In this document: in pieces, positions 1 to 64,000 of the stretch
Layout: each line of letters begins with the position of its first letter
How positions within the stretch are numbered: the stretch's first letter is position 1
Virus record (IMG/VR): IMGVR_UViG_3300037313_001869
Span: 32,001-96,000 of that record
Source of the DNA: a virus
Lineage: Duplodnaviria; Caudoviricetes
Reading direction: 5' to 3' (one strand)
DNA length: 64,000 nt
Translations under genes and position numbers: made by a program
Notes under the pieces: generated by a model
What the model was told of the DNA's origin: nothing
Databases searched by the model: none
Seen by the model: the letters and a program-made list of their open reading frames with translations, nothing else

Positions 1-450
1 GACGACCTCACGATCGAGCAGTACCGCGAGCTGGGGCGTGAGGTCGAAAAGAAGCTCACGAAGGACGGGCTCATCGGCGTCCCGAGGTCGACCAAGAAGA
101 GCAAGACCGCCGAGGCCAAGAACGCTTCGAGGCGCCTCTCCTGGATGATCATGCAGGATGACTGGAAGAACCCTGTCTCCCGCCTGGTCAGCAAGGACCT
201 GATTCCGTTCCAGGTCGGCCTCCACACGCACTTCCAGCTCCTCGCCGGACGGGGTGGGAAGCTGCCCGAGGGCTTCTTCGACATGGCTTCGGAGTTCGCC
301 TTCATCCACTTCAAGCTCATGATGGTCCGGCACATGTGGCGCGTCTCGACCAGCGCCGGGCCCCAGTTCGGAGACTGGAAATCGCACATCGACTTCCACG
401 CGAGCATGGCCAAGATCGCGAGGGAGTGCCGCAAGAAGGACCGCGAGTGA
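1..450 (+). CDS. hypothetical protein (5' partial)
   Basis: Open frame from base 1 to TGA at 450; GC3-rich codons; GTGA overlap with next gene. Confidence 0.75.
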   Translation, partial: DDLTIEQYRELGREVEKKLTKDGLIGVPRSTKKSKTAEAKNASRRLSWMIMQDDWKNPVSRLVSKDLIPFQVGLHTHFQLLAGRGGKLPEGFFDMASEFAFIHFKLMMVRHMWRVSTSAGPQFGDWKSHIDFHASMAKIARECRKKDRE

Positions 451-671
451 CCACCACCTGGGTCACGCCGGGCGCCCTCGCTCACCGGTGTGACGAGCCC
501 GAGGTCGCCTCGTGGATCGTCACCGAGGTGTACGAACGGCAGGTCGAGATCAAGCACCTGCGCACCGGCGAGACCCTCTGCCTGAACACCCGGCATTTCT
601 GCGAGAGATTTACCCAAGTCTCTCGCGGCGACCGGTTCGAGCGCATCGCCAACAATATGGAGATCCTCTGA
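447..671 (+). CDS. small beta-barrel-like protein with RFER tag
   Basis: GTG start overlaps upstream TGA; ends DRFERIANNMEIL. Confidence 0.75.
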   Translation: MTTTWVTPGALAHRCDEPEVASWIVTEVYERQVEIKHLRTGETLCLNTRHFCERFTQVSRGDRFERIANNMEIL

Positions 672-673
672 CC

Positions 674-1015
674 ATGCCAACCGACGAAGAAGTCTGGGCT
701 GCCCTCGACCTCATCATGAACCCAACCTTGCCCCCGTGGGCGGTGACAGGGGCAACCGCCTACCACCGCGGGCTCAATGCGTTTTTGCGCATCACCGAGA
801 TCGACGCTGACCGCGTGGTCTTGCAGCCGGTCAACCTCGGCCAGCGTTACTCTCGGGGGGTCGTGCTCTCGAAAAGCGACTTTCTGAGCCTGTGTTCCGA
901 GCGCATGGAGTGCCCCCGGGGCGGGGAGCTTCTCAAGTACGAGCCCGACCTGACCGTCACCTTCCCCAAGCCCGAGCCCCTGCCGAACCGCTTCGAGCGC
1001 GAAGACCCGCTATGA
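674..1015 (+). CDS. hypothetical protein, PPW-module family, C-terminal RFER tag
   Basis: LPPWAVTG module; ends PNRFEREDPL. Confidence 0.8.
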   Translation: MPTDEEVWAALDLIMNPTLPPWAVTGATAYHRGLNAFLRITEIDADRVVLQPVNLGQRYSRGVVLSKSDFLSLCSERMECPRGGELLKYEPDLTVTFPKPEPLPNRFEREDPL

Positions 1016-1530
1016 GCCTTGTCCGTCTTCTCACCGTCCAGGACGCCGCCCATTGGCGGCGTGCTCGGCAAACCAGGGTCCTCACCGGCGGGAGCGGCTC
1101 TCACGTCGACATCGATTGGCTTCCGGCCTACGACTGGATGCGGGGCCAGATGCGCCGCCGGCTCCCGAGCTTCTCGGGAGACTACCCCGTCTGGGCCTGG
1201 CCCGACACGACCCCCGAAGAGGTCCGCTCGCGCGGCGGGTGGGGCAACGGGGGCGAGGAGATGGTCCTTCTCACCTTGGAGGTGCCCGCCTCGCGTGTGC
1301 TCCTCTCGGACTTCCTCGCCTGGCATTCGGTTCTCAACCACACGGCCATCGGCATCGACGATGACCGGGCGACGCCAGCCGAACGCGAGGCGAGCTGGGA
1401 GCGCATCTTCTACCCGGCCAAGGTCGACTGGACCGACCGGGACGTGATCCAGGCGTGCATCGACCGGGTCTACCTGCCCGAGATCGTTTCGGAGACCTAC
1501 TTCGTCGTCGAGCCGGACGAGTCGGTGTAG
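1012..1530 (+). CDS. DUF3841-like protein
   Basis: AYDWMRGQM..YPVWAW and VLLSDFLAWHSVLN motifs; ATGA overlap. Confidence 0.75.
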   Translation: MSLVRLLTVQDAAHWRRARQTRVLTGGSGSHVDIDWLPAYDWMRGQMRRRLPSFSGDYPVWAWPDTTPEEVRSRGGWGNGGEEMVLLTLEVPASRVLLSDFLAWHSVLNHTAIGIDDDRATPAEREASWERIFYPAKVDWTDRDVIQACIDRVYLPEIVSETYFVVEPDESV

Positions 1531-1541
1531 TAGCCGGGGCG

Positions 1542-1748
1542 ATGACCTGCCCCCACTGCGATCAGCCCCTCACCGAAGGCGTGACCCTCTACCACGAAGG
1601 CATTGCCATCGGTCGTGTGCCGTTCTGCGGGGCCTGCGTCGAGAACGCCGGGCCCGAGGCCAAAGGCGAGGTGTGGACGGTCGCCCCCGCCGTCGGCTAC
1701 AGCACGCCGCTTGCAACGGCGTTCGTGTACGCGACGATGAGGAACTAG
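1542..1748 (+). CDS. small CxxC...CxxC zinc-binding protein
   Basis: CPHC/CGAC; CGGTGTA motif 12 nt upstream. Confidence 0.65.
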   Translation: MTCPHCDQPLTEGVTLYHEGIAIGRVPFCGACVENAGPEAKGEVWTVAPAVGYSTPLATAFVYATMRN

Positions 1749-1751
1749 CCT

Positions 1752-2102
1752 ATGGCCTCGCCCATTTTCAACAAGAAGCAGGAGCAACGGGGTCTCGCCA
1801 CCAAGGAGGCGCGGAGGATCAGCCGCACTTCCGACGGGCGGTCGTATGTCCCGGTTTCGGTCGCCACGGCCGAGAACCTGTGGAAGTACGCGACCCTGTG
1901 TGTGGAGAAGAAGGAGCCCTTCTCTCTCCTGAGCAACCTCGGCCCCTGGAACAAGGAAACCGGGACTCCGGCCATCCGGCTCATCCCTCCCGACCAGGTT
2001 CCCGAAGAGGCCGTGCGGCTCGTTCGTGAGGCGTTCGAGGCGATCGGCGCGGAGGTCCTCGAAGGACCTCCGGACCGGTTCGACCGCGAGGACGTGCTCT
2101 AA
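1752..2102 (+). CDS. hypothetical protein with RFDR tag
   Basis: Ends PDRFDREDVL-TAA. Confidence 0.8.
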   Translation: MASPIFNKKQEQRGLATKEARRISRTSDGRSYVPVSVATAENLWKYATLCVEKKEPFSLLSNLGPWNKETGTPAIRLIPPDQVPEEAVRLVREAFEAIGAEVLEGPPDRFDREDVL

Positions 2103-2642
2103 GAGCGCCATCCACTCGATCTTGGCGAACGAGAGGCCGAGCGCGAGGGCCTCGGCCGCCGTGATGACGAGCCCGTCCTTGCCCTCGGCCTTGACCCGGG
2201 AGGGCATGATGGGCTCGCCCGGGTGGAAGGTGAAGACCACCTCCTTGCCGTCGTCCTCGCCGAGGATGGCCACGGTGAAGGGAGCGACCTTGGCTTCGGC
2301 AGGGCGAAGGGCGACGCACGCCTCGACGAAGCCCGTCTTCTTCGGGTCGCGCAGGACCACGGGCGTCTCGGGGGGCAGGTCGGCGAGAGCCGAGAGCCCC
2401 TCGAAGCCCGGAAGCTCGGCCCGGAAAGCCGTGCAACCCTTCATCACGGCCGGGTGCTCGTAGGGGGCCCACGAGGCCGAGAAGAGCGCCGTCTCGATGG
2501 CCGACGGTTCGAGGTCGTAGCCGCTGCCGGCCGCTGCCGGAGAGAGCCGGGAGCGCATGGCAAGGCAGCTCGCGAAGTAGGCCGAGAGGGCCGAGCGGGT
2601 GGTGGAGAAAGCGACGAGAACGCGGGCGGTCGAGTTGGTCAT
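2100..2642 (-). CDS. hypothetical protein (ends at TTA)
   Basis: GAGGGGG RBS and ATG at 2642; in-frame TTA at 2102-2100 coincides with the convergent gene's TAA; code-11 extension would run about 600 nt antisense. Confidence 0.7.
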
Positions 2643-2686
2643 GCCCCCTCGATGCGCGACCCCTCCGGTATCTGACACGGTGTAGA

Positions 2687-3685
2687 ATGCTTCTCGTGAC
2701 CGACCTCCGAAACAAGATCCTGCTCGGTTCGTGCGAAGACCTCATCTGGCAGGTCCCCGACGGGTTTCTGCCGGCGCTCGTCACGGACCCGCCGTATGGA
2801 CTCGGTAACCGAGAGCCCTCGGCCCGCGAGATCGACGCCTACCTCGAAGGAGGGCGGCTGAACCTCGGCGGCGACTTCATGAACAAGAAGTGGGACATTC
2901 CCTCGGTCGCGTTCTGGAGAGAGTGCTACCGGGCCCTCGAAGACGGCGCCTACCTCGTCTCGTTCGGAGGGACCCGAACCTACGATCTCATCGGCGCCGG
3001 GCTTCTCGCGGCGGGCTTTCGGTGGGTCGCGAAGCGATACTGGGTTCAGTCTCAGGGGATGCCGAAGGGCGGGACCATCGGCAAGAAGATCGACCAGAAG
3101 GCCGGCGCTACGCGAAAGGTCGTCGGCCTGAAGAAGCTGAACGAGCGAGACACGAAGACCTACTACCCGAAGGCCGAGGGCGGCTACGGCGGCATGGACC
3201 CGGCGAACCGTCCGGCAAGCATGTTGATCACCGAGCCGGCCACCGAAGAGGCCGAGCTGTGGGAAGGCTGGGGCTCGACGCTCAAGCCCGCGTGGGAGCC
3301 CATCTACGTCGTCTCGAAGGGCGAGCCTCGCCGGCCCCTCGACCTCGATACGTTCCTCTACTGCGCCAAGGCCACGAAGAGCGAGACCACGCTCCGGGGC
3401 GAGATCGAGAACGATCACCCGACCAAAAAGCCGGTCGAGCTGATGCGCTGGCTTGTGCGTGCTGTCGCTCGACCCGGGGACCTCGTGCTCGACCCCTACG
3501 TGGGCTCAGGGTCAACGGCCGAGGCGCTCGTTCACGAGGGCATGGCCTACCTCGGCTTCGAGCGAGACCCGGCCTTTCACAAGATCGCCGACACCCGCGC
3601 AAGCATCGTGCTCGCAGAGCGCCAGGAGTTCGATGGGCATCGAAATGCTTTCGACCTGGCCATGTCCCTCGGAGACGACGAATGA
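2687..3685 (+). CDS. DNA N4-C/N6-A methyltransferase (beta class)
   Basis: TDPPY, HPTKKP, VLDPYVGSGST motifs; true start may be GTG 2696. Confidence 0.9.
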   Translation: MLLVTDLRNKILLGSCEDLIWQVPDGFLPALVTDPPYGLGNREPSAREIDAYLEGGRLNLGGDFMNKKWDIPSVAFWRECYRALEDGAYLVSFGGTRTYDLIGAGLLAAGFRWVAKRYWVQSQGMPKGGTIGKKIDQKAGATRKVVGLKKLNERDTKTYYPKAEGGYGGMDPANRPASMLITEPATEEAELWEGWGSTLKPAWEPIYVVSKGEPRRPLDLDTFLYCAKATKSETTLRGEIENDHPTKKPVELMRWLVRAVARPGDLVLDPYVGSGSTAEALVHEGMAYLGFERDPAFHKIADTRASIVLAERQEFDGHRNAFDLAMSLGDDE

Positions 3686-4452
3686 ACGCAGCCGCTCTCA
3701 TCCTCTCTGACGCCTTCGAGACCCGAGACGAGTGGGAGGTCCTCCTCTCTTCGGTTCTACCGGGGGCACACGTTGTTCTCGTCGAGGAGGGGCTCTTTCT
3801 CCGCTCCCTTCAGGCGAGGCGAGCGGGCTTTCACCTTCGCGACACGATCGCGTGCCTCTACCCGGGCGACCGGTCGAAGCTAGCCTACCTCTTCCGGGCG
3901 CCGATGAGCGAGAAGTCGCTGACGGACAACATCCTGAGGCACGGTACCGGGGGCCTGCACATCGACGCTTGCCGGGTCCAGACGAGCGACAAGCTCGGCG
4001 GAGGGGCCGAGAAGCGCTGCACCTTCGAGGACTCGGAAGGGTGGTCCCGCCCCTGGATGAAGGACCCCGAAGCCCAGGCGGCCTACGCGGCTCGGGCCCA
4101 GGCGGCCGTAGCACGGGCCGAGCAGCTCGGGAGGTGGCCCGCAAACCTGCTCCTCGTCCACGACCCTTCCTGTGGCCCCTCGTGCGCCCCTCTCTGCCCC
4201 GCGGCCCGTATCGGGGTTCAGAGCGGGCGACGGCCGGCCACCCTTACGGGGAGGGCCGACGGACCCCAGGAGAACCCCGCCACGGCCCGCCCCGACGCCT
4301 TCTTCGGCAACCTGAAGGGCGGTATTGGCGTGGTCTACGCCGACGACGGGGATGCGTCGCGGTACTTCCCCCAGTTCCGCAACGAAGAGGAGCTGTTCTC
4401 CTGGCTCGAACGGCTGGTGACGCCCGAGGGCAAAGCGTGCCTTCGCTTGTAA
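3682..4452 (+). CDS. methyltransferase-related protein lacking catalytic motifs
   Basis: GTGGLHIDACRV, GRWPANLL, ASRYF motifs resembling the variable insert of phage N4/N6 methylases. Confidence 0.65.
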   Translation: MNAAALILSDAFETRDEWEVLLSSVLPGAHVVLVEEGLFLRSLQARRAGFHLRDTIACLYPGDRSKLAYLFRAPMSEKSLTDNILRHGTGGLHIDACRVQTSDKLGGGAEKRCTFEDSEGWSRPWMKDPEAQAAYAARAQAAVARAEQLGRWPANLLLVHDPSCGPSCAPLCPAARIGVQSGRRPATLTGRADGPQENPATARPDAFFGNLKGGIGVVYADDGDASRYFPQFRNEEELFSWLERLVTPEGKACLRL

Positions 4453-4457
4453 AACCT

Positions 4458-4464
4458 CGGTGTA
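4458..4464 (+). promoter_or_regulatory. CGGTGTA start-proximal motif (representative of about 31 copies)
   Basis: 9 nt upstream of ATG 4474; full list in findings. Confidence 0.7.
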
Positions 4465-4473
4465 AAGAGGGGC

Positions 4474-4884
4474 ATGACGCTCCCCATTTTGATACAGGCT
4501 TCGGACGGCCAGGTCGACTACCGCGACCGCGACATCAAGGCCCGCCTTCTGCTTCTCATGAGCGTGCCTGTTGGCCGCTACGACGCGAGCGAGGGCGGGA
4601 AGTACAAGAGCCGTTCCCTGGAGAACTACTGGCTTCAGATCGCGGCCTGGTACGTCTTCGGGCTCGGGGTGCTCGACGTGAGCTTCTCGCTCACAGGTAG
4701 CGACTCCCCGCCCGAGGAGCTGAAAAAGGCGATGCCTCGTGTGCTTTTGCCGATCGCCGACTGCTCGGCGGCGACACAGCAGGCGGTCGAGATCATCCGG
4801 GAGCAGTCGGCCCGGTGGTTCGCGGAGGCCGAACCGGTTCTCTCGAAGCTGTCGTTCTTCACGCTGGCGAGCAAGACGCCATGA
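4474..4884 (+). CDS. hypothetical protein
   Basis: CGGTGTA 9 nt upstream; ATGA overlap downstream. Confidence 0.75.
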   Translation: MTLPILIQASDGQVDYRDRDIKARLLLLMSVPVGRYDASEGGKYKSRSLENYWLQIAAWYVFGLGVLDVSFSLTGSDSPPEELKKAMPRVLLPIADCSAATQQAVEIIREQSARWFAEAEPVLSKLSFFTLASKTP

Positions 4885-5570
4885 AGCCGATCATCTTCTG
4901 GCACTCGCCCGAGACCATCCCCGCCGAACTCTACGCGGAGTTCGGCGGCTCGTGCGGCTGTGACGGGGCCCTCGACGACGGCTGCCCGCTCTGCACCAAA
5001 GAGAAGAAGGCCGAGTGGCTCGCCCAGCGGGAGGCAAAGGCCCGGTGGGGGGAGCACGGCCACGCCCGGGACCGGGGAGATCGGGCCTCGCTGCTCAACC
5101 CCCGCTTCATTGTGGGGGAGCTGGACCCGGGCATCAACAACATGCTCGTCCTTGGCGAGTCGAACGTGTCGTGGGAGGGGGCGTTCTTGGATGCAGCCTT
5201 CCGGCAGATGCGTTCGGGAAAGGACGTGCTGCCCCTTCCGATCCGGGCAGGGACCATGAGCCCTGAGGTCGACCTCTGGGTACCCAACGCCTTCACCGAC
5301 GACTGGGAAGAGCTGCGGCCCGCGACACGCATCATCCAGGTCGGTACCCGCGAGGCATTCATAGTCGGTTCGGTCAACGACTACGAAAGCGTCGCCAAGG
5401 TCGCGAGGGTCTCGGCCATCAACCTTTTGCCCCGGCCGGTTCACGCGGACAAGGTGCCCTACGAGCCCTTCCGCTTTCGTGAGCACGCCATGCACGAATG
5501 GCGTTACCTCTGCGCCTACGCCGGGTCCGGGTTTCGGCCGGCCCGCTTCGACAGGGAGCCCCCGCTATGA
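4881..5570 (+). CDS. hypothetical protein with RFDR tag
   Basis: Ends PARFDREPPL. Confidence 0.75.
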   Translation: MKPIIFWHSPETIPAELYAEFGGSCGCDGALDDGCPLCTKEKKAEWLAQREAKARWGEHGHARDRGDRASLLNPRFIVGELDPGINNMLVLGESNVSWEGAFLDAAFRQMRSGKDVLPLPIRAGTMSPEVDLWVPNAFTDDWEELRPATRIIQVGTREAFIVGSVNDYESVAKVARVSAINLLPRPVHADKVPYEPFRFREHAMHEWRYLCAYAGSGFRPARFDREPPL

Positions 5571-5791
5571 CCTCGTTTCAGGACGCTATCCGCCGGGGCC
5601 ATGTCCGCCCAGGCGACGTGGTCACTGTCTCGCACGCCCTGCCTTACACGGCCCGCCGGGTCGTTCTCTCGGGAGTGCAGTTCAAGGAAGCCAACGACGC
5701 CGGGGCGTGGGTCTCGTCCTCCTGGGGCTCCGAGTGGGTGAGTTTTCGTCTCCGGTGGGAGCTTCACGACGAAGCCGCTGCTCTGATCTGA
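5567..5791 (+). CDS. small KOW/SH3-like protein
   Basis: ATGA overlap; VRPGDVVTV. Confidence 0.6.
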   Translation: MTSFQDAIRRGHVRPGDVVTVSHALPYTARRVVLSGVQFKEANDAGAWVSSSWGSEWVSFRLRWELHDEAAALI

Positions 5792-5809
5792 ACTTCCCTT
5801 CCGAAATGC

Positions 5810-5850
5810 ACGAAGGCCCGGGAGAGCGAACTCTCTCGGGCCTTCGTTTT
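5810..5850 (+). terminator. intrinsic terminator hairpin
   Basis: ACGAAGGCCCGGGAGAG-CGAA-CTCTCTCGGGCCTTCGT then TTT, between convergent genes. Confidence 0.75.
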
Positions 5851-5866
5851 GGGGCTTCCCTCGGGC

Positions 5867-7006
5867 CTAGTTCAGGTGTGAGGTCTCGGCGGGCTTCTCG
5901 GTGGTCGAGGTGGGGACCTGCCAGAGAGCCACCGGGATGTTCTTGCCGTCGTAGAGGCGGGAAGTGGTGCCGACCTTGACGAGCAGGTGCCTCTCCCGGG
6001 CGGCCCGCAGGAGCCCGACGAGGGAGAACGCCGACCGCTGGAGGGTCTCGCCGAGATCCTGGGCCGAGAACGACCGCAGCCCGAAGTGCTGACGCACCGA
6101 ATCCATCATGGTCTCGACCGTGATGGATTTCAGCTCGGGCTTCTCGGGCTTCTGCTTCTTCTTGGCAGCCTTGGTCTCGGGCTTCTTCTTGGCGGTCTTG
6201 GTCTCGGGCTTCTTCGCCGCCGGTTCGGTCTTGCCGGGCTGCTTCAGGTAGAAGTACCCGGTTTTGGTCCCCTCCTTGCGGACGTACTGGACGTTCGGCT
6301 GACGCAAGAGGTAGCGCCGGAGCTGATCCCGCTTGGCCTGCGCCTCGGGCAGGATCTTCCAGCCACGCCGGGCCATCGACTTCTCGATCTCGGTGAGGGT
6401 CACCTCCCGCCCTCCGAAGAGGTGGTGGAGGAACTTCTCCGGGTCGAGCGGCTGACCGACCGGGTTCGCGAGCCAGGTCCGCTCGGCGGCGTGGGGATCT
6501 TCGGCCTTCGGCTCGGCTTTCTTGCCCTTGCCCTTCTTCGGAGCCTCCTCCTCGGGGCTGCTCAGGCTCCCCACGAAGTAGCGCCCTCCGTCCATGGGAT
6601 GGAAGATGCCAGGGTGGTTGCGGAGTGCCCGGCGGAGCGAGCCTTCCGGGTCCCGGAGGCGTGCCGGAAGGAGGCTCTCGGTCACCATGGTGTCGTACAT
6701 GTCCTTGAACGACAGAGAGAGGCCGGCGAAACGGTCGTAGGCGATCTCGTGCAAGAACCGGAACTTGGCCTCGGGCTCTGTGGCCGGTGGGGGCGTAGGG
6801 GCCGGCTTGGCCGCCGGGGGTACCGGGGCTGCCGCCTTTGGCCCGGCCTTCACCTCGGGCTGACCGAGCGAGGCGGCCTGGGTGATGACCTCGGCGAGCG
6901 AGACCAGCTCGGTATCGTCGAGGCTCGGGTAAAAGCCCCGTAGGCGGAAGCGCGCCTTGGTGAAGTCCAGGGCGGCGTCGATCACTTCCTTGTTCGGTCC
7001 GGGCAT
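5867..7006 (-). CDS. hypothetical multi-domain protein with Lys/Pro/Ala-rich linkers (possible DNA binding)
   Basis: 379-aa ORF, GGAG RBS, KKPETK repeats. Confidence 0.8.
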   Translation of the reverse strand: MPGPNKEVIDAALDFTKARFRLRGFYPSLDDTELVSLAEVITQAASLGQPEVKAGPKAAAPVPPAAKPAPTPPPATEPEAKFRFLHEIAYDRFAGLSLSFKDMYDTMVTESLLPARLRDPEGSLRRALRNHPGIFHPMDGGRYFVGSLSSPEEEAPKKGKGKKAEPKAEDPHAAERTWLANPVGQPLDPEKFLHHLFGGREVTLTEIEKSMARRGWKILPEAQAKRDQLRRYLLRQPNVQYVRKEGTKTGYFYLKQPGKTEPAAKKPETKTAKKKPETKAAKKKQKPEKPELKSITVETMMDSVRQHFGLRSFSAQDLGETLQRSAFSLVGLLRAARERHLLVKVGTTSRLYDGKNIPVALWQVPTSTTEKPAETSHLN

Positions 7007-7009
7007 GGG

Positions 7010-7558
7010 TCAGTCTCCGTTCTCGGCGCGGGGAACGCGCCGCAGCGGGGGGATGGCGATCTTGTGCTTGCCCAGCTCCTTCTTGAGCGTGGCAACGTTC
7101 AGGCGAAGAACTTCGACCTCTTCGCGCAGCTCCTTGACGGTTGGGCCCTGCTTCTTTTTCTCGGATTTCGGGATCAGATCGCTGACGTGCTTGGCGATGA
7201 GCTGGTAGGTCGGGGGCATGTTCGAGAGCGCGATCCACGACCTCGTCTGCTTGATGATCTGCTGCCGAAACTGGGCCGGGACGCGGGCGATGAGGGCCGA
7301 GGCGTAGACGCCGAAGCGCTCGATGTCCTGGTCGGAGAGCAGGGTCGTGGCCTTCTCGAACGCCCGGTAGTGCGCCGGTGTGCAGAGGGACTCTTGCCGC
7401 AGCATGTCGTCCCAGTTCTGGTAGGGGCCCTTCTGCCAGACGCGCGTGAGGGGGCGCATCTCGACGAGGAGCTTCATCATCTTCAGGCGGTAGCTCTCGC
7501 CCCGCGTGGCGTAGCTCTTGACGTTGCGGATAAACGACTCGTACTCGTTGTTCGACAT
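7010..7558 (-). CDS. hypothetical protein with C-terminal coiled coil
   Basis: TGGTGTA motif 12 nt upstream of ATG 7558. Confidence 0.75.
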   Translation of the reverse strand: MSNNEYESFIRNVKSYATRGESYRLKMMKLLVEMRPLTRVWQKGPYQNWDDMLRQESLCTPAHYRAFEKATTLLSDQDIERFGVYASALIARVPAQFRQQIIKQTRSWIALSNMPPTYQLIAKHVSDLIPKSEKKKQGPTVKELREEVEVLRLNVATLKKELGKHKIAIPPLRRVPRAENGD

Positions 7559-7570
7559 GGCCCAGCTCTC

Positions 7571-7616
7571 TACACCAGCCTCGCCGGTTGCCCTGACGAT
7601 TTGCTCGCTCGGTGTA
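7571..7616. promoter_or_regulatory. divergent pair of GGTGTA motifs
   Basis: Minus copy 7571-7577 serves ATG 7558; plus copy 7610-7616 serves ATG 7626. Confidence 0.7.
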
Positions 7617-7625
7617 AAGGAAGCC

Positions 7626-8138
7626 ATGGCGACAAGCTACATCAAAGATCCGTACGTCTACCTCGCGGCCCAGCTTTTCGGCGTGAAAGACGAAGAGGTG
7701 ACGTTCGACATGCGCGAGGCCATGAGGCGCGCGGTCAGCTACGCGGCCGAATCCGGCGCCCCTGCCAAGGTCCGGTTCTCGCTGCTTCGGCAGCACCTCA
7801 ACGGCCTGGGAAACCACCTCGACGGCATCAAGCTCCCGTTCACGCTGACCTGTGACCAGGGGAACATCGAGGCGCTTCTCGACTACTTCGCGACGCCGAA
7901 GACCGGTCCGTCCGAAGTCTCGCCGGGCCTCTACGAGCACTTCAAGGGCACGCGCTACCGGGTCCTTCTTGTCTCCCGCGACTCCGAGAGCCGGGAGAAG
8001 CGCGCCATCTACACCCCCCTGACGCCCGAGGAAGGGTGGGACGGGGTGCCGTGGGACCGTCCGGTCGGCATGTGGGGCGACCTTGTGAGGTGGCCCGACG
8101 GCAAGTACCGTACGCGCTTCGCCCGCGTGAGCGACTAA
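7626..8138 (+). CDS. DUF1653-domain protein
   Basis: PGLYEHFKGTRYRV...WDRPVGMW...RF; motif upstream. Confidence 0.75.
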   Translation: MATSYIKDPYVYLAAQLFGVKDEEVTFDMREAMRRAVSYAAESGAPAKVRFSLLRQHLNGLGNHLDGIKLPFTLTCDQGNIEALLDYFATPKTGPSEVSPGLYEHFKGTRYRVLLVSRDSESREKRAIYTPLTPEEGWDGVPWDRPVGMWGDLVRWPDGKYRTRFARVSD

Positions 8139-8585
8139 GGCATCGACCAAGAGGTACCGCAGATTCATGCGCGTATCCTGATCGCGGATCTTCCGGAACC
8201 CCGGGCCCAGCTCGTCGGCGAGCGGCTCGGGGAACTGGATCACGGTCGAGAGCTGATCCTGCTGCCGGCAGTAGCAGACGAGGCCAAGCAAGCTCGTCGT
8301 CGGGTCGTCGCAGCGGTAGAGGCGGTGGGCCAGGTGCTCGCAGAAGAGCGAGAAGAACACTTCGGCGTTCGCCGCTTGGTAGTAGACCGGTTCGAGCCTC
8401 CGGCCCCAGGGGTACCAGAGCAGCCGCCGCATTCTCTCCCGGCCCCGCAGCGATTTGCTGGCCAGGAAAGCGAACTCGGCGTGAGCCGGATCGTCGTGGT
8501 GGGTGACATGCCAGCCGCAGGCGGCCAGCTCGCCGGCCTCGTCGATGGCCGCTTGCAGGGTGGGGTAAGGGCCGTACGTCTTCAC
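8136..8585 (-). CDS. hypothetical protein (ends at TTA)
   Basis: In-frame TTA at 8138-8136; code-11 ORF would run on to 5682 across other genes; start codon uncertain. Confidence 0.6.
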
Positions 8586-8634
8586 CTCTTCTGTCAGACC
8601 ACAAGTGCTTTTTCGTCCGGTGTACCTGAAACCC

Positions 8635-9045
8635 ATGGACTTCGACTCACTCATTGGACGGGAAGTGGACTTTTACGGGGTCGACAACAATCGCTTTCGG
8701 TTGGGTGTGACCGCCAGTGAGAGCGTGACGTTCGAGGCCATCGAAGACCCGAACGACGGCTACCGATCCATGATGGAAGAGATCCGCGTCGTGACCGACG
8801 GCTCCGGCATCTTCTTTCGCTACCCCATCGCTCGCGTCCGGATCGAGCGAGTCCAGGATTCGTTCGCGGGCTACCTCTTGCGGGACGTGGCGCGTGACCA
8901 TGTTTGGCTCAAGGTCGGGACCAGCAACACGGGCGACTACTATCCCTACTTCACGTTCGATTACACGGTCTGTGAGAACTTCGTCCATGACGACAACCCC
9001 GAGCCGACGGGCTCGCCGCGGTACGATCGCGAGGACGTGCTGTGA
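8635..9045 (+). CDS. hypothetical phage protein with RYDR tag
   Basis: Motif 10 nt upstream; ends SPRYDREDVL. Confidence 0.8.
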   Translation: MDFDSLIGREVDFYGVDNNRFRLGVTASESVTFEAIEDPNDGYRSMMEEIRVVTDGSGIFFRYPIARVRIERVQDSFAGYLLRDVARDHVWLKVGTSNTGDYYPYFTFDYTVCENFVHDDNPEPTGSPRYDREDVL

Positions 9046-9314
9046 GCTACTGCCGCATGAACGGCCGCGACTCGGACGTGTACGCCTACCACGATGCACG
9101 GGGAAAGCTCGTGTGCTGTGGCTGCTCGATCAGCCCCCACGATCCCGACACGGTAGGGTACGAAGAAACCTCGTACGCCGCGTTCGTAGCGCACCTCCGG
9201 GCGCACCAAGAACGCGGCGACAGGGTTCCTGAACGAGCCTTCCAGCGCCTCGAAGCCGAAGCGCTGGAAGAGGGCGATCTCGTTCAGCCGTTCAGTACAT
9301 CGACGGATCGATGA
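9042..9314 (+). CDS. small Cys/His protein
   Basis: GTGA overlap; SDVY..CCGC..HLRAH. Confidence 0.7.
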   Translation: MSYCRMNGRDSDVYAYHDARGKLVCCGCSISPHDPDTVGYEETSYAAFVAHLRAHQERGDRVPERAFQRLEAEALEEGDLVQPFSTSTDR

Positions 9315-10281
9315 GGACCCAGCCCGCGGGCTTCTCCGGGTCGAGCAGGATCGCCCGGTTGCCGTTCGGGTCGTCCTTCCGATCGTTCAGGCTGTGCTGG
9401 ACGTTCAGCCAGAAGCGGATCTTCATCTTCGGTTTGTAGTGCAGCACCCAGAGCTTGCGCGTCCAGCCGTCCTCGCACACCTCCTGCCGCATCACCTGGT
9501 TGCCGGCGATGTGAAAGAGGATGTCCTCGGGCAGGTGGTAGATGTGCCGGTGCTCGCGCCCGTCAGCCTTCACCTTGAAGGCCACGGTGCCCTTCTTGCC
9601 CTTGTGCGGCCCCGAGCGGAAGGTGCCTTCCATCGTGAGCACCACGAGGAACTTCGCACCATCGTGCTCGACGACCTCGGCGAAGGGGTGCGCCCTCGTC
9701 GCCACGGCCTTCTTCATCAGCTCGGCGATCGGCCCGTCCTCACGAAGGAACGGGTGGACCTCGAAGCCCGTGGGGGGCTGAAGGAGGAAGTCATCGGGCA
9801 GAAGCTCTTCGGACGCGGAGGGCTTCGGGTTTTCGTGTGCCTGCGTCAGGAAGTCTTCGGGCGTGCCCAAGGCCGGCGGGGGCGGAGCGTCGGGCGGCGA
9901 CCGGTCGATCATCACGCCGTCGTCTTCGGGCAGCTCCCGCAGGAGACTCCGCACGAGGATCTGCGGCTCGCCGATGGCCGCGAGAGCCTCGTTGATCGTC
10001 TGGAGGGCCCGGAGCATCTGGCCGTCGAGGTTCTCTCGGCCCTTCTCGCCCACGGCGGGGGACTGTCCGGCCGTCGTGCAGCGCTGCCGGTACTGGGCGA
10101 GGAACTTGCGGAACGACTCGCGAGCCTTGTCTTTGTCGAGTCCCACCATGTCCTGGTAGAACGAGGAGACGAGGCACTGGAGCAAGAGCCGCACGCTCTG
10201 AGACTGGGTGCCGGCCGATCGCGAGGGTCGGGAAGCGCCGGAAGGGGCGTCTTCCCTGCTGGAAACAGGGGAGGTCTGCAT
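9292..10281 (-). CDS. hypothetical protein
   Basis: 329-aa ORF with phage-like codon bias. Confidence 0.75.
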   Translation of the reverse strand: MQTSPVSSREDAPSGASRPSRSAGTQSQSVRLLLQCLVSSFYQDMVGLDKDKARESFRKFLAQYRQRCTTAGQSPAVGEKGRENLDGQMLRALQTINEALAAIGEPQILVRSLLRELPEDDGVMIDRSPPDAPPPPALGTPEDFLTQAHENPKPSASEELLPDDFLLQPPTGFEVHPFLREDGPIAELMKKAVATRAHPFAEVVEHDGAKFLVVLTMEGTFRSGPHKGKKGTVAFKVKADGREHRHIYHLPEDILFHIAGNQVMRQEVCEDGWTRKLWVLHYKPKMKIRFWLNVQHSLNDRKDDPNGNRAILLDPEKPAGWVLIDPSMY

Positions 10282-10421
10282 GGTACGCGAGCTATCCTTG
10301 TGGTTCGCGGTGCAAGCGAGGGGCGGCGTGGAACCACGGTCACGCGCCCTGACCCCTACCTTGACACCGGTTGGGCCCAGGGCGCAAGGAGGATCGCTCG
10401 GGCGCGGTGTCTATCGTTCCA

Positions 10422-10988
10422 ATGCCAGACTTCTACCCAGGGGGAATCGTCTTCGAGCGCGGCACGGGTGCGCGGGGGTTCGTCCTCGACTCGATCGACA
10501 GGGACACGAGCAACCCCGAGGCCGAAATGCGGGTTTGCTACACCTCCGGGGACCGGCCGATCTACCGGCACGTTCGGGTCTCGAACTGGGAGATGGCCCC
10601 TCGGTCCCGCTACGACCGGCTCCTCGAACCCGATGGCCCCGATGGGTGCTGGCACGGGGTGCGGCCGAAGTGGTTTCTCTGGCAGGGGCCCCAGGGCTTC
10701 TACCCGATCAACGTCACGTCCGACCTCCCTTTGCAGAAGGTGGCTGGTAAGGGGGACTTCTGGGCCTTCCGGGCCCCGCGTGGCTTCTTTCGGGTGAAGA
10801 CCCTGTGCAAGAAGTCGGTCTACCGGATAGGCTACGTCCGTCTTATCGAGCCCAACTACTACGCCGTCTGGCCCGTGGGGCCTCAGGCTACCCCTGGGGC
10901 AAAATGGAAGAGCTGGGTAACCCGGGCGCTCTCGCGCGTCGGTGTAAAGACGGTACCCTATGCCTACCACCTGGAATCTGCACTTTGA
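10422..10988 (+). CDS. hypothetical protein with internal RYDR motif
   Basis: CGGTGTC 10 nt upstream; PRSRYDRLL after the first module. Confidence 0.7.
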   Translation: MPDFYPGGIVFERGTGARGFVLDSIDRDTSNPEAEMRVCYTSGDRPIYRHVRVSNWEMAPRSRYDRLLEPDGPDGCWHGVRPKWFLWQGPQGFYPINVTSDLPLQKVAGKGDFWAFRAPRGFFRVKTLCKKSVYRIGYVRLIEPNYYAVWPVGPQATPGAKWKSWVTRALSRVGVKTVPYAYHLESAL

Positions 10989-11859
10989 CGGCGAGACGCT
11001 CAACGAGCGGATCGAGTGTCGAGGCGAGGTCGAGCACCTTCGAGGCCACCCCGACGTAGAAGGCGTCGAGGTCGAGGCCCGTGAGGCGTGCTTCCACCTG
11101 ACCGTGACCTTTCGAGAAGGGGTCGAGCCGAAGCCCCGACTTCGACAGCGTTACGACCGCAGGTTCTCGACCGAATGCACTCGGTACGTTCCGCGACCGT
11201 GGCGGTCTCCTACGGATCGACAACGAGACGGCATCATCCGTCGAGCGCTTGCTACTCCCGAGGGTAGACAGCGACTCGCCGCGTCCATGGTCAATCCGAT
11301 CCGAACGCGGATCGACTACCAGAGCGTTGCCCGGCGAGCTTTCCTGGTCGAGCCGCTCCAGACCGGGGCTCTGCCCACGTACGATCGGGACCAGGAGCTA
11401 AACAGCTACGACCTCGGGACGGCACCCAGGCGCGTCCAGGTCCCGAATTTCGAGCTGGCCGCGAACCCGACGGTCCAACTGGCTGACATCCGGGAGCGCC
11501 GCTTCAACCTCATCGACCGGGCCACGTCCCGGACCGTCCAGCAGATCCAGGCGACCGAGGATCAGGAAGTCTTCTCGGCCCTCGACACGGCGACGCAAGA
11601 CCTGGTGGTCGAGCCGTTCCAGCAGCTCACGCGCGAGGCCCTCGAAGAGGTGCAGGCCCTCATCAACGCGCAGAGCATCCCCTCTTCGTCGCTCTTCATG
11701 GCAGGCGTTGACCACGGCGATCTGATCAGGTCCCTTCGGCTCCCGAACGAATACCTGCCTCCGGAGAACCCTTGCGCCGAGCAGGCTCTCGAAGCTTCCG
11801 GCCCGGAGCTTCCCCCGGTCCCGAGCCGGTTCGATCGGGTGCTGGAAATGGCGGCCTGA
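10960..11859 (+). CDS. major capsid protein-like (truncated paralog) with RFDR tag
   Basis: ALATPEGRQRLAASMVNPIRTRIDYQSVARRAFLVEPL...VPNFELAANP...RRFNLIDRA recalls large-phage HK97-fold capsid proteins; ends PSRFDRVLEMAA. Confidence 0.55.
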   Translation: MPTTWNLHFDGETLNERIECRGEVEHLRGHPDVEGVEVEAREACFHLTVTFREGVEPKPRLRQRYDRRFSTECTRYVPRPWRSPTDRQRDGIIRRALATPEGRQRLAASMVNPIRTRIDYQSVARRAFLVEPLQTGALPTYDRDQELNSYDLGTAPRRVQVPNFELAANPTVQLADIRERRFNLIDRATSRTVQQIQATEDQEVFSALDTATQDLVVEPFQQLTREALEEVQALINAQSIPSSSLFMAGVDHGDLIRSLRLPNEYLPPENPCAEQALEASGPELPPVPSRFDRVLEMAA

Positions 11860-11865
11860 AACGCC

Positions 11866-11890
11866 GAAGGGGCCCATCGGGCCCCTTCTT
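11866..11890. terminator. terminator hairpin
   Basis: GAAGGGGCCC-ATC-GGGCCCCTTC between convergent genes. Confidence 0.65.
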
Positions 11891-11891
11891 C

Positions 11892-13187
11892 TCAGCTTGC
11901 AAGCTGCGGCGTTTCTTGGAGCTGGACCTCGCCGCTCGGGGCCGCGACCACCTTCGGTTTGCGGGTGCGCTTGGGCTTCGGGGTCTCGGTCTTGGTGGGG
12001 TCCACGGCCCCTTCCTTGGCGAGGGTGTCCTTGACGGCAGGCTTGGTGCCCGTGGCTTCGCCCTTGATCTCGTGCATCTCGTCGATGGCTGCGAGCACCT
12101 CGGCGAACGAGTCGTAGTTGAGCTGCTCGGCCGCCTCACGCAGGTAGTCCTGCGACATGCCCTCGGTCTTCTCGACCAGGAGGTTCAGCTCCTTATCCGA
12201 GAGCTTGCCCTCGGGGAGGTAGCCGGAGAGCACGACCCTGCGCTCGGCCGGCGTCGGAAGCTTGAAGCGCCGCACGAGAAGCCGGCCCGGCCGGACGAAG
12301 CCAGGGTCCATGCCCTTGGCCGAGTTGGCCGTGAGGATGATGGTCGTCTCGGGGTGCGTCGCCTTGACCCGTTCGAGGATCTCCAGGATGGTCGGCATGA
12401 CCTTGGCAAGATCGGCCTTGTCCACGTCGTCGAGGATCATCACGTCCGGGGCGAGCTGGGTCAGAAGGTCGCCGAACTCCTTCGCCCGGACATGCAGGAG
12501 CGAGGTCGCGTCCATCTTGCAGGTCCGGTAGCCAAGAGCCTCGGCGAACCGGAGCGCGAAGGTCGTCTTGCCCGTGCCCGGAGCGCCGAGAAAGAGGTAC
12601 GTCTTGGCGACGTTGTCCTTCAGGTACCGGAGGTGGCGGATCTGAAACGCCTTCAGGTCGCCCTGGGCCTTGCCGTAGAGCGGGTTGGCGCTCCGAGGGA
12701 ACGTCTCGTACTCGGTCTTCGTCCGCCACCCGTAGGACGAGACCGAGACATGAACCCGACCCTCGTGCTCGCCCCAGAAGCGCGCCATCACGGGTCCGAA
12801 CTGGAGGCCGGACGAGTAGTAGTAGTTCTCGTCGACCTCGCCGTTGCACGCGCTGAAGTAGAGGGTGCCCGAGCCGTCGAGCGCCGTCGCCTCGATCACC
12901 GTCTCGTACGGGGTGAGTGCGTAGCGCCGGGTCGAGAAGGAAGCGCCGAGCGGGGTCTTGAAGAAGAGGGTGACGAACTGCTCGCTCCGCCGGGGCTCGA
13001 AGCCCCGGTCGCGGGCCATTTCAGCGAGGCTTGTGTAGGAACCCATGCCGATCGAATGCACCGACTCGGCGATGGCTACAGCCTTGACGACCACCGCCAG
13101 CGGTCCGTCGTCCTTGGTCGGGAGCTTCTGGACGACATCGCTGGCGATCCTCAGAACTTTGCGGAGCTTGAGCGGGAGAATGAGCAT
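11892..13187 (-). CDS. AAA+ ATPase
   Basis: GAPGTGKT, ILDDVD, TAN, DPGFVRPGR. Confidence 0.9.
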   Translation of the reverse strand: MLILPLKLRKVLRIASDVVQKLPTKDDGPLAVVVKAVAIAESVHSIGMGSYTSLAEMARDRGFEPRRSEQFVTLFFKTPLGASFSTRRYALTPYETVIEATALDGSGTLYFSACNGEVDENYYYSSGLQFGPVMARFWGEHEGRVHVSVSSYGWRTKTEYETFPRSANPLYGKAQGDLKAFQIRHLRYLKDNVAKTYLFLGAPGTGKTTFALRFAEALGYRTCKMDATSLLHVRAKEFGDLLTQLAPDVMILDDVDKADLAKVMPTILEILERVKATHPETTIILTANSAKGMDPGFVRPGRLLVRRFKLPTPAERRVVLSGYLPEGKLSDKELNLLVEKTEGMSQDYLREAAEQLNYDSFAEVLAAIDEMHEIKGEATGTKPAVKDTLAKEGAVDPTKTETPKPKRTRKPKVVAAPSGEVQLQETPQLAS

Positions 13188-13217
13188 GGCCCGGTACTAC
13201 ACCGGGCCGAAGGGTCG

Positions 13218-14036
13218 CTACTTGCGCTTCCCTCCCTTTCTCAGGGCAGGGGGAAGGGTGAGCTGACGTGCGGCGTTCCGCTCGGCATCTTCCTTCTTCC
13301 ATTGCTCCCGCTGGGCCTTCGACTCGACCTCCCGCTGGCGCTCCTTCTCCCACTGCTTCTCGATGTACGCCTTGGTTTCGGCCTGCCGCCGGATGCGCTT
13401 GGTCTCCTCGGCGAACCGGTCCTTGAAGGCTTCGAGTGTGAAGCTCGGGTCGTGGGCGCGGACTTCCTCGGCGAGCTTGGCGAGCTTCTCCTCGTCCCCG
13501 AAACGGGCCGCGTCCCAGAGCGACAGCTCCCGCGAGAGCAGGGTCTCGACCTTGCTGATCTCTTCGCGAGTGTGGACGACCCCGCCTGTGTTGAAGTCGA
13601 GGTACCATTGGAGCACCTCGGCCCGGGTCTTCAGGTCGTTGACGTGCCACCGGATGCTGTGGTCGAAGGTGTGGAGCTTGTCCGTGAAGTCACCATAGAA
13701 GCTCCCGCCGAAGACCGAGACCTCGTTACGAAGGAAGGCACGGATCGCCGTGAGCCGCTGCTTGCCGTCCACGAGCACGTAGTCCGACCTGCCACCTGAG
13801 TTCCAGTCGGGGCAGTTGGTCTGGATGGCCCGGCCGGTCAGCCCGCCGCGGAGGCAGAACTCGATGTAGGCCGACTGTTGATCGCCGGTCCAGACGTGAG
13901 CACGCTGGAAATCGGGGTCGAGGTTGAGGCCGTTCTCGACTTGATGGTTCAGGTGCTCTTCGAGGTACGACCAGGGGATGTCGACGCCGTAGTTCGCCTG
14001 GCGCGTGAACTTCGGGATATCTTGGAAGCGGGGCAT
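13218..14036 (-). CDS. DUF262 (GmrS/ParB-like) domain protein
   Basis: PDFQRAHVW and VDGKQRLTAI motifs. Confidence 0.85.
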   Translation of the reverse strand: MPRFQDIPKFTRQANYGVDIPWSYLEEHLNHQVENGLNLDPDFQRAHVWTGDQQSAYIEFCLRGGLTGRAIQTNCPDWNSGGRSDYVLVDGKQRLTAIRAFLRNEVSVFGGSFYGDFTDKLHTFDHSIRWHVNDLKTRAEVLQWYLDFNTGGVVHTREEISKVETLLSRELSLWDAARFGDEEKLAKLAEEVRAHDPSFTLEAFKDRFAEETKRIRRQAETKAYIEKQWEKERQREVESKAQREQWKKEDAERNAARQLTLPPALRKGGKRK

Positions 14037-14038
14037 GG

Positions 14039-14389
14039 TTAGTTGCTCGGCCAGCGGGGCAGGTTGTGGGGCCGTGGTTCGTGCGTGATTGCAGCCTTTA
14101 TGTAGTCGTCGCCCTCTTTCCCGAGGAGCCCAGCGCCCCCGAAGGCGCAGGGCGTGGCCTCGTGGTTGAGGACCTCGGTGAGCCAGGCGATCGGGCTCAA
14201 GTTTTCGAGCCAGGGGTCGGGCAAGTAAGGGTTGACCTCGGGCCAGAGCATGTTTGCGATCTCGGCCGCCGTCGCCCGCCCCTCCCGGATCTCTCCGAAG
14301 ATCAACGTGTGACGAGGCGCCTCGCTGACGAGCCACCGAAGCTCTTTCGGCCCGGGCTTGTAGTTACCCGGTTCGCGCCGGGGGCTCAT
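14039..14389 (-). CDS. hypothetical protein
   Basis: Packed ORF with ATGA overlap. Confidence 0.7.
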   Translation of the reverse strand: MSPRREPGNYKPGPKELRWLVSEAPRHTLIFGEIREGRATAAEIANMLWPEVNPYLPDPWLENLSPIAWLTEVLNHEATPCAFGGAGLLGKEGDDYIKAAITHEPRPHNLPRWPSN

Positions 14390-15102
14390 GGGAGCCTCGG
14401 TAGCCGGACGTTCCAGCGCTTGCGGTCGCTCTCGGAGATCCGCTCGAAGAGCGTCCTGGCCTCGTCGATGGCCAGGCCCGCCTTCACACGGATCGTGGCG
14501 ATTTCGGTCTCCCTCGTGGTGATGGCCTCGGCGGTCAGCTCGCCCCGCAGGTTGTCGAGCGCCGTTTGCTTCGGGCCGATCATCGCGATGAGCTTGTTGG
14601 CCGCGTCGATCTTCGCGTTGCCTTCCCTCACGTTGGCCATGACCGCGGCCCGGGCCACCTGCATTTCCTTGAGGGACTTCTCCCAGGTCTCTTGCTCGGC
14701 CGAGACGAGCGGACGCTCGAAGGTCGGGTCACCGAACCAGAAGTGATCTTCGCCCTCGTTCTTGGCGACGTACTCGGCCATGGCCGAGAGAGTGTCGAAC
14801 GTGACGTACTCGGTCCGCCGGTCGCCACGGCAGCAGCCCCTCATGCAGCCCTCTTCGCCCGTCTTTGTTTCCAGCTTGTACTGGGCGCTCGTGTTGTAGG
14901 GGTCGAGAACGGCGTTCAGGTGCGTGACGATCTGCTCGGCTTCCTGTTCGGAGTCGGGCCAGACGACGGCCTTGGTCTCTTCCGAGAAGACCGTGGCGAC
15001 CATCACGGTGCAACGGCCTTCCTCGTTCTTCTCGTAGAAGAAGACGGCGCGGTTCTCGCTGTCGGCTTCCTGGCGGGCATCGGCGGGGGTCCTGCTTGGC
15101 AT
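14386..15102 (-). CDS. hypothetical coiled-coil protein
   Basis: GAGGAG RBS; packed in operon. Confidence 0.75.
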   Translation of the reverse strand: MPSRTPADARQEADSENRAVFFYEKNEEGRCTVMVATVFSEETKAVVWPDSEQEAEQIVTHLNAVLDPYNTSAQYKLETKTGEEGCMRGCCRGDRRTEYVTFDTLSAMAEYVAKNEGEDHFWFGDPTFERPLVSAEQETWEKSLKEMQVARAAVMANVREGNAKIDAANKLIAMIGPKQTALDNLRGELTAEAITTRETEIATIRVKAGLAIDEARTLFERISESDRKRWNVRLPRLP

Positions 15103-15320
15103 CACGTCTCCTCGGGGGTCTCGGGGCTGATGAAGATACAGAGGCAGTTGTCCGGGTTTCCTAGCTCGGCCCGCGTCTTCGCGGAAACGACGAGAAAGCC
15201 GCCCCGAAGGGCCACCCACCGACCCTGAAACCAGTGGCCGTAGTGGGCAGCCCAGCGTGTATTGGCGTGGAAGTCCCCCCGCCCCGACAAGGGGCGGAGG
15301 GACACGTTCGGTTTGCTCAT
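15102..15320 (-). CDS. DUF5678-like small protein
   Basis: FQGRWVALRGGFLVVSA motif. Confidence 0.55.
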   Translation of the reverse strand: MSKPNVSLRPLSGRGDFHANTRWAAHYGHWFQGRWVALRGGFLVVSAKTRAELGNPDNCLCIFISPETPEET

Positions 15321-15322
15321 GC

Positions 15323-17458
15323 TCACTCCGGGCCGTTGCCGACCTGCCGGTGGTACTTGCGGCAGATGAGAGCGGCCAGCTCCCACTGCTTCTCGGTCCA
15401 CCCGTACACCGAGTCGGCCGCGAGCCGGTGACCGCGGATCGTGTCGCCGCCGTCGAAACCCATGTCGTTCTTGGTGCCGGCGTGGTCGGGGTCGAGGTGG
15501 GCGAGGAGGCGGAGCGACTCGACCATCCACATCTCGCGGGGGTTCTGCGGAGCACGGCGGACAGGCACGTCCGCCGACGGGGCCGACGACACCTCGGGGG
15601 TGAGGAACTCGCCCCGGGCCCGCTTCGCCTCGAAGAAGCGGCGGCGCTCTTCGGCCTCGGCCCTCGCCTTGTCGGCTGCCGCTGCCTGCTCCTCGGCCGC
15701 CCGGGCGAGCGCCTCGAAGTCGATCTCGGGCACCGACGCCGTGGGCATCACATTGGTGGCGCTGTCGACCGAGGCCGCGATGAGCGCCTGCTTCTGGGTG
15801 AGAAGCTCCGAGACCCTCTCATCGATCGGGTGATCAGCGACCAGGTTGTAGACCACGACGCCGTTGGTCTGGCCGATGCGGCAGCAGCGGTCTTCCGCCT
15901 GGCTGTTGAGGGCCGGAGTCCACTCGCGGTCGACGAAGATTTCGATGTGAGCCCTCGTGAGGGTGATCGCGACGCCCATCGCCTTGATGGTGCCGGCGAC
16001 GCCCCGGAGCCTGCCGTTCTGGAAGGCTTCCTCGATCGCCGTCCGCTCTTCGGGCTTGGTGTCGCCCGTGATGACGGCCCAGCCCTCACGGCCCTTGAAC
16101 ATGTCGACCGGCTCCCGGTGCGCCGAGAAGACCACGATGGGCTCGTCCTGCTCCTCGTAGCCCTCGACCATTTCGAGCAGGGCGCCCATCTTGCACTTGG
16201 CGAGGGCCGCCCGCATGGCGGACATTTGCTCGAAGGCCGCCATGGTCTTCGGCAGGCCCTTCGAGAGGTCGATGCCCATCTCGGCGAGAGCCTTCGCGGT
16301 CTTCTCGCAGAGCTTCCGGGTCTTGGAGTCGATCTCGACCGTGATCGTGCTCCAGCTCTTCGTCGGCAGCTCGGGCAGGACCTCCGAACGGAGCCTGCGG
16401 AGAATGACCCGGCGGAGCCTGTCGGCCACCTCGGGCTTGGGCGTGCCCCAGACCATGCCGCCCCACGAGTCCTGGTGGCCGTTGAACAGCTCGACGAACT
16501 GCCGGTAGGAGCCGAACGCCTCGCGGGCGAGGTCCCCGGCCTGGAGGATGTTCCACAGCTCTTGCGGCTTGTTCAGCATGGGCGTGGCCGTGAGCATCCA
16601 CACCCGGCCGCCGGCCTCCCTCGCTGCCTCCGACAGGGCCCGGAAGCGGATCGTGCGCTGGGTCTTCGAGCCCTTGATGACGTGGGACTCGTCCGAGAGC
16701 AGGCAGAGGCCCGCGGGGGCCGGGCCCACCTCGGTCGGGAGGATGTCGTAGTTGATGATGACCAGCTCGCCCGGCTCGGGGTGGCGGTAGCTACCGCGGC
16801 CTGAGAGGACCGTGACGCGGAAGTCGGGGCGCCACTTCTGGGCCTCGCGGGCCCAGACGCCCTTCGCGACAGCCGGAGCCACGACCACGACCGGTACGCC
16901 CTCGGGCAAGCTGGTGAGGGCCTGGATCGTCTTACCGAGACCCATCTCGTCGCTCAGCATCGCGCCCGAACGGCCGGCGAGCCAGGCGATGCCCTTCTTC
17001 TGGAAGGGGAAGAGGGCGAGGTTACGGGCCCGGAGCCTCGCGTCGACCTCGGCCGCCCTCTCGTAGGCGCTCTCGACCGACTCGCGCATCGATTCGACCG
17101 TGGCCGAGAGGGTCGCGGCGAGTGACGGGGGCATGTCCACCACGAAGCCGGCCTCGTGCAGCTTGGCCACGATCGCCGGGGTCTTGGCGAGGGGCGCGAC
17201 CTGGCACTTGCGAATGCCGTCGTATTTAGCCCCCTCGCACGCCGCCCGGTAGGCGTCGAACTGGTCGTTCAGGTAGCCCGTCGGCTTGATGACGACGTTC
17301 GCCCCCTCCTGGGTGAGCTGGATCTTGACGGCCGGGGCTTCGCCCGAGCACTTCTGGCACGTCACCTTCCAGGCGCCGTTCTCCTTGGCGAGCGAGCCCT
17401 CGCCAGCGGCGACGTTGTTTCCACAGACCTTGCAGGGGGCAGGCATACGGTTCTTCAT
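15323..17458 (-). CDS. SNF2-family helicase/ATPase
   Basis: LSDEMGLGKT, SDESH, LTATP, QAEDRCCRIGQ; own RBS (AGAGGA) and ATG at 17458. Confidence 0.9.
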   Translation of the reverse strand: MKNRMPAPCKVCGNNVAAGEGSLAKENGAWKVTCQKCSGEAPAVKIQLTQEGANVVIKPTGYLNDQFDAYRAACEGAKYDGIRKCQVAPLAKTPAIVAKLHEAGFVVDMPPSLAATLSATVESMRESVESAYERAAEVDARLRARNLALFPFQKKGIAWLAGRSGAMLSDEMGLGKTIQALTSLPEGVPVVVVAPAVAKGVWAREAQKWRPDFRVTVLSGRGSYRHPEPGELVIINYDILPTEVGPAPAGLCLLSDESHVIKGSKTQRTIRFRALSEAAREAGGRVWMLTATPMLNKPQELWNILQAGDLAREAFGSYRQFVELFNGHQDSWGGMVWGTPKPEVADRLRRVILRRLRSEVLPELPTKSWSTITVEIDSKTRKLCEKTAKALAEMGIDLSKGLPKTMAAFEQMSAMRAALAKCKMGALLEMVEGYEEQDEPIVVFSAHREPVDMFKGREGWAVITGDTKPEERTAIEEAFQNGRLRGVAGTIKAMGVAITLTRAHIEIFVDREWTPALNSQAEDRCCRIGQTNGVVVYNLVADHPIDERVSELLTQKQALIAASVDSATNVMPTASVPEIDFEALARAAEEQAAAADKARAEAEERRRFFEAKRARGEFLTPEVSSAPSADVPVRRAPQNPREMWMVESLRLLAHLDPDHAGTKNDMGFDGGDTIRGHRLAADSVYGWTEKQWELAALICRKYHRQVGNGPE

Positions 17459-17524
17459 GGTTTCCTCTGGACGATCGAGCGGACCGTCTTTTTCCAAGAA
17501 TGCGAAGCCGTCTCCGTTCTGACG

Positions 17525-17809
17525 TAACTTCGGGTCGTCCTGGTCGATCAGGTCTTCGAGGATCGCGATGACCATGCGTTCGTATCGGCCGACCTCCTCC
17601 CGATGCAGCAGCTCGATCACCGGGAGCTTGCGCTTGCGCTCCTCGATCGTGTCGCGGGCCGTGAACGAGAGGAGGGGGTTTGGGCTGTAGTCGGCCGTCG
17701 GGGTCGTGACGGCCAGGATCTCAGCCTCGCCCGACTCGACGAACATGCCGAGGGAAGAGCAGGCGTCCTTCAGGTGCCAGAACAGCTCGGATGCCTCGGC
17801 CTTGGTCAC
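17525..17809 (-). CDS. hypothetical protein (ends at TTA)
   Basis: In-frame TTA at 17527-17525, followed by a spacer and the helicase RBS/ATG. Confidence 0.65.
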
Positions 17810-18012
17810 TTGGTGACCTCGGAAGAGGGGGCGGCCCCCTTCTCCTTCTCAAGCACCTCTTTCAGGTGCCAACGGTACTCCTGCCGGACCATGGCTTGGG
17901 TCGAGCACGACTCTTCCCAGCCGCACTCACAACGGCCGGTCGACGACCGCTCCGAGAGCTTGCGCTCTGTCCCGGGGGTCAGGTCGAGTTTGTGGCCTTT
18001 CAGGCGCATCAC
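17806..18012 (-). CDS. small CxC/H protein
   Basis: Overlapping starts/stops; CECGW...WHL. Confidence 0.65.
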   Translation of the reverse strand: MMRLKGHKLDLTPGTERKLSERSSTGRCECGWEESCSTQAMVRQEYRWHLKEVLEKEKGAAPSSEVTK

Positions 18013-18200
18013 TTCATCCCCCAGCGCTTGCGCACCTCGGCCGGCGTGGCCCGGCCCGCGTGCAGGTCTTCGATGTCCTGGGGAGGGCCGCTGGCGACGA
18101 CCACGCTTCCCACCATCTCCCCGTCCCAGATCACCTCGACGATCAGCCGGGCCTTGTGCTCGCTCAGGCGGTCGACTTTCGTGTTTGTCGTGACGTTCAT
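18009..18200 (-). CDS. hypothetical protein
   Basis: Packed in operon. Confidence 0.65.
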   Translation of the reverse strand: MNVTTNTKVDRLSEHKARLIVEVIWDGEMVGSVVVASGPPQDIEDLHAGRATPAEVRKRWGMK

Positions 18201-18211
18201 GACGTAGCCTT

Positions 18212-18697
18212 TCAGTTGGTGAAGACGAAGCCGAGATCGGCCAGGTCGTCGAAATCGACGGGTTCGCTCGCCTTCAGGAGAGCGAGGTCTTCCTGGGCCT
18301 CTTTCACCGTGGCGTAGAACTTCGAGTAGCTCACGTCGTCGTTGCCGCAGAGGTAGAGGCAGACAGGCGTAGCCGAGGTGACAGCGTGGATGCCCGTGGG
18401 GGCCGAATGCCGGGCCTTGCGCTTCTTGCCGGGGGTATCCCGGTAGATGCTGCGCCGGGCCCGATCGGCGCTCTTGCGGTAGTAGTCGTCGTTCCGCCGG
18501 GGCAGGTCGGTACCCGTGTAGTCCGTCAGCTTGAAGAAGGCGTAGTCCCCCGGGAAGGGCCCGCCCCAGCTCGCAGCGCCCTCGCCGAAGCGGAGCATTC
18601 CGGTCTCGATGACGCCCTTTCCGTAGGTGAGACCGAGCCTCGTCAGGTAGTCCCGGTACTCATCGCCGTGGGCTTGGAGGTATTCGAGGATCGTCAT
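18212..18697 (-). CDS. hypothetical protein
   Basis: Packed in operon, codon bias. Confidence 0.75.
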   Translation of the reverse strand: MTILEYLQAHGDEYRDYLTRLGLTYGKGVIETGMLRFGEGAASWGGPFPGDYAFFKLTDYTGTDLPRRNDDYYRKSADRARRSIYRDTPGKKRKARHSAPTGIHAVTSATPVCLYLCGNDDVSYSKFYATVKEAQEDLALLKASEPVDFDDLADLGFVFTN

Positions 18698-18700
18698 GGG

Positions 18701-19012
18701 TCAGCCCATCCCGAAGCAAAGGACGCCCTTGGCCCACTCGGGGGCCTCATCGAGCGCCGTGATCGTGTAGTTTCCGTCCGGGTCTTCCTCGGCCTTGAAC
18801 CACCACGCCTCGGCCTCGGGCAGGATGCCGGCCATGATGCCGGGCGGCACCTTCTCGATGACCGCGTGGGTGTAGGTGTTCGACTCGAAGAAGAGGTCGG
18901 CGCCCTCGCCGCTGATGGCCGCAACGGCCTCTTCTTTCGTGGGGTACCAGCCCCAGCAGCGCGTATCGGCAGCCGTGTTGAGGGCCGTGACCGTGTAGAT
19001 GGCTGAGATCAT
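18701..19012 (-). CDS. hypothetical phage protein
   Basis: ATGA overlap; TRCWGWY..E.A motif. Confidence 0.75.
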   Translation of the reverse strand: MISAIYTVTALNTAADTRCWGWYPTKEEAVAAISGEGADLFFESNTYTHAVIEKVPPGIMAGILPEAEAWWFKAEEDPDGNYTITALDEAPEWAKGVLCFGMG

Positions 19013-19314
19013 GGTTTCTGTTGTTCCCGCTCTTCTTCGAGGATGGCTTCGTGCTCGGCAGCCCGGCGTTCCACGTCCGCAACCTCTTCGGGCGACTTGG
19101 GCCAGGCGATCATGGGGTGTCCGGCCGCCTCGTTGGCGGCCCAGTACCGGCGGATCTCGTAGGCGTCGACCAGCGCCCGGCTGTACGTGTAGGCGTTCCA
19201 GGGGCAGTAGCGGCACGAGAGACCGTCGAGACCCCTCGCTCGCAGGTGATGACGTACGCCCTTCTTCTTGCAATCGGGGCATACGTCGTAGGGCCGGTGA
19301 TGGTAGGCGGTCAC
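19009..19314 (-). CDS. zinc-ribbon protein
   Basis: CPDC...CRYC; GTGA overlap. Confidence 0.7.
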   Translation of the reverse strand: MTAYHHRPYDVCPDCKKKGVRHHLRARGLDGLSCRYCPWNAYTYSRALVDAYEIRRYWAANEAAGHPMIAWPKSPEEVADVERRAAEHEAILEEEREQQKP

Positions 19315-19526
19315 GCCCGCTCCTTGCGCCACTTGCGGAAGTCCTTCAGCCGGTCGAGGTTCAGGATCGTCTCTTTGCGGGCTAGGAAGAAGTCCCGGCC
19401 CCGGGCGAAGAGGTAGGGCAGAGCCGCCTCGGTTTGCGCGATCATCGCGTCCAGCTCCTCGTCGGTGAGCCCGTCGCCCCTTCCGAACTTCTCCCATGCT
19501 TCGTTCATCTGCGTTTCGGTCAGCAT
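19311..19526 (-). CDS. hypothetical protein
   Basis: GAGGAG RBS. Confidence 0.7.
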   Translation of the reverse strand: MLTETQMNEAWEKFGRGDGLTDEELDAMIAQTEAALPYLFARGRDFFLARKETILNLDRLKDFRKWRKERA

Positions 19527-19555
19527 TTCGTTTCTCCTCTCGCAGCCTAGACGTT

Positions 19556-19903
19556 TCAGGTCTTCTCTTTTTTCCCGCGACGGTGCCGAGGAACGTACGG
19601 GCCCCCAGGCAAGAGCTTGGCGAGCACCTCCGGGGCAAGCTCAACGCTGCCCGGGCGCCGTTCGAGGTTGAGCTTTCCCTCGGCCGCCGTGCAGCGCAGG
19701 CAGTCGACCGGATCGGCCAGCCCTTCGGCCGAAACGAGCGACTTGACGCCGCAGAGGGTCCGGGTCTCGCCCAGCACGAGCGAGCGGTTGCGGGTCGGGA
19801 CGACGGCCAGGTGGATGACCTCACCCCCGACCGTCGAGACCTTGGCGAGGTAGCCCTTGGCTTCGGTGTTTTCGCGATCGAGGGGTTTAGGAGAGGGGGT
19901 CAT
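19556..19903 (-). CDS. hypothetical protein (H..C..CxxC)
   Basis: CGGTGTC motif 12 nt upstream. Confidence 0.7.
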   Translation of the reverse strand: MTPSPKPLDRENTEAKGYLAKVSTVGGEVIHLAVVPTRNRSLVLGETRTLCGVKSLVSAEGLADPVDCLRCTAAEGKLNLERRPGSVELAPEVLAKLLPGGPYVPRHRRGKKEKT

Positions 19904-19926
19904 GGCCCCCTCTCAGACACCGCGCC

Positions 19927-20775
19927 TCACCAGTGCAGGTGGATGTTGCCGTTCGAGAAGGTGTCGCCGATCCCGAGGAGCTTGACGACATCGGCAAGAT
20001 TCTGCGCCTTGAAGACTTCGAGCGTGCCGTAGTAGTTCGGCGAGTTGCGGATCTTCTTGGAGAGCTTGTAGGCCGCCTCACGCTGGGCCGGCGTGAGCTT
20101 GCCGCCCTCGACCTGCGCGGCCAGCTTCTTCAGGTCCTCGGCGAAGCCCTCGGCCATGGCCTTGTACTTGGCTTCCCTGGCGTCCTTCTTGGCCTGCTTG
20201 GCGTCCCGCTTGGCCTTCGCCTCGGCCGCCTTCGCGTCCCTCTTCGCCTGAGCCTCGGCCTTGGTCTGGGCGATGACCTCTTCGGTCACCTCGCGCAGAG
20301 GGCGAAGCTCCCACTTGGCCACGAGACCGTCGAGGCGCTCGACCTCGCGCCGCTGGCTCTTGGCGCTCCACTCGACCTGACGAATGGCCGATTCGAGTTC
20401 CCTGGCGTACTCCCAGTTCTCGTTGCCGGCCGCGTCGAACCGAGGCAGCTCGACATCGATCATCTCGGGGTCGCGAGCCCACACCTTCTCGCCCGGGGCC
20501 CGGCGCTTGACCGTGAGCGTCGCAGGACGGGCCTGGAGCTTGGCGAGCACCTCTTCCGTGTGCTTGAGAACCTGGACCATCATGGCCCGGTACTCATTCG
20601 TCGCCGTGAGCGACCGCTCGTAGGGTTCGTAGCCCACGGCGTAGCAGTCGCCCTCGATGGAGCCGTGGCCCGGGCGACGGTAGCCGTGGTGGACGAGCCG
20701 GCCGTCCTGGATCTTGTGATCCTGCTCGCACACGCCGCACATCCCGAGGGTCCCGATCCGAAGTTTGGTTGCCAT
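19927..20775 (-). CDS. hypothetical phage protein with N-terminal CxxC/HHGY and coiled coil
   Basis: CGVC...LVHHGY...GDC. Confidence 0.8.
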   Translation of the reverse strand: MATKLRIGTLGMCGVCEQDHKIQDGRLVHHGYRRPGHGSIEGDCYAVGYEPYERSLTATNEYRAMMVQVLKHTEEVLAKLQARPATLTVKRRAPGEKVWARDPEMIDVELPRFDAAGNENWEYARELESAIRQVEWSAKSQRREVERLDGLVAKWELRPLREVTEEVIAQTKAEAQAKRDAKAAEAKAKRDAKQAKKDAREAKYKAMAEGFAEDLKKLAAQVEGGKLTPAQREAAYKLSKKIRNSPNYYGTLEVFKAQNLADVVKLLGIGDTFSNGNIHLHW

Positions 20776-20817
20776 GGGCGCTAGACGATCGAGAGCGGGC
20801 GGATTTTCCGAAAAAGC

Positions 20818-21063
20818 TCAGAGGGCTTCGGGGCGGTCGAACCGGGCCGGCACGGGCTCGAACTGGTAGACCTCGTGAAAGCCGAACCTCAACCACTTCT
20901 CCCGGCCGGGCTCCCGCACATGGAACGTCTCGGCCTCGGGGTCGACCCGGGCGACGAAGAGCCGCCGATCCGGCGAGTCCCTCCAACGCAGCTCGTTGTC
21001 GAGGACAAGCCAGGTCGGCGGCTTCCAGTCAGGGAAGGCTTCGCGTAGGGGCCTACGCGACAT
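20818..21063 (-). CDS. small protein with RFDR tag
   Basis: Ends PVPARFDRPEAL. Confidence 0.75.
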   Translation of the reverse strand: MSRRPLREAFPDWKPPTWLVLDNELRWRDSPDRRLFVARVDPEAETFHVREPGREKWLRFGFHEVYQFEPVPARFDRPEAL

Positions 21064-21065
21064 CG

Positions 21066-21284
21066 CTAGTTCATCCGGCGCCGGGCGGCGGCGGCGGTCT
21101 CTTTGATATGTGCCTCGAACTGATCGAGCAGCTCGGTCGAGGGCTTCTGGCCATCGAGCCGGAGCACGATTCCGTTCGGGACCAAGAAGACCTCGACCCG
21201 GTAGGGGGCGACGCCCCAGACCTTGGCGGCTTGCTTGCGACAGGCTTCTTGCTTCGCGATCAGGATTTCCTGGGTGTTCGACAT
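21066..21284 (-). CDS. hypothetical protein
   Basis: GGAGGT RBS before ATG 21284. Confidence 0.7.
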   Translation of the reverse strand: MSNTQEILIAKQEACRKQAAKVWGVAPYRVEVFLVPNGIVLRLDGQKPSTELLDQFEAHIKETAAAARRRMN

Positions 21285-21333
21285 GGTTACCTCCAAGGAC
21301 GGTTGAGAGGCCGTCGATTTTCCGGCAAGATAA

Positions 21334-21867
21334 TCACTCCTGCTCGATGTACGTACCCCAGCGGGTGATGCGGGAGAAGACCACGTTGTGGAGGTACCGG
21401 GCGGCGACCTCGGGCTTTTTCTCGGCAAAAGCCCGCCGGATGGCGCTGCTCGACACGTCGCCGATACGGTTGACGAAGTGTGGGGTGGCGACCTCGCACA
21501 GCTCCTTCCACCCCTCCCACCGTGGGGCGGAGTCCCGGAGGTCGGAGCCGAGAAGGAAGAGAAACTCCGCTCCTGCGTAGCTCGGCTGAGCCCTCAGGTG
21601 CCGGACCACCCGGTGCGAAAGATGGGCCCCCGGTACCTCTGATTCGACACTCGAAACGGTTGTGAGCGGGAGGCTGTCGAAGGCCAACTTACACATGACC
21701 ATCCGATCGAAGAACGGCGAGAGCGTCTTCTTTTCGGCGTGCTCGAAGCAGGGCACGACAAGAACTTCGGTTACTGAAGGCTCGTTCAGTAGAAGCTGGG
21801 TGACCACGGCCGTGTGACCGAGGTGGGGGGGATCGAAGCTGCCTCCGTAGATCGCGATCTTGCGCAT
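21334..21867 (-). CDS. nadD: nicotinate/nicotinamide-nucleotide adenylyltransferase
   Basis: IYGGSFDPPHLGH, LLGSD, VSSSAIR. Confidence 0.9.
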   Translation of the reverse strand: MRKIAIYGGSFDPPHLGHTAVVTQLLLNEPSVTEVLVVPCFEHAEKKTLSPFFDRMVMCKLAFDSLPLTTVSSVESEVPGAHLSHRVVRHLRAQPSYAGAEFLFLLGSDLRDSAPRWEGWKELCEVATPHFVNRIGDVSSSAIRRAFAEKKPEVAARYLHNVVFSRITRWGTYIEQE

Positions 21868-21977
21868 GGCCTTGGAGTACACCTCTCGTGAAGAGCTTGC
21901 AGAAAGGTTCGTGAGTAGGTATGGTCCGAACCGACGCTCGACTGGCCCAGACTGGCCGTCTCCGTCCTGAAAAAACC

Positions 21978-22397
21978 ATGCGGATTTACTACCCCGTCGA
22001 GGGGCCGGGGTGCCGCGTTGTCGTGAGCCAAGGCTTCATCGAGGGCTTTTGCGACGACCACCCCGGCTCCAGGCTCCAAGGTCTCGAAGGTATGCAGGTC
22101 TTCTTTGACGGCGATCTGCACATCACGAAGCTCCAGTTCCGTAACGGCACCCTTCGCCAGTGGGAGGGCCCGGACCTGGTCAGCCTCGTCAAGATGGCCC
22201 GGGAGATGGCGAGCGAACAGCCGAAGAAGGCGTCGGGCGAGCGGCCCGCGATCCGGCTCGAACCGGAGGCGCCTGCGGCCCCTCCCGAGGCTTCGTTGCC
22301 CCCGCTGCCCCCTCCGGTTGCGACGGCCCCCAAGACCGAGAGTGTCGGCCGCTACGTGGTCATCCGGAGGCGGGCAGGGTCATCGACTCGCGCGTGA
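21978..22397 (+). CDS. hypothetical protein with Pro-rich tail
   Basis: ORF fills the gap between reverse genes. Confidence 0.6.
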   Translation: MRIYYPVEGPGCRVVVSQGFIEGFCDDHPGSRLQGLEGMQVFFDGDLHITKLQFRNGTLRQWEGPDLVSLVKMAREMASEQPKKASGERPAIRLEPEAPAAPPEASLPPLPPPVATAPKTESVGRYVVIRRRAGSSTRA

Positions 22398-22890
22398 CCT
22401 CGGTAGCTTCGGGGGTCAGGAGCTTTTGCAATGCCAGGAGCACGTCCTTGTCCCTTGCGCCCCGTACGTGCCAGAGCCGTGAAGAGAGGCTCTTGCCGCG
22501 CCAGGTTGCGGTCTTGACGGGGTCGGACCACGTAAGGCGCGCTTCGTAGCTGTGACCGAAGCGAAGGACTTCGAGGCGGGCTCCCTGGGCGAGGTACCGT
22601 TCGAGGTCTCCGCCCTCCCCGCCAATCCGGCTTGGCTCCCCATCGGAGAGGGCCGAGAGCCCGTTTGCGATCGTGCTCGCGGTGGCCGTCCGCATGGGCA
22701 GCTTCTCGGCGCTTGTGAGCGTCAGGAGAAGCTGCCCCTCGTGCTGGACGACCTCGACCCTACCCGCCTGGTCAAGAGCCTCGTAGAGCCCTTCTAGCTC
22801 GCGCCGGTAGAGGCGCTCGAACCGGTCTGGGCTCGTGGACGGCCCTGGCAAGTCGATGTCGAGATCGTGGTCGTAGCGGTTCTCGGGCAC
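22360..22890 (-). CDS. hypothetical protein with N-terminal RYD/RFER motifs
   Basis: CGGTGTC 10 nt upstream of GTG; begins MPENRYDHDL...SPDRFERL. Confidence 0.7.
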   Translation of the reverse strand: MPENRYDHDLDIDLPGPSTSPDRFERLYRRELEGLYEALDQAGRVEVVQHEGQLLLTLTSAEKLPMRTATASTIANGLSALSDGEPSRIGGEGGDLERYLAQGARLEVLRFGHSYEARLTWSDPVKTATWRGKSLSSRLWHVRGARDKDVLLALQKLLTPEATEVTRESMTLPASG

Positions 22891-22897
22891 GCCGATC

Positions 22898-23362
22898 TAA
22901 GACACCGCCTTCGTCGTCGTCCTCTTCACCCTCGGCGCTGGCTTCGCCCTCTTCGCCCTCACTTCCGCTGTTCTCGCCGGCCATGTTGAGATCGTCGAGG
23001 TCTTGCAGAAGTTCGAGAACGTGTCCGACGCCCTGCTCGTCTCGCCACATGCCCACCCACCCGACGAGGGGCACGTCGCCGCAGTCGCACTCACACATGA
23101 CGTTCTCGTCGAGGGCGAACTCGGTCTCGGCCCGGACGAAGAGAAAGGTACGGACGAGGTTGCCGTGCTTGCCGTCCTGGCAAGGCAGCATGGCCCAGAG
23201 AACGATTTTGCCCGGCTTCGACTTGTCGTCGATGTTGAAGATTTGAGCCCCGAAGGGCAGCTCCATGATCACGCGCTGGGTATCGAGGCCGACTTCGATC
23301 CCCTTGATGATGTAGCGGGGAGGGGCGAACGGGAGGTGCTCGATCGAGTGGTTGTCGCTCAC
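22898..23362 (-). CDS. hypothetical phage protein with acidic tail (ends at TTA)
   Basis: Acidic tail, then in-frame TTA at 22900-22898, 7 nt before next start. Confidence 0.7.
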
Positions 23363-23476
23363 GGATGGGCGCTCCTTGGTCTACCGAGAGCCCGGGCAAA
23401 GGAGCATTCTCGATGGGCGAGGGTCGGGCTTGCTGGCAGGCGGACCCGCGAAGATCCGGTGTAGTACGCGATCACC

Positions 23477-24415
23477 ATGCCCCGTCCGACCAACATGCCC
23501 TGCTGGGCTGTCGAAGGCGCTACCATCGAGCCGGCCTCGAACCAGGCTCAACTTCGGAACGACCACGGCCGGATCGTCTCGGCCAAACTCTATGCCGCCG
23601 AGCATCCTGGGATGGCCCTCGTGATCGACGCGGTTACCGACGAAAACCTCATCGTCCGCGTGGGCTCAAAGACCTTCACGGTGGCTTACGACACCGCCTT
23701 CTCGACGAGCTGGCGGCTCGTGGGGACCGTGCCCGAGCGGGTCCAGCCCCCGAGCTGGCTTCGCACCGGGATGGCCATTCGCTACCAGGGGGCGGCCGAG
23801 GGGCCCGCTGTCTTGCACAACGTGGGCGAGATTCGCTTGCGGGGCACGTTCCGTAACCGCTTCGGGGTCGAGCGGATCACCCGGCAGTACGTCGAGGTGA
23901 TCAACGCCGACATCGCTGGCAGTCTGCGGGCCCCTCTGACGGCCGATTTCGCGGTCAACTGGGGCCCCTGCGTCGGAGACGGTACCGCCCCGGCCCCTGC
24001 CTGGCTCCAGGAGGGCTCGTACGTGCGGCCGAAGGACAACGACGGCCAGCCGCTCAACACCTACTCGTTCCTGGTCACCGAGGTGGCGACCACGTTCTTC
24101 CGGGCGCAGCCGGTCTACAACCACGGCGTACTCGGTCCGGCCATTCAGTTCCCCATGGGGACGGCCGAGGATGCTTGGGTGCTCGCTCCCGACGACCCGA
24201 AGACGCGCCGCGACTACAAGCCTGGCATGGTCCTGCGTAGCCGGCGGACCGGGGAACTCGTCGAGATCAAGACCATCGACCCCGGCACGGGCGCCTTTAC
24301 CGTGGGCAGTCTCCGCCAGCAAATCCGTACACTTACTCCTGGGGAAGGGGAGTTCGTCCTTCAGGAGGACCAACCGGTGGAGAACGTGCCCGACCGCTTC
24401 GGGAGGATCGAGTAG
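23477..24415 (+). CDS. multi-module KOW/SH3-like protein with RFGR tag
   Basis: Repeated P-x-W-L-x-x-G modules; ends PDRFGRIE. Confidence 0.8.
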   Translation: MPRPTNMPCWAVEGATIEPASNQAQLRNDHGRIVSAKLYAAEHPGMALVIDAVTDENLIVRVGSKTFTVAYDTAFSTSWRLVGTVPERVQPPSWLRTGMAIRYQGAAEGPAVLHNVGEIRLRGTFRNRFGVERITRQYVEVINADIAGSLRAPLTADFAVNWGPCVGDGTAPAPAWLQEGSYVRPKDNDGQPLNTYSFLVTEVATTFFRAQPVYNHGVLGPAIQFPMGTAEDAWVLAPDDPKTRRDYKPGMVLRSRRTGELVEIKTIDPGTGAFTVGSLRQQIRTLTPGEGEFVLQEDQPVENVPDRFGRIE

Positions 24416-25572
24416 TGCCCCCGCTTGGGTCCTGGGTTTATGAAGGGGTGTATGCCATCTCCCCCGAGGGCGCCGTTCGGTGCATCGTCAACGTCCGAGA
24501 CGACCGGTTCACCTCGGCGCCTCCGCTGACGTTCAGCTACGACCGTCGAACGCACCCGATGCTGGAGGCGGCCCGCTGGACGCCGCTCACCGCTTTCGAG
24601 GCCGAGGTCATTCGGGGCCTGTCATTTGGGCGGCATGTTCACTACAGCAACATGCCCCAAGGGGTGGGAGCCACCTTCGATCCGGTCGCTCGGATCGAGG
24701 GGGAGCTTCCGCCCTGGTACGTCGTCGGTGGCCGGTGCAGGGTGCGCGGCGACAGCCTGATGACCTACACCCTCTTCGATGCCGGTCGATCCCAGATGGC
24801 CTTTCGAGAGAACGCTGGGCCCGGGCGACTCTTTCAGTGCTCGGCGCCGGGGGCCATCCGGCTGTTCGAGGCGGTACCTGGCCCCTGGGAACGTCCCGCT
24901 ACCGAGCCCCTCTACGCGATCTCTTGGCAGAGGACTCCGCCCCCGCCCGACCCTCCGCCTGCAAACGAGCTTCTCCGGGTTGCCGACGAGGTCACCCATG
25001 TGACGAGGAAGATCCGCGTGGCGTTTGGGGTCGGGGACGACGAGAAAGAGGGGGTCACGTTGGAAGCCGAAACCGTAGCCCCGCATCCGAACTCGCCCTT
25101 TTTCAAGGGGGCGATTGTGCTAAACGACAAGGGCTACGCCTACAAGGTCGAAAACGTCGAGGTCGAGAATGGCACGCCTTCGGCCATTCTCATGTGGGAC
25201 CTCGACCGGTCTTCACTGCCCCATGCCCGGCCCTACTCGCGTCGCTACCCAATCCCTGTCCCGCTCACCTGGGCTGCGGACATGCCCGTTCCCGCGGGGC
25301 TGACCGAGGAAGACTGCTCGCTCTTCGACGAGTTGAAGACGGGGCAGGTTCTCGTGGACCTCGACTCGCGGCGTATTCTCGTGGTCGTCGGATTCCTGGT
25401 GACGGGTGACGAGAACCGGAAGACGCATTTTCTGATCGAGGAGGCAACGAAGGGCCCCGGAGAATCCAATCCCTTTCAGGTGGCCTCTGAGCCGGTTCGT
25501 TCCCGGTGGGTCGCACTTGGGCCCCATCGCAAGCCCCCGTCTCGGTTCGACCGCCTTGGGGAAGACCTCTGA
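24415..25572 (+). CDS. multi-module KOW/SH3-like protein with RFDR tag
   Basis: LPPWYVVGG, FFKGAIV, LKTGQVL modules; ends PSRFDRLGEDL. Confidence 0.8.
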   Translation: MPPLGSWVYEGVYAISPEGAVRCIVNVRDDRFTSAPPLTFSYDRRTHPMLEAARWTPLTAFEAEVIRGLSFGRHVHYSNMPQGVGATFDPVARIEGELPPWYVVGGRCRVRGDSLMTYTLFDAGRSQMAFRENAGPGRLFQCSAPGAIRLFEAVPGPWERPATEPLYAISWQRTPPPPDPPPANELLRVADEVTHVTRKIRVAFGVGDDEKEGVTLEAETVAPHPNSPFFKGAIVLNDKGYAYKVENVEVENGTPSAILMWDLDRSSLPHARPYSRRYPIPVPLTWAADMPVPAGLTEEDCSLFDELKTGQVLVDLDSRRILVVVGFLVTGDENRKTHFLIEEATKGPGESNPFQVASEPVRSRWVALGPHRKPPSRFDRLGEDL

Positions 25573-25955
25573 TGGAGACCCCGCTCCGTATCGGTTCGCT
25601 TCTCAAGCACAAGCAGTCCGGCGATGCCTACCTTGTGAAGGCCATCTCTGGCGTGGGTAGCTACCAGGTCGAGCGGCAAGACCCGATGCGGACGCGCTAC
25701 TGGTACCAAGTATCCCAGATCCCCGAATACTTCGAGATCATCCCCGACCCGCCTCCGTGGCTCAAGACCGGGGCGAAGATCATCGACCAGAGCAACAACC
25801 TCTTCGTGGTGAACGCGGTTCTCGGGCGACGGGTCGTTCTGCGAAGGTCTGCCGGGCGAGACGGACTTGGGGAGCTTGTCGAGACTACGCTCGACGATGT
25901 GGTGAAGGACTGCCGGCCCGTCGACTTCCGCCCTACCCGTTTCGATCGCATCTAG
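25572..25955 (+). CDS. two-module KOW/SH3-like protein with RFDR tag
   Basis: LRIGSLL, PPWLKTGAKI; ends PTRFDRI. Confidence 0.8.
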   Translation: METPLRIGSLLKHKQSGDAYLVKAISGVGSYQVERQDPMRTRYWYQVSQIPEYFEIIPDPPPWLKTGAKIIDQSNNLFVVNAVLGRRVVLRRSAGRDGLGELVETTLDDVVKDCRPVDFRPTRFDRI

Positions 25956-25981
25956 CCGCTTTTGGTGTAGAGAGCTGGGCT

Positions 25982-27166
25982 ATGACACAACCGGCTACCA
26001 AGCAAAAAGCTCTCACCCCTGCTCCTCCCTGGTGGAATCACTCGCTTCTGCCGAGGCAGAACGTGATGAAGACCGGTCCCCTCGCCATGCTCCTTGGCTT
26101 CGCCGTCGCCCGCGGCGAGACGGTCTACACGGGCTCGTGCCGCGGGGTGCTCGAAGACAGTGATGAGGAGGGGCAGAAGGCGTTTCAGGACGACCTCTGC
26201 AAGATCGCAAAGGACTCCTCGGTCGTGCTCGTGGGCGGCCCGCTCTTCGGCCGTGGGGCCTACGAGACGTGGATCACCTGGGAGCGGGGCGCCATCACCC
26301 TCGAACTCGGGATGGACGGCAAGGTCAACCTGAACCTCGCGACGCTCGACGAGGACATCTACATGAAGCTCGCCGAGACCATCGGAGAGCACATGCTCCC
26401 CGAGGCGACGCGGCAGCCGGTCTACACGCTCGCGCAGGTCAACGGCGAGATGACCGTGGCCGAGCTGGGGCTCGCGGGGGCTCCGCTCGAAGCGGGTAAC
26501 TACGCCCCCGAAATCGTCGAAGACTTCAATTTCATCGTGCAGGACCTCGGCGAGAGCGTGCCGACCGGGCGCCTCGTGATCCTCGACGGCCCGCCGGGGA
26601 CGGGCAAGACCTACCTCATCCGGGGCCTCATCAACGAGGTGCTCGACGCGGTCTTCGTCGTCGTCCCGCCGCACTTCCTCCACCAGCTCACCGACCCCTC
26701 GTTCGTGCCGATGCTCCTCAAAGCCCGGGCGAACGCCGGCTCGGACAAGCCCATCGTGCTCATCCTCGAAGACGCCGATGACGCCATCCGGCTTCGCAAG
26801 GACCGCGGCAAGAACAACCAGATCGCGGCGCTCCTGAACCTCTCCGACGGCCTCATCGGCCAGGCGCTCGATCTCCGCATCGTGGCCTCGACCAACCGCA
26901 GCGTCGCCGAGATCGACCCTGCCCTTCGCCGCCCGGGGCGGCTTCTGCGGCACATGATCGTGGGCCCTCTCTCGCCCGAGCAGGCGAGCGAGGTCTACGA
27001 GCGGATCTCCGAGGGCGAAGAGGTCGAGTTCGAGGGCCCGACCACCCTCGCTCAGGTCTACGCCCACTTCAAGGGCCTCCAGCTTCTCGACGACCAGGAG
27101 GACGAAGACGAGGAGGACCTCGACGAAGATGAGGACGACGAAGATGAGGACGACGAGGACGACTTA
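25982..27166 (+). CDS. AAA+ ATPase with acidic tail (ends at TTA)
   Basis: GPPGTGKT, ILEDAD, LLNLSDG, STN, IDPALRRPGR; poly-D/E tail then TTA at 27164. Confidence 0.85.
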
Positions 27167-27169
27167 GCC

Positions 27170-27562
27170 ATGGCGTCGTACACGGTCGCGCAGGTCTACA
27201 CGCACGAGGTAGCCGCCTGGGTCACCCTCCTTACGGCCCAGGCCGTCCCGGGGCTGCTCGAAGGGCTTCTCAAGAAGGACTACGAAGTTGCCTCCCTCTC
27301 CGAGACCCTGACCCTTCGGAGTGAGGTGAGCGCGGTCGTGGGCTTGTGGATCAAGCGTAAGGAGTCGACTGCCACGCTCGACCCCTACAAGGTCCGGGAC
27401 GATATCCAGCAAGTCTTGAATGAGGCCCGCTCGACCTTCTTCTCGATCGTCGTGGCGCACATTGGAGGGGCCGGCTGGACCGGGTCGAACCTCATCCTGC
27501 TCAAAGAGGCCCCACCCCCTCCTCCGGACGAAGACGAAGAGCCCCCGCCCCAGCTTCACTGA
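27170..27562 (+). CDS. hypothetical protein
   Basis: ATG 3 nt after TTA, preceded by GAGGA. Confidence 0.7.
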   Translation: MASYTVAQVYTHEVAAWVTLLTAQAVPGLLEGLLKKDYEVASLSETLTLRSEVSAVVGLWIKRKESTATLDPYKVRDDIQQVLNEARSTFFSIVVAHIGGAGWTGSNLILLKEAPPPPPDEDEEPPPQLH

Positions 27563-27840
27563 TGCGCCCCCTTAGTCCCTTTGCGATCGGACGGCGCTGG
27601 TACTCCGAACGGCCGCCCGAGGAGCGGAAACCCAACTTCGAGTTTGTGATCGTCGGTCCGGGATCGAAGCTTTACACGAAGCTCTGCCGGATCGAGATCA
27701 GCGACGAGGAGATGGCCCGCTTCCCCGAGTATTACACAGGGCAAAACGGCAACGGCACGGTCCAGGAGTATTCCCACAAGCACCTGCGGAAGTACGCAAG
27801 GCTCGTCCGGGACCGGTTCGAGAGGGTCGACGACGAATAG
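27562..27840 (+). CDS. hypothetical protein with RFER tag
   Basis: TGATG overlap; ends RDRFERVDDE. Confidence 0.75.
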   Translation: MRPLSPFAIGRRWYSERPPEERKPNFEFVIVGPGSKLYTKLCRIEISDEEMARFPEYYTGQNGNGTVQEYSHKHLRKYARLVRDRFERVDDE

Positions 27841-27876
27841 AAAAGGCCCCGAGCGTTCTAGCGCCCGGGGCCTTTT
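27841..27876. terminator. bidirectional intrinsic terminator
   Basis: AAAAGGCCCCG...CGGGGCCTTTT between convergent genes. Confidence 0.8.
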
Positions 27877-27896
27877 CGCGTCTCTCGGAGAGAGGC

Positions 27897-28970
27897 TCAG
27901 TCGTTGACCAGGAAGGTCACCTTCTTGACGGCCATCCACTTGGTGCCCGGCCGGCCCGTCTCGGGGTTGCCCTTGCACACGAGCGAGGTCATGTCCCCCT
28001 CGACTTCCCGGCCCATGTTCTGATCGAGCTGCCGGCGCATGTTGAAGTCGTTCTTCACGGCGAAGGTGAGCTGCACCACGGTACCCGCCTTGGTGCGGAC
28101 CGGCAGGTCCATCTCCCCGGCCACGGTCTTGCCCATGCCGCCCCGCGCACGTTCGACGGCCGCCTTGATCTTGCCCACGATCTGGGTCATCGACAGGTCC
28201 ACGCCCTTGTCCATCGACGACTCGAACGAGACGAGCGCGTTGAGGATCTCCTTCGGCCCCACCTTCTTGGCCGGGGCGCCGCTCTTCACCGTGGCCGACC
28301 GGATCGCGTCCTGGAGGCTGATGCAGCCGTTCATCAGGTTGGTCACGAACGGGCGCAGGGGCCAGGAGTCGGGGTGCTTGCCCATGATGAGCTTGTGCGT
28401 CTTCACCGCCACGGCGAGCGCGTCCCTGTCATCCGACGACTGGGCGAGCTGCCTCAGGGTGATGAGGGTCTGGTCGAGACCGCGCTGCATCGACTTCACG
28501 AGGTCCGCCGGGAAGTCCTTGCGGAACTCTTCGAGGTCGTCGATGGCTTCGTCGAGGTCGCTGCTGTCGACGAGGAAGATCCGGCCCGGGGTCGTCCGGG
28601 TCTCCTGGAACACCTTGTCTCGCAGACCCATGAGGTACTGAAGCTCGACCGAGACCGTCTCGATGTCGTCGAACGTGAACATCTCCGACGACTCGATCCG
28701 AGACCCCAGCTCCGCCGCTTGCGATTGCAGAAGAAGAGCCTTCGGAGGCACTTCGTTGCCCCTGTCCTGGTGGTCTTCGACCTCGTCGGTGAGGGTGCTC
28801 AGGAAGCGCTTGTAGCTCTTTTCGAGGTTGTCCAGATGGGTGAAGAGCTTCGCGACGCTCTCGCACTGCTTCTGGATGTTCATGAGCGAGAGCATCACCT
28901 GTCGGGCTTCGCCCCCTTCTTGGAAGGACCGAACCGAGCGAGAAGACGTGCGATCGTAGCTGTAGGCCAT
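27897..28970 (-). CDS. hypothetical helical protein
   Basis: 357-aa ORF, AGGA RBS. Confidence 0.8.
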   Translation of the reverse strand: MAYSYDRTSSRSVRSFQEGGEARQVMLSLMNIQKQCESVAKLFTHLDNLEKSYKRFLSTLTDEVEDHQDRGNEVPPKALLLQSQAAELGSRIESSEMFTFDDIETVSVELQYLMGLRDKVFQETRTTPGRIFLVDSSDLDEAIDDLEEFRKDFPADLVKSMQRGLDQTLITLRQLAQSSDDRDALAVAVKTHKLIMGKHPDSWPLRPFVTNLMNGCISLQDAIRSATVKSGAPAKKVGPKEILNALVSFESSMDKGVDLSMTQIVGKIKAAVERARGGMGKTVAGEMDLPVRTKAGTVVQLTFAVKNDFNMRRQLDQNMGREVEGDMTSLVCKGNPETGRPGTKWMAVKKVTFLVND

Positions 28971-29029
28971 CGGGTTCCTGAGCGCAGGGGGGAAGGTCTA
29001 GGTACCCAGGCCCGGTGTATAAGAAGCCT

Positions 29030-29413
29030 ATGGCAAACGCCCAAACCTCCCATCAAGAGTGCATCGCCCTCCTCAACCTTCTTCGGGACGCAATCCACGA
29101 CAACGCCCGAGCCAAGGGCTTTCAGGACCCGCCCCAGGACCTTCAGACGATGGGCATGAACACCATCGGCGAGATCCTGGAGCAGTGGGAGTCGTACCGG
29201 GCCGGCACGCTCGACCAACCGTGCGACAAGACCGAGAAGATGATGGCCCTCTTCGGCGAGACCCTGACCAACCAGGAAGAAGAGGCGGCCGATCAGCTCA
29301 TCCGAGTGCTCGACATGTGCGGCCGGTTCGGCATCGACATCAGCCGAGCCGTTCGGGTGAAGATGGCCTACAACAGCACCCGACCTCAGCGCCACGGGGG
29401 CAAGCGAGCCTGA
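29030..29413 (+). CDS. MazG-like NTP pyrophosphohydrolase
   Basis: EEEAADQLIRVLD...KMAYNSTRPQRHGGK. Confidence 0.8.
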   Translation: MANAQTSHQECIALLNLLRDAIHDNARAKGFQDPPQDLQTMGMNTIGEILEQWESYRAGTLDQPCDKTEKMMALFGETLTNQEEEAADQLIRVLDMCGRFGIDISRAVRVKMAYNSTRPQRHGGKRA

Positions 29414-29426
29414 CTCCGGTGTAGAA

Positions 29427-29545
29427 GAGCGGGACGGCCCGCGAGTAAGCCCTCCGGGTTAGGGACCACTGTGCTCACCTCTGTGGATGGTCCCCTGGGG
29501 GTCGGCCGGCTGGCCCGGAGGGCTTTTTCGCGGGCCGTCTTGTTT
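29427..29545 (+). ncRNA. putative structured non-coding RNA
   Basis: Follows CGGTGTA (29417-29423); long stem with G-U pairs plus inner GGGACCA/TGGTCCC hairpin; no credible ORF. Confidence 0.55.
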
Positions 29546-29852
29546 AGAACGGCACGTCGGCAAGATCGTAGGAACCGTCGGACCGAGCCTCCGCGGGGCC
29601 CTCGTTCATGATGGCCTCGCGCTCGTCCCGGTCCACCCGCCAGTCGGGACCGTACATGTAATCCCAGAACTTCTCGATGCTCCCACACCGTCCCGATCCG
29701 CGACGGTGTGGGAAGTGGTACCGGGAGCAGAAGCACGGTTTGCGGTCTTCCCGGACTTTCCGCATCCACCGGCAGAGAGGCCGCGCCGGCCGGCAGCCTG
29801 AGACGTGCTTCGTGGGTCGGCAGAGTATCCGGGAGATCGGGCGGCGAGCCAT
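29544..29852 (-). CDS. small Cys/His/Arg-rich protein
   Basis: CFC..YHFPHRRGSGRC motif. Confidence 0.65.
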   Translation of the reverse strand: MARRPISRILCRPTKHVSGCRPARPLCRWMRKVREDRKPCFCSRYHFPHRRGSGRCGSIEKFWDYMYGPDWRVDRDEREAIMNEGPAEARSDGSYDLADVPF

Positions 29853-29892
29853 GCTTACTAGACCCCGAAAAGAACTCTCGCGAGGAGAAAAC

Positions 29893-30240
29893 ATGTTCGA
29901 CGAAGAACCCGAAGTGCGGACGTTCCTTCCGAGCGCCGAGGTCAAGGCCGAGGTCCTGCGCCAGCTCGCCGAGTTCGAGGCGCTCTACCGGACCCCGAAT
30001 CCTTGGATGAAAGAGGGCCAGCCGGTCCGGCACAAGCTCTATGAGCGTTACGGCGTCATCGCGGCCGTGGGCAACCTCGGATGCCGGATCGACAAGCTCG
30101 TCTACCGGGGAGAGAGGGGGCTTTTCGATCCGCCCTTTGCTCTCTCCGTCTCGCTCGCCGAGGTAGCTATCTGCTGGGAGCCCTACGACCCTTCGGAGCT
30201 GGGCTCGCGGTTCGACAAAGCCTGCCGCGACGGCCTCTTA
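29893..30240 (+). CDS. PW-module protein with RFDK tag (ends at TTA)
   Basis: GAGGAG RBS; PNPWMKEGQ; ends GSRFDKACRDGL then TTA, coinciding with convergent TAA. Confidence 0.7.
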
Positions 30241-30486
30241 GTCCTTGCGGCCGGCCAGGTACTCGAACGCTTCGCGCGAGAAGTCGATCATCTTGGCGAT
30301 GGCCTCGACCCGGGCCTCGTCCGAAGGTGGCTGGGTCTGCCAAGAGGCAAAGAGCCCAGCGAGGGCAAGAGCCCGGCCAGCGAGGTAATCCCCTCGGGCT
30401 GAGTGACGATCGCTCAGCCGATGGGCCAGCTCCTCGGCGCTCGTCCGAAAGAGATCGAACGAACGAGATGGTCGGTTCGAGTCCAC
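30238..30486 (-). CDS. hypothetical protein
   Basis: Helical ORF ending in TAA; start uncertain. Confidence 0.55.
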   Translation of the reverse strand: MDSNRPSRSFDLFRTSAEELAHRLSDRHSARGDYLAGRALALAGLFASWQTQPPSDEARVEAIAKMIDFSREAFEYLAGRKD

Positions 30487-30529
30487 GTTCACCTGAACTG
30501 CATGAGTGCTTTCGGTGTAAGCACCTCTC

Positions 30530-30823
30530 GTGCCCCCCACCGATCGATCCAAGCTCTCCGCCCTTCTCGACTCGCAAAAGCTGACGCCCGACGAGGAGCG
30601 GGCGTTTCGCGACATGATGGACCAGCTTGAAGCTGGCGGCGTGGCGCGGCTCTCGACCAAACAGCGGGAGTGGGTCGACCGCGTCTACCACAAGCTCCAG
30701 CTCGACGCCGAGGAGGGGTCAGCGAACCTCTTCTCCTCGGGCAAGGTCAAGAAGACCGGCAAGGAGACGGTCTACCCCTGGGAAACGGGGCCCAAGCCGC
30801 TCAAGCCGCCGGGCCGGTCTTGA
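30530..30823 (+). CDS. hypothetical protein
   Basis: CGGTGTA 10 nt upstream of GTG; LSTKQREWV. Confidence 0.75.
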   Translation: MPPTDRSKLSALLDSQKLTPDEERAFRDMMDQLEAGGVARLSTKQREWVDRVYHKLQLDAEEGSANLFSSGKVKKTGKETVYPWETGPKPLKPPGRS

Positions 30824-31031
30824 TCGCCTGCATCATGCGCTGGGACATGCTCTCGATCCGCTTGGTCAGGGCAGCCATGACCCCGTCGAGATCCCCTTCC
30901 GCCTCGGCGAGCACCACCCCCGCGACCTGAACCGACCCCGTGTAGAGCCCGCCCTCCTTGCCATGGAGCCGAAGTTCTGCTTGCGGGGTGATGGCTCGGA
31001 TGGCTTCGCACAGGCGTGAGAGAGAGTACAT
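30801..31031 (-). CDS. hypothetical protein
   Basis: AAGGAG RBS before ATG 31031. Confidence 0.65.
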   Translation of the reverse strand: MYSLSRLCEAIRAITPQAELRLHGKEGGLYTGSVQVAGVVLAEAEGDLDGVMAALTKRIESMSQRMMQAIKTGPAA

Positions 31032-31101
31032 GCTTGCTCCTTTTCCCGGGGGTCTGCTGATAAGTGCCTTCCCCGCCGGGAAAACCCTACCATCTTGACA
31101 A

Positions 31102-31542
31102 ATGGAAGTCATGCCTGACTCGAACTCTCCCCCAGCGCCCCCGACGGTACCCCTGGACGAGCCCATCGAAGCATCGTGGGCCACGGCCAAGCAGAGCAAG
31201 GTTCCGCACCTCGACCGTGAGGCGCTGAAGAAGTTCGTGCTCGACTTTCTCGACGGGCGCATCTTCGTGAGCGCGGAAGTCCGGGAGATGTCGCTCTTGC
31301 CGAACATCTTCATGCCCATTGCCTTCGGTGCCCTCGCGGGCTTTACCGAGGAGGACACGAAGGAGGTGGGACTGATCTGGGAGTACCTCGACCGGGCCGG
31401 ACCCCGGGCCATCAACGGCTACCCGATCTTCTCGTCGTGCCGCATCATGCACCGGGACGACTGGGAGAAAGCACACGCAGCCATCAGCAAGGAGATCGAC
31501 CGGCGCAAGGCCGCCGAGGCATCGATCCTGGAGGACCTTTTA
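31102..31542 (+). CDS. hypothetical protein (ends at TTA)
   Basis: AGPRAINGYPIF; in-frame TTA at 31540 overlaps next ATG (TTATG). Confidence 0.75.
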
Positions 31543-32309
31543 TGCTCGTACAAGCCATGACTCCGCGGCTCGTCTGGAACATGCAGGCGTTCCCGCGCAA
31601 CGTCGTCATCCTCACCGAATCCATGCCCGGCGTCTCACGGGGCCGGGTAATGGTCGGCTATACGACCGACTTTCAAGCGGGCCTCGCCGAGACGGCGGCC
31701 ATCGAGCCTCTGCGAGACATTTCGATCCGGGGCTCGGATGCGGTCGTCCACGAGTACGTGGTGCCCTTTCACCTGATCACCGACCTCCGAGGTCGCCTCG
31801 GTTCGACCGACGGCTTCCGGGTCACGGTCGAGTCGGCGCACCGGGGCGAACGAGCTACGTCGGGCTGGCTCGAACGGCGGGTCTCGTTCCTCCACCGCTT
31901 CCCCATCGAGGGTGGGGGCATCGTGCGAATGCGGATCGGGGACATGGAGATGGACTTCGCCAACCCCCACTTCGACCCCAAGGCGGAGCCGCCCGAAATC
32001 GGTCCCGAGGACGAGGTCGCCAGGGTCGAGGGCCAGCGCATGAGCACCCGCAACCTTTCCATCGCCATCGACCGGGTCCACGGGGGCCGGAGCCCGGCAA
32101 CCGTGGCGGCGGCGCAAGCTCGAAGGGAAGCCCGGATCGCCTCGTTTCAACAGAGCTTCCGGGAGGTACCCAGGGACCTCCCGGCCGACGCGGCGAGCAG
32201 GGCCGCCAACTACGAGGCCCAGGAAGCCGCGCTCGCCAACATCCAGACCCCGTCCTTGCCCCCGATCCGGCAGAACCGTTTTGACCGGATCGGGTGGGAC
32301 GACGAGTTA
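31542..32309 (+). CDS. hypothetical protein with RFDR tag (ends at TTA)
   Basis: GGAGG RBS; ends QNRFDRIGWDDE then TTA at 32307, coinciding with convergent TAA. Confidence 0.7.
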
Positions 32310-32870
32310 GCCCGTCCGAAGCGCCGTCTGGACCGCCGCTCGGACGCTCCTCCGGGTCGGCGCCTCCAGCGTGAAGGGGAAGGTGGCCGAGAGCCGGTCG
32401 TCGCCTCGGTCGCCGCCCCAGAGGGTCATCTCGCTCACGGCCCACTGGATCGGGTCGAGGGTCATCTCGTCCACGTCGTCCTCGCATTCTTGGCAGTAGG
32501 CGAGCGTGACATGGGGCTTGTACTCGGGATACTTCGTGTCGTAGGGGGCGCCCACCTCGTCGAAGGCCCGGGTGAGCTTTGCTCGTAGCTGGTGGAGCTG
32601 GGGCGAGTCGATATGGGCGATGAGCGGCATCCCGTCGGGGTTCTTCGGGAAGTTGCCGATCCGGCTCGTGCTCACGAGGAAGGGGTGGCAGGTTCTTGCC
32701 ACCTCGTACGCCGCCTCGATCGCGAGCAGCACCGACTCGATCGGCACGTCCTTGCCGAGGTAGAGAATCGTGATGTGCTTTTCGTCCGACGGAGTCTTCT
32801 CGCCCGGCACGTCGAGCCCGGTCAGAAGACGGGCGGTTTCGTGGGGCACGCGGATTCCGAGAAAGGCCAT
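32307..32870 (-). CDS. 2H phosphoesterase (2'-5' RNA ligase/Acb1-like)
   Basis: Two HxT motifs: KHITILYLG and YKPHVTLAY. Confidence 0.85.
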   Translation of the reverse strand: MAFLGIRVPHETARLLTGLDVPGEKTPSDEKHITILYLGKDVPIESVLLAIEAAYEVARTCHPFLVSTSRIGNFPKNPDGMPLIAHIDSPQLHQLRAKLTRAFDEVGAPYDTKYPEYKPHVTLAYCQECEDDVDEMTLDPIQWAVSEMTLWGGDRGDDRLSATFPFTLEAPTRRSVRAAVQTALRTG

Positions 32871-32904
32871 GGAGCTACTTGTCCTTGAGTTACAAGCGAA
32901 AAGG

Positions 32905-33453
32905 TCAGACGCGCTCGAAACGGGTGGGTGCGTCTGACGTGGTGGGCTCGCTTGGGGCCCCGCTGCGGAGGGTCTCCGGAGGGAGAACCTCGAAGAAGTC
33001 AAAGACCGATGGGTCGAGCGCGAGAACGCGGCTCTCCGAGAGGACCGGGTAGACCGGGGGCACGACGCTCTCGACCGTAAAGAGGCGAGCCTCTCGGTTG
33101 ATATGAACGACGCGCATCCGGCAGCCGGTGTGGTCCTGCAACACGTCCCCCACGTACACCGGCACGTCTCCGGGGACGTGGGCAGGGTAGGGGTCCGGTT
33201 CGGTAGGTCCCCACATTGCAAGGAACACCTCCCAAGGGTACTCGACCGTCTCGGGCATTCCGTCCTCGTCCATCACCACCAGCTCGATCCGGGTGATCGG
33301 CGTAGCCCCGAGATGGGCTACTTCGTGGATCTGGACGATGCGCGCGTACCGTTCTTCGCCAGGGACCCGGGACCTCACGAGCACGTTGGGGTTCGCCCAA
33401 AGGCTCGGGTCCGGGTCGGTCGAAGGTTCCGGAGGGTCGGAGGGATCGGGCAT
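32905..33453 (-). CDS. two-module SH3-like protein with RFER tag
   Basis: Ends APTRFERV. Confidence 0.75.
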   Translation of the reverse strand: MPDPSDPPEPSTDPDPSLWANPNVLVRSRVPGEERYARIVQIHEVAHLGATPITRIELVVMDEDGMPETVEYPWEVFLAMWGPTEPDPYPAHVPGDVPVYVGDVLQDHTGCRMRVVHINREARLFTVESVVPPVYPVLSESRVLALDPSVFDFFEVLPPETLRSGAPSEPTTSDAPTRFERV

Positions 33454-33512
33454 CGCGCACCCAGATCCCCGGCTTTGGAAGTTTAGCGACGCCCGGGCGG
33501 TGTTATAGCGGG

Positions 33513-33878
33513 GTGATGCTCGGACTTTACATCGGTCTCGGGATCACGTCGGCGCTGTTGATCCTCGTGATCTTCAAGCTCATCGACCTTGAAAGCAAGC
33601 TGTTCGGAGTAAGCGAGCGGCAGAGGATCGATTACGAGTACGCAAAAACCCTGTTCTCCGATCACGCCGATCGCCTCCATCGGGCCGAGTCCCGGATCGG
33701 AAGGCACGACCAGCAGTTCGAGACCGTCGACCGGTCCCTCGACAACGACGCAGTGCGTCTTGCCGACCTCGAACAGGCCACGAAAAAACGCCGGAAGGGG
33801 CCCCCTCATCTCACACTTGTCTCGACAAATGACGACGAGTCCGACAAGCCCGGCACCACACGGTTTGACAAGTTTTGA
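33513..33878 (+). CDS. membrane-anchored coiled-coil protein with RFDK tag
   Basis: N-terminal hydrophobic helix; ends TTRFDKF. Confidence 0.75.
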   Translation: MMLGLYIGLGITSALLILVIFKLIDLESKLFGVSERQRIDYEYAKTLFSDHADRLHRAESRIGRHDQQFETVDRSLDNDAVRLADLEQATKKRRKGPPHLTLVSTNDDESDKPGTTRFDKF

Positions 33879-33976
33879 GCGCTTAGGTAGGCTTTGCGGT
33901 TAGGTCGGCGGCCTAGGCACCTGGGGGCACCTCGCTCTCTCGCCCGGCAGCTTGTGCCTAGGAAGGTCTCTAGCCC

Positions 33977-34204
33977 ATGCCCGTCGCGCACAAGTATGCT
34001 GCCCCGTCCGCCGCCTACGTTGCCCTGAAGAGCGTCGACCCGGATGAGATGCTCATGTGGATCTTCGAGGTGAGCAAGGGGCAGAGCTTCCCGCTCCCCG
34101 TCGAGATCGGGGGGGAGGTCCACGTCTTCGACTCGCTGGCCTCGATGGTCGGCTTCGCGCGTGGTCTTCGATGTGCCCAGGAGACGCACGGCGTCTCTCC
34201 CTGA
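33977..34204 (+). CDS. hypothetical protein
   Basis: GGAAGG RBS. Confidence 0.6.
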   Translation: MPVAHKYAAPSAAYVALKSVDPDEMLMWIFEVSKGQSFPLPVEIGGEVHVFDSLASMVGFARGLRCAQETHGVSP

Positions 34205-34223
34205 GCCGGTGTAGGGGCTTCGC

Positions 34224-34592
34224 ATGAGCGAGCCTAACTACCGCGACCTTCTCGTCAATATGAGCCCGCAGGGGGCCGATACTCTGAGGGGTATCGCAGA
34301 GCTTCACGTCAAAGCGGCGCGCATCGCGGGCTACGTGGCCTTCACGACGGAAGAGGCACGTACTCTCCGCGGGCGACTCCGGGATCTCCGTGGGGACGAT
34401 CTCCACTACGTCCTGATGCGCCTCCCCTCGCACCTCAACCAGGGGCTCCGGGAGTTCTTCGAGGCCGAGGAGCAGTTCCGCAAGGGCGAGATCCTCGATT
34501 GGGTGCCTCGGGGGCTCAGGCCGTCGCACGAGCCGGACTTGCTCTTCATCCGGCTCGCCACGGTCCCTTCCCCTGCATCGTCGGATTCCTGA
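34224..34592 (+). CDS. hypothetical protein
   Basis: CGGTGTA 10 nt upstream. Confidence 0.7.
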   Translation: MSEPNYRDLLVNMSPQGADTLRGIAELHVKAARIAGYVAFTTEEARTLRGRLRDLRGDDLHYVLMRLPSHLNQGLREFFEAEEQFRKGEILDWVPRGLRPSHEPDLLFIRLATVPSPASSDS

Positions 34593-34598
34593 CTTCGC

Positions 34599-35072
34599 TA
34601 AGGATTCGTCGACAGTGCAGAGCTTTCGCCCGGTAGCCCTGAGGCCCTTTTGCTGGGGCATGTTTGCCTCATGGGGCGCTTTGGCACTGGACAGGTTACC
34701 AGCCCTCTCGGAGTCCTTCTCCGGCATGACCTGGGCAAGCACCGGCACCGGTCCCGATTCGGCGGGTCGACCGATGAGGGGCATCGTCTCCTCGCCCATC
34801 TTCGCTCGCGTCGCCTTCTCGGCGAGCATCATCGCCAGGTTGCCGATGATCACCGTCTTGGTGAAGAACTCGTGCGGCTTCGTCACCGGGTCGGTCTCCT
34901 TCAGGCTTGCAACCTTGGCTTCGAGCTGCTTCACGAGCTTCTCGGTGGGGAGGTTCACCCAGTTGGCCGGATCGTCGTAGCCCTCCATTTGGAGCTTCGC
35001 CTCCATGACCACCGCGAAAGCGGCCACTTCGGGACACACGGCCATACCCAGCGTCTTCGATTTGTTCTGCAT
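34599..35072 (-). CDS. hypothetical phage protein (ends at TTA)
   Basis: FAVVMEAKL...IGNLAMML; in-frame TTA 6 nt from the convergent gene's stop. Confidence 0.7.
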
Positions 35073-35250
35073 ATTCCCTCTTCGGTCAGGTGGGAAGGAG
35101 CGTGCCGCCCGACCGAACCGGCCGGGCGTTATGCACGTTTGGGGCCATTGGTAGCATTGCCCGTCCTGTTACGATCCGTATCGTATTTTTACGGCACAGA
35201 TCGCCCCTCCCCCAAGCTTTCGAGAAACTACTGAAGAGTGGTTCAGGGGT

Positions 35251-35637
35251 ATGACGAAGCGCCCTTGCAAGGTCTGCCGGAGCGAGATCGACGACAGCCC
35301 TTTCACTGATGAGATGATCACCCTGTTCGAGCAGGCCGAGGCGTGTGACGACCCCGAGCGCCGAACCGAGATGGTCTTCGAGCTGGCGCGGCTCTTTGTC
35401 GATGCGGCGTCGGAGTCCGATACGGTGGTCCCCGATGACCTCCACGAGACCATTCAGGCTGCCCTTCAAGCCCATATGAAGTGGCGTGCCAGCATGATGC
35501 GCGTGGGCCGTGTCGTTATTCGGTCCTTGCAGGATATGAAGGAGAATCCGGAGATGTGGGACCATCTGCGGGGCCACTCCAAAACGCCTACGCCTTCGGT
35601 AGGGCCGAGCAAAAAGGGCAAGGGTCCGACCAACTAG
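35251..35637 (+). CDS. hypothetical protein
   Basis: CKVC N-terminus; CTAG convergent overlap. Confidence 0.7.
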   Translation: MTKRPCKVCRSEIDDSPFTDEMITLFEQAEACDDPERRTEMVFELARLFVDAASESDTVVPDDLHETIQAALQAHMKWRASMMRVGRVVIRSLQDMKENPEMWDHLRGHSKTPTPSVGPSKKGKGPTN

Positions 35638-36194
35638 AGGGTATCCCTTTCGAGAACCCGGCTCATCCGGGTCCAGGTACCGTGGGCGTGCCGCAGTGCG
35701 GCAATCAGCCTAACACACTCCTCGGCCGTGAACGAGCCCAAACTCCACCGCGCCTGAGGAATGGCTTCCTGGGAACACCAGTCGAGAAACCACCGCCTCG
35801 ACTCGGATACGGCCTCGTCGTCGAATGGGTCGCGGTCCTCGGGTGGGGCAAACGCCACACGAGGAACAAGTAGCTTGTAGGCTTCTTTTCGGAGCGCTCG
35901 GGTCCTGGCGTCGACCGGAGTGCCTACCGGCGAGCCATCGTCAAGAGCGGCTACGCTGCCCCGGCACGAAGTCTCCTCCCACCGAGAACAACCGTAAAAA
36001 AGGCCGTGTTTTCCGGACTTGAGGGTCAACATAGACCCGCAGTCGGGGCACGGGAGGTCGGTTCGCCGACCCGGAAGCATGGAACTCAGGGACCGAACGA
36101 GCTGGAGGAGCCGGGGGAACTTGTGTGCCAGGTCCGGGTCCAGATCGAGTCCGATGTCCTCTGCCATGAGGGGTCTATACCCCGGGACCTTCAA
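35634..36194 (-). CDS. topoisomerase-type C4 zinc-ribbon protein
   Basis: CPDCGSML...GLFYGCSRW...CRG. Confidence 0.75.
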   Translation of the reverse strand: MKVPGYRPLMAEDIGLDLDPDLAHKFPRLLQLVRSLSSMLPGRRTDLPCPDCGSMLTLKSGKHGLFYGCSRWEETSCRGSVAALDDGSPVGTPVDARTRALRKEAYKLLVPRVAFAPPEDRDPFDDEAVSESRRWFLDWCSQEAIPQARWSLGSFTAEECVRLIAALRHAHGTWTRMSRVLERDTL

Positions 36195-36826
36195 TCATCG
36201 TTGAGGATTTTGCTCCACCGATCCGATTCCGAACGCAACGAACTTGAGGTTTCTTCTCCTTTCTTACGATGCCAGGTCAGGAAGGGGTCGCTTGAAGGGT
36301 GATAGCTCATCGAAAGCCCCGTATGAGCGTGGTTGTCGTAGTGAAGTTCGACCCACCCCCCATTCCGGATTGACCCCAGGTAGTTGAACACCTCTCCGGG
36401 CCCTGCGAGCGGAGCCATCCCCCGGTTGGCCACGATCTCTGCCCCCGGTTCGACCTGGATGCGAAGCTCCAGGTACCGGTCCCCTTCTCCGTACCAGCGA
36501 GGCGAGAGACGGACGAAGCGGTCAGAGCAGTAGAAGACTTCGCCTACGCCTCCGGCTAGGCAGACGGTGCGGACTTCCAGCTCACTGCCGACTCGACAGT
36601 GTCTCGCCGGCAAGCTCGTGTGGAGGGACGCCCTGCCTTCTCCGTCGGGCGTGAAGGGGAGCGCCTTACGGCCGCGTTTGCCGACTTGGTAGAGAACCCC
36701 GTCGGCCCCTCCCTCATTCTCCTGAAAGGACAGATGGCGCGTCCGGATCTTCAGGATGGGCTCGATATCGTCGAGCGTGGGTGCGATTGTGATGAGGCTC
36801 TCATCGAGAGCCAGGTGGATGCTCAT
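36191..36826 (-). CDS. hypothetical protein
   Basis: Packed ORF; ends SDRWSKILNDD. Confidence 0.65.
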   Translation of the reverse strand: MSIHLALDESLITIAPTLDDIEPILKIRTRHLSFQENEGGADGVLYQVGKRGRKALPFTPDGEGRASLHTSLPARHCRVGSELEVRTVCLAGGVGEVFYCSDRFVRLSPRWYGEGDRYLELRIQVEPGAEIVANRGMAPLAGPGEVFNYLGSIRNGGWVELHYDNHAHTGLSMSYHPSSDPFLTWHRKKGEETSSSLRSESDRWSKILNDD

Positions 36827-36890
36827 ACAGAAGTCGTCGTACAGACAGACCAAACATCCCGGCCTGGCACTCCGCACAAGCCACCCCAGA

Positions 36891-37778
36891 TCAAGCGTCC
36901 TGGAGGAGACGTACGAGTGGCGGACAGCGTCGCTTGATCCGTTTCTCCTCGGTCTTTGTCCGATGCCAGCCAACCACTAGCCCGATCGGGCTCCCGAGCG
37001 CGGCCCACTTCGAGGCGGCCGAGAGCAGTACGTAGAGGTCGTCCATGCCTCTGCGGGCCTCAATGTCTTCGAGCCCGTCGAGCACGACGACGAGCGACCC
37101 GATCAGCCGGTTGTGTCTCGCGAGGGCGAGCAGAAAGAGCAGGGCCTCGATCCGGTCTCCGTCGTCGAGGCGGTCGAGGGGGCCCGAGAGAATCGCGTCG
37201 TGCGCTTGCGCTTCCTCCCCTTGCAGCCACCGAACCAAGGTCTCGAAGGTGCTTCGCGCGGCTTGTTGCTCCCGCTCACCCATGGCCACGGCGTAACGAA
37301 GGTCCCCGAGCAAGGCCATGGCTTGTGCGTAGACCGAGTGTCGTCGATCCGCGAGGTCGAAGAGCTGCTCGGGTCGGGCAAGGTGGTTCACAACCCCGAG
37401 GCCCCAGAGGAGCTGCCAGCCCTCAATCCCAGGGGGCAGCCCTGCCACGTAGGACTCGGGCTCGCGGCACTCGATCGGAACCGGGCATCGCCGAAAGGCC
37501 GCTGTCAGAAAGTCAGCGCTGCGCCCTCTCCAAGAAGGGTCAGCCGAGAAGAAGGCCACAGTCCCAGGGCTGAAGATGGCTTCTTCCCGGGCGACCCTTT
37601 GGTAGAGTGCGTCTCGATCTCGCTGCTGACCGGTAACGAGCAGAAACGGCCGAGACCCTTCGCCGATCCTTCGCGACCACGCCACCGTCTCGTGCAAGAC
37701 GGCCGTTTCGATGATCGAAGGAAAGGGCCGAGCGCCCCGCAGGTCTTCCCAGTAGTCCTCCACGTCGAGCTTCGGCAT
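36891..37778 (-). CDS. hypothetical protein (possible degenerate P-loop fold)
   Basis: LVVVLDGLE is Walker-B-like; no clear Walker A. Confidence 0.65.
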   Translation of the reverse strand: MPKLDVEDYWEDLRGARPFPSIIETAVLHETVAWSRRIGEGSRPFLLVTGQQRDRDALYQRVAREEAIFSPGTVAFFSADPSWRGRSADFLTAAFRRCPVPIECREPESYVAGLPPGIEGWQLLWGLGVVNHLARPEQLFDLADRRHSVYAQAMALLGDLRYAVAMGEREQQAARSTFETLVRWLQGEEAQAHDAILSGPLDRLDDGDRIEALLFLLALARHNRLIGSLVVVLDGLEDIEARRGMDDLYVLLSAASKWAALGSPIGLVVGWHRTKTEEKRIKRRCPPLVRLLQDA

Positions 37779-38368
37779 AACGGGCCAAGCGTCTCATCGA
37801 GAAAGAAGCGCATCGGCTTTCGGAGTTGCGGCGAGTAGAAGTCGACCGCAATCCGGCCGTCTACCTCCCGGACCACTCGGTAGTTGTCGAGCTTACCATC
37901 GCGTCGATGGCTTTCGAGGGCGAGAAGCCCGTGGTAGCCCAGCATCACACCGGAGAGGTTTGCGAGCGACCGGTCGAGAAGGGTTCGGGGCAGGGCTCGC
38001 ACGAGCGCTTGGATCTCCGCCGGGGTCATCCCATCAGCGCTCGCCATGAGGCAGCCGAAGAGTCCGCGGGCCTCGGACGCTTGCGCCTTCTTCCACTGAA
38101 CAAAGAAGGTCGAGGCCCCGGCCGAGATCATGGCGGCGAGCATCTCGCTCGTCACAGGCTGCCCGTCGTATTGCTGGAACTTGGCCTTCAGCTCCTCGAC
38201 CGTGGCGTGGTGGGCCTTGTCGTAGAGAACGAAGTCGTCGTGCTCCGGGGGCAACACCGCCGAAGGTGGAGGAGCGGGCCGGTTTCGGAGGTCTTCCCAG
38301 AACTCCTCGGTGCCAAAGCCCGGGTCTTCCTTCGACGCCCGCTCGATCGCGTCGAGCGTGGGTTTCAC
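37778..38368 (-). CDS. hypothetical protein (ends at TTA)
   Basis: GTGA start overlap; in-frame TTA overlaps next ATG (TTATG). Confidence 0.7.
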
Positions 38369-38820
38369 GCGAGCCTCGGCCCCAGCCACGGGGGCAAAAA
38401 GAGGTCGGTCTTGTCGAAGCCGCTCGCGATCCAGAGTGAAGGCTCGTTCGGGACCTGCCAGGGCCGGGGAATACCCTTGAATCGATCGAAGCCCCCCTCG
38501 ATGAACCGGAACTGCGCGTCTCGCTTCTCGCCCTCCCACCCGAGGGCCTCGGCGCTCGCGAGCAGGGCTCGGGATCGTTCGAGCGTCCAGTCTCGCATGA
38601 GCGGGGCCACGAAAAAGAAGATGGGCCCCTGGTAGCGAAGCGCAAACGAGAGACCGAGCACGAGCGTGGCGTCGGTCTTGTCCTCGTCACGCGCCCGACA
38701 AGAGAAGCCTCGCTTCTCCCCTTCGGCCTCAAAGAGGACTCGTTCGGCCTCGGTTAGGGCCTTTGAGGAGAGAAGCTGGTGGGCGTAGTAAAGCGCCTTC
38801 TGGTGTGGGCTCGGGGTCAT
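38365..38820 (-). CDS. hypothetical protein
   Basis: CGGTGTA motif 15 nt upstream of ATG 38820. Confidence 0.7.
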   Translation of the reverse strand: MTPSPHQKALYYAHQLLSSKALTEAERVLFEAEGEKRGFSCRARDEDKTDATLVLGLSFALRYQGPIFFFVAPLMRDWTLERSRALLASAEALGWEGEKRDAQFRFIEGGFDRFKGIPRPWQVPNEPSLWIASGFDKTDLFLPPWLGPRLA

Positions 38821-38865
38821 GGCGGCAGGCTTCTCTACACCGAACCGGTGTAGGACCCCCACGGG

Positions 38866-39117
38866 TAACGACGGCCGGGGCCAGGGGCTCACGGTCATGT
38901 TGACCACGGGCAGGTGCCTCGTAGCGTCCCATTCGGCGTGGGCGGAGACGAGAGCTTGCTGGGCATAGGGGGTGGCGTCGAGCATCGCCAGAAACACCCT
39001 CCAGCCCTGGAGGTCGTCTCCCGTCGGGTAGCGATCGTAGGCCAGAACGTGCTGCGCCAGGTCCCCAACCATATCGCTTCGGTGGACCTGGACGCTGAGC
39101 CATCGGACGAAAGACAT
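38866..39117 (-). CDS. YozE-like (SAM-like) protein (ends at TTA)
   Basis: SFVRWL..Q..R.D.VGDLA...D..YP; GGAGG RBS; in-frame TTA at 38868-38866. Confidence 0.65.
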
Positions 39118-39181
39118 GTGCGGCACCTCCACCCCAAGCCGGCCGCATAGCTGCACTATAGAGGGCAGGGGGCGGGTACCG

Positions 39182-39277
39182 TCACCGGAGCCGGGAGGTG
39201 GCGAGCGCGAGCGCGATCACCCAAAGAAAGAGGCTCGCGCCGAGCAGAGCCTTGTTCAGCTCCTTCGCGCTGTTCAT
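39182..39277 (-). CDS. 31-aa single-TM peptide
   Basis: MNSAKELNKALLGASLFLWVIALALATSRLR; fills an operon gap. Confidence 0.45.
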   Translation of the reverse strand: MNSAKELNKALLGASLFLWVIALALATSRLR

Positions 39278-39279
39278 GG

Positions 39280-39975
39280 CTAGTTGGCGAGCCTCTTCGG
39301 CTGCCCGCTCTCGAAGACCCGGAGCCGCTCGCTCGTCAGCCGGATCGGAGACTTCTGCGGAGGGGCTTCCTCAGGGGCGCGGGGCTGTTCGATCCACGCC
39401 TTCCACTCCTCGGCCGTCATCTTCTCTTTGCGGAAGTTCTTGGCGCACCAGGCGGCCAGCTCCTCCGAGGTAGCGAAGACGGGAGAGAGCGGGCACCCCT
39501 CGGAAGGGTCGTCCCAGAGCTGCCAGCCAGGGCCCTCGGGGGGCTCCATCGGCGCCCACTCGTCGTAGAGGTTCACGCTCGCGTAGAGCTTCGCCACCGC
39601 CGGGTTCGGGTTCGGCACGAAGCCCTCCCCCTCGCACTCCGGACAGAAGCCGAAGAAGCCCTTGCGCTTCGCCCGAACTTCGACCAGCGAATACTTGAGG
39701 ATGGGCGAGAGGTCGGGCATTCCTCGCTCGCGGAGCTGCTCGACCTCTTCCTCGGTGTGCCCGATTTCGAGGAGCTGTGTGACCTCGTCCTTCGTCGGCT
39801 TGGAGCCCCAGGACCGGAAGCGGTCGAAGAGCTGCTTGGTCGCCGGGTTGAACCCCGTGGCGGCGCAGGTCTGACACGGTACCGGCCCCGGCCAGGGGTT
39901 GTTGTACCCGTGCCAGACCACCCCAAGGGGCCAAGAAAAACCGAGCGCGATGCGTTTGACAGTACGTTGGGTCAT
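39280..39975 (-). CDS. hypothetical phage protein with CxxC pairs
   Basis: FSWPL..VW.GY.NP, CPECEGEG, EPPEGPGWQLW..PLSPVF. Confidence 0.8.
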   Translation of the reverse strand: MTQRTVKRIALGFSWPLGVVWHGYNNPWPGPVPCQTCAATGFNPATKQLFDRFRSWGSKPTKDEVTQLLEIGHTEEEVEQLRERGMPDLSPILKYSLVEVRAKRKGFFGFCPECEGEGFVPNPNPAVAKLYASVNLYDEWAPMEPPEGPGWQLWDDPSEGCPLSPVFATSEELAAWCAKNFRKEKMTAEEWKAWIEQPRAPEEAPPQKSPIRLTSERLRVFESGQPKRLAN

Positions 39976-40002
39976 AGCCGGGCTCCCTTGGGGTGTTGTC
40001 TC

Positions 40003-40770
40003 TCATCCTTCGACGGTCTGCACGGCCCAGAAGTCGGCCGCGAGATCCGAGTCGGTCAGGTACGCATACGGCATCGTGAAGTATCCGGCCTGCGCCCAGC
40101 CCGAGCCCCACGAGTTGCGGACGAGCCAGCGGCCCGTGGCGTCGTCGTACCCTACCACGAGCACGGCATGGCCCCCAAGAAGCTGCTCGCCGGGGGCGGG
40201 CATGTTGAGCACGCCCGTCCTCGCGACCTCATCCGACTCGAACGACTCGTAGACCGAGAAGCCGATGACGACCGGGATGCCCGAGGCGAGGCACGCTTTC
40301 AGGTCGGCGACGGTCTGTGAGACGCGCCGGTAGGTGACGGCCTGGTGCAGGAGAGCCGACTTGTAGGCTGTCTTCGGCGGCTTGTTCGCGAACTTTCGGA
40401 TGTCGTACGGCCAGTAGCTCTCGGGGCACACGCCGTACTGGGCGATCGACTTGATGCCGTCGCGGATCTCGGCGCCCGCATCCGACTGGATGGTGTTCTC
40501 CATCAGCCGCTCGTTGTAGTAAATGAAGAGGCGCGAGGGCAGGAAGTCCTTCTTGCCCTGCTTCTTCACGTCGAACTCGTAGGCCGCCGCGATGGCGTTG
40601 CCCGTACAGCTTCCGAGCTGGCCCTGGTCGTACACCGGGGGGCAGCCAGGGCGAAGATCGACCCTCGACGGAAGCGGCACACCATGAAGGCGGGACGGGG
40701 CCGAGAACTTGTAGTCTCGAACGTCGGGGGTGTCGGGGCGCCAACCGTAACGAGCAACTTTGCGGGTCAT
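40003..40770 (-). CDS. papain-like cysteine protease (C1A)
   Basis: DQGQLGSC, GGHAV, VRNSWG catalytic motifs. Confidence 0.92.
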   Translation of the reverse strand: MTRKVARYGWRPDTPDVRDYKFSAPSRLHGVPLPSRVDLRPGCPPVYDQGQLGSCTGNAIAAAYEFDVKKQGKKDFLPSRLFIYYNERLMENTIQSDAGAEIRDGIKSIAQYGVCPESYWPYDIRKFANKPPKTAYKSALLHQAVTYRRVSQTVADLKACLASGIPVVIGFSVYESFESDEVARTGVLNMPAPGEQLLGGHAVLVVGYDDATGRWLVRNSWGSGWAQAGYFTMPYAYLTDSDLAADFWAVQTVEG

Positions 40771-40801
40771 GCCCCTCTGCGAGGCACAAGTGATTTACGC
40801 C

Positions 40802-41164
40802 TAAGCGAGGCGTCTTCGGTTGGGCCCGCTCGACAACCGACACCATCCCCTCGGCGTACCCGCCCGGACCGAGCCGCACCTCGTAGGCCCCCTCTTCGAG
40901 CGCCTTGACGATCCTGCGGGTCATCTCCGCGTAGTCGCCTGCGCCCTCGACCGAATAGACCGCCTCCACGTACGTCCATCCCCTCGGGCCACGCTCGACT
41001 TGCACGCCCTCTTCGCCGACCTCGAAGCCTTTCTTCCGCAGAAAGGCCGCGACGTGCTGCGGCGTGGTCGGTGCGAGCTGGGTACCCTGCCGGTAGATTG
41101 ACGCGATCTTCTCGGCTTGGGCGCGCTCACGGTACCTGGAGGCGATTCGGTATGCCTGCGACAT
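40802..41164 (-). CDS. hypothetical protein (ends at TTA)
   Basis: In-frame TTA 31 nt before the protease start; otherwise would overlap it by about 540 nt. Confidence 0.7.
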
Positions 41165-41430
41165 CCTGCCTAAGATTCTCGAATAAGTACGTCCTCACGG
41201 GGACCTTGAGGAAGGACATACACCGCCACCTCAGCTTTTTTTCAGCTTGACGGGCCCAGGCTTTGACATAACTATCCCCGCCTTCACAAAGGATTCTAAC
41301 GCACGGCATCGACAAAAACCACCGGAAAAACAGGGCCTTACGTGCCCACGCAGCACCACCCCACGGGCGCCCGTGGGCGGATTTCACGCCCCTGGCGCCA
41401 TCCAACAACAACCCCAACAGGAGTTTTCCT

Positions 41431-42141
41431 TTGGAAACCATCATCAACTGGCTTGTGAGCATCATGATCGCCGTCGCCCCTCTGGGCGCCCCCTCGTACA
41501 TCCCCGAGGCGAAAGAGACGGCAGAAGAACGGCAAGCCCGGTACGAATCGTTCGCACGAGACCTCGTCGAGGTTGCGTTCGACGAGGACGAACAGCCCCT
41601 CTACGGGGGTAAGAACGCACGAGCGTTCACGGCCCTGACCCAGCTCGCGGTTGCGACGTTCGAGTCTCGTCTCCGTCGCGACGTGGACTTCGGCAAGGGC
41701 AAGTATGCCAAGGGGGACGGCGGCAAGTCGTGGTGCCCTGTGCAGATTCAGCTCGGCAAGGCGAGGCCGTCGAACGGCAAGACGCCGCTTCGGATCGTGC
41801 TGACGAGCGACGGAGGCTTCGAGTTCACGAACGACCCGGACAAGGGCTTCGGTGGCGAGGACCTCGTGGGCGAGGGCAACCGCAAGAACTGCCTCCGAGC
41901 GGGGCTCCACATCATGCGCCGATCGTTCGGTGCGTGCCGGTCTCTGCCCGTCCAGGACAGGCTCCGGGCGTACGCAAGCGGGTCGTGCAGCAAGGGCTCG
42001 AAAGAGAGCCAGGCCCGCATGAACCTTGCGATCCGATGGATGACCCAGAAGGCCCCTCCGATGGCCGATGCCGAGATCATCGACCTGCTTCGGCCGAAGA
42101 CGGACGAAGATAGTCCGGTCGCATCGGCTCTCATGCCCTGA
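41431..42141 (+). CDS. lytic transglycosylase/lysozyme-like protein with N-terminal signal anchor
   Basis: AGGAG + TTG start; hydrophobic N-terminus; ATFESR putative catalytic Glu. Confidence 0.55.
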   Translation: METIINWLVSIMIAVAPLGAPSYIPEAKETAEERQARYESFARDLVEVAFDEDEQPLYGGKNARAFTALTQLAVATFESRLRRDVDFGKGKYAKGDGGKSWCPVQIQLGKARPSNGKTPLRIVLTSDGGFEFTNDPDKGFGGEDLVGEGNRKNCLRAGLHIMRRSFGACRSLPVQDRLRAYASGSCSKGSKESQARMNLAIRWMTQKAPPMADAEIIDLLRPKTDEDSPVASALMP

Positions 42142-42159
42142 GCGGTGTACCCTCTGGGC

Positions 42160-42375
42160 ATGTCCGACAAAAGCTCTTCCTCTGCATCTGGCGGCATCAC
42201 CTTCACGACCCTACTCGGCCTGCTCTTCATCGGCTTGAAACTCGGGAAGGTGATCGACTGGTCGTGGCTCTGGGTGCTCGCGCCCTTCTGGCTCGGCTAC
42301 GCGGTCGTCCTCGGGGTCGTCCTGCTCATCGGGGGCGTTGCTCTCGCGCTCGCCTTTTTCGACAGCCGCAGGTGA
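42160..42375 (+). CDS. small two-TM phage membrane protein (holin candidate)
   Basis: LFIGLKL..VIDWSWLWVLAPFW; motif 10 nt upstream. Confidence 0.7.
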   Translation: MSDKSSSSASGGITFTTLLGLLFIGLKLGKVIDWSWLWVLAPFWLGYAVVLGVVLLIGGVALALAFFDSRR

Positions 42376-42414
42376 CCTGTTTTCGGCGGTTCTTCTTATG
42401 AAACCGCCGTCAAC

Positions 42415-42783
42415 ATGAAGCTCTCCGACCAGGAACTCAAGGATCTCAAGAGCCAGTGCGTCAAGGCGACAGGCACCGGCGCTCACATCGGCCACGCCGC
42501 CCACCTTCTCCTCGACCTCATCGCCGAGGTTCAGGAGTGCCGGGCCATGCACAAGGAGGCCGCGATGGCGGCCGAACCTGCGATGGCTCCCACGAAGGCC
42601 GAGGCCCCCATGATGGCTCCCGCGAAGGCCGAAGAGAAGGCCGAGGAGCCTGCGAAGGCCGAGGAGCCCGAAGCCGAGAAGAAGGCCGAGGGCGAGGTGG
42701 TCAAGGACGAGAAGGACGAAGAGCCCGAGGCCGAGGAGCCCAAGGCGAAGGCCGGCAAGAAGAGCAAGAAGAGCGAAGGCTGA
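42415..42783 (+). CDS. Ala/Glu/Lys-rich low-complexity protein
   Basis: Strong GC3 bias; AKAEE repeats. Confidence 0.75.
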   Translation: MKLSDQELKDLKSQCVKATGTGAHIGHAAHLLLDLIAEVQECRAMHKEAAMAAEPAMAPTKAEAPMMAPAKAEEKAEEPAKAEEPEAEKKAEGEVVKDEKDEEPEAEEPKAKAGKKSKKSEG

Positions 42784-42811
42784 TCTCTTCTCGTGACCGC
42801 CGCCGGGCAAA

Positions 42812-42847
42812 GAAGGCCGGAAGCTCCATCGGGGCTCCCGGCCTTTG
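42812..42847. terminator. terminator hairpin
   Basis: AAGGCCGGAAGCTCC-ATC-GGGGCTCCCGGCCTTT between convergent genes. Confidence 0.6.
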
Positions 42848-42850
42848 GCG

Positions 42851-43096
42851 TTAGTTGGGCTGGTAGATCGCCTGCGGGTTGGCGCCTTCGAGGTTCGCCT
42901 GCTTGGTCAGCCGAAGCAGAAATTTTGGGCGGGCGGGATCGTCGGGGCTCGTGAACGCCGTGTAGCCTGCCCACCCCTGGCAGCACGAGCAGACGCTCAC
43001 CAGGACCACGTACCCCGCTCGTTGGAGGCTACGGGCGCGGTCCTGGATGGCGATGACGGTGTCGAAAAACTCTTCGGTGTATTTTTCCCGGGCCAT
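42851..43096 (-). CDS. small hypothetical protein (CSCC)
   Basis: CGGTGTA 8 nt upstream. Confidence 0.65.
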   Translation of the reverse strand: MAREKYTEEFFDTVIAIQDRARSLQRAGYVVLVSVCSCCQGWAGYTAFTSPDDPARPKFLLRLTKQANLEGANPQAIYQPN

Positions 43097-43120
43097 ACAG
43101 GCCCTACACCGAAGCTCGGC

Positions 43121-44239
43121 TCAGGCCGCCCGCTTCAGCGCCGCATCGAGAAATGCCTGGCGGGTCCTCAGGCCCACGATACCGTCGGGCACAAGACCGC
43201 AGCGCCGCTGGAACTGGACGATGGCCGCCTTGGTCTTCGCGCCCATCTTGCCGTCGGCGCCCGACGGGCCGATGTCGTAGCCCTCGGCGATGAGCGCTCG
43301 CTGGTACTCCTCCACCTCGTCGAAGTCGAGGAGCGTGAGCCCCTTCGGTACCTCGGGCAGCCCATCCTGCCAGGTCTGAAGCTCAGCGGCGAAGTCGGGC
43401 AGGTCGACGCCGAAGAGCGATTCGAGCGCAGGACGGATCTTGTTGTAGCGGCCCGGGTAGATCGCGATCTCAGGGCCGAACGTGAGCTGCCGCAGAACGT
43501 CGATGCACCAGGTCTTCGACCACGGCTGCGCCTTCGACCCGGAAGCGCCGATGAGAAGGTGCTTCGAGGCAACGGCCGGGAGGTTGGCCGCGAACGAGAT
43601 GTACCCGGCCCGAAGAGCCCCGGCGAGCCCCTCGTTGTCCGGGGGGCTACCGGGCCCGAAGAGCAGGGCCCGAGCTTCCTTCATCAGAAAGCCCATCATC
43701 CGGGGGGCCGTGAAGTCGACTTGGGCTCGCTGCGCCGTCGGCGACTCCCACACGTTCGCCAGGCACGCAGCCCAGAGTCTCGCGTGGGCCTTCGAGGCAT
43801 CGTCCCACATCATCCCGTCGGACTGGTCGAGAAAGAGCTGCTGCTGCTCGGGAATGCGGTCGACCTCGCCGCGGGCGTCCTGGAAGTGGAAGCGCCACTT
43901 ACCGCGGGCCGTCTTGCGGAACTCGGCCCCTGAGGCGGCCATGGCGGGCCCAAGCACGTTGGCGATCCAACTGAGGTCCCGCTCGGCCACCACCCCGAGC
44001 ATGTCGGAGACGCCGTACATCCCTGCCTCACCCCACTGGATGGCCCCGACCGTGGCGATCATCCGGTCGTACATGTTCACAGCGTCGAGGGCGCCTCCCT
44101 CGGTCCGCGAGACGACCCAGAGGAGCTTGTCCTCCCACCGGGGCGTGGCGGGGAGGACGTACGGGATCGACCCGTGCCAGTACGGGCCGGAATACTGAAG
44201 GTAGCTACCCCAACGGACCTGCTCGGGCGTGATCGGCAT
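43121..44239 (-). CDS. peptidoglycan-binding domain protein, probable muralytic enzyme
   Basis: C-terminal ADGKMGAKTKAAIVQFQ...PDGIVGLRT; N-terminal TEGG..DAVN.YD. Confidence 0.8.
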   Translation of the reverse strand: MPITPEQVRWGSYLQYSGPYWHGSIPYVLPATPRWEDKLLWVVSRTEGGALDAVNMYDRMIATVGAIQWGEAGMYGVSDMLGVVAERDLSWIANVLGPAMAASGAEFRKTARGKWRFHFQDARGEVDRIPEQQQLFLDQSDGMMWDDASKAHARLWAACLANVWESPTAQRAQVDFTAPRMMGFLMKEARALLFGPGSPPDNEGLAGALRAGYISFAANLPAVASKHLLIGASGSKAQPWSKTWCIDVLRQLTFGPEIAIYPGRYNKIRPALESLFGVDLPDFAAELQTWQDGLPEVPKGLTLLDFDEVEEYQRALIAEGYDIGPSGADGKMGAKTKAAIVQFQRRCGLVPDGIVGLRTRQAFLDAALKRAA

Positions 44240-44275
44240 GGTGCTTCTCCTGCCGATCACCCGGACTACAGGAGA

Positions 44276-44509
44276 TTAGTAAGGCCGGCGGGGGGCCGGC
44301 TGGGCCACCTCCTCGGCTTTGAGGACCTTTGGCCGGTAGGGATGCTCGTTCGCGGGCATGGGTACCCGACGGGGTTCGCCCGGCCCGTGCTTCGGGTTCG
44401 GCTTCGTGAAGCTCGTTTCGAGCACCGAAGCTCCCCAGGAAGCGGCATCCTCGGCCGTGGTGTCGTCGGGCATTTCGATCTCCAAAATGACGTGGTAGCG
44501 GCGGGACAT
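44276..44509 (-). CDS. hypothetical protein
   Basis: GGTGTA motif 10 nt upstream. Confidence 0.6.
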   Translation of the reverse strand: MSRRYHVILEIEMPDDTTAEDAASWGASVLETSFTKPNPKHGPGEPRRVPMPANEHPYRPKVLKAEEVAQPAPRRPY

Positions 44510-44627
44510 ACCCACCCCCTACACCACCCCAGACAATGTCAGGGCGGACAATCAAAATCCCTAGGCCGCTCAGAGATCGCGGTGTAGATCAGCGCCGGAC
44601 GCAACAAGACCCCGCAAGGAGCCTCCC

Positions 44628-46997
44628 ATGGCAACGCGCAAGTCACCCGCAGATCCCACCACGACCAACTACCCCGTCGCCAGCGACCTCTTTCTCGTGA
44701 GCCAGCAGGTCAGCAAGACCGAGGAGGCCAAGCCCGCGGCCCCTCCCCCGACCAACCACATCGTCTGCATCGACTGCTCGGGCAGCATGTATAGCGACCT
44801 TCCCCGCCTGCGGGATGGGCTCAAGAACCGGCTGCCGTCGCTCATCGGCGAGAAGGACACGCTCTCGATCATCTGGTTCTCGGGCAGGGGCGAGCACGGC
44901 GTGCTCATCGAGGCCGAGCCGGTCGCGACGCTGACCGACCTCTCGAACGTCAACAAGGCCATCGACCGCTGGATCAACTGCGTGGGCCTCACGGGCTTCA
45001 AGGAGCCCATCGAGGACGTGGCCCAGGTGGCCGAGCGGGTGGCGAAGAAGCGCCCGGGCACCGTCTGCTCGCTCATCTTCATGAGCGACGGCGGCGACAA
45101 CCAGTGGTCGCGCCCCGACATCCTGAAGGCCATGGAGAAGGCCGCGAAGGGCCTCGCCAGCACCACGATCGTCGAGTACGGCTACTACGCCGACCGCACG
45201 CTGCTCGCCCAGATGGCCGAGAAGGCCGGCGGGGCGCTCATCTTCGCCCGGGACTTCGGCTCCTACGTGCCGGCGTTCGAGGGGGCCCTCCAGAAGAAGC
45301 CCGCGGGGGCGAAGCGGGTCGAGGTCGCGATCGGCGGGGACCCCGTCGGGGGCTTCGTCTACGCCCTCGTGGACAACGACCTCATCACCTACGCCGTCGA
45401 AGGCGGCAAGGTCACGGTACCCGAGGGCCTCTCCCGGCTCTACTACCTCTCGCCGTCGATGGTGGGCGGGACCCGGGGAGGCGAGATCACGACCATCGCC
45501 AAGGGCCCGGCGAGCGACGAGCACGGGGCGATCAACGCCGCCTACGCCGCCGTCTCGCTCTTCTCGGTCCGCATGAAGCCGGACGTGGTCTACCCGCTGC
45601 TCAAGTCGCTCGGCGACGTGGCGTTCATCGAGCGCTTCTCGACCTGCTTCGGCAAGCCCAAGTACAGCGAGTTCATGGACCTCGCGAAGCAGGCGGCCTT
45701 CGGCAAGGGCCGCTTCACGAAGGGCTACGACCCCTCGCGCGTGCCGCGCGAGGACGCCTTCACCGTGCTCGATCTGCTGGAGATCCTGACCGAGACGGAC
45801 GAGAACCGCGTCCTGCTCGACGACCCGGCGTTCAAGTACAACCCCATCGGCCGCGGAAGGGTCGACGCCTCCGAGACGTTCTCGGCAGCCGAGACGGCCG
45901 AGATGGAAGCCATCCAGAAGGCGATGGCCGGCGAGAAAGACGCGAAGAAGGTGAAGGAGCTGTCGGCCCGGCTCGCTGCCCTCACGGCCAGCAAGGGCGA
46001 GGCACTCAAGTTCGTCGCCACCCCCGCACCCGACGGCTACTCGGTCTCGTCGCTCAACTTCCACGAGGAGCGGCCGAACATCAGCTTCCTCGTGCGCAAG
46101 ACAGGCACGGTCGACATCAGCTCACGCCTCACCCCCGAGCTGAAGGGCAAGCTGCCCGAGGTTTTCCCGACCTTCATCTACCGCAACTACGCGGTTGTGA
46201 AGGACGGCATGGGCAACATCGACCGTCTGCCGGTCAAGCTCTCGGCCGACTCGATGGCCAAGATCGACGCGGCCGTCAAGGACGGGCGGGCTCCGGCGGA
46301 CATCTGGGCGGCACCGAACGTCATCAACGTGGGCATCCTCCCGGTCGTCAACCGCAAGATGACCAAGGCCGTCAGCGCCAAGACCCTCTTCGAGGCCGAG
46401 TACGAGCTGGCGAAGGCCCGCGGCGCCCAGAAGGTCTACAACACGATCAAGAAGGAGAAGTTCCCGCGCAAGAGCGAGGGCTTCGAGACCCAGTACGGCG
46501 CCGACGCCGCCAAGTGGCTGAAGGAGCAGGGCTTCACCGACTACTCGGGCTTCGGCCCGAAGGTCGTGCAGGCCGAGGCCAAGGACGTTTACATGGCCAA
46601 GGAGCTGTCGGTCAGCCTGAAGGGCCTGTCGACCATCCCCTCGCTGAAGGAGGCGAAGGAGAAGATCGCCAAGGGCAAGGTCACCGCCTCCGTCCAGCTC
46701 ATGAAGCCGGCGATCGACAACGTCGAGACCTTCCTCGCCTCCGAGGGCTACAAGAAGGCGTCCGATGCCGAGAAGGACAAGCTCTTCGAGGCGTGGATCG
46801 ACGCCAACGCCAAGGCCACGACGACGTGGGTGCGGGCGCTCCTGCACAACATCGCCCGGCTGAAGTTCGGCGTGGTCGTCGGCCAGGTCTGGTTCTCGGA
46901 GTTCTCCTCGATCGAAGAGAACACCATGACCCTCGCGCTCGACGGAGGCACGGTCGAGGCCAAGGTCGAGATGAAAGAGGTCGAACAGAAAATCTAG
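44628..46997 (+). CDS. von Willebrand factor A domain protein
   Basis: MIDAS DCSGS...T...MSDG; AAGGAG RBS; very strong codon bias. Confidence 0.88.
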   Translation: MATRKSPADPTTTNYPVASDLFLVSQQVSKTEEAKPAAPPPTNHIVCIDCSGSMYSDLPRLRDGLKNRLPSLIGEKDTLSIIWFSGRGEHGVLIEAEPVATLTDLSNVNKAIDRWINCVGLTGFKEPIEDVAQVAERVAKKRPGTVCSLIFMSDGGDNQWSRPDILKAMEKAAKGLASTTIVEYGYYADRTLLAQMAEKAGGALIFARDFGSYVPAFEGALQKKPAGAKRVEVAIGGDPVGGFVYALVDNDLITYAVEGGKVTVPEGLSRLYYLSPSMVGGTRGGEITTIAKGPASDEHGAINAAYAAVSLFSVRMKPDVVYPLLKSLGDVAFIERFSTCFGKPKYSEFMDLAKQAAFGKGRFTKGYDPSRVPREDAFTVLDLLEILTETDENRVLLDDPAFKYNPIGRGRVDASETFSAAETAEMEAIQKAMAGEKDAKKVKELSARLAALTASKGEALKFVATPAPDGYSVSSLNFHEERPNISFLVRKTGTVDISSRLTPELKGKLPEVFPTFIYRNYAVVKDGMGNIDRLPVKLSADSMAKIDAAVKDGRAPADIWAAPNVINVGILPVVNRKMTKAVSAKTLFEAEYELAKARGAQKVYNTIKKEKFPRKSEGFETQYGADAAKWLKEQGFTDYSGFGPKVVQAEAKDVYMAKELSVSLKGLSTIPSLKEAKEKIAKGKVTASVQLMKPAIDNVETFLASEGYKKASDAEKDKLFEAWIDANAKATTTWVRALLHNIARLKFGVVVGQVWFSEFSSIEENTMTLALDGGTVEAKVEMKEVEQKI

Positions 46998-47034
46998 ATC
47001 GGACCCGCATCGGATCGAACCTAGATCGGAAAAA

Positions 47035-47076
47035 GAAGGCCCCCGGGAGCGTACCTCTCGGGGGCCTTCGCTTTTT
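47035..47076 (+). terminator. intrinsic terminator
   Basis: GAAGGCCCCCGGGAG-loop-CTCTCGGGGGCCTTC, T-run downstream, A-run upstream. Confidence 0.8.
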
Positions 47077-47098
47077 GGCCGGTGTAGACCCCGATCAC

Positions 47099-47458
47099 AT
47101 GTCCACGCTCAAATGGCTCGGCCGGCTCTACGCCATCAGCACCTACGCCCGCGACATCTGGCGGGCCAAGCAGGACCCGGGGCCCGGCGAGGGCGACGGG
47201 TACATCTACGTCGTCCAGGATATCTTCGATCAGTACATCTCGAAGGACTCCCCCGCCGAGCGAGGCAAGGGCATGTGGATGACCAATGCGCTCAAAGGCG
47301 CCCGGCGCTTCTACGACGGCCAGGCGGCGTGGGGATGGGCCACGCGGTCCATCTACCCCGCCCTGCCCATCCGGCTCGGCCCTGACCCGGACTTCAAGCC
47401 CAAAGAAGAGACGGTACCCGATGAAGAAGATAAAGCCGGAACGCCTGAAGGCTCGTGA
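47099..47458 (+). CDS. hypothetical protein
   Basis: CGGTGTA 12 nt upstream. Confidence 0.7.
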   Translation: MSTLKWLGRLYAISTYARDIWRAKQDPGPGEGDGYIYVVQDIFDQYISKDSPAERGKGMWMTNALKGARRFYDGQAAWGWATRSIYPALPIRLGPDPDFKPKEETVPDEEDKAGTPEGS

Positions 47459-47654
47459 GCCCTCGGCCGTCGCAGCCGTGAAGCTGTCCCCCGCCTTCGG
47501 CTGGTACTTCACCGACCAGCATATTACGTGGGAGACCTCCTCGAAGCGCTACCGGACGCAAGACGAGGCCGTCTCAGGCGCCCTCGCGGCCGGCTTCGCG
47601 GCCGTGAAGGTCGACGGCAAGATCGTCGCCAAGCGCCCCAAGAACGAATCGTAA
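47421..47654 (+). CDS. hypothetical protein
   Basis: Packed ORF. Confidence 0.6.
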   Translation: MKKIKPERLKAREPSAVAAVKLSPAFGWYFTDQHITWETSSKRYRTQDEAVSGALAAGFAAVKVDGKIVAKRPKNES

Positions 47655-47670
47655 ATCCAAAGGAGCTATC

Positions 47671-48225
47671 ATGAGCAAGCCCATCGTCCGCCCAGGAAAT
47701 CCCATGTTCACGGCCACTACCCCGGGCACTGTGAGCCTGATGAGCCTTCTTGGCCCCGGGCTACGGTCCGGCAACATCGTCCTCTCCCTCGACCAGACCC
47801 GGAACCTCAACCGGATCTACGGCTTCGACGAGGAGAAGCCGAACCAGAGGCCCCCGCGCCCTAAGCCTCCGGAGCCCCTCCCTCCGAACGCTTCGTGGGA
47901 GGCAAAGCGCGACTACAACCGCGCCCTCGAAGACCACAAGAGCGCCGTCGAGAGCTGGGAGAAGTGGACCGACCCACGCTCCTTTCTGCAAGCGGGCGCC
48001 GACCGGAACATGATCCGCTACGCCGAGGCCGACGGGATGCGCCTTGTCGCCTGGATCGCCAAGTACGTCGAGGCCGGAGAAGACCCTCTGAAGACCCTCA
48101 TCCAGATGGCCTCCGACGCGGGTTTCGACGTGGACCCCTCGGACATCGAGTGGGCGAACGGCGAAGAGGGCGAAGAAGACGACGAGGAGGCTCCCGAGGG
48201 GACGCCGGCCGAGGCGACGGTGTAG
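47671..48225 (+). CDS. hypothetical protein
   Basis: AAGGAG RBS; acidic tail. Confidence 0.8.
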   Translation: MSKPIVRPGNPMFTATTPGTVSLMSLLGPGLRSGNIVLSLDQTRNLNRIYGFDEEKPNQRPPRPKPPEPLPPNASWEAKRDYNRALEDHKSAVESWEKWTDPRSFLQAGADRNMIRYAEADGMRLVAWIAKYVEAGEDPLKTLIQMASDAGFDVDPSDIEWANGEEGEEDDEEAPEGTPAEATV

Positions 48226-48233
48226 AGCCAATC

Positions 48234-48767
48234 ATGAAAAGCCCCCAGGAACTTCAGGACCTCCTGCACCAAGCTCTCACCGACATGCCCGCGATGCTCG
48301 ACGACACGGGCGGGTGGGAGAGCCTCGACATCACCTACGAGCCACCCCGGGTCGAGAGGCTCTTCCGCCCCTTCGCGGGCGACTGCCGGCTCTACCTCCA
48401 CCGGCTTCATCCCATCCCGAAGGGGCAGGTTCCGCTCTACCACCCTCACCCGTGGTCGAGCATCGTGCTCATCGTCTCGGGGGGCTACGACATGGGCGTG
48501 GGCTACGGCAAGGGCCAGGAAGAGCCCATCGTGGCGAGCCGCCTCTACCTCCCGCCTGGGACCATCTACTCGATGACCAGCGCCGACGGATGGCACTACG
48601 TGGCCCCGAAGGTGCCCACCCTCAGCATCATGATCACCGGGCCGAGGTGGGACCGCTGGTCACCCGGGCCGCCCCCGGGGACCCGGCTCGGGCCCCTCTC
48701 GAACGAAGACCGGGCGAATCTCTTCGAGGACTTCCGCGCCTATTTTCCAAAGCCCAAGAGTGCCTGA
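48234..48767 (+). CDS. cupin-fold protein
   Basis: LYHPHPW...SGGY...WHYV; motif 9 nt upstream. Confidence 0.7.
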   Translation: MKSPQELQDLLHQALTDMPAMLDDTGGWESLDITYEPPRVERLFRPFAGDCRLYLHRLHPIPKGQVPLYHPHPWSSIVLIVSGGYDMGVGYGKGQEEPIVASRLYLPPGTIYSMTSADGWHYVAPKVPTLSIMITGPRWDRWSPGPPPGTRLGPLSNEDRANLFEDFRAYFPKPKSA

Positions 48768-48941
48768 AGAAGGGCTGGGCTCGCTTGCGTAAAATGCCCC
48801 GCTTGCGCCGCGGGTCAAGTCGGGGACTTTACGCAAGTCAGGCGCGTTGTAGGTACAGGGTATGTGCGCCTCCTTGCGCTGGGAGCTGATGGCCCTCGAC
48901 CGGGCCCGTAGCGGTAAGCTGTCTATCGCCTTCCCTGAGAT

Positions 48942-49721
48942 ATGCAGGTACTCAGGGAAGGCGACACGGGCGACCTCGTCACGCAGTGGCAGAACTTCCT
49001 GGTAGGGCTCGGTCTGGAGCTGTGCTCCACCGGCGAGTTCGACGCCGTGACGACCGACTCGACCAAGATGTTCCAGAAGAACAACGGCCTCGTGGCGGAC
49101 GGGGTCGTGGGGCGCGGTACCTGGGCAAAAGCCGTCTTTCTCGGCTTCGGCGAGATGACCGATGCACAGCCGGACCAGGCGTCCCCCGCCTTCCCCCCGA
49201 AGCCGGACTTCCCTGCTCTCTCGGCGCAGGGGCGGGCCGAGGTGTTCGGCGCCTTCTCGTTCAAGCCGGCTCCGACCGACAGCAACCCCGAGGGCATCCA
49301 GCTTCTCGACGACTGGGCGAAGAAGAATCTCGTCTCGGTCGTGGTGCCCCAGCTCGTCGGCGTCCCTGGGGCCCCCTCGGACGGCAAGGTTCTCTTTCAC
49401 CGGCTCGCGGCGGGTCAGCTCGTCAGCCTCTTTCAGGCGTGGGACGACGCCGGGCTCATGGGCCGCGTTCTCTCGTGGGCAGGCTCGTACGCCCCTCGGT
49501 TCATCCGGGGCAGCCGTACGGTGCTCAGCAACCACGCCTACGCTTCGGCCTTCGACATCAACGCCACCTGGAACGGCCTCGGCAAAGAGCCGGCGCTCGT
49601 CGGTCAGCGTGGGTCGGTTCGCCTGCTCGTGCCCCTGGCCAACGAGCACGGCTTCTTCTGGGGCGGGCACTTCCCGAACAGGCCGGACGGGATGCACTTC
49701 GAGGTCGCGAAGGTGCTCTGA
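48942..49721 (+). CDS. endolysin: PG-binding domain + M15 peptidase
   Basis: ADGVVGRGTW; SNHAYASAFD and DGMHFE zinc motifs. Confidence 0.9.
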   Translation: MQVLREGDTGDLVTQWQNFLVGLGLELCSTGEFDAVTTDSTKMFQKNNGLVADGVVGRGTWAKAVFLGFGEMTDAQPDQASPAFPPKPDFPALSAQGRAEVFGAFSFKPAPTDSNPEGIQLLDDWAKKNLVSVVVPQLVGVPGAPSDGKVLFHRLAAGQLVSLFQAWDDAGLMGRVLSWAGSYAPRFIRGSRTVLSNHAYASAFDINATWNGLGKEPALVGQRGSVRLLVPLANEHGFFWGGHFPNRPDGMHFEVAKVL

Positions 49722-50125
49722 TGCCGACCCTCGGTCCTTTGCCCGACCTCGACTTCGATAGCGCCTTGCCGTCAAGTCCGCCCGAGTACGGCGGCCTGAC
49801 GGCCTGGTTGACCCCAGACGGGCGCGTCTCGGCCGTCCCTGTCTCTGGCCTGACCCACATCGGCCGGCTCGCTCCTATGCCCTCCTCCGCCACGCTGCTG
49901 CCCGTTCGGATCACCCCGCCCATGCCGACGACCGAAGAGACCTGGGACGCGCTCGTGCGATCCATCGAAGAGGTCAAGGCCGGCCGGCCACCTCGAACCG
50001 AACTCGAACATGCCTTGGCCGAGGCTATGCGTCGCAACCGGGAACGAGCCGAACAAGAGGCACAGGCAGAGATTTCACGGCCCACGCGACATGACCGGCT
50101 CGCCTCGGGCGACGATATCCTGTAA
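49721..50125 (+). CDS. hypothetical protein with RHDR tag
   Basis: TGATG overlap; ends PTRHDRLASGDDIL. Confidence 0.7.
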   Translation: MPTLGPLPDLDFDSALPSSPPEYGGLTAWLTPDGRVSAVPVSGLTHIGRLAPMPSSATLLPVRITPPMPTTEETWDALVRSIEEVKAGRPPRTELEHALAEAMRRNRERAEQEAQAEISRPTRHDRLASGDDIL

Positions 50126-50136
50126 GATCGGCGTCC

Positions 50137-50364
50137 GTGACCCTCGCGGACGAGATCGAGCACGACTGGCGCTTCACCCTCCTTCGGCCGTTCCCGAAGC
50201 CGCACAGGGAGGAGCGTGACCCGAACGCCCCTCCGAAGTCGATGATGGAGCAGGTTTTCGAGGACCTGTCGAGGAAGATCGCGGCGGAGCTAGACGAGGA
50301 GATCCTGGGGTCGATTCCGGAGCTTCCCGTCTACCCCTCCCGCTTCGAGCGCCTCGCCGCCTAA
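50137..50364 (+). CDS. small protein with RFER tag
   Basis: Ends YPSRFERLAA-TAA. Confidence 0.7.
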   Translation: MTLADEIEHDWRFTLLRPFPKPHREERDPNAPPKSMMEQVFEDLSRKIAAELDEEILGSIPELPVYPSRFERLAA

Positions 50365-51288
50365 GAGCCCGTCCATCACCATGCTGAGCAGGGCCATGCG
50401 GACGTAGAGCCCGTTCTGGACCTGGGTGAAGTACCGGGCCCGGGGGTCCTGGTCGATGGCCTTGTCGATCTCGCTCACCCGGGGCAGCGGGTGCAAGATC
50501 ATGGCGTCGGGCTTCATGGACTGGACCATGGGCAGGGTGAGGTTGCACGAGTCCTTGACGGCCGCGTAGGACTCTTCGTTGGCGAAGCGCTCCTTCTGCA
50601 CCCTCGTGATGTAGAACACGTCGGCGTATTCGAGCGCGTCGCTGAAGCGGCTCGTCAGAACGACGGGGATGTCCTTCGGCAGAAGATCGCGGTACTCGTC
50701 CGGCAGCCGGAGAGACAGGGGGGCGACGAGGTAGAGGGACCGGAGCTTGTACCGGCTGAGGAGCTTCAGAAGCGAGTGGACCGTGCGCCCATTCTTCAGG
50801 TCCCCGACGAACGCCACACTCAGGCCGTCGAGCGACTCCCTCTCGGCCGCGATCGTGTAGAGGTCGAGAAGGGCCTGGGTCGGGTGCTCGCCGATGCCGT
50901 CACCTGCGTTGATGACCGGCACCGGCGAGACCTCGGCCGCCCGGGCCGCCGCGCCCATCTCGGGGTGCCGGAGCACGATGGCATCGGCGTACTGGCCGAG
51001 CGTCATGATCGTGTCTTCGAGCGTCTCGCCCTTGGTCACGCTCGAAAACTGCACGCCCTGGGTGATCGGGATGACCGAGCCCCCGAGCCTCGTCATGGCT
51101 GCGATGAACGACGACGAGGTCCGGGTCGAGGGCTCGTAGAACAGGCACGCCAGCACCCGGCGCCGCAGCCGATCGGAGCTGTGGTAGCGCGTGACCATCT
51201 GGGCCATCTCGCGCGTGCGGGTGAAGACCTCTTTGATGTGGTCGTTCGTGAACTGGTCGACGCTGAGGATGTGCTTGAGCTTCTCCAT
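50362..51288 (-). CDS. pyrB: aspartate carbamoyltransferase catalytic subunit (ends at TTA)
   Basis: FYEPSTRT, KGETLED, HPTQALLD, HPLPR, QVQNGLYVRMALL; 308 aa if TTA is a stop. Confidence 0.95.
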
Positions 51289-51815
51289 CATTCCTCCGGC
51301 AGGCGGCTGATCTTCCAGAACTTCGAGAACGAGTCTTGAGGCTTCTTCTCCCACCCGGGCCGCTGACCGGTACAGGTGACGAGCCACTTCGAGGGATGAA
51401 GCTTCTGGGGCCGCTTGAACCGGGCCTCGTCATCGGAGAGCTTCGAGATGGCCTCGGCGTCGGGCATATAATACTGGACGACCCACTCCTCGGGCCCGCG
51501 CTTCTCCACGATCTTCCACATGTTCTGGTTGATGCAGAGGTGCTCGCCCTTCTTGCCTCCGAAACCGTGGCCGTCCTCGAAGACCGTGATCGGCTCTCCC
51601 TCCCCCGTCTCGACCAGATCGTACCAAGGGTAGCTGTGCGAGACCGGCGGCGGGTCGGGGTAGACCGTCTTGCCTTCGAGGATGCGCTGAAAGAGCGGCG
51701 AGTGCGCCAGGTCCACAGCGAATCGGTGCGCCCTGTCGGGGTACATGCCGTAGCGCTGGCGGTATTCGAGCCAGCGGGTCACGGCCTTGATGACCTTGTC
51801 GGTGGAGTCGTCCAT
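51288..51815 (-). CDS. hypothetical protein
   Basis: CGGTGTC 10 nt upstream; TGATG overlap with pyrB. Confidence 0.75.
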   Translation of the reverse strand: MDDSTDKVIKAVTRWLEYRQRYGMYPDRAHRFAVDLAHSPLFQRILEGKTVYPDPPPVSHSYPWYDLVETGEGEPITVFEDGHGFGGKKGEHLCINQNMWKIVEKRGPEEWVVQYYMPDAEAISKLSDDEARFKRPQKLHPSKWLVTCTGQRPGWEKKPQDSFSKFWKISRLPEE

Positions 51816-51822
51816 GGCGTCC

Positions 51823-52575
51823 TAAGACACCGAGAGCGAGCGCGTCGATTCGGCCATAGAGCGGGTCGAGGCCGTTCATCTCGTTTCGCACGAGGTGGCC
51901 GAAGTCCTCGTCCGGGATGCCCGTCGACTCGGCTTCCGAGGCGTGGCTTCTCCAGCTCTCGTCGTTCTTCTTCGGAGGAGGGGCGAGCACGCGCCAGGTC
52001 TGTCCGCCCTCGTCCTCGATGGCCCCCATCTCGTTCCGGAAGCGCATGTCGGGGATCACGATACCCTTGGGGGTCTCGTACCCGCCTCGATCGTACGGCC
52101 ACTGAAGGAGTCCCTGGGTGTGGTGGTAGCCGTACTTCCCCCCAGGCGAGAGAACCTTGCGGGCGATGTTGAAGGCGTAGTTGACCCAGGTATCCTCGAA
52201 GCAGGTTCGGCCAAATTCCGTTCCCAACTTTTGCAAAGCTTCGCGCGGCGTGAGGTAGGTCATGCGAAGATGGCACTTGGGGCACGCCAGGCCCTCGTAC
52301 TCCAGATGTTCGAGCACCATGTGCTCCGGGGCCCTCTTCACCCCCGCCTGGGCGCACCAGGGGCACACCTTCCACTTCGGGTAGCGCAGGTCGGGCACGC
52401 TCCGAAGCTCCGACGGCCCCCAGAGCTGCTCTTCGCTGAAGTCGTAGACCTCGCGGCAGTAGCGCTTCAGGGGGTCAGCGAAGGCGATCTTGGCGAAGCC
52501 GTGGTGGTTGACGAGCCGGTCGGCAATCGTGTCCTTGCCCGACCCGGCGGGCCCCGAGATTCCTACGATCCTCAT
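51823..52575 (-). CDS. deoxynucleoside monophosphate kinase with Zn-finger insert (ends at TTA)
   Basis: GPAGSGKDT, FADPLK, TPREALQKLGTE, PDMRFRNE, HASE. Confidence 0.88.
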
Positions 52576-52581
52576 CTGGTC

Positions 52582-53901
52582 CTATTTGGTCCCTTCTGGA
52601 CCGACCACCTCCACGCTCCCAGCCAGCGTCGTCTTCAGGTGAAAGCGAGTGCCGAGCTTGTAGCGCCCGAACTCATCGACCGTACTCGGCCGGTGGGTGT
52701 AGCTGTGGTCCTTGTCCGAGAAGGTGACCTGATAGAAAGCTTCGCGGCTCTCCCGCTCACGCTCCTCACCGACACACCCCTCGTTCAGGCGGACCTCTTC
52801 GGCCGTCGGCCAGCGGGTCTCGGTCGTGGCCCCTGAGACGGGCACGCTCCTCTGCCGCCCCCACCCCCACACGTCCCACCCGAAGAAGTCGTAGTAGACC
52901 GGGTCGTCGCGGTAACGGGGCACCTGCCTCGTCCTCGGCTCATCGCAGTACCGGGGGGTGCAGCTCCTCGGCCTTCCTCCGGAGCACTGCCTCCCCCCGC
53001 CGCTGCACTGCTGGCCCCCGCCCGAGCAAACCCGGTCGCCTCCCGTACAAGAGGCGTAGCCGTTCTTGTTGCTTGTGCAGTTCCTCGGGGTCGTCGTGCA
53101 AGTCGGGGGTACCGTCACGCACGTCCTCGGTACGTCCACGCACGTAGGGGCGATCTCGGGGGTGCAGTCTTCGCCGCACCTCACCCGCTCGGAGTAGTGC
53201 TCGGTATCGTAATGGTCGAGAACGTGGTCGCTGTGGTGGTAGCGCTTGCCGAGGTTCTGGACGTTGAAGGACCCCGCCTCGGGCGTGAAGCCCTCGCGGT
53301 GGAAGACCTTCCAGCGGTCGACATGGATCGTGTGGCGCCAGGTGACCGCAGAGACCACGCCCACCACATCCCGCTGCCGGATGAAGATGCCGTAGCCCCC
53401 AACGCACATGGAGAGGAAGCCGAGCAGGAGAAGAAACGGGCCCCAGTTCCGCCTCTCGGGTGGGGTTGGAACCTGAAACCGTGGCCTCTCTTCTTCTTTC
53501 GGGGCGGACTTCGGTACCGGCGTCACCCGGCCAGGCTTGCCGTAGCCTCCGGTGGGCGGAAATGGGTCCCCGGCGAGCTGGGCCTTGACCTCGGCCCCCG
53601 TGCCCGAGATGCTCTTGCCCTTCGTGCTCATGTCCTGGTCGGCCCCGCATTGCTCGCAGGTACCATCGAGCTTCCGGCGCATCGAGCCACAGAACTTGCA
53701 CTTCCAGTCGGCTCCAGCCTTGGCGTGGCGGAGCTGCTCTTGGTCGGTCACGGCCGCCGCAGGCGAATCATCGTCAGGCATGAAGAAGCCGTCTTCTTCG
53801 GTCTTCGGCCGGCCACACTTCTGGCACTCCTTGTGGCGGCCTTTGTTGACGTGGCCCTCGGCTGGACAGCGCCAGAGCATCTCGATCTGGTATTCAGGCA
53901 T
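52582..53901 (-). CDS. membrane protein with N-terminal zinc ribbons and Cys-rich extracellular domain
   Basis: WxC...CxxC repeats, one TM helix, CxxxxxxC and CSGG repeats. Confidence 0.8.
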   Translation of the reverse strand: MPEYQIEMLWRCPAEGHVNKGRHKECQKCGRPKTEEDGFFMPDDDSPAAAVTDQEQLRHAKAGADWKCKFCGSMRRKLDGTCEQCGADQDMSTKGKSISGTGAEVKAQLAGDPFPPTGGYGKPGRVTPVPKSAPKEEERPRFQVPTPPERRNWGPFLLLLGFLSMCVGGYGIFIRQRDVVGVVSAVTWRHTIHVDRWKVFHREGFTPEAGSFNVQNLGKRYHHSDHVLDHYDTEHYSERVRCGEDCTPEIAPTCVDVPRTCVTVPPTCTTTPRNCTSNKNGYASCTGGDRVCSGGGQQCSGGGRQCSGGRPRSCTPRYCDEPRTRQVPRYRDDPVYYDFFGWDVWGWGRQRSVPVSGATTETRWPTAEEVRLNEGCVGEERERESREAFYQVTFSDKDHSYTHRPSTVDEFGRYKLGTRFHLKTTLAGSVEVVGPEGTK

Positions 53902-53977
53902 GGGGTTGCCTCCTAGACACCGTCAGGGCAACGAAAGGCCAACCGTCCCTCCCGATGCCTTTCGGAGACCCCCGCCC

Positions 53978-54523
53978 ATGTCCTCTGTCACCGTGCTGAT
54001 GCGCCGCGACTACCAGCTCGTCGAGCAAGCGCTCCCCCGAGACACCCTGGTCATTCAGGTCCCGACCGAGTACGGCTGGGGCTCACCCGACGGCAACCTT
54101 TACGGCGTCGAGATCGAAGAGGTGCTCCCTCCCTCCCGAGGGCTCCGAAGCTACCGCCGCGAAGCCCGAGCCCAGACCGAGAAGCGCTACCGCCTCCGGT
54201 TCTCCGAAAGCTCCGCCCGGTACGTCCGAGCGATTCGCGGGCCGCTAGAGAAGTTCGTGATGGAGCGACGGAAGAAGGCCGATGTTCGAGAGTACGTCGA
54301 GATCGAGGTGAAAGCCTGCCGGCTCGGCGACCTCCCCGAAGGTGCCCACGCCCTTCTCGAACACCGCGACGAGGACGACGATTTCTCGTGGGAAGCCCTC
54401 CGCGTCCACCGAGTGCCCCCGACCCGCAAGCAGGTGGAGAAGGCCGAAGGCAAGATCCGCTACAAGCAGCGGGCCTACCTCCGGCTCCCGACTCGGTACG
54501 ATCGCCTCAGCGCCGAGGACTTA
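53978..54523 (+). CDS. hypothetical protein with RYDR tag (ends at TTA)
   Basis: Ends PTRYDRLSAED then TTA at 54521, coinciding with convergent TAA. Confidence 0.7.
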
Positions 54524-56209
54524 GTCGAGCCCCGGGGGCAGCGCCACGGGCGTTTCGTCCCCGCCCTCGATGGCGGCCATGTCCTCGGGCACCCGCCCTT
54601 CCTTCACGAGCCGGGCGACCATCTTCGCGAGCTGAGCCCGCCGGGTATCGTCGAGCGATCCGCCCTTGGTCGGGTTCGGAAGGCGCGTGGTCAGGTAGAG
54701 GGCCTCGACGAGCGTGATCTGGGAAGGGGCTTCGGAAAGGAGCTTCTTCGCCGCGGGCCCGATCCCGTAGATGTTCGGCCCGAACTCGACCACGTTCAGG
54801 TACGTTTCGAGGATCTGCTCTTTCGTCAGGCACGATTCGAGCGCGAAGGTGAGAAACGCCTCCTGAGCTTTGCGCCCGAGCGTCCGCTCCCTCCGAAGCC
54901 AGAGATTCTTCGCGAGCTGCATCGTGAGGGTCGATCCCCCACGCACTACCTTGCCCGCCTTCACGTTCTCGATGAGCGAGTTCTCGTAGGCTTGCCGGAT
55001 AAAACCCCGATGGACGAAGAAGCCCGGGTCTTCCGTATTCGTGAGCGCCATGGCCATCGTCGGGCTCACGTCCCCCAAGGGTACCCACTCGGCCGTTGCG
55101 GGCCCGGTCGTACGCTCGAAGGGCTGCCCTCCCTTGTCGTAGGCCACGTAGGTGAAGCGCTTGCGGAGCGTCTGGGCGAAGCCCAAGGGGGCACAGGCGG
55201 CCTTGCACGTCATGTCGAGCGAGAGCTTGGGCTTTTCCCCGGCGTCGACCTTCGCCCGGATGTCGCCCGAGAGCTGGAGGCTCGCAAAGGGGGCCGGGGC
55301 CTTCAGCTCGTCCGGGAGAAGCCCGAGCCAGTCCTGGCACGACCCGGCGGCCTCCACCGTCTTCGCCTTGGCGTCAACCGCAAGCCGGACCGAAGCCCGC
55401 TCGACCCAGAGCTTGCCTGCCGGATCGAAGGTCACCCGCAGATCGTGGGACGTGAGAGATTCGGAAGAAAGCGCCGGACTCTCTACTGTGGCCCTCTTCG
55501 CCACGGCAACGAGCTGGCCCCCCTCCTCAGTAACCGTTGCCTCCTCGGCCAAGGCAGCGAAGGGGTAGGGCACCTTCGGGCTCGGGGGGCGGTTCTCGAT
55601 CGAGAGTTGCCCCACGGTGGCCTTCCGCTCCTTCGGCAGAACCCGTACGTCCGCGGAGGAGACCATCGGTACCCCAGGCCCGATGGCCAGCGCCGTCGTG
55701 AGCACGACCTCGGTGCCGTCCGTCCGGGCCCAGCCTTCGCCGAAGAGAACCGTCTGGTAGCCGTGCTCGGTGAGCGGCGGATAGAGGACCTTGGCCCCCT
55801 CGAACGAGACCCGGCCCTCTTCGTAGGCGACGCCCTGAAAGCGCACCTCGGCGCCGTCCTTGCGGACCGTGACGGTCATTGCCCGCGCTGTCACCTGGTA
55901 GCCGCTGGCCGTGGTGCCTGAGCCCGCCTTCCTTGCCCCAGGGTCGACCACGAACGAGCCCCCCTCGGCCACAACGTGCTTGTCCCAGGAGCAGAAGACG
56001 CTCTCGGCCCGGCCCTGGACCCAGGGCTTTGTCACCGACACGCCGCGGAGGGTAAGCCCCTTCTGCCCGACCGAGAGCGCCTCGACCTGGAAGTCAGGCC
56101 CCAGATTTTTTCGCACGTAGGCGAGGGATATCGCGGGGGCGGCGACATAGAAGACGACAAGCGACCCGACGAGCAGGCCGACGACATAAAACAGGCGTTT
56201 TGCGTTCAT
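54521..56209 (-). CDS. peptidoglycan glycosyltransferase (GT51, monofunctional type)
   Basis: TEDPGFFVHRG, RGGSTLTMQLAKNL, RKAQE, YLNVVEFG; N-terminal TM; no transpeptidase domain. Confidence 0.9.
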   Translation of the reverse strand: MNAKRLFYVVGLLVGSLVVFYVAAPAISLAYVRKNLGPDFQVEALSVGQKGLTLRGVSVTKPWVQGRAESVFCSWDKHVVAEGGSFVVDPGARKAGSGTTASGYQVTARAMTVTVRKDGAEVRFQGVAYEEGRVSFEGAKVLYPPLTEHGYQTVLFGEGWARTDGTEVVLTTALAIGPGVPMVSSADVRVLPKERKATVGQLSIENRPPSPKVPYPFAALAEEATVTEEGGQLVAVAKRATVESPALSSESLTSHDLRVTFDPAGKLWVERASVRLAVDAKAKTVEAAGSCQDWLGLLPDELKAPAPFASLQLSGDIRAKVDAGEKPKLSLDMTCKAACAPLGFAQTLRKRFTYVAYDKGGQPFERTTGPATAEWVPLGDVSPTMAMALTNTEDPGFFVHRGFIRQAYENSLIENVKAGKVVRGGSTLTMQLAKNLWLRRERTLGRKAQEAFLTFALESCLTKEQILETYLNVVEFGPNIYGIGPAAKKLLSEAPSQITLVEALYLTTRLPNPTKGGSLDDTRRAQLAKMVARLVKEGRVPEDMAAIEGGDETPVALPPGLD

Positions 56210-56221
56210 CGCCCCCCTGGT

Positions 56222-56276
56222 TACACCGCCCCGCGCCCGGCCCGTACTTTTCCTGTGCATCGTGAGAGCCGGTGTA
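56222..56276. promoter_or_regulatory. divergent pair of CGGTGTA motifs
   Basis: Minus copy 56222-56228 serves GT51; plus copy 56270-56276 serves rSAM. Confidence 0.7.
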
Positions 56277-56289
56277 AGAGACTGGCACG

Positions 56290-57492
56290 ATGCGCTCCAT
56301 GGAACTCCGCCTCAACGACCAGCTTCTCTACCATTCGACCTTCGACCCAGCGACGGGCAACCTCGTCCGCGCGGTCGAGATCGGCGAGAGGTACGATTCG
56401 CCGTGGGATGTGCATGGCAAGTCCGACGAGGACAAGGCGTGGAAGGCACGCTACGGCTACCGCCACGGGCCGTTCTCGCCCTCGCCGGAGCTGGTGGACA
56501 TCGCCATCACCGACAAATGCTACATGGGCTGCACCTACTGCTACCAGGACAGCCGCCCGAAGCGCGACCACGCCCCGAAGGAGCTGGTCGAGAAGATGAT
56601 CCAAGGCTTCGATTACGCCCCTTACCAGGTCGCGATCGGCGGCGGCGAGCCGACGCTTCACCCTGATCTGCCCTACATCCTGCGGCGGGCACGGGAGCTG
56701 GGCTCGGTACCCAACTACACGACCGCGGGCGATCAGATCCGCGAGGACGTGATCGAGGCGACCAACGAGGTCTGCGGCGGCGTCGCCATGACCTACCACA
56801 GCTTCAAGGGCATCGACTGGTTCGTCTCGCACTACCAGGCCCTTCGCGACCGGCTGAAGGTCCAGCTCAACGTCCACCTCATCGCTGACAAGGACGTGGC
56901 CACGAACCTGCTCGCGCTCTGTTCCCGGTACAAGGAACTCGGGCGGCTCCGGCTCGTCCTGCTCGCCTACTACCCTGACGTGGGCCGGGCGTCGATGGAC
57001 CGGCTCCTCGCCAAGCGTACGTACATGAAGGACCTGCCCGAGGCGATCAAGTTCGCCCGCGTCTCGGGCTTCGACATTGCCTTCAGCGAGGGGCTCCTTC
57101 CCTTCTTCCTCTCGCGCCCCGGTCTCGGGGTCGAGACGAAGTTCGCGATGGCCGTCGAGGGCAAGTTCTCGTGCTACTTCGACACGCGCGGCCGGATCGC
57201 GGTATCGAGCTTCGACCACCGGGGCCTCAACTGGGAGCGCGACGACGAGGTTCGCCCTACGGTCTTCACCCACAGCTCGCAGAGCATGTGGGACAAACTC
57301 TGGGGGAGCCACACCAGCCCTCGGGGCGACGCCTGCTACGACTGCGCCCAGCGGCCGAGGTGCGCGACGCCCCACGACTTCCACTACTTCGTCTGCGCCT
57401 TCGCCCAGCACAACCAGACGCCGCTCCGCGAGCCCGACGTGACCCCCGAAACCGCCCACGACCGCGTCCTCAAGGACGACGAGGTGATCTGA
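56290..57492 (+). CDS. radical SAM protein
   Basis: CYMGCTYC, GGGEP; C-terminal Cys cluster. Confidence 0.92.
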   Translation: MRSMELRLNDQLLYHSTFDPATGNLVRAVEIGERYDSPWDVHGKSDEDKAWKARYGYRHGPFSPSPELVDIAITDKCYMGCTYCYQDSRPKRDHAPKELVEKMIQGFDYAPYQVAIGGGEPTLHPDLPYILRRARELGSVPNYTTAGDQIREDVIEATNEVCGGVAMTYHSFKGIDWFVSHYQALRDRLKVQLNVHLIADKDVATNLLALCSRYKELGRLRLVLLAYYPDVGRASMDRLLAKRTYMKDLPEAIKFARVSGFDIAFSEGLLPFFLSRPGLGVETKFAMAVEGKFSCYFDTRGRIAVSSFDHRGLNWERDDEVRPTVFTHSSQSMWDKLWGSHTSPRGDACYDCAQRPRCATPHDFHYFVCAFAQHNQTPLREPDVTPETAHDRVLKDDEVI

Positions 57493-57881
57493 TGCCTCTC
57501 CTTCTCTCCATCAACACGAGCTTCATCACCAACAGCAGCTCGGCCGTTCACCACTTCCCGCGCGAGCTTCTGAACGACCCGTCCATCCGGGCCTTCATCG
57601 CGGCGTTCGAGCTGGATGGCGGCGTCATCGGCTCGGACATGTGGTCGCGTGACCTCTGCACGACCGTGGCCATGACCCCCGAGCAAAAACAGGAGGTCCT
57701 CTCCAAGCTCGTCACGGGTTCGGAGTATTGCAGCCCTCCGTCCATCCAGACCGACGACGACACGATCCTCATCATCTACGGTGACGAGCACACGAGCGTG
57801 GCCTCGTCGCTCGCGCGGCTGATGGAGTCAGTGGCCGAGAAGCTGGGCATCAAGCTCCAGGGCAGCCAGGAGTACAACTTA
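57492..57881 (+). CDS. NSSS-motif protein (ends at TTA)
   Basis: TGATG overlap with rSAM; SFITNSSS; TTA at 57879 coincides with convergent TAA. Confidence 0.7.
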
Positions 57882-58199
57882 CTCTTCGGGGTCTTCGTCG
57901 TAGAAGCCCCCGCCCCGGTCTTCCCCTTCGAGCACGAGGTAGCCTGGATGCAGGCCCTCGTGGACCTCACGGTGGCATCGGCAGCAAAGGAGCACCGTGC
58001 GGTCCAGCTCGACCTTGACCACGTCCCACTTCTGCCGGGCTGAGATATTGAAGTCCTTCTGCCGAGGGTCGGGGTGGTGAAAGTCAAATCCGGACAGGGA
58101 CTTGTCGTAGCCGCAAATCTGACAGCGACCGCCCTTGTATGCGACGGCTCGTGCCCGAAGCTCCCGCCGCTTTCTCGCTCGGTCCCATCGGTCGGCCAT
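57879..58199 (-). CDS. HNH endonuclease
   Basis: GGRCQICGY...FHH.DP..K...LLCCRCHREVH. Confidence 0.88.
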   Translation of the reverse strand: MADRWDRARKRRELRARAVAYKGGRCQICGYDKSLSGFDFHHPDPRQKDFNISARQKWDVVKVELDRTVLLCCRCHREVHEGLHPGYLVLEGEDRGGGFYDEDPEE

Positions 58200-58245
58200 T
58201 GCCCAAGAGCCCGTCAAAAGCAGGACTATCAGCGACTACCCTACC

Positions 58246-58731
58246 ATGAACCGGGTCCATCTCCCCCTGATCCCGCGCCAGCCGGACGGCCTTTCTGGGC
58301 TGCGGTCGCTCGATAGCCCGTGCGAGCTGTTTCTCCCTGGCGAGCCCATGCCCGAAGGCGAGTGTTTGGGGGACGGACACTACCTCTGCAAGGAGTGCGA
58401 CAACCTCACCATTGCCATGGAAGACAAGCCCTGGTCTCGGTTCACCCGGCTTCTGCTCTACGACCTCGACGGCTACTTGCGCCTGCCCCCGCCTCCGGGA
58501 CCCCGGGCCGAGCCCACGACCATGTGGACCGTGGCCTATGCGTCCGACGTGTGTGGGGGTATGAAGCTTCAGACCTACCGGACGAGGGACGAGGCCCAAG
58601 TCTTCGCCGAGGTCCTTTTCCGCGGGGGAGTGCAGGACGTGATCGTTCGGCAGCTTCCCTCGGACACCTTCGACGCCAAGAACAACGAGCTGCCCGTCTA
58701 CGGGCGGTTCAAGCCCAGGGACATCCTATGA
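58246..58731 (+). CDS. hypothetical protein
   Basis: C..DGHYLCKEC; ends YGRFKPRDIL. Confidence 0.7.
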   Translation: MNRVHLPLIPRQPDGLSGLRSLDSPCELFLPGEPMPEGECLGDGHYLCKECDNLTIAMEDKPWSRFTRLLLYDLDGYLRLPPPPGPRAEPTTMWTVAYASDVCGGMKLQTYRTRDEAQVFAEVLFRGGVQDVIVRQLPSDTFDAKNNELPVYGRFKPRDIL

Positions 58732-59108
58732 TCTGGCTAGTGTTTCTCGGTTTTCTAGTGACCAGCCTCGTCGCCTACCTCGGGTGGAGGCTCTACCGGG
58801 TCGAGGACGCCCTCGCCGAAGCCACCTCGCGGCTCTCGGCCCTCGAAGGCGAACCGGACAAGGCAGGCTCGTACCGAGACGCAGCCCCCAGGTCGTCGGC
58901 CCCCGCTCCGGCGCCTACGCCCGCTCCTACCCCCGGGCGGCAACCCCTATCGGGTAGGCCGTCCCACTGCCCGGCGTGTGGCGCCATGATCGCTTCTTTC
59001 GACACCTCCCTCTGCAAGGGATGCAGCGAGTACCGGGGTAAACCGCACCTGCACTTCCGGTGCTCCTGCGGCTATTTTGACCTGTACCGGACGGTCCAGG
59101 CGATCTGA
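58728..59108 (+). CDS. membrane-anchored zinc-finger protein
   Basis: N-terminal TM; CPACG...HLHFRCSCG. Confidence 0.7.
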   Translation: MIWLVFLGFLVTSLVAYLGWRLYRVEDALAEATSRLSALEGEPDKAGSYRDAAPRSSAPAPAPTPAPTPGRQPLSGRPSHCPACGAMIASFDTSLCKGCSEYRGKPHLHFRCSCGYFDLYRTVQAI

Positions 59109-59181
59109 GCCACGAAAGACTAGACGGGGAAGTTGGCCCCGACTACCCTGGTGGGTTCTGCTAGCGCCTAGGAGGTAGCTC

Positions 59182-59448
59182 GTGCGGAAAAAGCTGGTCT
59201 TGCAGGATACCTTTCGGGTTCTTGAAGCGGGCCCGTGGGACGCCGATAGTTTCGGTCCGGTGCGCGTTGCGCTCTACCAGACCCGGGGCGATGCTTTTTT
59301 TCCCTCCCGTATGGTCGTGTCAGTGACACAGCCGAAAGGCGGGGAGCTGTTTCGTTTCGACGCATCGACCTACCAGTTCGAGGGGGGTACGTTGCGGGTC
59401 TTCTGTGACAAGGCCGTCTCGCGCTGGGTCTTTCGTACGGTCCAGTAG
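59182..59448 (+). CDS. hypothetical protein
   Basis: AGGAGGT RBS before GTG. Confidence 0.65.
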   Translation: MRKKLVLQDTFRVLEAGPWDADSFGPVRVALYQTRGDAFFPSRMVVSVTQPKGGELFRFDASTYQFEGGTLRVFCDKAVSRWVFRTVQ

Positions 59449-59489
59449 CCTCTCCGGGTAGCCCCGGATCGCTCGGTAATCCTTCGATC

Positions 59490-59525
59490 GAACCCCTGAG
59501 GGAAACACCCTTCCCTCAGGGGTTC
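59490..59525. repeat. perfect 15-bp inverted repeat upstream of dam
   Basis: GAACCCCTGAGGGAA-ACACCC-TTCCCTCAGGGGTTC. Confidence 0.75.
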
Positions 59526-59554
59526 ACCCTGCGATCCGGTGTCTTGGAGAGAAG

Positions 59555-60415
59555 ATGAGCAGAGCACAACCTTTCCTGAAGTGGGCTGGCGGCAAGAGGC
59601 AACTTCTCCCCGCCCTTCTCCAGCGGCTTCCGTCGGAGATGAAGACGTACTACGAGCCCTTCCTCGGTGGTGGTGCGCTCTTCTGGGCCCTTGACGCCGA
59701 GGACGCCTTCGACCGAGCCGTGGTCGGGGACATGAACCCCGAGCTGGCCAACGCCTACCGGCTCTTCGCCGGCCCGGCCCATGGGGTCGAACGGGTGGTC
59801 GAGCTGCTGAAGGGCTACCCCCACACGCGCGAGTTCTTCGAGGACATGCGCCGGAAACTGCCGCACGAGCTGGGCGAAGCCGAGCGCGCAGCCTGGCTCA
59901 TCTACCTGAACCGAACGTGCTTCAACGGCCTCTACCGGGTCAACAAGATGGGGGTCTTCAACGTGCCCTTCGGCGACTACGAAAACCCGACCATCTGCGA
60001 CGAGGACAACCTGCGCGAGGTGGCCGAAGCCTTGCGCAACCCTCGGCTGACGTTCATGCAGGCAGACTTCGAGCAAATCGTCCAGACGGCCGAGGCTGGG
60101 GACGTGGTCTACTTCGATCCGCCGTACTTGCCCCGAAGCGATACGGCCCGATTTGCCGAGTACGTCGTCGATGGGTTCGACATGGCGAAGCACGAACGAC
60201 TCGCCAGGGTCTTCGCCGACTTGGCCAACCGAGGGGTTGGCGTGCTCCTGTCGAACTCGGACACGCCCGCAACCCGGGAGCTGTACCGGGACTTCCAGAT
60301 CGACACGGTCTACGCCAAGCGAGCCATCAACGCCAAGGGCGACAAGCGGGGGCCCATCCCCGAGATCCTGGTCTCGGCGAACCTGACCCCCGCGCCCGCT
60401 GCCGAAGTCGGCTTA
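59555..60415 (+). CDS. dam: Dam-family DNA adenine methyltransferase (ends at TTA)
   Basis: PFLKWAGGK, EPFLGGG, YFDPPY, LLSNS, EILVSAN; 286 aa if TTA is a stop. Confidence 0.92.
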
Positions 60416-60595
60416 GTCCCTCGGCATCGTCCCGCGCGTCAAGATGAGGACCCCGTCCGGGCTGTAGACCCGGGCGGGGCCTTCGACCTTCAGGAGTCCC
60501 TCGATCGCTTCCTTGAACGTCTGGGCGACGATATCGGGCTTGTTGGGGCGACGAACGACGTAGGCCCCAAGGACAGGCGACTCGGGCATGGTCAC
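60413..60595 (-). CDS. hypothetical protein
   Basis: GTGA overlap; ends in TAA. Confidence 0.55.
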   Translation of the reverse strand: MTMPESPVLGAYVVRRPNKPDIVAQTFKEAIEGLLKVEGPARVYSPDGVLILTRGTMPRD

Positions 60596-61692
60596 GGCTT
60601 CGCGTAGACGTACAGCTCGACGAGATTCCGGATGAACGTGTACGGGTTCTCGTCGTCGACCGACACGTTCAGGTTGGTGCCTGCGGCTTTCGTGTGCCCC
60701 CCGCCCCCGAGGCCCGTCGCCTTCGCAAAGGCGCTGGCGTCGAAGTTATCGTTCGACCGGAACGAGAGCTGAAGGGCCGGGCCCTTGTCGGAGACGACGC
60801 TGTAGCGGAAGCCGATCAAGAGGTCGACCTCGTCTTTGACCATCTCCATCGCGTCGCTCGTCTCGGAGATCCCCTGGAAGACGAGCACGTTGATGCCGCT
60901 CACCGAGAATCGGTAGCCGGCCTCGATGGCCTTTTTCGCCCGGTCGAGCCTCTGCTCGTTGACGAGGCGGCCCACCATGCGTCTCTCCTGCCACCAGGCT
61001 TCGTCTTCGGGGAAGACGTTGTCGGTGAGCCACATGTGCTTGGGAAAGAAGGCGAGCATCGAGTGCTGCACGAGGGCCTCGTCCCAAAGCGGGTCGTTCT
61101 TCTGCCAGGTGTCTCGGACGCCCGCGAGGCGAGCGAAGTGGTAGACTCGCTGGCCCTTCGGGGACTCCAGAAGGGCCATGGGGAAGGCGTACGAGGGGCG
61201 ACCCGGCTCCTCGACCATCGGCGGGCTGTCCTTCGACGTATCGATACCCGCCTTGCGGTAGCTCTCCCGCACTCGGCGCACGCCCTTGATGATGTTCAGG
61301 CTCATTGCCGGCCCGCCGTTCATCGGCAGCCAGACTTCGAGAAAGGCGAGCATTGCGCCCGACACGCCCGGGTCTCGGGTCTCGTCGCCGAAGACCCCCC
61401 GCTCGCCGAACATTTCGACGATGTGGCGCTGGGTCTTGTGGTGGTCGAGCACAAGAGCCCCGGCGTCCACGAACTCCTGCGCCCGGGCCTCGGGAGGGGC
61501 AATGTCGCAGAAGAGCATTCCGGACTCGGCCTTCAGATTGAGGTAGGCCGGCGTTCCGTAGGAGACGAACACGATCTCCACATGGTGCGGCATTGCGTCC
61601 TTGACGAGCATGGCCGAAGCCAGGCCGTCGGAGCAGTTGTCGTGGGTCACGAGCGTCGTGACCTCCCGCAGAGCGTCGAGAGGGAGCGGCAC
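60592..61692 (-). CDS. DHH/DHHA1 phosphoesterase
   Basis: THDNCSDG, FCDI, LDHH, SFRS, GGGH. Confidence 0.88.
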   Translation of the reverse strand: MPLPLDALREVTTLVTHDNCSDGLASAMLVKDAMPHHVEIVFVSYGTPAYLNLKAESGMLFCDIAPPEARAQEFVDAGALVLDHHKTQRHIVEMFGERGVFGDETRDPGVSGAMLAFLEVWLPMNGGPAMSLNIIKGVRRVRESYRKAGIDTSKDSPPMVEEPGRPSYAFPMALLESPKGQRVYHFARLAGVRDTWQKNDPLWDEALVQHSMLAFFPKHMWLTDNVFPEDEAWWQERRMVGRLVNEQRLDRAKKAIEAGYRFSVSGINVLVFQGISETSDAMEMVKDEVDLLIGFRYSVVSDKGPALQLSFRSNDNFDASAFAKATGLGGGGHTKAAGTNLNVSVDDENPYTFIRNLVELYVYAKP

Positions 61693-61694
61693 GG

Positions 61695-62204
61695 TCAGCC
61701 CCCCTTCAGAGCGTTGCGCTTGGTTCGGATGGCATCGAGCAGGGCATTGCGAAGCGGCGGACTCACCACCTCATCGATGCGCTTTCGGTTCGCCTCGTAC
61801 CAGGTGGCGAGGTTCTCGTAGGTGCCGATGGTCTCCAGCTCCATCATGAGCTGCTTCTGCGTGTCGTACTCGCCGAACTGCTTCGGAGGATCGACGAACT
61901 GACTTGCCGCACCCCCCGCCTGCGCCGCCTCGGGGACCTCTCGCAGCCGCTCGACCACGTCCGTCACCTTCTGCGCCACGTCGAGCGACGAGAGCAGGGC
62001 GGCGTACGACTGGGTCTTCTGGTCGGCAGGGGCCGAGGAGAAGATGTGCCCGAGGTGCAACCGGAGGGCGTCGAAGGCGGCCATGAAGGCGTTGAGCTGG
62101 GCCTGGGTCTGGAGGCCGGGAACTTGCGCCTTGAGCGCCTCCATCATCATCTTCTCGGCCTCGGGCGGAAGCGGGCCGGGGGGCATACCGGGAATCATGT
62201 TCAT
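61695..62204 (-). CDS. hypothetical protein
   Basis: GAGGA RBS; ATGA overlap. Confidence 0.75.
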   Translation of the reverse strand: MNMIPGMPPGPLPPEAEKMMMEALKAQVPGLQTQAQLNAFMAAFDALRLHLGHIFSSAPADQKTQSYAALLSSLDVAQKVTDVVERLREVPEAAQAGGAASQFVDPPKQFGEYDTQKQLMMELETIGTYENLATWYEANRKRIDEVVSPPLRNALLDAIRTKRNALKGG

Positions 62205-62509
62205 GTCCTCTTTGTGAGATTCTTCGATCTGGCCTGCGCGAGCAGGCGTTGCTTGAACTTCTCGGCCACAGCCCCGGCATTCGGCACGCCGATTGAACGG
62301 AGCTGTACCTCGACCACACCCTTCATCAGGTTCGCGGCCCGCTCGGGGTCTTCGAGCATCCGGAAACAAGGGCGACAGTAGACGTACTCTTCGGGCGGGT
62401 CGACCTCGCCCATGGCCCGCAGCGTCTCGCGCTCTTCGGCCGTCGTGGCAAACACACGGCACGTCGCCTTGTCACGCTCTCGGCGGCACATCGAGCAGCT
62501 CACACGCAT
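62201..62509 (-). CDS. CxxC...CxxC protein
   Basis: CSMC / CRPC. Confidence 0.7.
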   Translation of the reverse strand: MRVSCSMCRRERDKATCRVFATTAEERETLRAMGEVDPPEEYVYCRPCFRMLEDPERAANLMKGVVEVQLRSIGVPNAGAVAEKFKQRLLAQARSKNLTKRT

Positions 62510-62515
62510 TCGATT

Positions 62516-63154
62516 CTATCCCTTTTCTAGGTAGTCCTGCACAAGGACAGAATCGATCTCGTCGAGTTGAAGCTTACCCATCTCGACCTGCTCGGCGAGC
62601 AGGAGGGCCTGGCTGATGGGCATGGCCGGAAAGCGAACCCCGTGCTCTTTCAGAAGAACGGCCTGCTTCGCGTGGTAGTCGTCCACGGCTTCCTCCCGCG
62701 GCACGAGCCGGGTACCTGGGCCGAGCCGGTGGGGGTGGCAGTTGTACGGGTCGCTCGTCGCGAAGTAGGTTCGGCAGACGAAAGGCCGGGCGTCGTAGGC
62801 GACGCAGAGGTTCTTCTCGTCGAGCAAGGGGCAGGGCGTGAGCGAAAGAAGCCACACCTGGAAGGTCACGCCGCTCTGGGCTTCCTGGGCCTCGGCGAGC
62901 TTCTTTCGGAGCCGCGAGGTCCATACCCCTTGCTTGAAGAGCCAGCGGTAGATGCCGATGGCTTCGAGGATCGAGACCAGCACCGGGTGGTAGCAGCACG
63001 AAGCGCAGCCCGGCGTGCAGGTGATGGTCTCTCGGGCCTTCGAGACCCGTTCTCGCGCGGCCATCTCGAACCGCATCCCAGCGTCGGTTCGGAGGACCTC
63101 GGAGGCGGCGATCGATCGTTCAACGAGCACAGGCAAACGGCGCTTCGGGGGCAT
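62516..63154 (-). CDS. YkgJ-like CxxCxxCC Fe-S/Zn cluster protein
   Basis: CTPGCASCC, CPLL, CVAYDARPFVCR. Confidence 0.85.
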   Translation of the reverse strand: MPPKRRLPVLVERSIAASEVLRTDAGMRFEMAARERVSKARETITCTPGCASCCYHPVLVSILEAIGIYRWLFKQGVWTSRLRKKLAEAQEAQSGVTFQVWLLSLTPCPLLDEKNLCVAYDARPFVCRTYFATSDPYNCHPHRLGPGTRLVPREEAVDDYHAKQAVLLKEHGVRFPAMPISQALLLAEQVEMGKLQLDEIDSVLVQDYLEKG

Positions 63155-63691
63155 TCAGTCGTCTCCGACGATGTCATCGGCTTCGCGCGTGAAGCGAGAG
63201 ACCGGTTGGGGCAGGGGCTTGGCTTCGGGTCCGGGGGCCTGGGCCCGGGCCACGCGCTCGGCGACGGTACCGAAGCCGTTGGGGATGGTGATCCGCCCGA
63301 GTGAGCCGTTGCGGAACGTGCCGATCAGGACCTCGCCCGGACGAAGACCGAGCGCCGGGTTGAAGAAGAGGGGGCCCCCCGCCCGCAGAGGGTCGGCCTG
63401 CATCCAGTCCTCCCACGGCCGAAGCTCCCGCCCCCGGCTCGCCAGCCCCGCCGGGACCGCGACCTTGATCAGCGGCCCGGTGGTCAGCTTCTTCGAGGGG
63501 CAGGCGACCATCGGCCAGTCCGGGGGGTGCGCAAAGAGCTTGCACGTCTCAGGCTCGTCCTGGTCGAGGGTGTCGGGCACCTCACGCATCCCCCCGTCCC
63601 GGCCCAGCAAGATGGCCAGGCGCGTCCCTGAGTCGAGCCGGAGCACGTAGTACCGGGCCCCCTCGTAGTCGATGAGGTCTCCCGGCCTCAT
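63155..63691 (-). CDS. KOW-like protein with RFTR tag
   Basis: MRPGDLIDYEG; ends PVSRFTREADDIVGDD. Confidence 0.75.
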   Translation of the reverse strand: MRPGDLIDYEGARYYVLRLDSGTRLAILLGRDGGMREVPDTLDQDEPETCKLFAHPPDWPMVACPSKKLTTGPLIKVAVPAGLASRGRELRPWEDWMQADPLRAGGPLFFNPALGLRPGEVLIGTFRNGSLGRITIPNGFGTVAERVARAQAPGPEAKPLPQPVSRFTREADDIVGDD

Positions 63692-63975
63692 GACTTCTGC
63701 TCCTCCATGAACTCCTCGAACGAGAAGTCGCGCTGGTAGGTGGCGAGGAGCCGGTTGACCGCGGCGACCTCGGCCTCGGAGAAGATTGACCGGGCCTCGG
63801 TGGCTGCGGTCAAGATCGCCTGGCCCACGATCGGCCGGAGTTGGGCCTTGTCATGCTTGCTCCACTCGTGGAGCACCTCGGCCCACTCCTTCTCCGCCGG
63901 CCGAGCGAAACGCTCCTCGACGAGCAGCATGGCCTCCCACCGAGGGCCGGAAGCTTCGTAGATATACGAGCGCAT
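63688..63975 (-). CDS. hypothetical protein
   Basis: AGGA RBS; ATGA overlap. Confidence 0.7.
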   Translation of the reverse strand: MRSYIYEASGPRWEAMLLVEERFARPAEKEWAEVLHEWSKHDKAQLRPIVGQAILTAATEARSIFSEAEVAAVNRLLATYQRDFSFEEFMEEQKS

Positions 63976-64000
63976 CCTGGACTTGAGCGTCCGGACGGCC

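Follow-up and report, generated by a model that had tools for sequence, protein, structure and literature searches.

UUA as a probable fourth stop codon in a jumbo phage and in a clade of Polyangiaceae

Results

The window analysed here is a 64,000-nucleotide stretch of G000, our label for a 435-kb jumbo phage with 65% GC. A sequence-only reading had singled out three long open reading frames in it, each with one in-frame TTA, and we confirmed all three. The first (15323-17809, minus strand) has its TTA at 17527-17525. This triplet ends a 94-aa upstream gene with no assigned function (17525..17809, minus strand), for which homologue searches returned no real match. It is followed by a non-coding spacer of 66 nt (17459..17524, minus strand) with a GAGG ribosome-binding site at its end, and by the predicted SNF2-family helicase (15323..17458, minus strand; 711 aa, Pfam SNF2/Helicase_C), which has its own ATG at 17458. 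The spacer has a codon score of -0.13, whereas the genes on either side score 0.35 and 0.33. In the related phage G001, an in-frame TGA lies five codons ahead of the Met of the SNF2 orthologue.

The second frame (25757-27562, plus strand; TTA at 27164-27166) begins with an AAA ATPase (25982..27166, plus strand, start approximate; Pfam), whose acidic tail runs into the TTA, and a 130-aa gene starts at the ATG at 27170, 3 nt past the TTA (27170..27562, plus strand). This is the arrangement that had been described, except that the ATPase probably starts at 25982 or later, not at 25757. In G001 the orthologue likewise has this acidic tail, with TGA after it; a viral scan with the AAA protein gave no matches. 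The 130-aa protein has a weak match (E 0.006) in a second relative, G002, at a separate site about 10 kb from the G002 AAA gene, and a further homologue search with it found nothing real.

The third frame (38365-39156, minus strand; TTA at 38868-38866) holds a TTA-ended gene of about 83 aa (38866..39117, minus strand, likely start 39117). It had been labelled YozE-like, a label we could not confirm, as it has no Pfam match at E<=1; its G001 and G002 orthologues stop with TGA at the same place. The CGGTGTA motif reported between TTA and ATG is present at 38842-38836, as one of the two arms of an inverted repeat (7 bp) in a 45-nt spacer (38821..38865, minus strand). The repeat carries GGTGTA, a motif present upstream of 107 of 605 genes. 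The downstream gene (38365..38820, minus strand; 151 aa) has its own ATG at 38820, and in G002 it is separate and adjacent, with gene order kept.

If these were single genes, then relatives that read TTA as Leu should carry them fused. G001 and G002 are such relatives, and both have tRNA-Leu(UAA). At all three junctions we found stand-alone versions in them, as expected for separate genes, and none of the three was fused; the full-length fusions with Leu at the TTA position that the sequence-only reading had said would count against it were looked for in the relatives and not seen. The search of each half on its own that it had proposed thus recovered stand-alone versions at every junction, while the 94-aa and 130-aa queries gave nothing real elsewhere. 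The spacers score as non-coding and contain a ribosome-binding site or an upstream motif. Three of the eight tandem TTA junctions in the window are in frame, exactly as counted before, and the view that this is chance also held: genome-wide the figure is 8 of 52 (15%), no higher than the 57 of 355 (16%) for tandem TGA junctions.

TTA also ends other genes in the window. Convergent genes share one stop triplet, read as TAA on the plus and TTA on the minus strand, at 2100..2102, and further common TAA/TTA triplets lie at 8136..8138, 30238..30240, 32307..32309, 54521..54523 and 57879..57881, the last with TGA at offset 0 in the orthologue from G003, another phage. PyrB (50362..51291, minus strand; 309 aa, Pfam) has a TTA end that is the TAA of a convergent gene; its Pfam domain is complete by residue 304, and the G001 orthologue has TAG at -2. 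A Dam-type methyltransferase (59555..60415, plus strand; 286 aa) likewise ends at a TTA that doubles as a convergent TAA, with orthologue stops at -2 and -5. The TTA end of a dNMP kinase (51823..52575, minus strand; 250 aa) lies 7 nt ahead of the next ATG, and its orthologues have TGA at +4 and +5. Further TTA-ended genes lie at 22898..23362 (minus strand, next gene 7 nt on), 31102..31542 (plus strand, orthologues with TGA and TAA at offset 0), 34599..35072 (minus strand, convergent, with a 6-nt gap), 37778..38389 (minus strand, one-base overlap with the next ATG) and 40802..41164 (minus strand, upstream of a C1 peptidase).

Across the genome, the coding signal collapses past TTA just as it does past TGA, TAG or TAA. 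In a test of all 64 codons, TTA clusters with the three stops (n=25, continuation 12%), compared with continuation of 75-89% for common sense codons; TCA and TTG remain sense codons. TTA ends 71 of 634 genes and TAA 68, and all three standard stops are still in use. Compared with relatives, none of 3,110 Leu-conserved codons is TTA, showing that UUA is missing from the interiors of coding sequences. Orthologues in TTA=Leu relatives terminate where G000 has TTA; for one such gene, all 39 relatives have a stop at offset 0. In all 16 convergent TAA/TTA gene pairs, the two partners have a single triplet in common. RecA, HU, ClpX and structural-module genes are TTA-ended, the tmRNA tag terminates at TTA, and stop-start overlaps through the last A of TTA are present. 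TTA positions are far from chance and mark gene ends. Judged from sequence, UUA is almost certainly a dedicated fourth stop codon in G000, and the three ORFs would be ordinary pairs of separate genes, fused only under table 11, because the phage reads TTA as stop. Lengths in the public collection differ from those under this reading (PyrB, 332 vs 309 aa; ClpX, 484 vs 446 aa).

Five phages use TTA as a stop (G000 and its relatives G003, L246, L247 and L392), and they do not form one clade (AU p=0.0003). Whole genomes were examined for G000 and G003, the latter 68% complete. We found no tRNA-Leu(UAA) in either and no RF-1 or PCRF match in a family search of both, and a scan for GGQ motifs gave none in a release-factor context. 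G000 and G003 have in common 16 genes that neither G001 nor G002 has; several belong to no family, and none is RF-like. As the TTA-stop phages are not a clade and these two carry no recognisable release-factor gene, the source of the code is probably the host.

A six-genome bacterial clade, named Polyangiaceae (support 96 on ribosomal proteins), uses TTA in the same way. Its orthologues end in TTA 9 times, TGA 66 times, TAG once and TAA never, the last in contrast to the 68 TAA ends of the phage, and no true internal TTA occurs in 16,398 aligned codons. Family outgroups have no TTA ends and 26 internal TTA in 29,088 codons. The 9 TTA ends come from four of the six genomes, with none in the short stretches of G698 and G704, and the genes include those for ribosomal proteins S11, L14, L5 and L36; in the clade genome G593, the tmRNA tag also terminates at TTA. 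A tRNA-Leu(UAA) pattern was found in 0 of 6 clade genomes, which are incomplete assemblies, compared with 104 of 115 family members. The clade represents one evolutionary event, and its genomes are metagenome assemblies.

In RF2, all six clade genomes have Gly in place of a helix-5 Asp that all 24 outgroups and all 74 other RF2s retain. Clade-specific substitutions affect helix 5 (Asp to Gly and Thr to Gln) and residues adjoining the SPF motif. The clade also has the organelle-type Ser-to-Ala change, at what we take to be Ser204 in T. thermophilus numbering, a placement that agrees with published ranges. This change is widespread and alone is not sufficient, because bacteria using TTA as Leu have it too; we therefore dropped Ser-to-Ala/Gly as a code marker. 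The clade is thus in the matching state, with no tRNA-Leu(UAA) found and an RF2 whose sequence is altered in the codon-reading head.

Wider searches were less informative. S11 ends with TTA numbered zero in 401 Myxococcota genomes because G593 and G684 lie outside that sample. Among the matches listed (at least 119), L36 ends with TTA across metagenomes were mostly chance, with a few AT-rich and organelle-like. Twenty Myxococcota genomes picked by a strict tRNA pattern, which gave false negatives, used TTA as sense where data existed. A tRNA-region search and an AlkB-like gene matched Polyangiaceae broadly and not this clade specifically, and host assignment by PyrB, ClpX, GroEL and tmRNA DNA was set aside as not discriminating. 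From the shared code, the TTA-stop clade or a relative may be the host of the phage.

Discussion

We propose that the phage takes its code from a host bacterium that would have lost tRNA-Leu(UAA). The host RF2, with its altered codon-reading head, would accept U at the second position and, by analogy to organelles, terminate at UUA just as it does at UAA and at UGA. Phages arriving on such a host would have purged internal TTA and dropped their own tRNA-Leu(UAA), and would have gained TTA gene ends afterwards. We consider this whole chain, from UUA stop in the phage to a host-derived code read by RF2, quite likely. That free-living Polyangiaceae have a four-stop code through RF2, on which jumbo phages converged several times, is likely as well.

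Conditional decoding would give the junctions a different meaning. In Streptomyces, bldA is tRNA-Leu(UAA), and bldA targets have internal TTA; by analogy, the sequence-only reading had raised the idea that UUA is sometimes Leu, making switchable fusions of the junctions that are in frame and free of stops, of which the window has three and the genome 8. G000 shares with Streptomyces a high-GC setting in which UUA is a special codon, but here no tRNA-Leu(UAA) was found and TTA occurs solely at gene ends, with none of the internal TTA expected in bldA-controlled genes. The idea is largely refuted already and strikes us as very improbable: TTA ends genes genome-wide, in-frame junctions are as frequent for TGA, the spacers are non-coding and no relative is fused, while read-through would carry 16 genes antisense into their neighbours, by between 24 and more than 200 codons, and abolish the degradation tag of the tmRNA. 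An artefact is harder still to credit. This could be an error in sequencing or in assembly, or a shift of reading frame by +1 at TTA, into TAA or TAG. TTA is one base off TAA and TGA, and A or G follows it in 32 of 71 cases; yet C or T follows in the other 39, the next-base profile is similar to that of TAA, the same PyrB read-through product was found in two other, independent Logan runs, and the pattern recurs in four further phages as well as in bacteria that come from unrelated samples.

Two further explanations accept that translation ends at UUA and differ on how. One is that the phage makes a factor that imposes the code on an infected standard-code host; it might be an unrecognised release factor, an adaptor for RF2 or a nuclease that attacks the tRNA-Leu(UAA) of the host. 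A moving gene could account for the patchy distribution of TTA-stop phages, the 16 genes of G000 and G003 would offer candidates, TTA codons are very few in many high-GC bacteria, whose RF2 may be permissive, and host placement rests on the shared code. We think such a factor unlikely, given the release-factor searches described above, the lack of any tRNA-like RNA with a UAA anticodon in G000, terminator-like and degenerate forms included, and the TTA ends of small genes outside the core module, which would have needed the factor first; a bacterial clade of the same code is a simpler source. Slightly more doubtful is that UUA is an unassigned, hungry codon, at which stalling is followed by ArfA/ArfB-type rescue, Pth or drop-off and not by RF2 reading. 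No tRNA for UUA was found in phage or clade, G000 carries tmRNA and a Pth2-like gene, and there is a precedent in the unassigned CGG of Mycoplasma capricolum (cited in a passage of PMC8629427), but stalling at the ends of abundant proteins and of the tmRNA tag would be costly, stop-start overlaps occur through the last A, and the RF2 changes coincide with the clade. A host-derived code read by RF2 thus remains our preferred explanation.

In the literature we found UUA-to-stop changes described only for mitochondria and plastids, whereas here they concern a phage and bacteria. The mitochondria of Labyrinthulea/Thraustochytrium use UUA as a stop (NCBI table 23), and peDinoflagellate plastids use both UUA and UCA; the 2025 report on the plastids presents their case as the first change from sense to stop beyond mitochondria (PMC12574857). 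As in these organelles, UUA here occurs only at homologue-defined 3' ends, no cognate tRNA was found, the standard code yields false fused genes, and the codon-reading region of RF2 is altered, with Ala at the position mapped to Ser204. Unlike in organelles, the code here occurs in a phage and in free-living bacteria that have full translation systems, at 56-73% GC, and the clade-specific RF2 changes lie in helix 5 and beside SPF, Ser-to-Ala being shared with standard-code bacteria. Unlike in the plastids, only UUA has changed.

Recoding in phages and bacteria is known in the stop-to-sense direction, as in tables 4, 15 and 25. Recoded phages and bacteria of that kind (listed in bioRxiv 10.64898/2026.04.02.715157) resemble our case in that one phage family has mixed codes and the code tracks tRNA content, but here the direction is opposite, with a sense codon lost and a stop gained, the phage keeps three standard stops and no phage release factor was found. 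The same preprint describes two archaeal assemblies in which CGA may be a stop. Like the CGG of M. capricolum, this CGA is a prokaryotic sense codon absent from coding sequence and without cognate tRNA; those cases are absences, whereas here TTA is found in place, at the ends of orthologous genes. According to that preprint neither KACI nor Codetta infers stop codons, and a bacterial UUA-stop code would therefore escape those screens.

About one in nine G000 genes is mis-annotated, with a false tail or fusion. If our model is true, a sense codon would have become a stop in the genome of a cell itself and not of an organelle. With an RF2 that naturally reads a second-position U, a few substitutions introduced into a laboratory strain would serve to test both stop-codon specificity and the codon-capture route, in which UUA disappears under GC pressure, its tRNA is then lost and RF2 steps in. 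For the phages and their hosts, the code would be a marker for phage-host prediction and would act as a natural obstacle to the exchange of genes.

Three TTA-split reading frames are separate genes

The phage genome, a complete virus record of 435,218 bases with terminal repeats and 64.8% GC, yields 44 tRNA calls in which the Leu anticodons are CAA, GAG and CAG only; the window spans positions 32001-96000 of this record. As the sequence-only reading had described, three window ORFs each carry one in-frame TTA, a spacer and a downstream ATG: 15323-17809 (-), joining a 94-aa gene to an SNF2 helicase; 25757-27562 (+), an AAA ATPase with an acidic tail and a 130-aa gene; and 38365-39156 (-), an ~83-aa and a 151-aa gene. 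Pfam matches support the SNF2 and AAA labels but do not confirm 'YozE-like' for the ~83-aa product. That the halves are separate genes is borne out by G001 and G002, related phages that read TTA as Leu, possess tRNA-Leu(UAA) and show separate versions at all three junctions. In G001 (53% GC; TTA aligned to Leu 94 times), an in-frame TGA lies five codons ahead of the SNF2 Met, and the AAA protein closes with the same acidic tail, then TGA. In G002, the two halves of the third pair lie side by side in the order seen here, and between them stand TGA and a spacer that again carries GGTGTA. Homologue searches returned no clear homologue of the 94-aa or 130-aa half.

Genome-wide, GGTGTA precedes 107 of 605 genes at a distance of no more than 80 nt (27 in opposite orientation; window example, 38836-38853). 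At the third junction it forms one arm of a 7-bp inverted repeat, and it probably acts as a promoter or regulatory element of the phage. A short RFDR-like motif ends many unrelated small window proteins (e.g. 674-1015, 1752-2102, 4881-5570, 8620-9045 and 24448-25572).

It had also been proposed that bldA-like conditional decoding of UUA could make the junctions switchable fusions. Within the window, three of eight tandem junctions at TTA are in-frame and open. Genome-wide, the rate is 8/52 for TTA against 57/355 for TGA, 20/73 for TAG and 17/44 for TAA; potential fusions are not in excess at TTA. With the halves separate in relatives, the proposal does not hold.

TTA as a genome-wide stop

We scored coding potential downstream of each of the 64 codons in strongly coding context. 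TTA (mean -0.30, coding continuing in 12%) groups with the stops TGA (-0.33), TAG (-0.33) and TAA (-0.20), whereas common sense codons continue in 75-89% of cases. A four-stop code lifts coding density from 86.8 to 90.1% and gives 634 gene ends, namely 404 TGA, 91 TAG, 71 TTA and 68 TAA. TTA is used at none of 3,110 Leu-conserved sites, and orthologues of TTA-ended genes stop at or close to the same position; in one gene of the structural module, a standard stop coincides exactly with the TTA in 39 of 39 relatives, and translation under table 11 would lengthen the product by 74 residues. The phage tmRNA tag reads ALAA, then TTA. Among convergent pairs, 16 of 41 share a TAA/TTA triplet (2.4% expected), and all 16 pairs with TAA plus TTA use the same three base pairs; the G002 counterparts are instead 4-base TAG/TAG overlaps. 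The read-through PyrB was identical in two independent runs. At 39 of the 71 TTA ends the next base is C or T, which rules out +1 frameshifting into TAA or TAG as a general explanation. TTA is thus almost certainly a stop codon in this phage.

The tmRNA whose tag is closed by TTA (L011:13912-14439 (-), 528 nt) is far longer than the 374-position model. A CUA-anticodon tRNA (L014:15929-16021 (-)) sits beside a Pth2-like gene (L014:16390-16683 (-)), though TAG is a normal stop here; CUA tRNAs are likewise found in G002 and the TTA-stop relative G003.

The code among related phages

In G003 (322 kb, 58.6% GC), TTA marks 36 orthologue ends and occurs internally twice in 50,933 codons, compared with 840 CTA; its broad tRNA set does not include UAA. 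Three further phages (L246, L247, L392) have no internal TTA, with 3, 8 and 6 terminal ones, respectively. L240, L248, L393, L395, L396, G001 and G002 carry TTA within genes and essentially never at ends. In a tree of eight shared proteins (1,942 columns, all 13 rows kept), a single clade of the five TTA-stop phages was rejected (AU p = 0.0003), and the TTA ends of our phage and G003 fall mostly on different genes. Family searches found no RF-1 or PCRF match in either genome, and no release-factor family match among scanned genes exclusive to the two. This distribution and the lack of a phage release-factor match point to the host as the source of the code.

G006 (L099/L418-L421) and L394 have no TTA at ends and none inside genes (0/11,171 and 0/3,877 aligned codons), possibly a codon-disappeared intermediate. 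G002 keeps tRNA-Leu(UAA) with only 8 TTA in 67,367 codons. In the only close INPHARED relative, LR745208.1 (L397, L408-L413; 485 kb), 11 TTA are internal and three lie near gene ends, so that TTA is apparently mostly Leu there.

A Polyangiaceae clade with terminal TTA and altered RF2

A screen of 301 genomes of a myxobacterial order for tmRNA-type tags closed by TTA identified G593. Of 120 family genomes, five carry an RF2 close to that of G593 (73-77% identity versus at most 64% for others); cluster look-ups place the group in Polyangiaceae, and the five members with an L14 locus form a clade (support 96). In homologue comparisons, clade genes end at TGA 66 times, TTA 9, TAG 1 and TAA 0. Four of the six genomes have TTA ends, and the genes concerned include S11 (in two genomes), L14, L5 and L36; two apparently internal TTAs are these stops of S11. 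In family outgroups, 26 TTA are internal and none is terminal. The tRNA-Leu(UAA) pattern was found in 0/6 clade genomes versus 104/115 others of the family, and CAA tRNA in all five tested. G593 also has a false fusion like that at 25757-27562, in which a gene ending in TTA is followed 3 nt later by the ATG of an ABC ATPase.

At loci L530-L554, TAA and TAG account for 0 and 1 of 76 clade gene ends and 19 and 28 of 144 outgroup ends, as if TTA had replaced TAA. Clade CAA tRNA-Leu bodies (L521-L525, L528) resemble the family's UAA bodies, a possible anticodon change from UAA to CAA, but other myxobacterial CAA tRNAs look similar too.

Helix 5 and the SPF loop of RF2 contact the first two stop bases. 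In helix 5, the residue before Trp is Gly in 6/6 clade genomes, compared with Asp in all 24 outgroups and in 74 other RF2s; at the tip of the helix Gln takes the place of Thr, and Tyr replaces the SPF Phe in five genomes. RF1 of G593 resembles an outgroup's RF1. Clade RF2 has Ala at the organelle 'Ser204' position, but so do TTA=Leu genomes. RF2 proteins (L120-L199) of several, mostly high-GC, lineages (Myxococcota, Acidimicrobiia, Thermoleophilia, Thermomicrobiales, Planctomycetota) commonly have Ala or Gly for the Ser after the conserved Thr, so this Ser is not invariant in bacteria.

Discussion

In its working, the TTA-stop code described here resembles table 23 and the code of peDinoflagellate plastids, for which false fused genes are likewise reported (PMC12574857). 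A literature search, thin in its coverage of subscription journals, found no report of a UUA/TTA stop in bacteria or phages. Neither KACI nor Codetta infers stops, and the KACI preprint raises a CGA stop in archaea as an untested possibility (bioRxiv 10.64898/2026.04.02.715157). Separately, L36 genes directly precede TTA in AT-rich contigs (36-38% GC; L253, L295, L304, L322, L328), probably organelles with a UUA stop, and in one 44%-GC contig (L313).

At the sequence level, both phage and clade have TTA at gene ends only, tRNA-Leu(UAA) is not found, and RF2 is altered exactly in the clade. A phage-host link to the clade was looked for and not obtained. We consider a host-RF2 mechanism likely: UUA would be read by RF2, and the phage's host would belong to the Polyangiaceae clade or use the same code. 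UUA would have been lost under GC pressure, followed by loss of its tRNA, broadening of RF2 and, finally, the gain of TTA at gene ends.

Follow-up and report, generated by a model that had tools for sequence, protein, structure and literature searches.

The question raised by this locus is whether UUA can end translation in a bacteriophage. In the stretch of 64,000 nucleotides analyzed here (the window), part of the genome of a soil jumbo phage (435 kb, 65% GC, 599 called genes), the pentamer TTATG occurs where one gene gives way to the next. Stop/start overlaps of the form TGATG or TAATG are a well-known arrangement for translational coupling, and TGATG is present in the window at 27562, 49721, 51288, and 57492. 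An earlier note on this DNA had set two TTATG sites beside these and proposed that coupling treats UUA as a terminator. Both sites are present, at 31540-31544 (+) and at 37780-37776 (−), with TTA in frame with the upstream ORF (from 31102 on the plus strand, reaching 38539 on the minus strand). At neither is there a UAG in the +1 frame, where the codon is TAT. Judged from the sequence, TTA is a fourth stop codon in this phage, while TAG and TGA stay stops.

At the first junction, the upstream gene (31102..31542, +; 146 aa; family unassigned, with no match in Pfam or PHROG) ends at TTA 31540-31542, and its G001 ortholog (46% identity) has TGA at the same column. A Shine-Dalgarno sequence, GGAGG (31530..31534, +), lies inside this gene, and 7 nt separate it from the ATG at 31542. 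The downstream gene (31542..32309, +; 255 aa) has homologs in L054 and L208 which align from residue 1. It is itself closed by TTA, 6 residues past the C-terminal RFDR tag of this phage, and the closing triplet (32307..32309) is at the same time the TAA stop of a convergent minus-strand gene (32307-32870) that matches PHROG RNA-ligase families. Taken alone, junction 1 is ambiguous, as read-through under table 11 stops only 6 codons on, at an ATGA overlap (31557-31560). The homologs and the Shine-Dalgarno sequence settle this in favor of TTA.

At the second junction (37776..37780, −), the upstream gene (37778..38539, −), which may start at 38368 or at 38539, closes with TTA 37780-37778. Under table 11 it would be longer by 92 codons and would overlap the next gene. 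Its homolog in L325 has TGA at offset 0 and the same downstream neighbor. The downstream gene (36891..37778, −; 295 aa, TGA stop) has homologs in L053, L325, L327, and L273 that start within about 1-9 residues of the overlapping ATG, and no clear Shine-Dalgarno sequence precedes the ATG at 37778. Thus at both junctions the upstream homologs stop at offset 0 (TGA in G001/L054 and in L325) and the downstream genes start at or near the ATG. Contigs (Logan) of two public runs cover both junctions with 0 differences, which excludes an assembly or editing artefact at these sites, and nothing more, as the runs may be the source sample.

The orthologs of both in-window junctions have TGA followed by a spacer, with no overlap. 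Outside the window, TTATG at 180108 and 413003 of the phage genome (G000) corresponds to TGATG in G001 and L162, respectively, so that at two junctions relatives do carry an ordinary stop in the same overlap. Among NNATG pentamers in which ATG begins a coding frame, NNA was in frame with upstream coding sequence at 4 of 4 TTATG sites, at 28 of 92 TGATG sites, and at 30 of 665 sense-codon pentamers (Fisher p = 6e-6); TGATG overlaps number 56 in the genome. The TTATG junctions thus have the geometry of a −1 stop/start overlap with a real downstream start. Like TGATG/TAATG coupling, they have this overlap and, at junction 1, a Shine-Dalgarno sequence within the upstream gene, but the phage puts TTA in the stop slot. 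From this analysis, translational coupling at TTATG is plausible: by analogy with TGATG, a ribosome stopping at UUA could start again at the AUG that overlaps it, with GGAGG as an aid at junction 1. Of the earlier proposal, termination at UUA stands, but coupling is not its cause, since TTA ends 68 genes and only 5-6 of these have an overlapping ATG.

A UUA frameshift or hop that fuses both genes at TTATG, as in the Streptomyces phage phiHau3, is extremely improbable. UUA-mediated bypassing has experimental support (PMC10732093) and the downstream gene does lie in the −1 frame, but in the orthologous pairs each gene stands alone and has a standard stop, no common slippery or landing motif is found, and an overlapping start is missing at 62 of the 68 TTA ends. 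A +1 stop follows TTA at only 31 of the 68 ends, with no common frameshift context. A +1 shift into UAG was rejected, as G follows TTA (41%) no more commonly than TGA (39%) or TAA (41%).

Across the whole genome, TTA closes 68 of the 599 called genes, about 1 in 9. Among the 29 TTA-ended genes having homologs, the homolog stop is closer to TTA than to the table 11 stop in all 29 and lies within 3 codons of TTA in 21. In gene g253, the TTA column or the codon just ahead of it holds a standard stop in 56 orthologs, and one ortholog (L236) has TTA; in another case, a Gly-Gly-TTA protein end corresponds to Gly-Gly-TAA in the ortholog. Coding signal runs on past in-frame TTA in 4 of 48 cases, each of which is accounted for by a following gene in the same frame or by a convergent partner; the values are 9% for TGA and 14% for TAA, against 59%, 61%, and 70% for CTA, TTG, and TTT (TTA vs. 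CTA, p = 5e-8). The gene-model score is 31864 without and 34097 with TTA as an added stop, whereas CTA, ATA, or TCA as control stops give 31983-32173. In 13 of 46 convergent pairs, one common triplet serves as TTA and TAA. No true internal TTA occurs in the 62,586 codons covered by proteins of relatives, three apparent ones being shadow frames; this absence alone is weak evidence because ATA is also very rare (9). Stop-to-sense recoding (code 15/4) was not encountered: TAG and TGA end the coding signal, and dropping TAG lowers the gene-model score. TTA thus almost certainly marks protein C-termini throughout this genome, with none found inside genes, as far as sequence comparison can tell.

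That TTA is still leucine and the proteins are simply extended at the C-terminus as far as the next standard stop is very improbable, even though most relatives read it so, some extensions are short, and the one at junction 1 is just the 6 codons up to the ATGA overlap. The median table 11 extension past TTA is 72 codons, with at least 30 in 49 of the 68 genes and a maximum of 1272. Leucine is also at odds with exactly matching stop columns in many independent genes and with the failure to find internal TTA; it would mask the Gly-Gly terminus and the Ala-Ala terminus of the tmRNA tag (see below) and leave the 13 exact TTA/TAA pairs unexplained.

Further TTA-ended genes lie in the window on both strands. 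The aspartate carbamoyltransferase gene (50362..51288, −) begins at a TGATG overlap and shares its TTA with a convergent TAA; the Pfam OTCace profile is complete to 156/157, five residues before TTA. A TTA/TAA triplet in common with a convergent gene also ends the genes at 2100..2642 (−), 8136..8585 (−), 59639..60415 (+), and 53978..54523 (+), the last with an RYDR tag 5 residues before TTA. Acidic tails precede the TTA of genes 22898..23362 (−) and 26066..27166 (+), the latter followed by GCC ATG. A dNMP-kinase-like gene (51823..52575, −), a gene with a TGATG start (57492..57881, +), and the gene at 17525..17809 (−) also end in TTA. HU, RecA, ClpX, and neighbors of the major capsid gene are TTA-ended as well. 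The HU of this phage has 144 aa in the database and should have 110 aa, an example of how the stored proteins of this phage run too long.

The phage tmRNA (528 nt vs. 346-397 nt) has a tag which closes Ala-Ala-TTA, and the 12 of 12 readable relatives have Ala-Ala followed by TGA, TAG, or TAA. A viral scan for other Ala-Ala-TTA tmRNAs returned only ordinary AALAA-stop tags. Stop columns, tmRNA tag, gene models, and convergent pairs are several independent lines of sequence evidence which bear out UUA as a terminator. No tRNA-Leu(UAA) is encoded by the phage. Most sampled relatives that read TTA as leucine have kept this tRNA; it is also absent from several relatives' sampled tRNA clusters. The phage encodes tRNA-Leu(CAA), and TTG is an ordinary internal codon. 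No RF1/RF2/ArfB, eRF1-like, or SmpB gene was found in G000 (release factors were searched for with PF00472, PF03462, and PF03464, with phmmer using RF1/RF2/PrfH on six frames, and by a GGQ scan). No RF-1 family gene was found in 46 relatives; the sole release factor family gene among relatives is PrfH-like and occurs in G002, which reads TTA as leucine. A viral scan for RF2 with Ala or Gly at the SPF serine found nothing.

UUA might be an empty codon which no factor reads. Ribosomes stalled there would depend on rescue, through peptidyl-tRNA drop-off together with Pth2, through ArfB/ArfA-type release once the mRNA is cleaved, or through the slow action of a near-cognate release factor. The missing tRNA-Leu(UAA), the Pth2, tmRNA, Ro60, and HAD_SAK RNA-repair genes which the phage carries, and the pausing of ribosomes at UUA in Streptomyces (PMC10732093) are in line with this. 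We nevertheless consider it improbable. Pth2 and tmRNA are clade-wide (13 of 18 and 13 of 20 relatives, including genomes with TTA as leucine) and were rejected as a specific cause; tmRNA itself stops at UUA and therefore cannot be the UUA rescue route. Cleavage at UUA would cut tmRNA and wreck the overlapping AUG of TTATG, and a slow route is ill-suited to HU, RecA, ClpX, and the capsid-flanking genes, or to core genes which use TTA more than TAA. We find it probable that UUA is a real terminator during infection, read by a class I host release factor, and that TTATG sites are ordinary overlaps.

The TTA stops are unevenly distributed. They close 17% of conserved core genes vs. 8.5% (p = 0.002), with a TTA:TAA ratio of 34:18 in core genes vs. 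34:43 (p = 0.02); their share rises to 32% at 200-240 kb and falls to 1-4% at 0-40 and 360-400 kb, two blocks which hold small orphan genes. Outside the structural block, small genes with an RFDR tag are also TTA-ended (5 of 79), as are 25 of the 333 called genes without a homolog among the fetched loci. This pattern could reflect a switch imposed by the phage on a standard-code host: an unrecognized phage factor lacking GGQ, which partners or modifies host RF2, would make UUA a stop during infection, whether or not the host's tRNA-Leu(UAA) is destroyed as well, and core and late proteins would end correctly only after the switch. Recoded stops in late genes of phages with standard-code hosts are a parallel (10.1101/2021.08.26.457843), the 333 genes leave room for such a factor, and the oversized tmRNA would fit as well. 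Such a switch is conceivable but unlikely: no candidate factor was found, TTA ends small orphan genes too, the enrichment in core genes can be put down just as well to gene age, and relatives without TTA are spread over several branches, which points to a constraint set by the host.

Among the relatives, TTA is leucine in most. Two other branches have TTA at stop columns (three sites only, on short contigs), six relatives have 0 TTA in 5,700-42,500 codons, and eleven further high-GC relatives (40-240 kb sampled) have no TTA at stop columns. The patchy occurrence of TTA stops in separate high-GC branches, together with the six TTA-free relatives, fits a property set by the host. This host is probably a member of the Polyangia (Myxococcota), as indicated by two gene-family leads, among them the gene at 41431..42141 (+), which has chromosomal homologs in Sorangium and Polyangiaceae (one annotated as transglycosylase SLT domain). 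The Sorangium loci have 0 TTA in 2,745 codons, a sample too small to judge. A contig search with ClpX for the host genome gave one irrelevant match, and TnpB and HU homologs with their context led to other phage-like contigs.

We regard the chances as evenly balanced that a free-living soil bacterium, probably of the Polyangia, natively uses four stops, with UUA read by an altered release factor. The factor freeing the peptide would most likely be RF2 with a changed codon-reading serine, as proposed for labyrinthulean mitochondria and peDinoflagellate plastids; RF2 Ser204 changes are the precedent (PMC12574857). The high-GC host would beforehand have almost lost UUA as leucine, so that codon disappearance preceded capture, and the phage, lacking tRNA-Leu(UAA), would have gathered TTA stops through single changes from TGA or TAA. 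Such a code could have been overlooked because sense-to-stop changes escape Codetta-type screens (PMC9825746). If true, a phage would have revealed a reassignment from sense to stop that is without precedent among prokaryotes; the organellar RF2 Ser204 hypothesis makes a direct prediction for the host. With 68 UUA-ended genes in one phage, the ribosomes of some living bacterial cell must end translation at UUA. If this is native to the cell, it is a new bacterial genetic code; if the phage brings it about, it is a new means of rewriting termination. Among the relatives, the steps of codon capture stand side by side (UUA as leucine with its tRNA, UUA missing, UUA as stop), so that the codon-capture model can be tested.

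UUA as a stop has so far been described only in some mitochondria and plastids, and a search of the open literature (subscription papers being outside its scope) found no sense-to-stop case in a phage or bacterium. In mitochondria of Labyrinthulea (Thraustochytrium), UUA is a stop (NCBI table 23). In peDinoflagellate plastids, UUA and UCA are stops, a case called the first sense-to-stop change outside mitochondria (PMC12574857, 2025). The phage shares with both that UUA is missing inside genes and occurs at orthologous stop columns, that a cognate tRNA is absent (here from the phage's own genome), that translation is of the bacterial type, and that TTG stays leucine. It differs in being a bacteriophage in bacterial cytoplasm with about 600 genes and 65% GC, in keeping TCA as serine, and in that no release factor was found in its own genome. 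Mitochondria of Marsupiomonadales and Pseudoscourfieldia use UUA and UUG as stops through an altered mtRF1a (PMC12574857), likewise a change from leucine to stop with suggested codon disappearance under GC bias, but the phage has internal TTG and encodes tRNA-Leu(CAA). Stop-recoded phages with code 15 or code 4 (Borges et al., 10.1101/2021.08.26.457843) also depart from the code of close relatives with a core or late-gene bias, whereas this phage goes from sense to stop, needs no suppressor tRNA, and keeps TAG and TGA as stops. As in Streptomyces, with its bldA-dependent UUA and the bypassing in the phiHau3 terminase gene (PMC10732093), UUA is exceptionally rare at high GC and has a special meaning; there it is internal and decoded or hopped, whereas in the phage it is terminal only.

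The TTATG overlaps at both sites within the window proved to be real: in each, an in-frame TTA shares its A with the ATG of the next gene. At the first (window 31540-31544, + strand), a gene of 146 aa reaches an in-frame TTA at 31540-31542, the A of which opens the ATG at 31542; the GGAGG ribosome-binding site reported for this start in the earlier note is present 7 nt upstream on the + strand. Under the standard bacterial code (table 11), the upstream gene would gain only 6 codons and run into an ATGA overlap, so that this site alone is ambiguous. The upstream ortholog in the related genome G001 carries TGA exactly at the TTA column, and homologs of the downstream gene (loci L054 and L208) align with it from its first residue when the start at 31542 is used. 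At the second site (window 37780-37776, - strand; TTA at 37780-37778), table 11 adds 92 codons which overlap the next gene. The upstream homolog in locus L325 has TGA at offset 0, and its neighbor there is homologous to the downstream gene of this site; homologs of that downstream gene start within about 1-9 residues of 37778. The earlier note had named upstream homologs extending past TTA, with downstream genes starting elsewhere, as the outcome that would speak against it; upstream homologs in fact stop at the TTA column, and downstream homologs start at or near the overlapping ATG. Both genes at the second site (window 37778-38539 and 36891-37778, - strand) contain WEDLR in a similar short acidic stretch, possibly a shared motif. 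Contigs from two soil runs show 0 differences at both junctions; since these runs may be the source samples of the genome, this agreement confirms the bases and nothing beyond.

Genome-wide, TTA behaves as a stop codon. Following 40 coding-like codons, coding signal ran on beyond TTA in 8% of 48 cases (TGA, 9%; TAA, 14%; TAG, 19%), and in the four exceptions the signal is that of the following gene, which lies in the same frame, or of a convergent gene. Past CTA, TTG, TTT, ATT, and TAT it continued in 59-78% of cases. Setting TTA as a stop raised the gene-model score by about 2200, with 68 of 599 genes ending in TTA; the controls CTA, ATA, and TCA gained only 120-310. In 13 of 46 convergent pairs, a single triplet ends both genes, as TTA for one and, on the opposite strand, as TAA for its partner; the standard code makes this arrangement impossible. 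Reading through TTA would lengthen the genes by 72 codons (median). Among the 29 TTA-ended genes with homologs, the homolog stop is within 3 codons of TTA in 21 and nearer to TTA than to the table-11 stop in all 29; for one of the TTA-ended genes, g253, orthologs carry 51 TGA, 3 TAG, 2 TAA, and 1 TTA at the TTA column or one codon earlier. With proteins from relatives as queries, 0 true internal TTA were found in the 62,586 codons covered. The stops of homologs at TTA columns and this lack of internal TTA make it very improbable that TTA is read through as Leu. At the level of sequence, these comparisons demonstrate that TTA marks gene ends, and the ortholog stops together with the genome-wide rule support the proposal that UUA acts as a terminator.

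Functional C-termini also match TTA as the end. The Pfam profile of ATCase is complete five residues ahead of TTA, and a protein ending in Gly-Gly-TTA corresponds to Gly-Gly-TAA in its ortholog. The RFDR-type tag, a C-terminal motif of the phage's own proteins, is located 4-16 residues ahead of the TTA that ends five genes, versus 84-750 before the table-11 stop; ahead of standard stops, the median distance is 4 residues. R-[FY]-[DE]-R occurs within 20 residues of the C-terminus in 79 called genes, usually 4 before the stop, one instance being at window 32298-32309. A Gly-Gly-ending protein of 88 aa, possibly ubiquitin/ThiS-like but with no Pfam hit, is encoded upstream of the tmRNA region (genome coordinates 272170-272436, - strand).

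Where the ATG of such a pentamer starts a coding frame, its first triplet shares the frame of the coding sequence upstream in 4/4 TTATG, 28/92 TGATG, and 30/665 sense controls (p=6e-6). The genome-wide junction count called for by the earlier note gave, for called genes, 56 TGATG overlaps, 2 TAATG, and 6 TTATG, of which one is doubtful; the four TGATG sites that the note had cited are all real. The check it proposed, for TAATG/TGATG at orthologous junctions, found TGATG for two TTATG junctions outside the window, at genome positions 180108 (compared to G001) and 413003 (compared to locus L162), where the downstream start is the same. At the two sites in the window, orthologs have TGA plus a spacer, so that conservation does not extend to the overlap. 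Because TTA is a general stop, the overlaps follow from it; termination at UUA is supported, but TTATG is no special coupling device.

A tmRNA of 528 nt (genome coordinates c269912-270439; L013:4912-5439, - strand) was found by Rfam and missed by ARAGORN. It is about 130-180 nt longer than those of relatives (346-397 nt). Its tag frame reads ANDNFAASPALAA, then TTA, whereas 12 of 12 readable tags from relatives end in Ala-Ala followed by TGA, TAG, or TAA. The tag TTA is a match to the stop column in a non-protein gene. Ribosomes stalling at UUA and being rescued is an improbable route, because this tmRNA would stall on its own UUA, which argues against trans-translation for release, and because Pth2 and tmRNA occur clade-wide. 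Bypass of UUA yielding fusion proteins is less credible than any other reading, as TTA ends were found to have no frameshift context in common.

Genes for RF1/RF2/ArfB, an eRF1-like factor, or SmpB were not found in the phage genome, nor an RF-1 family gene among 46 relatives searched. A PrfH-like release-factor homolog is encoded at G002:166k (L037:1282-1875), G002 being a relative with TTA as Leu. The simplest remaining agent of peptide release would be a host class I release factor, and we consider it rather likely that such a factor reads UUA. Two independent changes of UUA to stop in organelles coincide with an Ala, Gly, or Cys in place of Ser204 in RF2 (PMC12574857). A code switched by the phage, as proposed for TAG/TGA-recoded phages (10.1101/2021.08.26.457843), is unlikely, although the enrichment of TTA stops in core genes (17% vs. 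8.5%) leaves room for it. The host probably belongs to the Polyangia, because the gene at window 41431-42141 belongs to a family with members on chromosomes of Sorangium and in Polyangiaceae MAGs, and because Myxococcota make up most of the Atlas clusters nearest to HU, the latter being a lead only.

The genome (435,218 bp, 65% GC) is complete with direct terminal repeats and carries 44 tRNAs (ARAGORN). The window spans its positions 32001-96000, so that adding 32000 to a window coordinate gives the genome coordinate. Inside its genes, ATA is almost as rare as TTA (9 in 62,586 homology-supported codons). An amber-suppressor-like tRNA(CUA) adjoins Pth2 and HAD_SAK_2 genes (c331929-332707; L016:6403-7707, - strand), even though TAG is a normal stop; G001 and G025 have two CUA tRNAs each. 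A Ro60/TROVE gene (322394-323962, - strand), together with an RNA-ligase-like gene (window 32307-32870) and HAD_SAK, suggests an RNA repair kit.

The capsid is 90-96% identical to the one found in a large clade of uncultured jumbo phages. Together with its relatives, the phage displays a three-state pattern of TTA. Most of about 80 capsid-linked relatives have internal TTA, aligned mainly to Leu; the phage is nested among these, so that its TTA-stop state is derived. A tRNA-Leu(UAA) was found in G001, G008, G011, G016, G026, G034, G041, and G043 and is absent from the phage and from seven partly sampled tRNA clusters of relatives. G026 and G043 keep this tRNA even though each has a single TTA, among 35,889 and 23,537 homologous codons, respectively. 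Six high-GC relatives (G003, G004, G019, G031, G036, and G046) lack TTA both across the 5,700-42,500 homologous codons compared and at the ends of genes, which is the codon-disappeared state. Two other phages show TTA at gene ends only: one at locus L236, with 1 site that is followed by a standard stop after 51 codons, and one at L026/L080, with 2 sites, of which one is a TTATG overlap. In the capsid-region tree, which does not include L026, L236 and the phage are on different branches. With so few sites, these loci are counted as supporting, not decisive.

No report of UUA as a stop in a phage or bacterium was found in the openly accessible literature; Codetta, by its own statement, cannot detect sense-to-stop changes (PMC9825746). 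Judged from sequence, TTA in this phage would work as it does in NCBI table 23 and in the peDinoflagellate plastid code.
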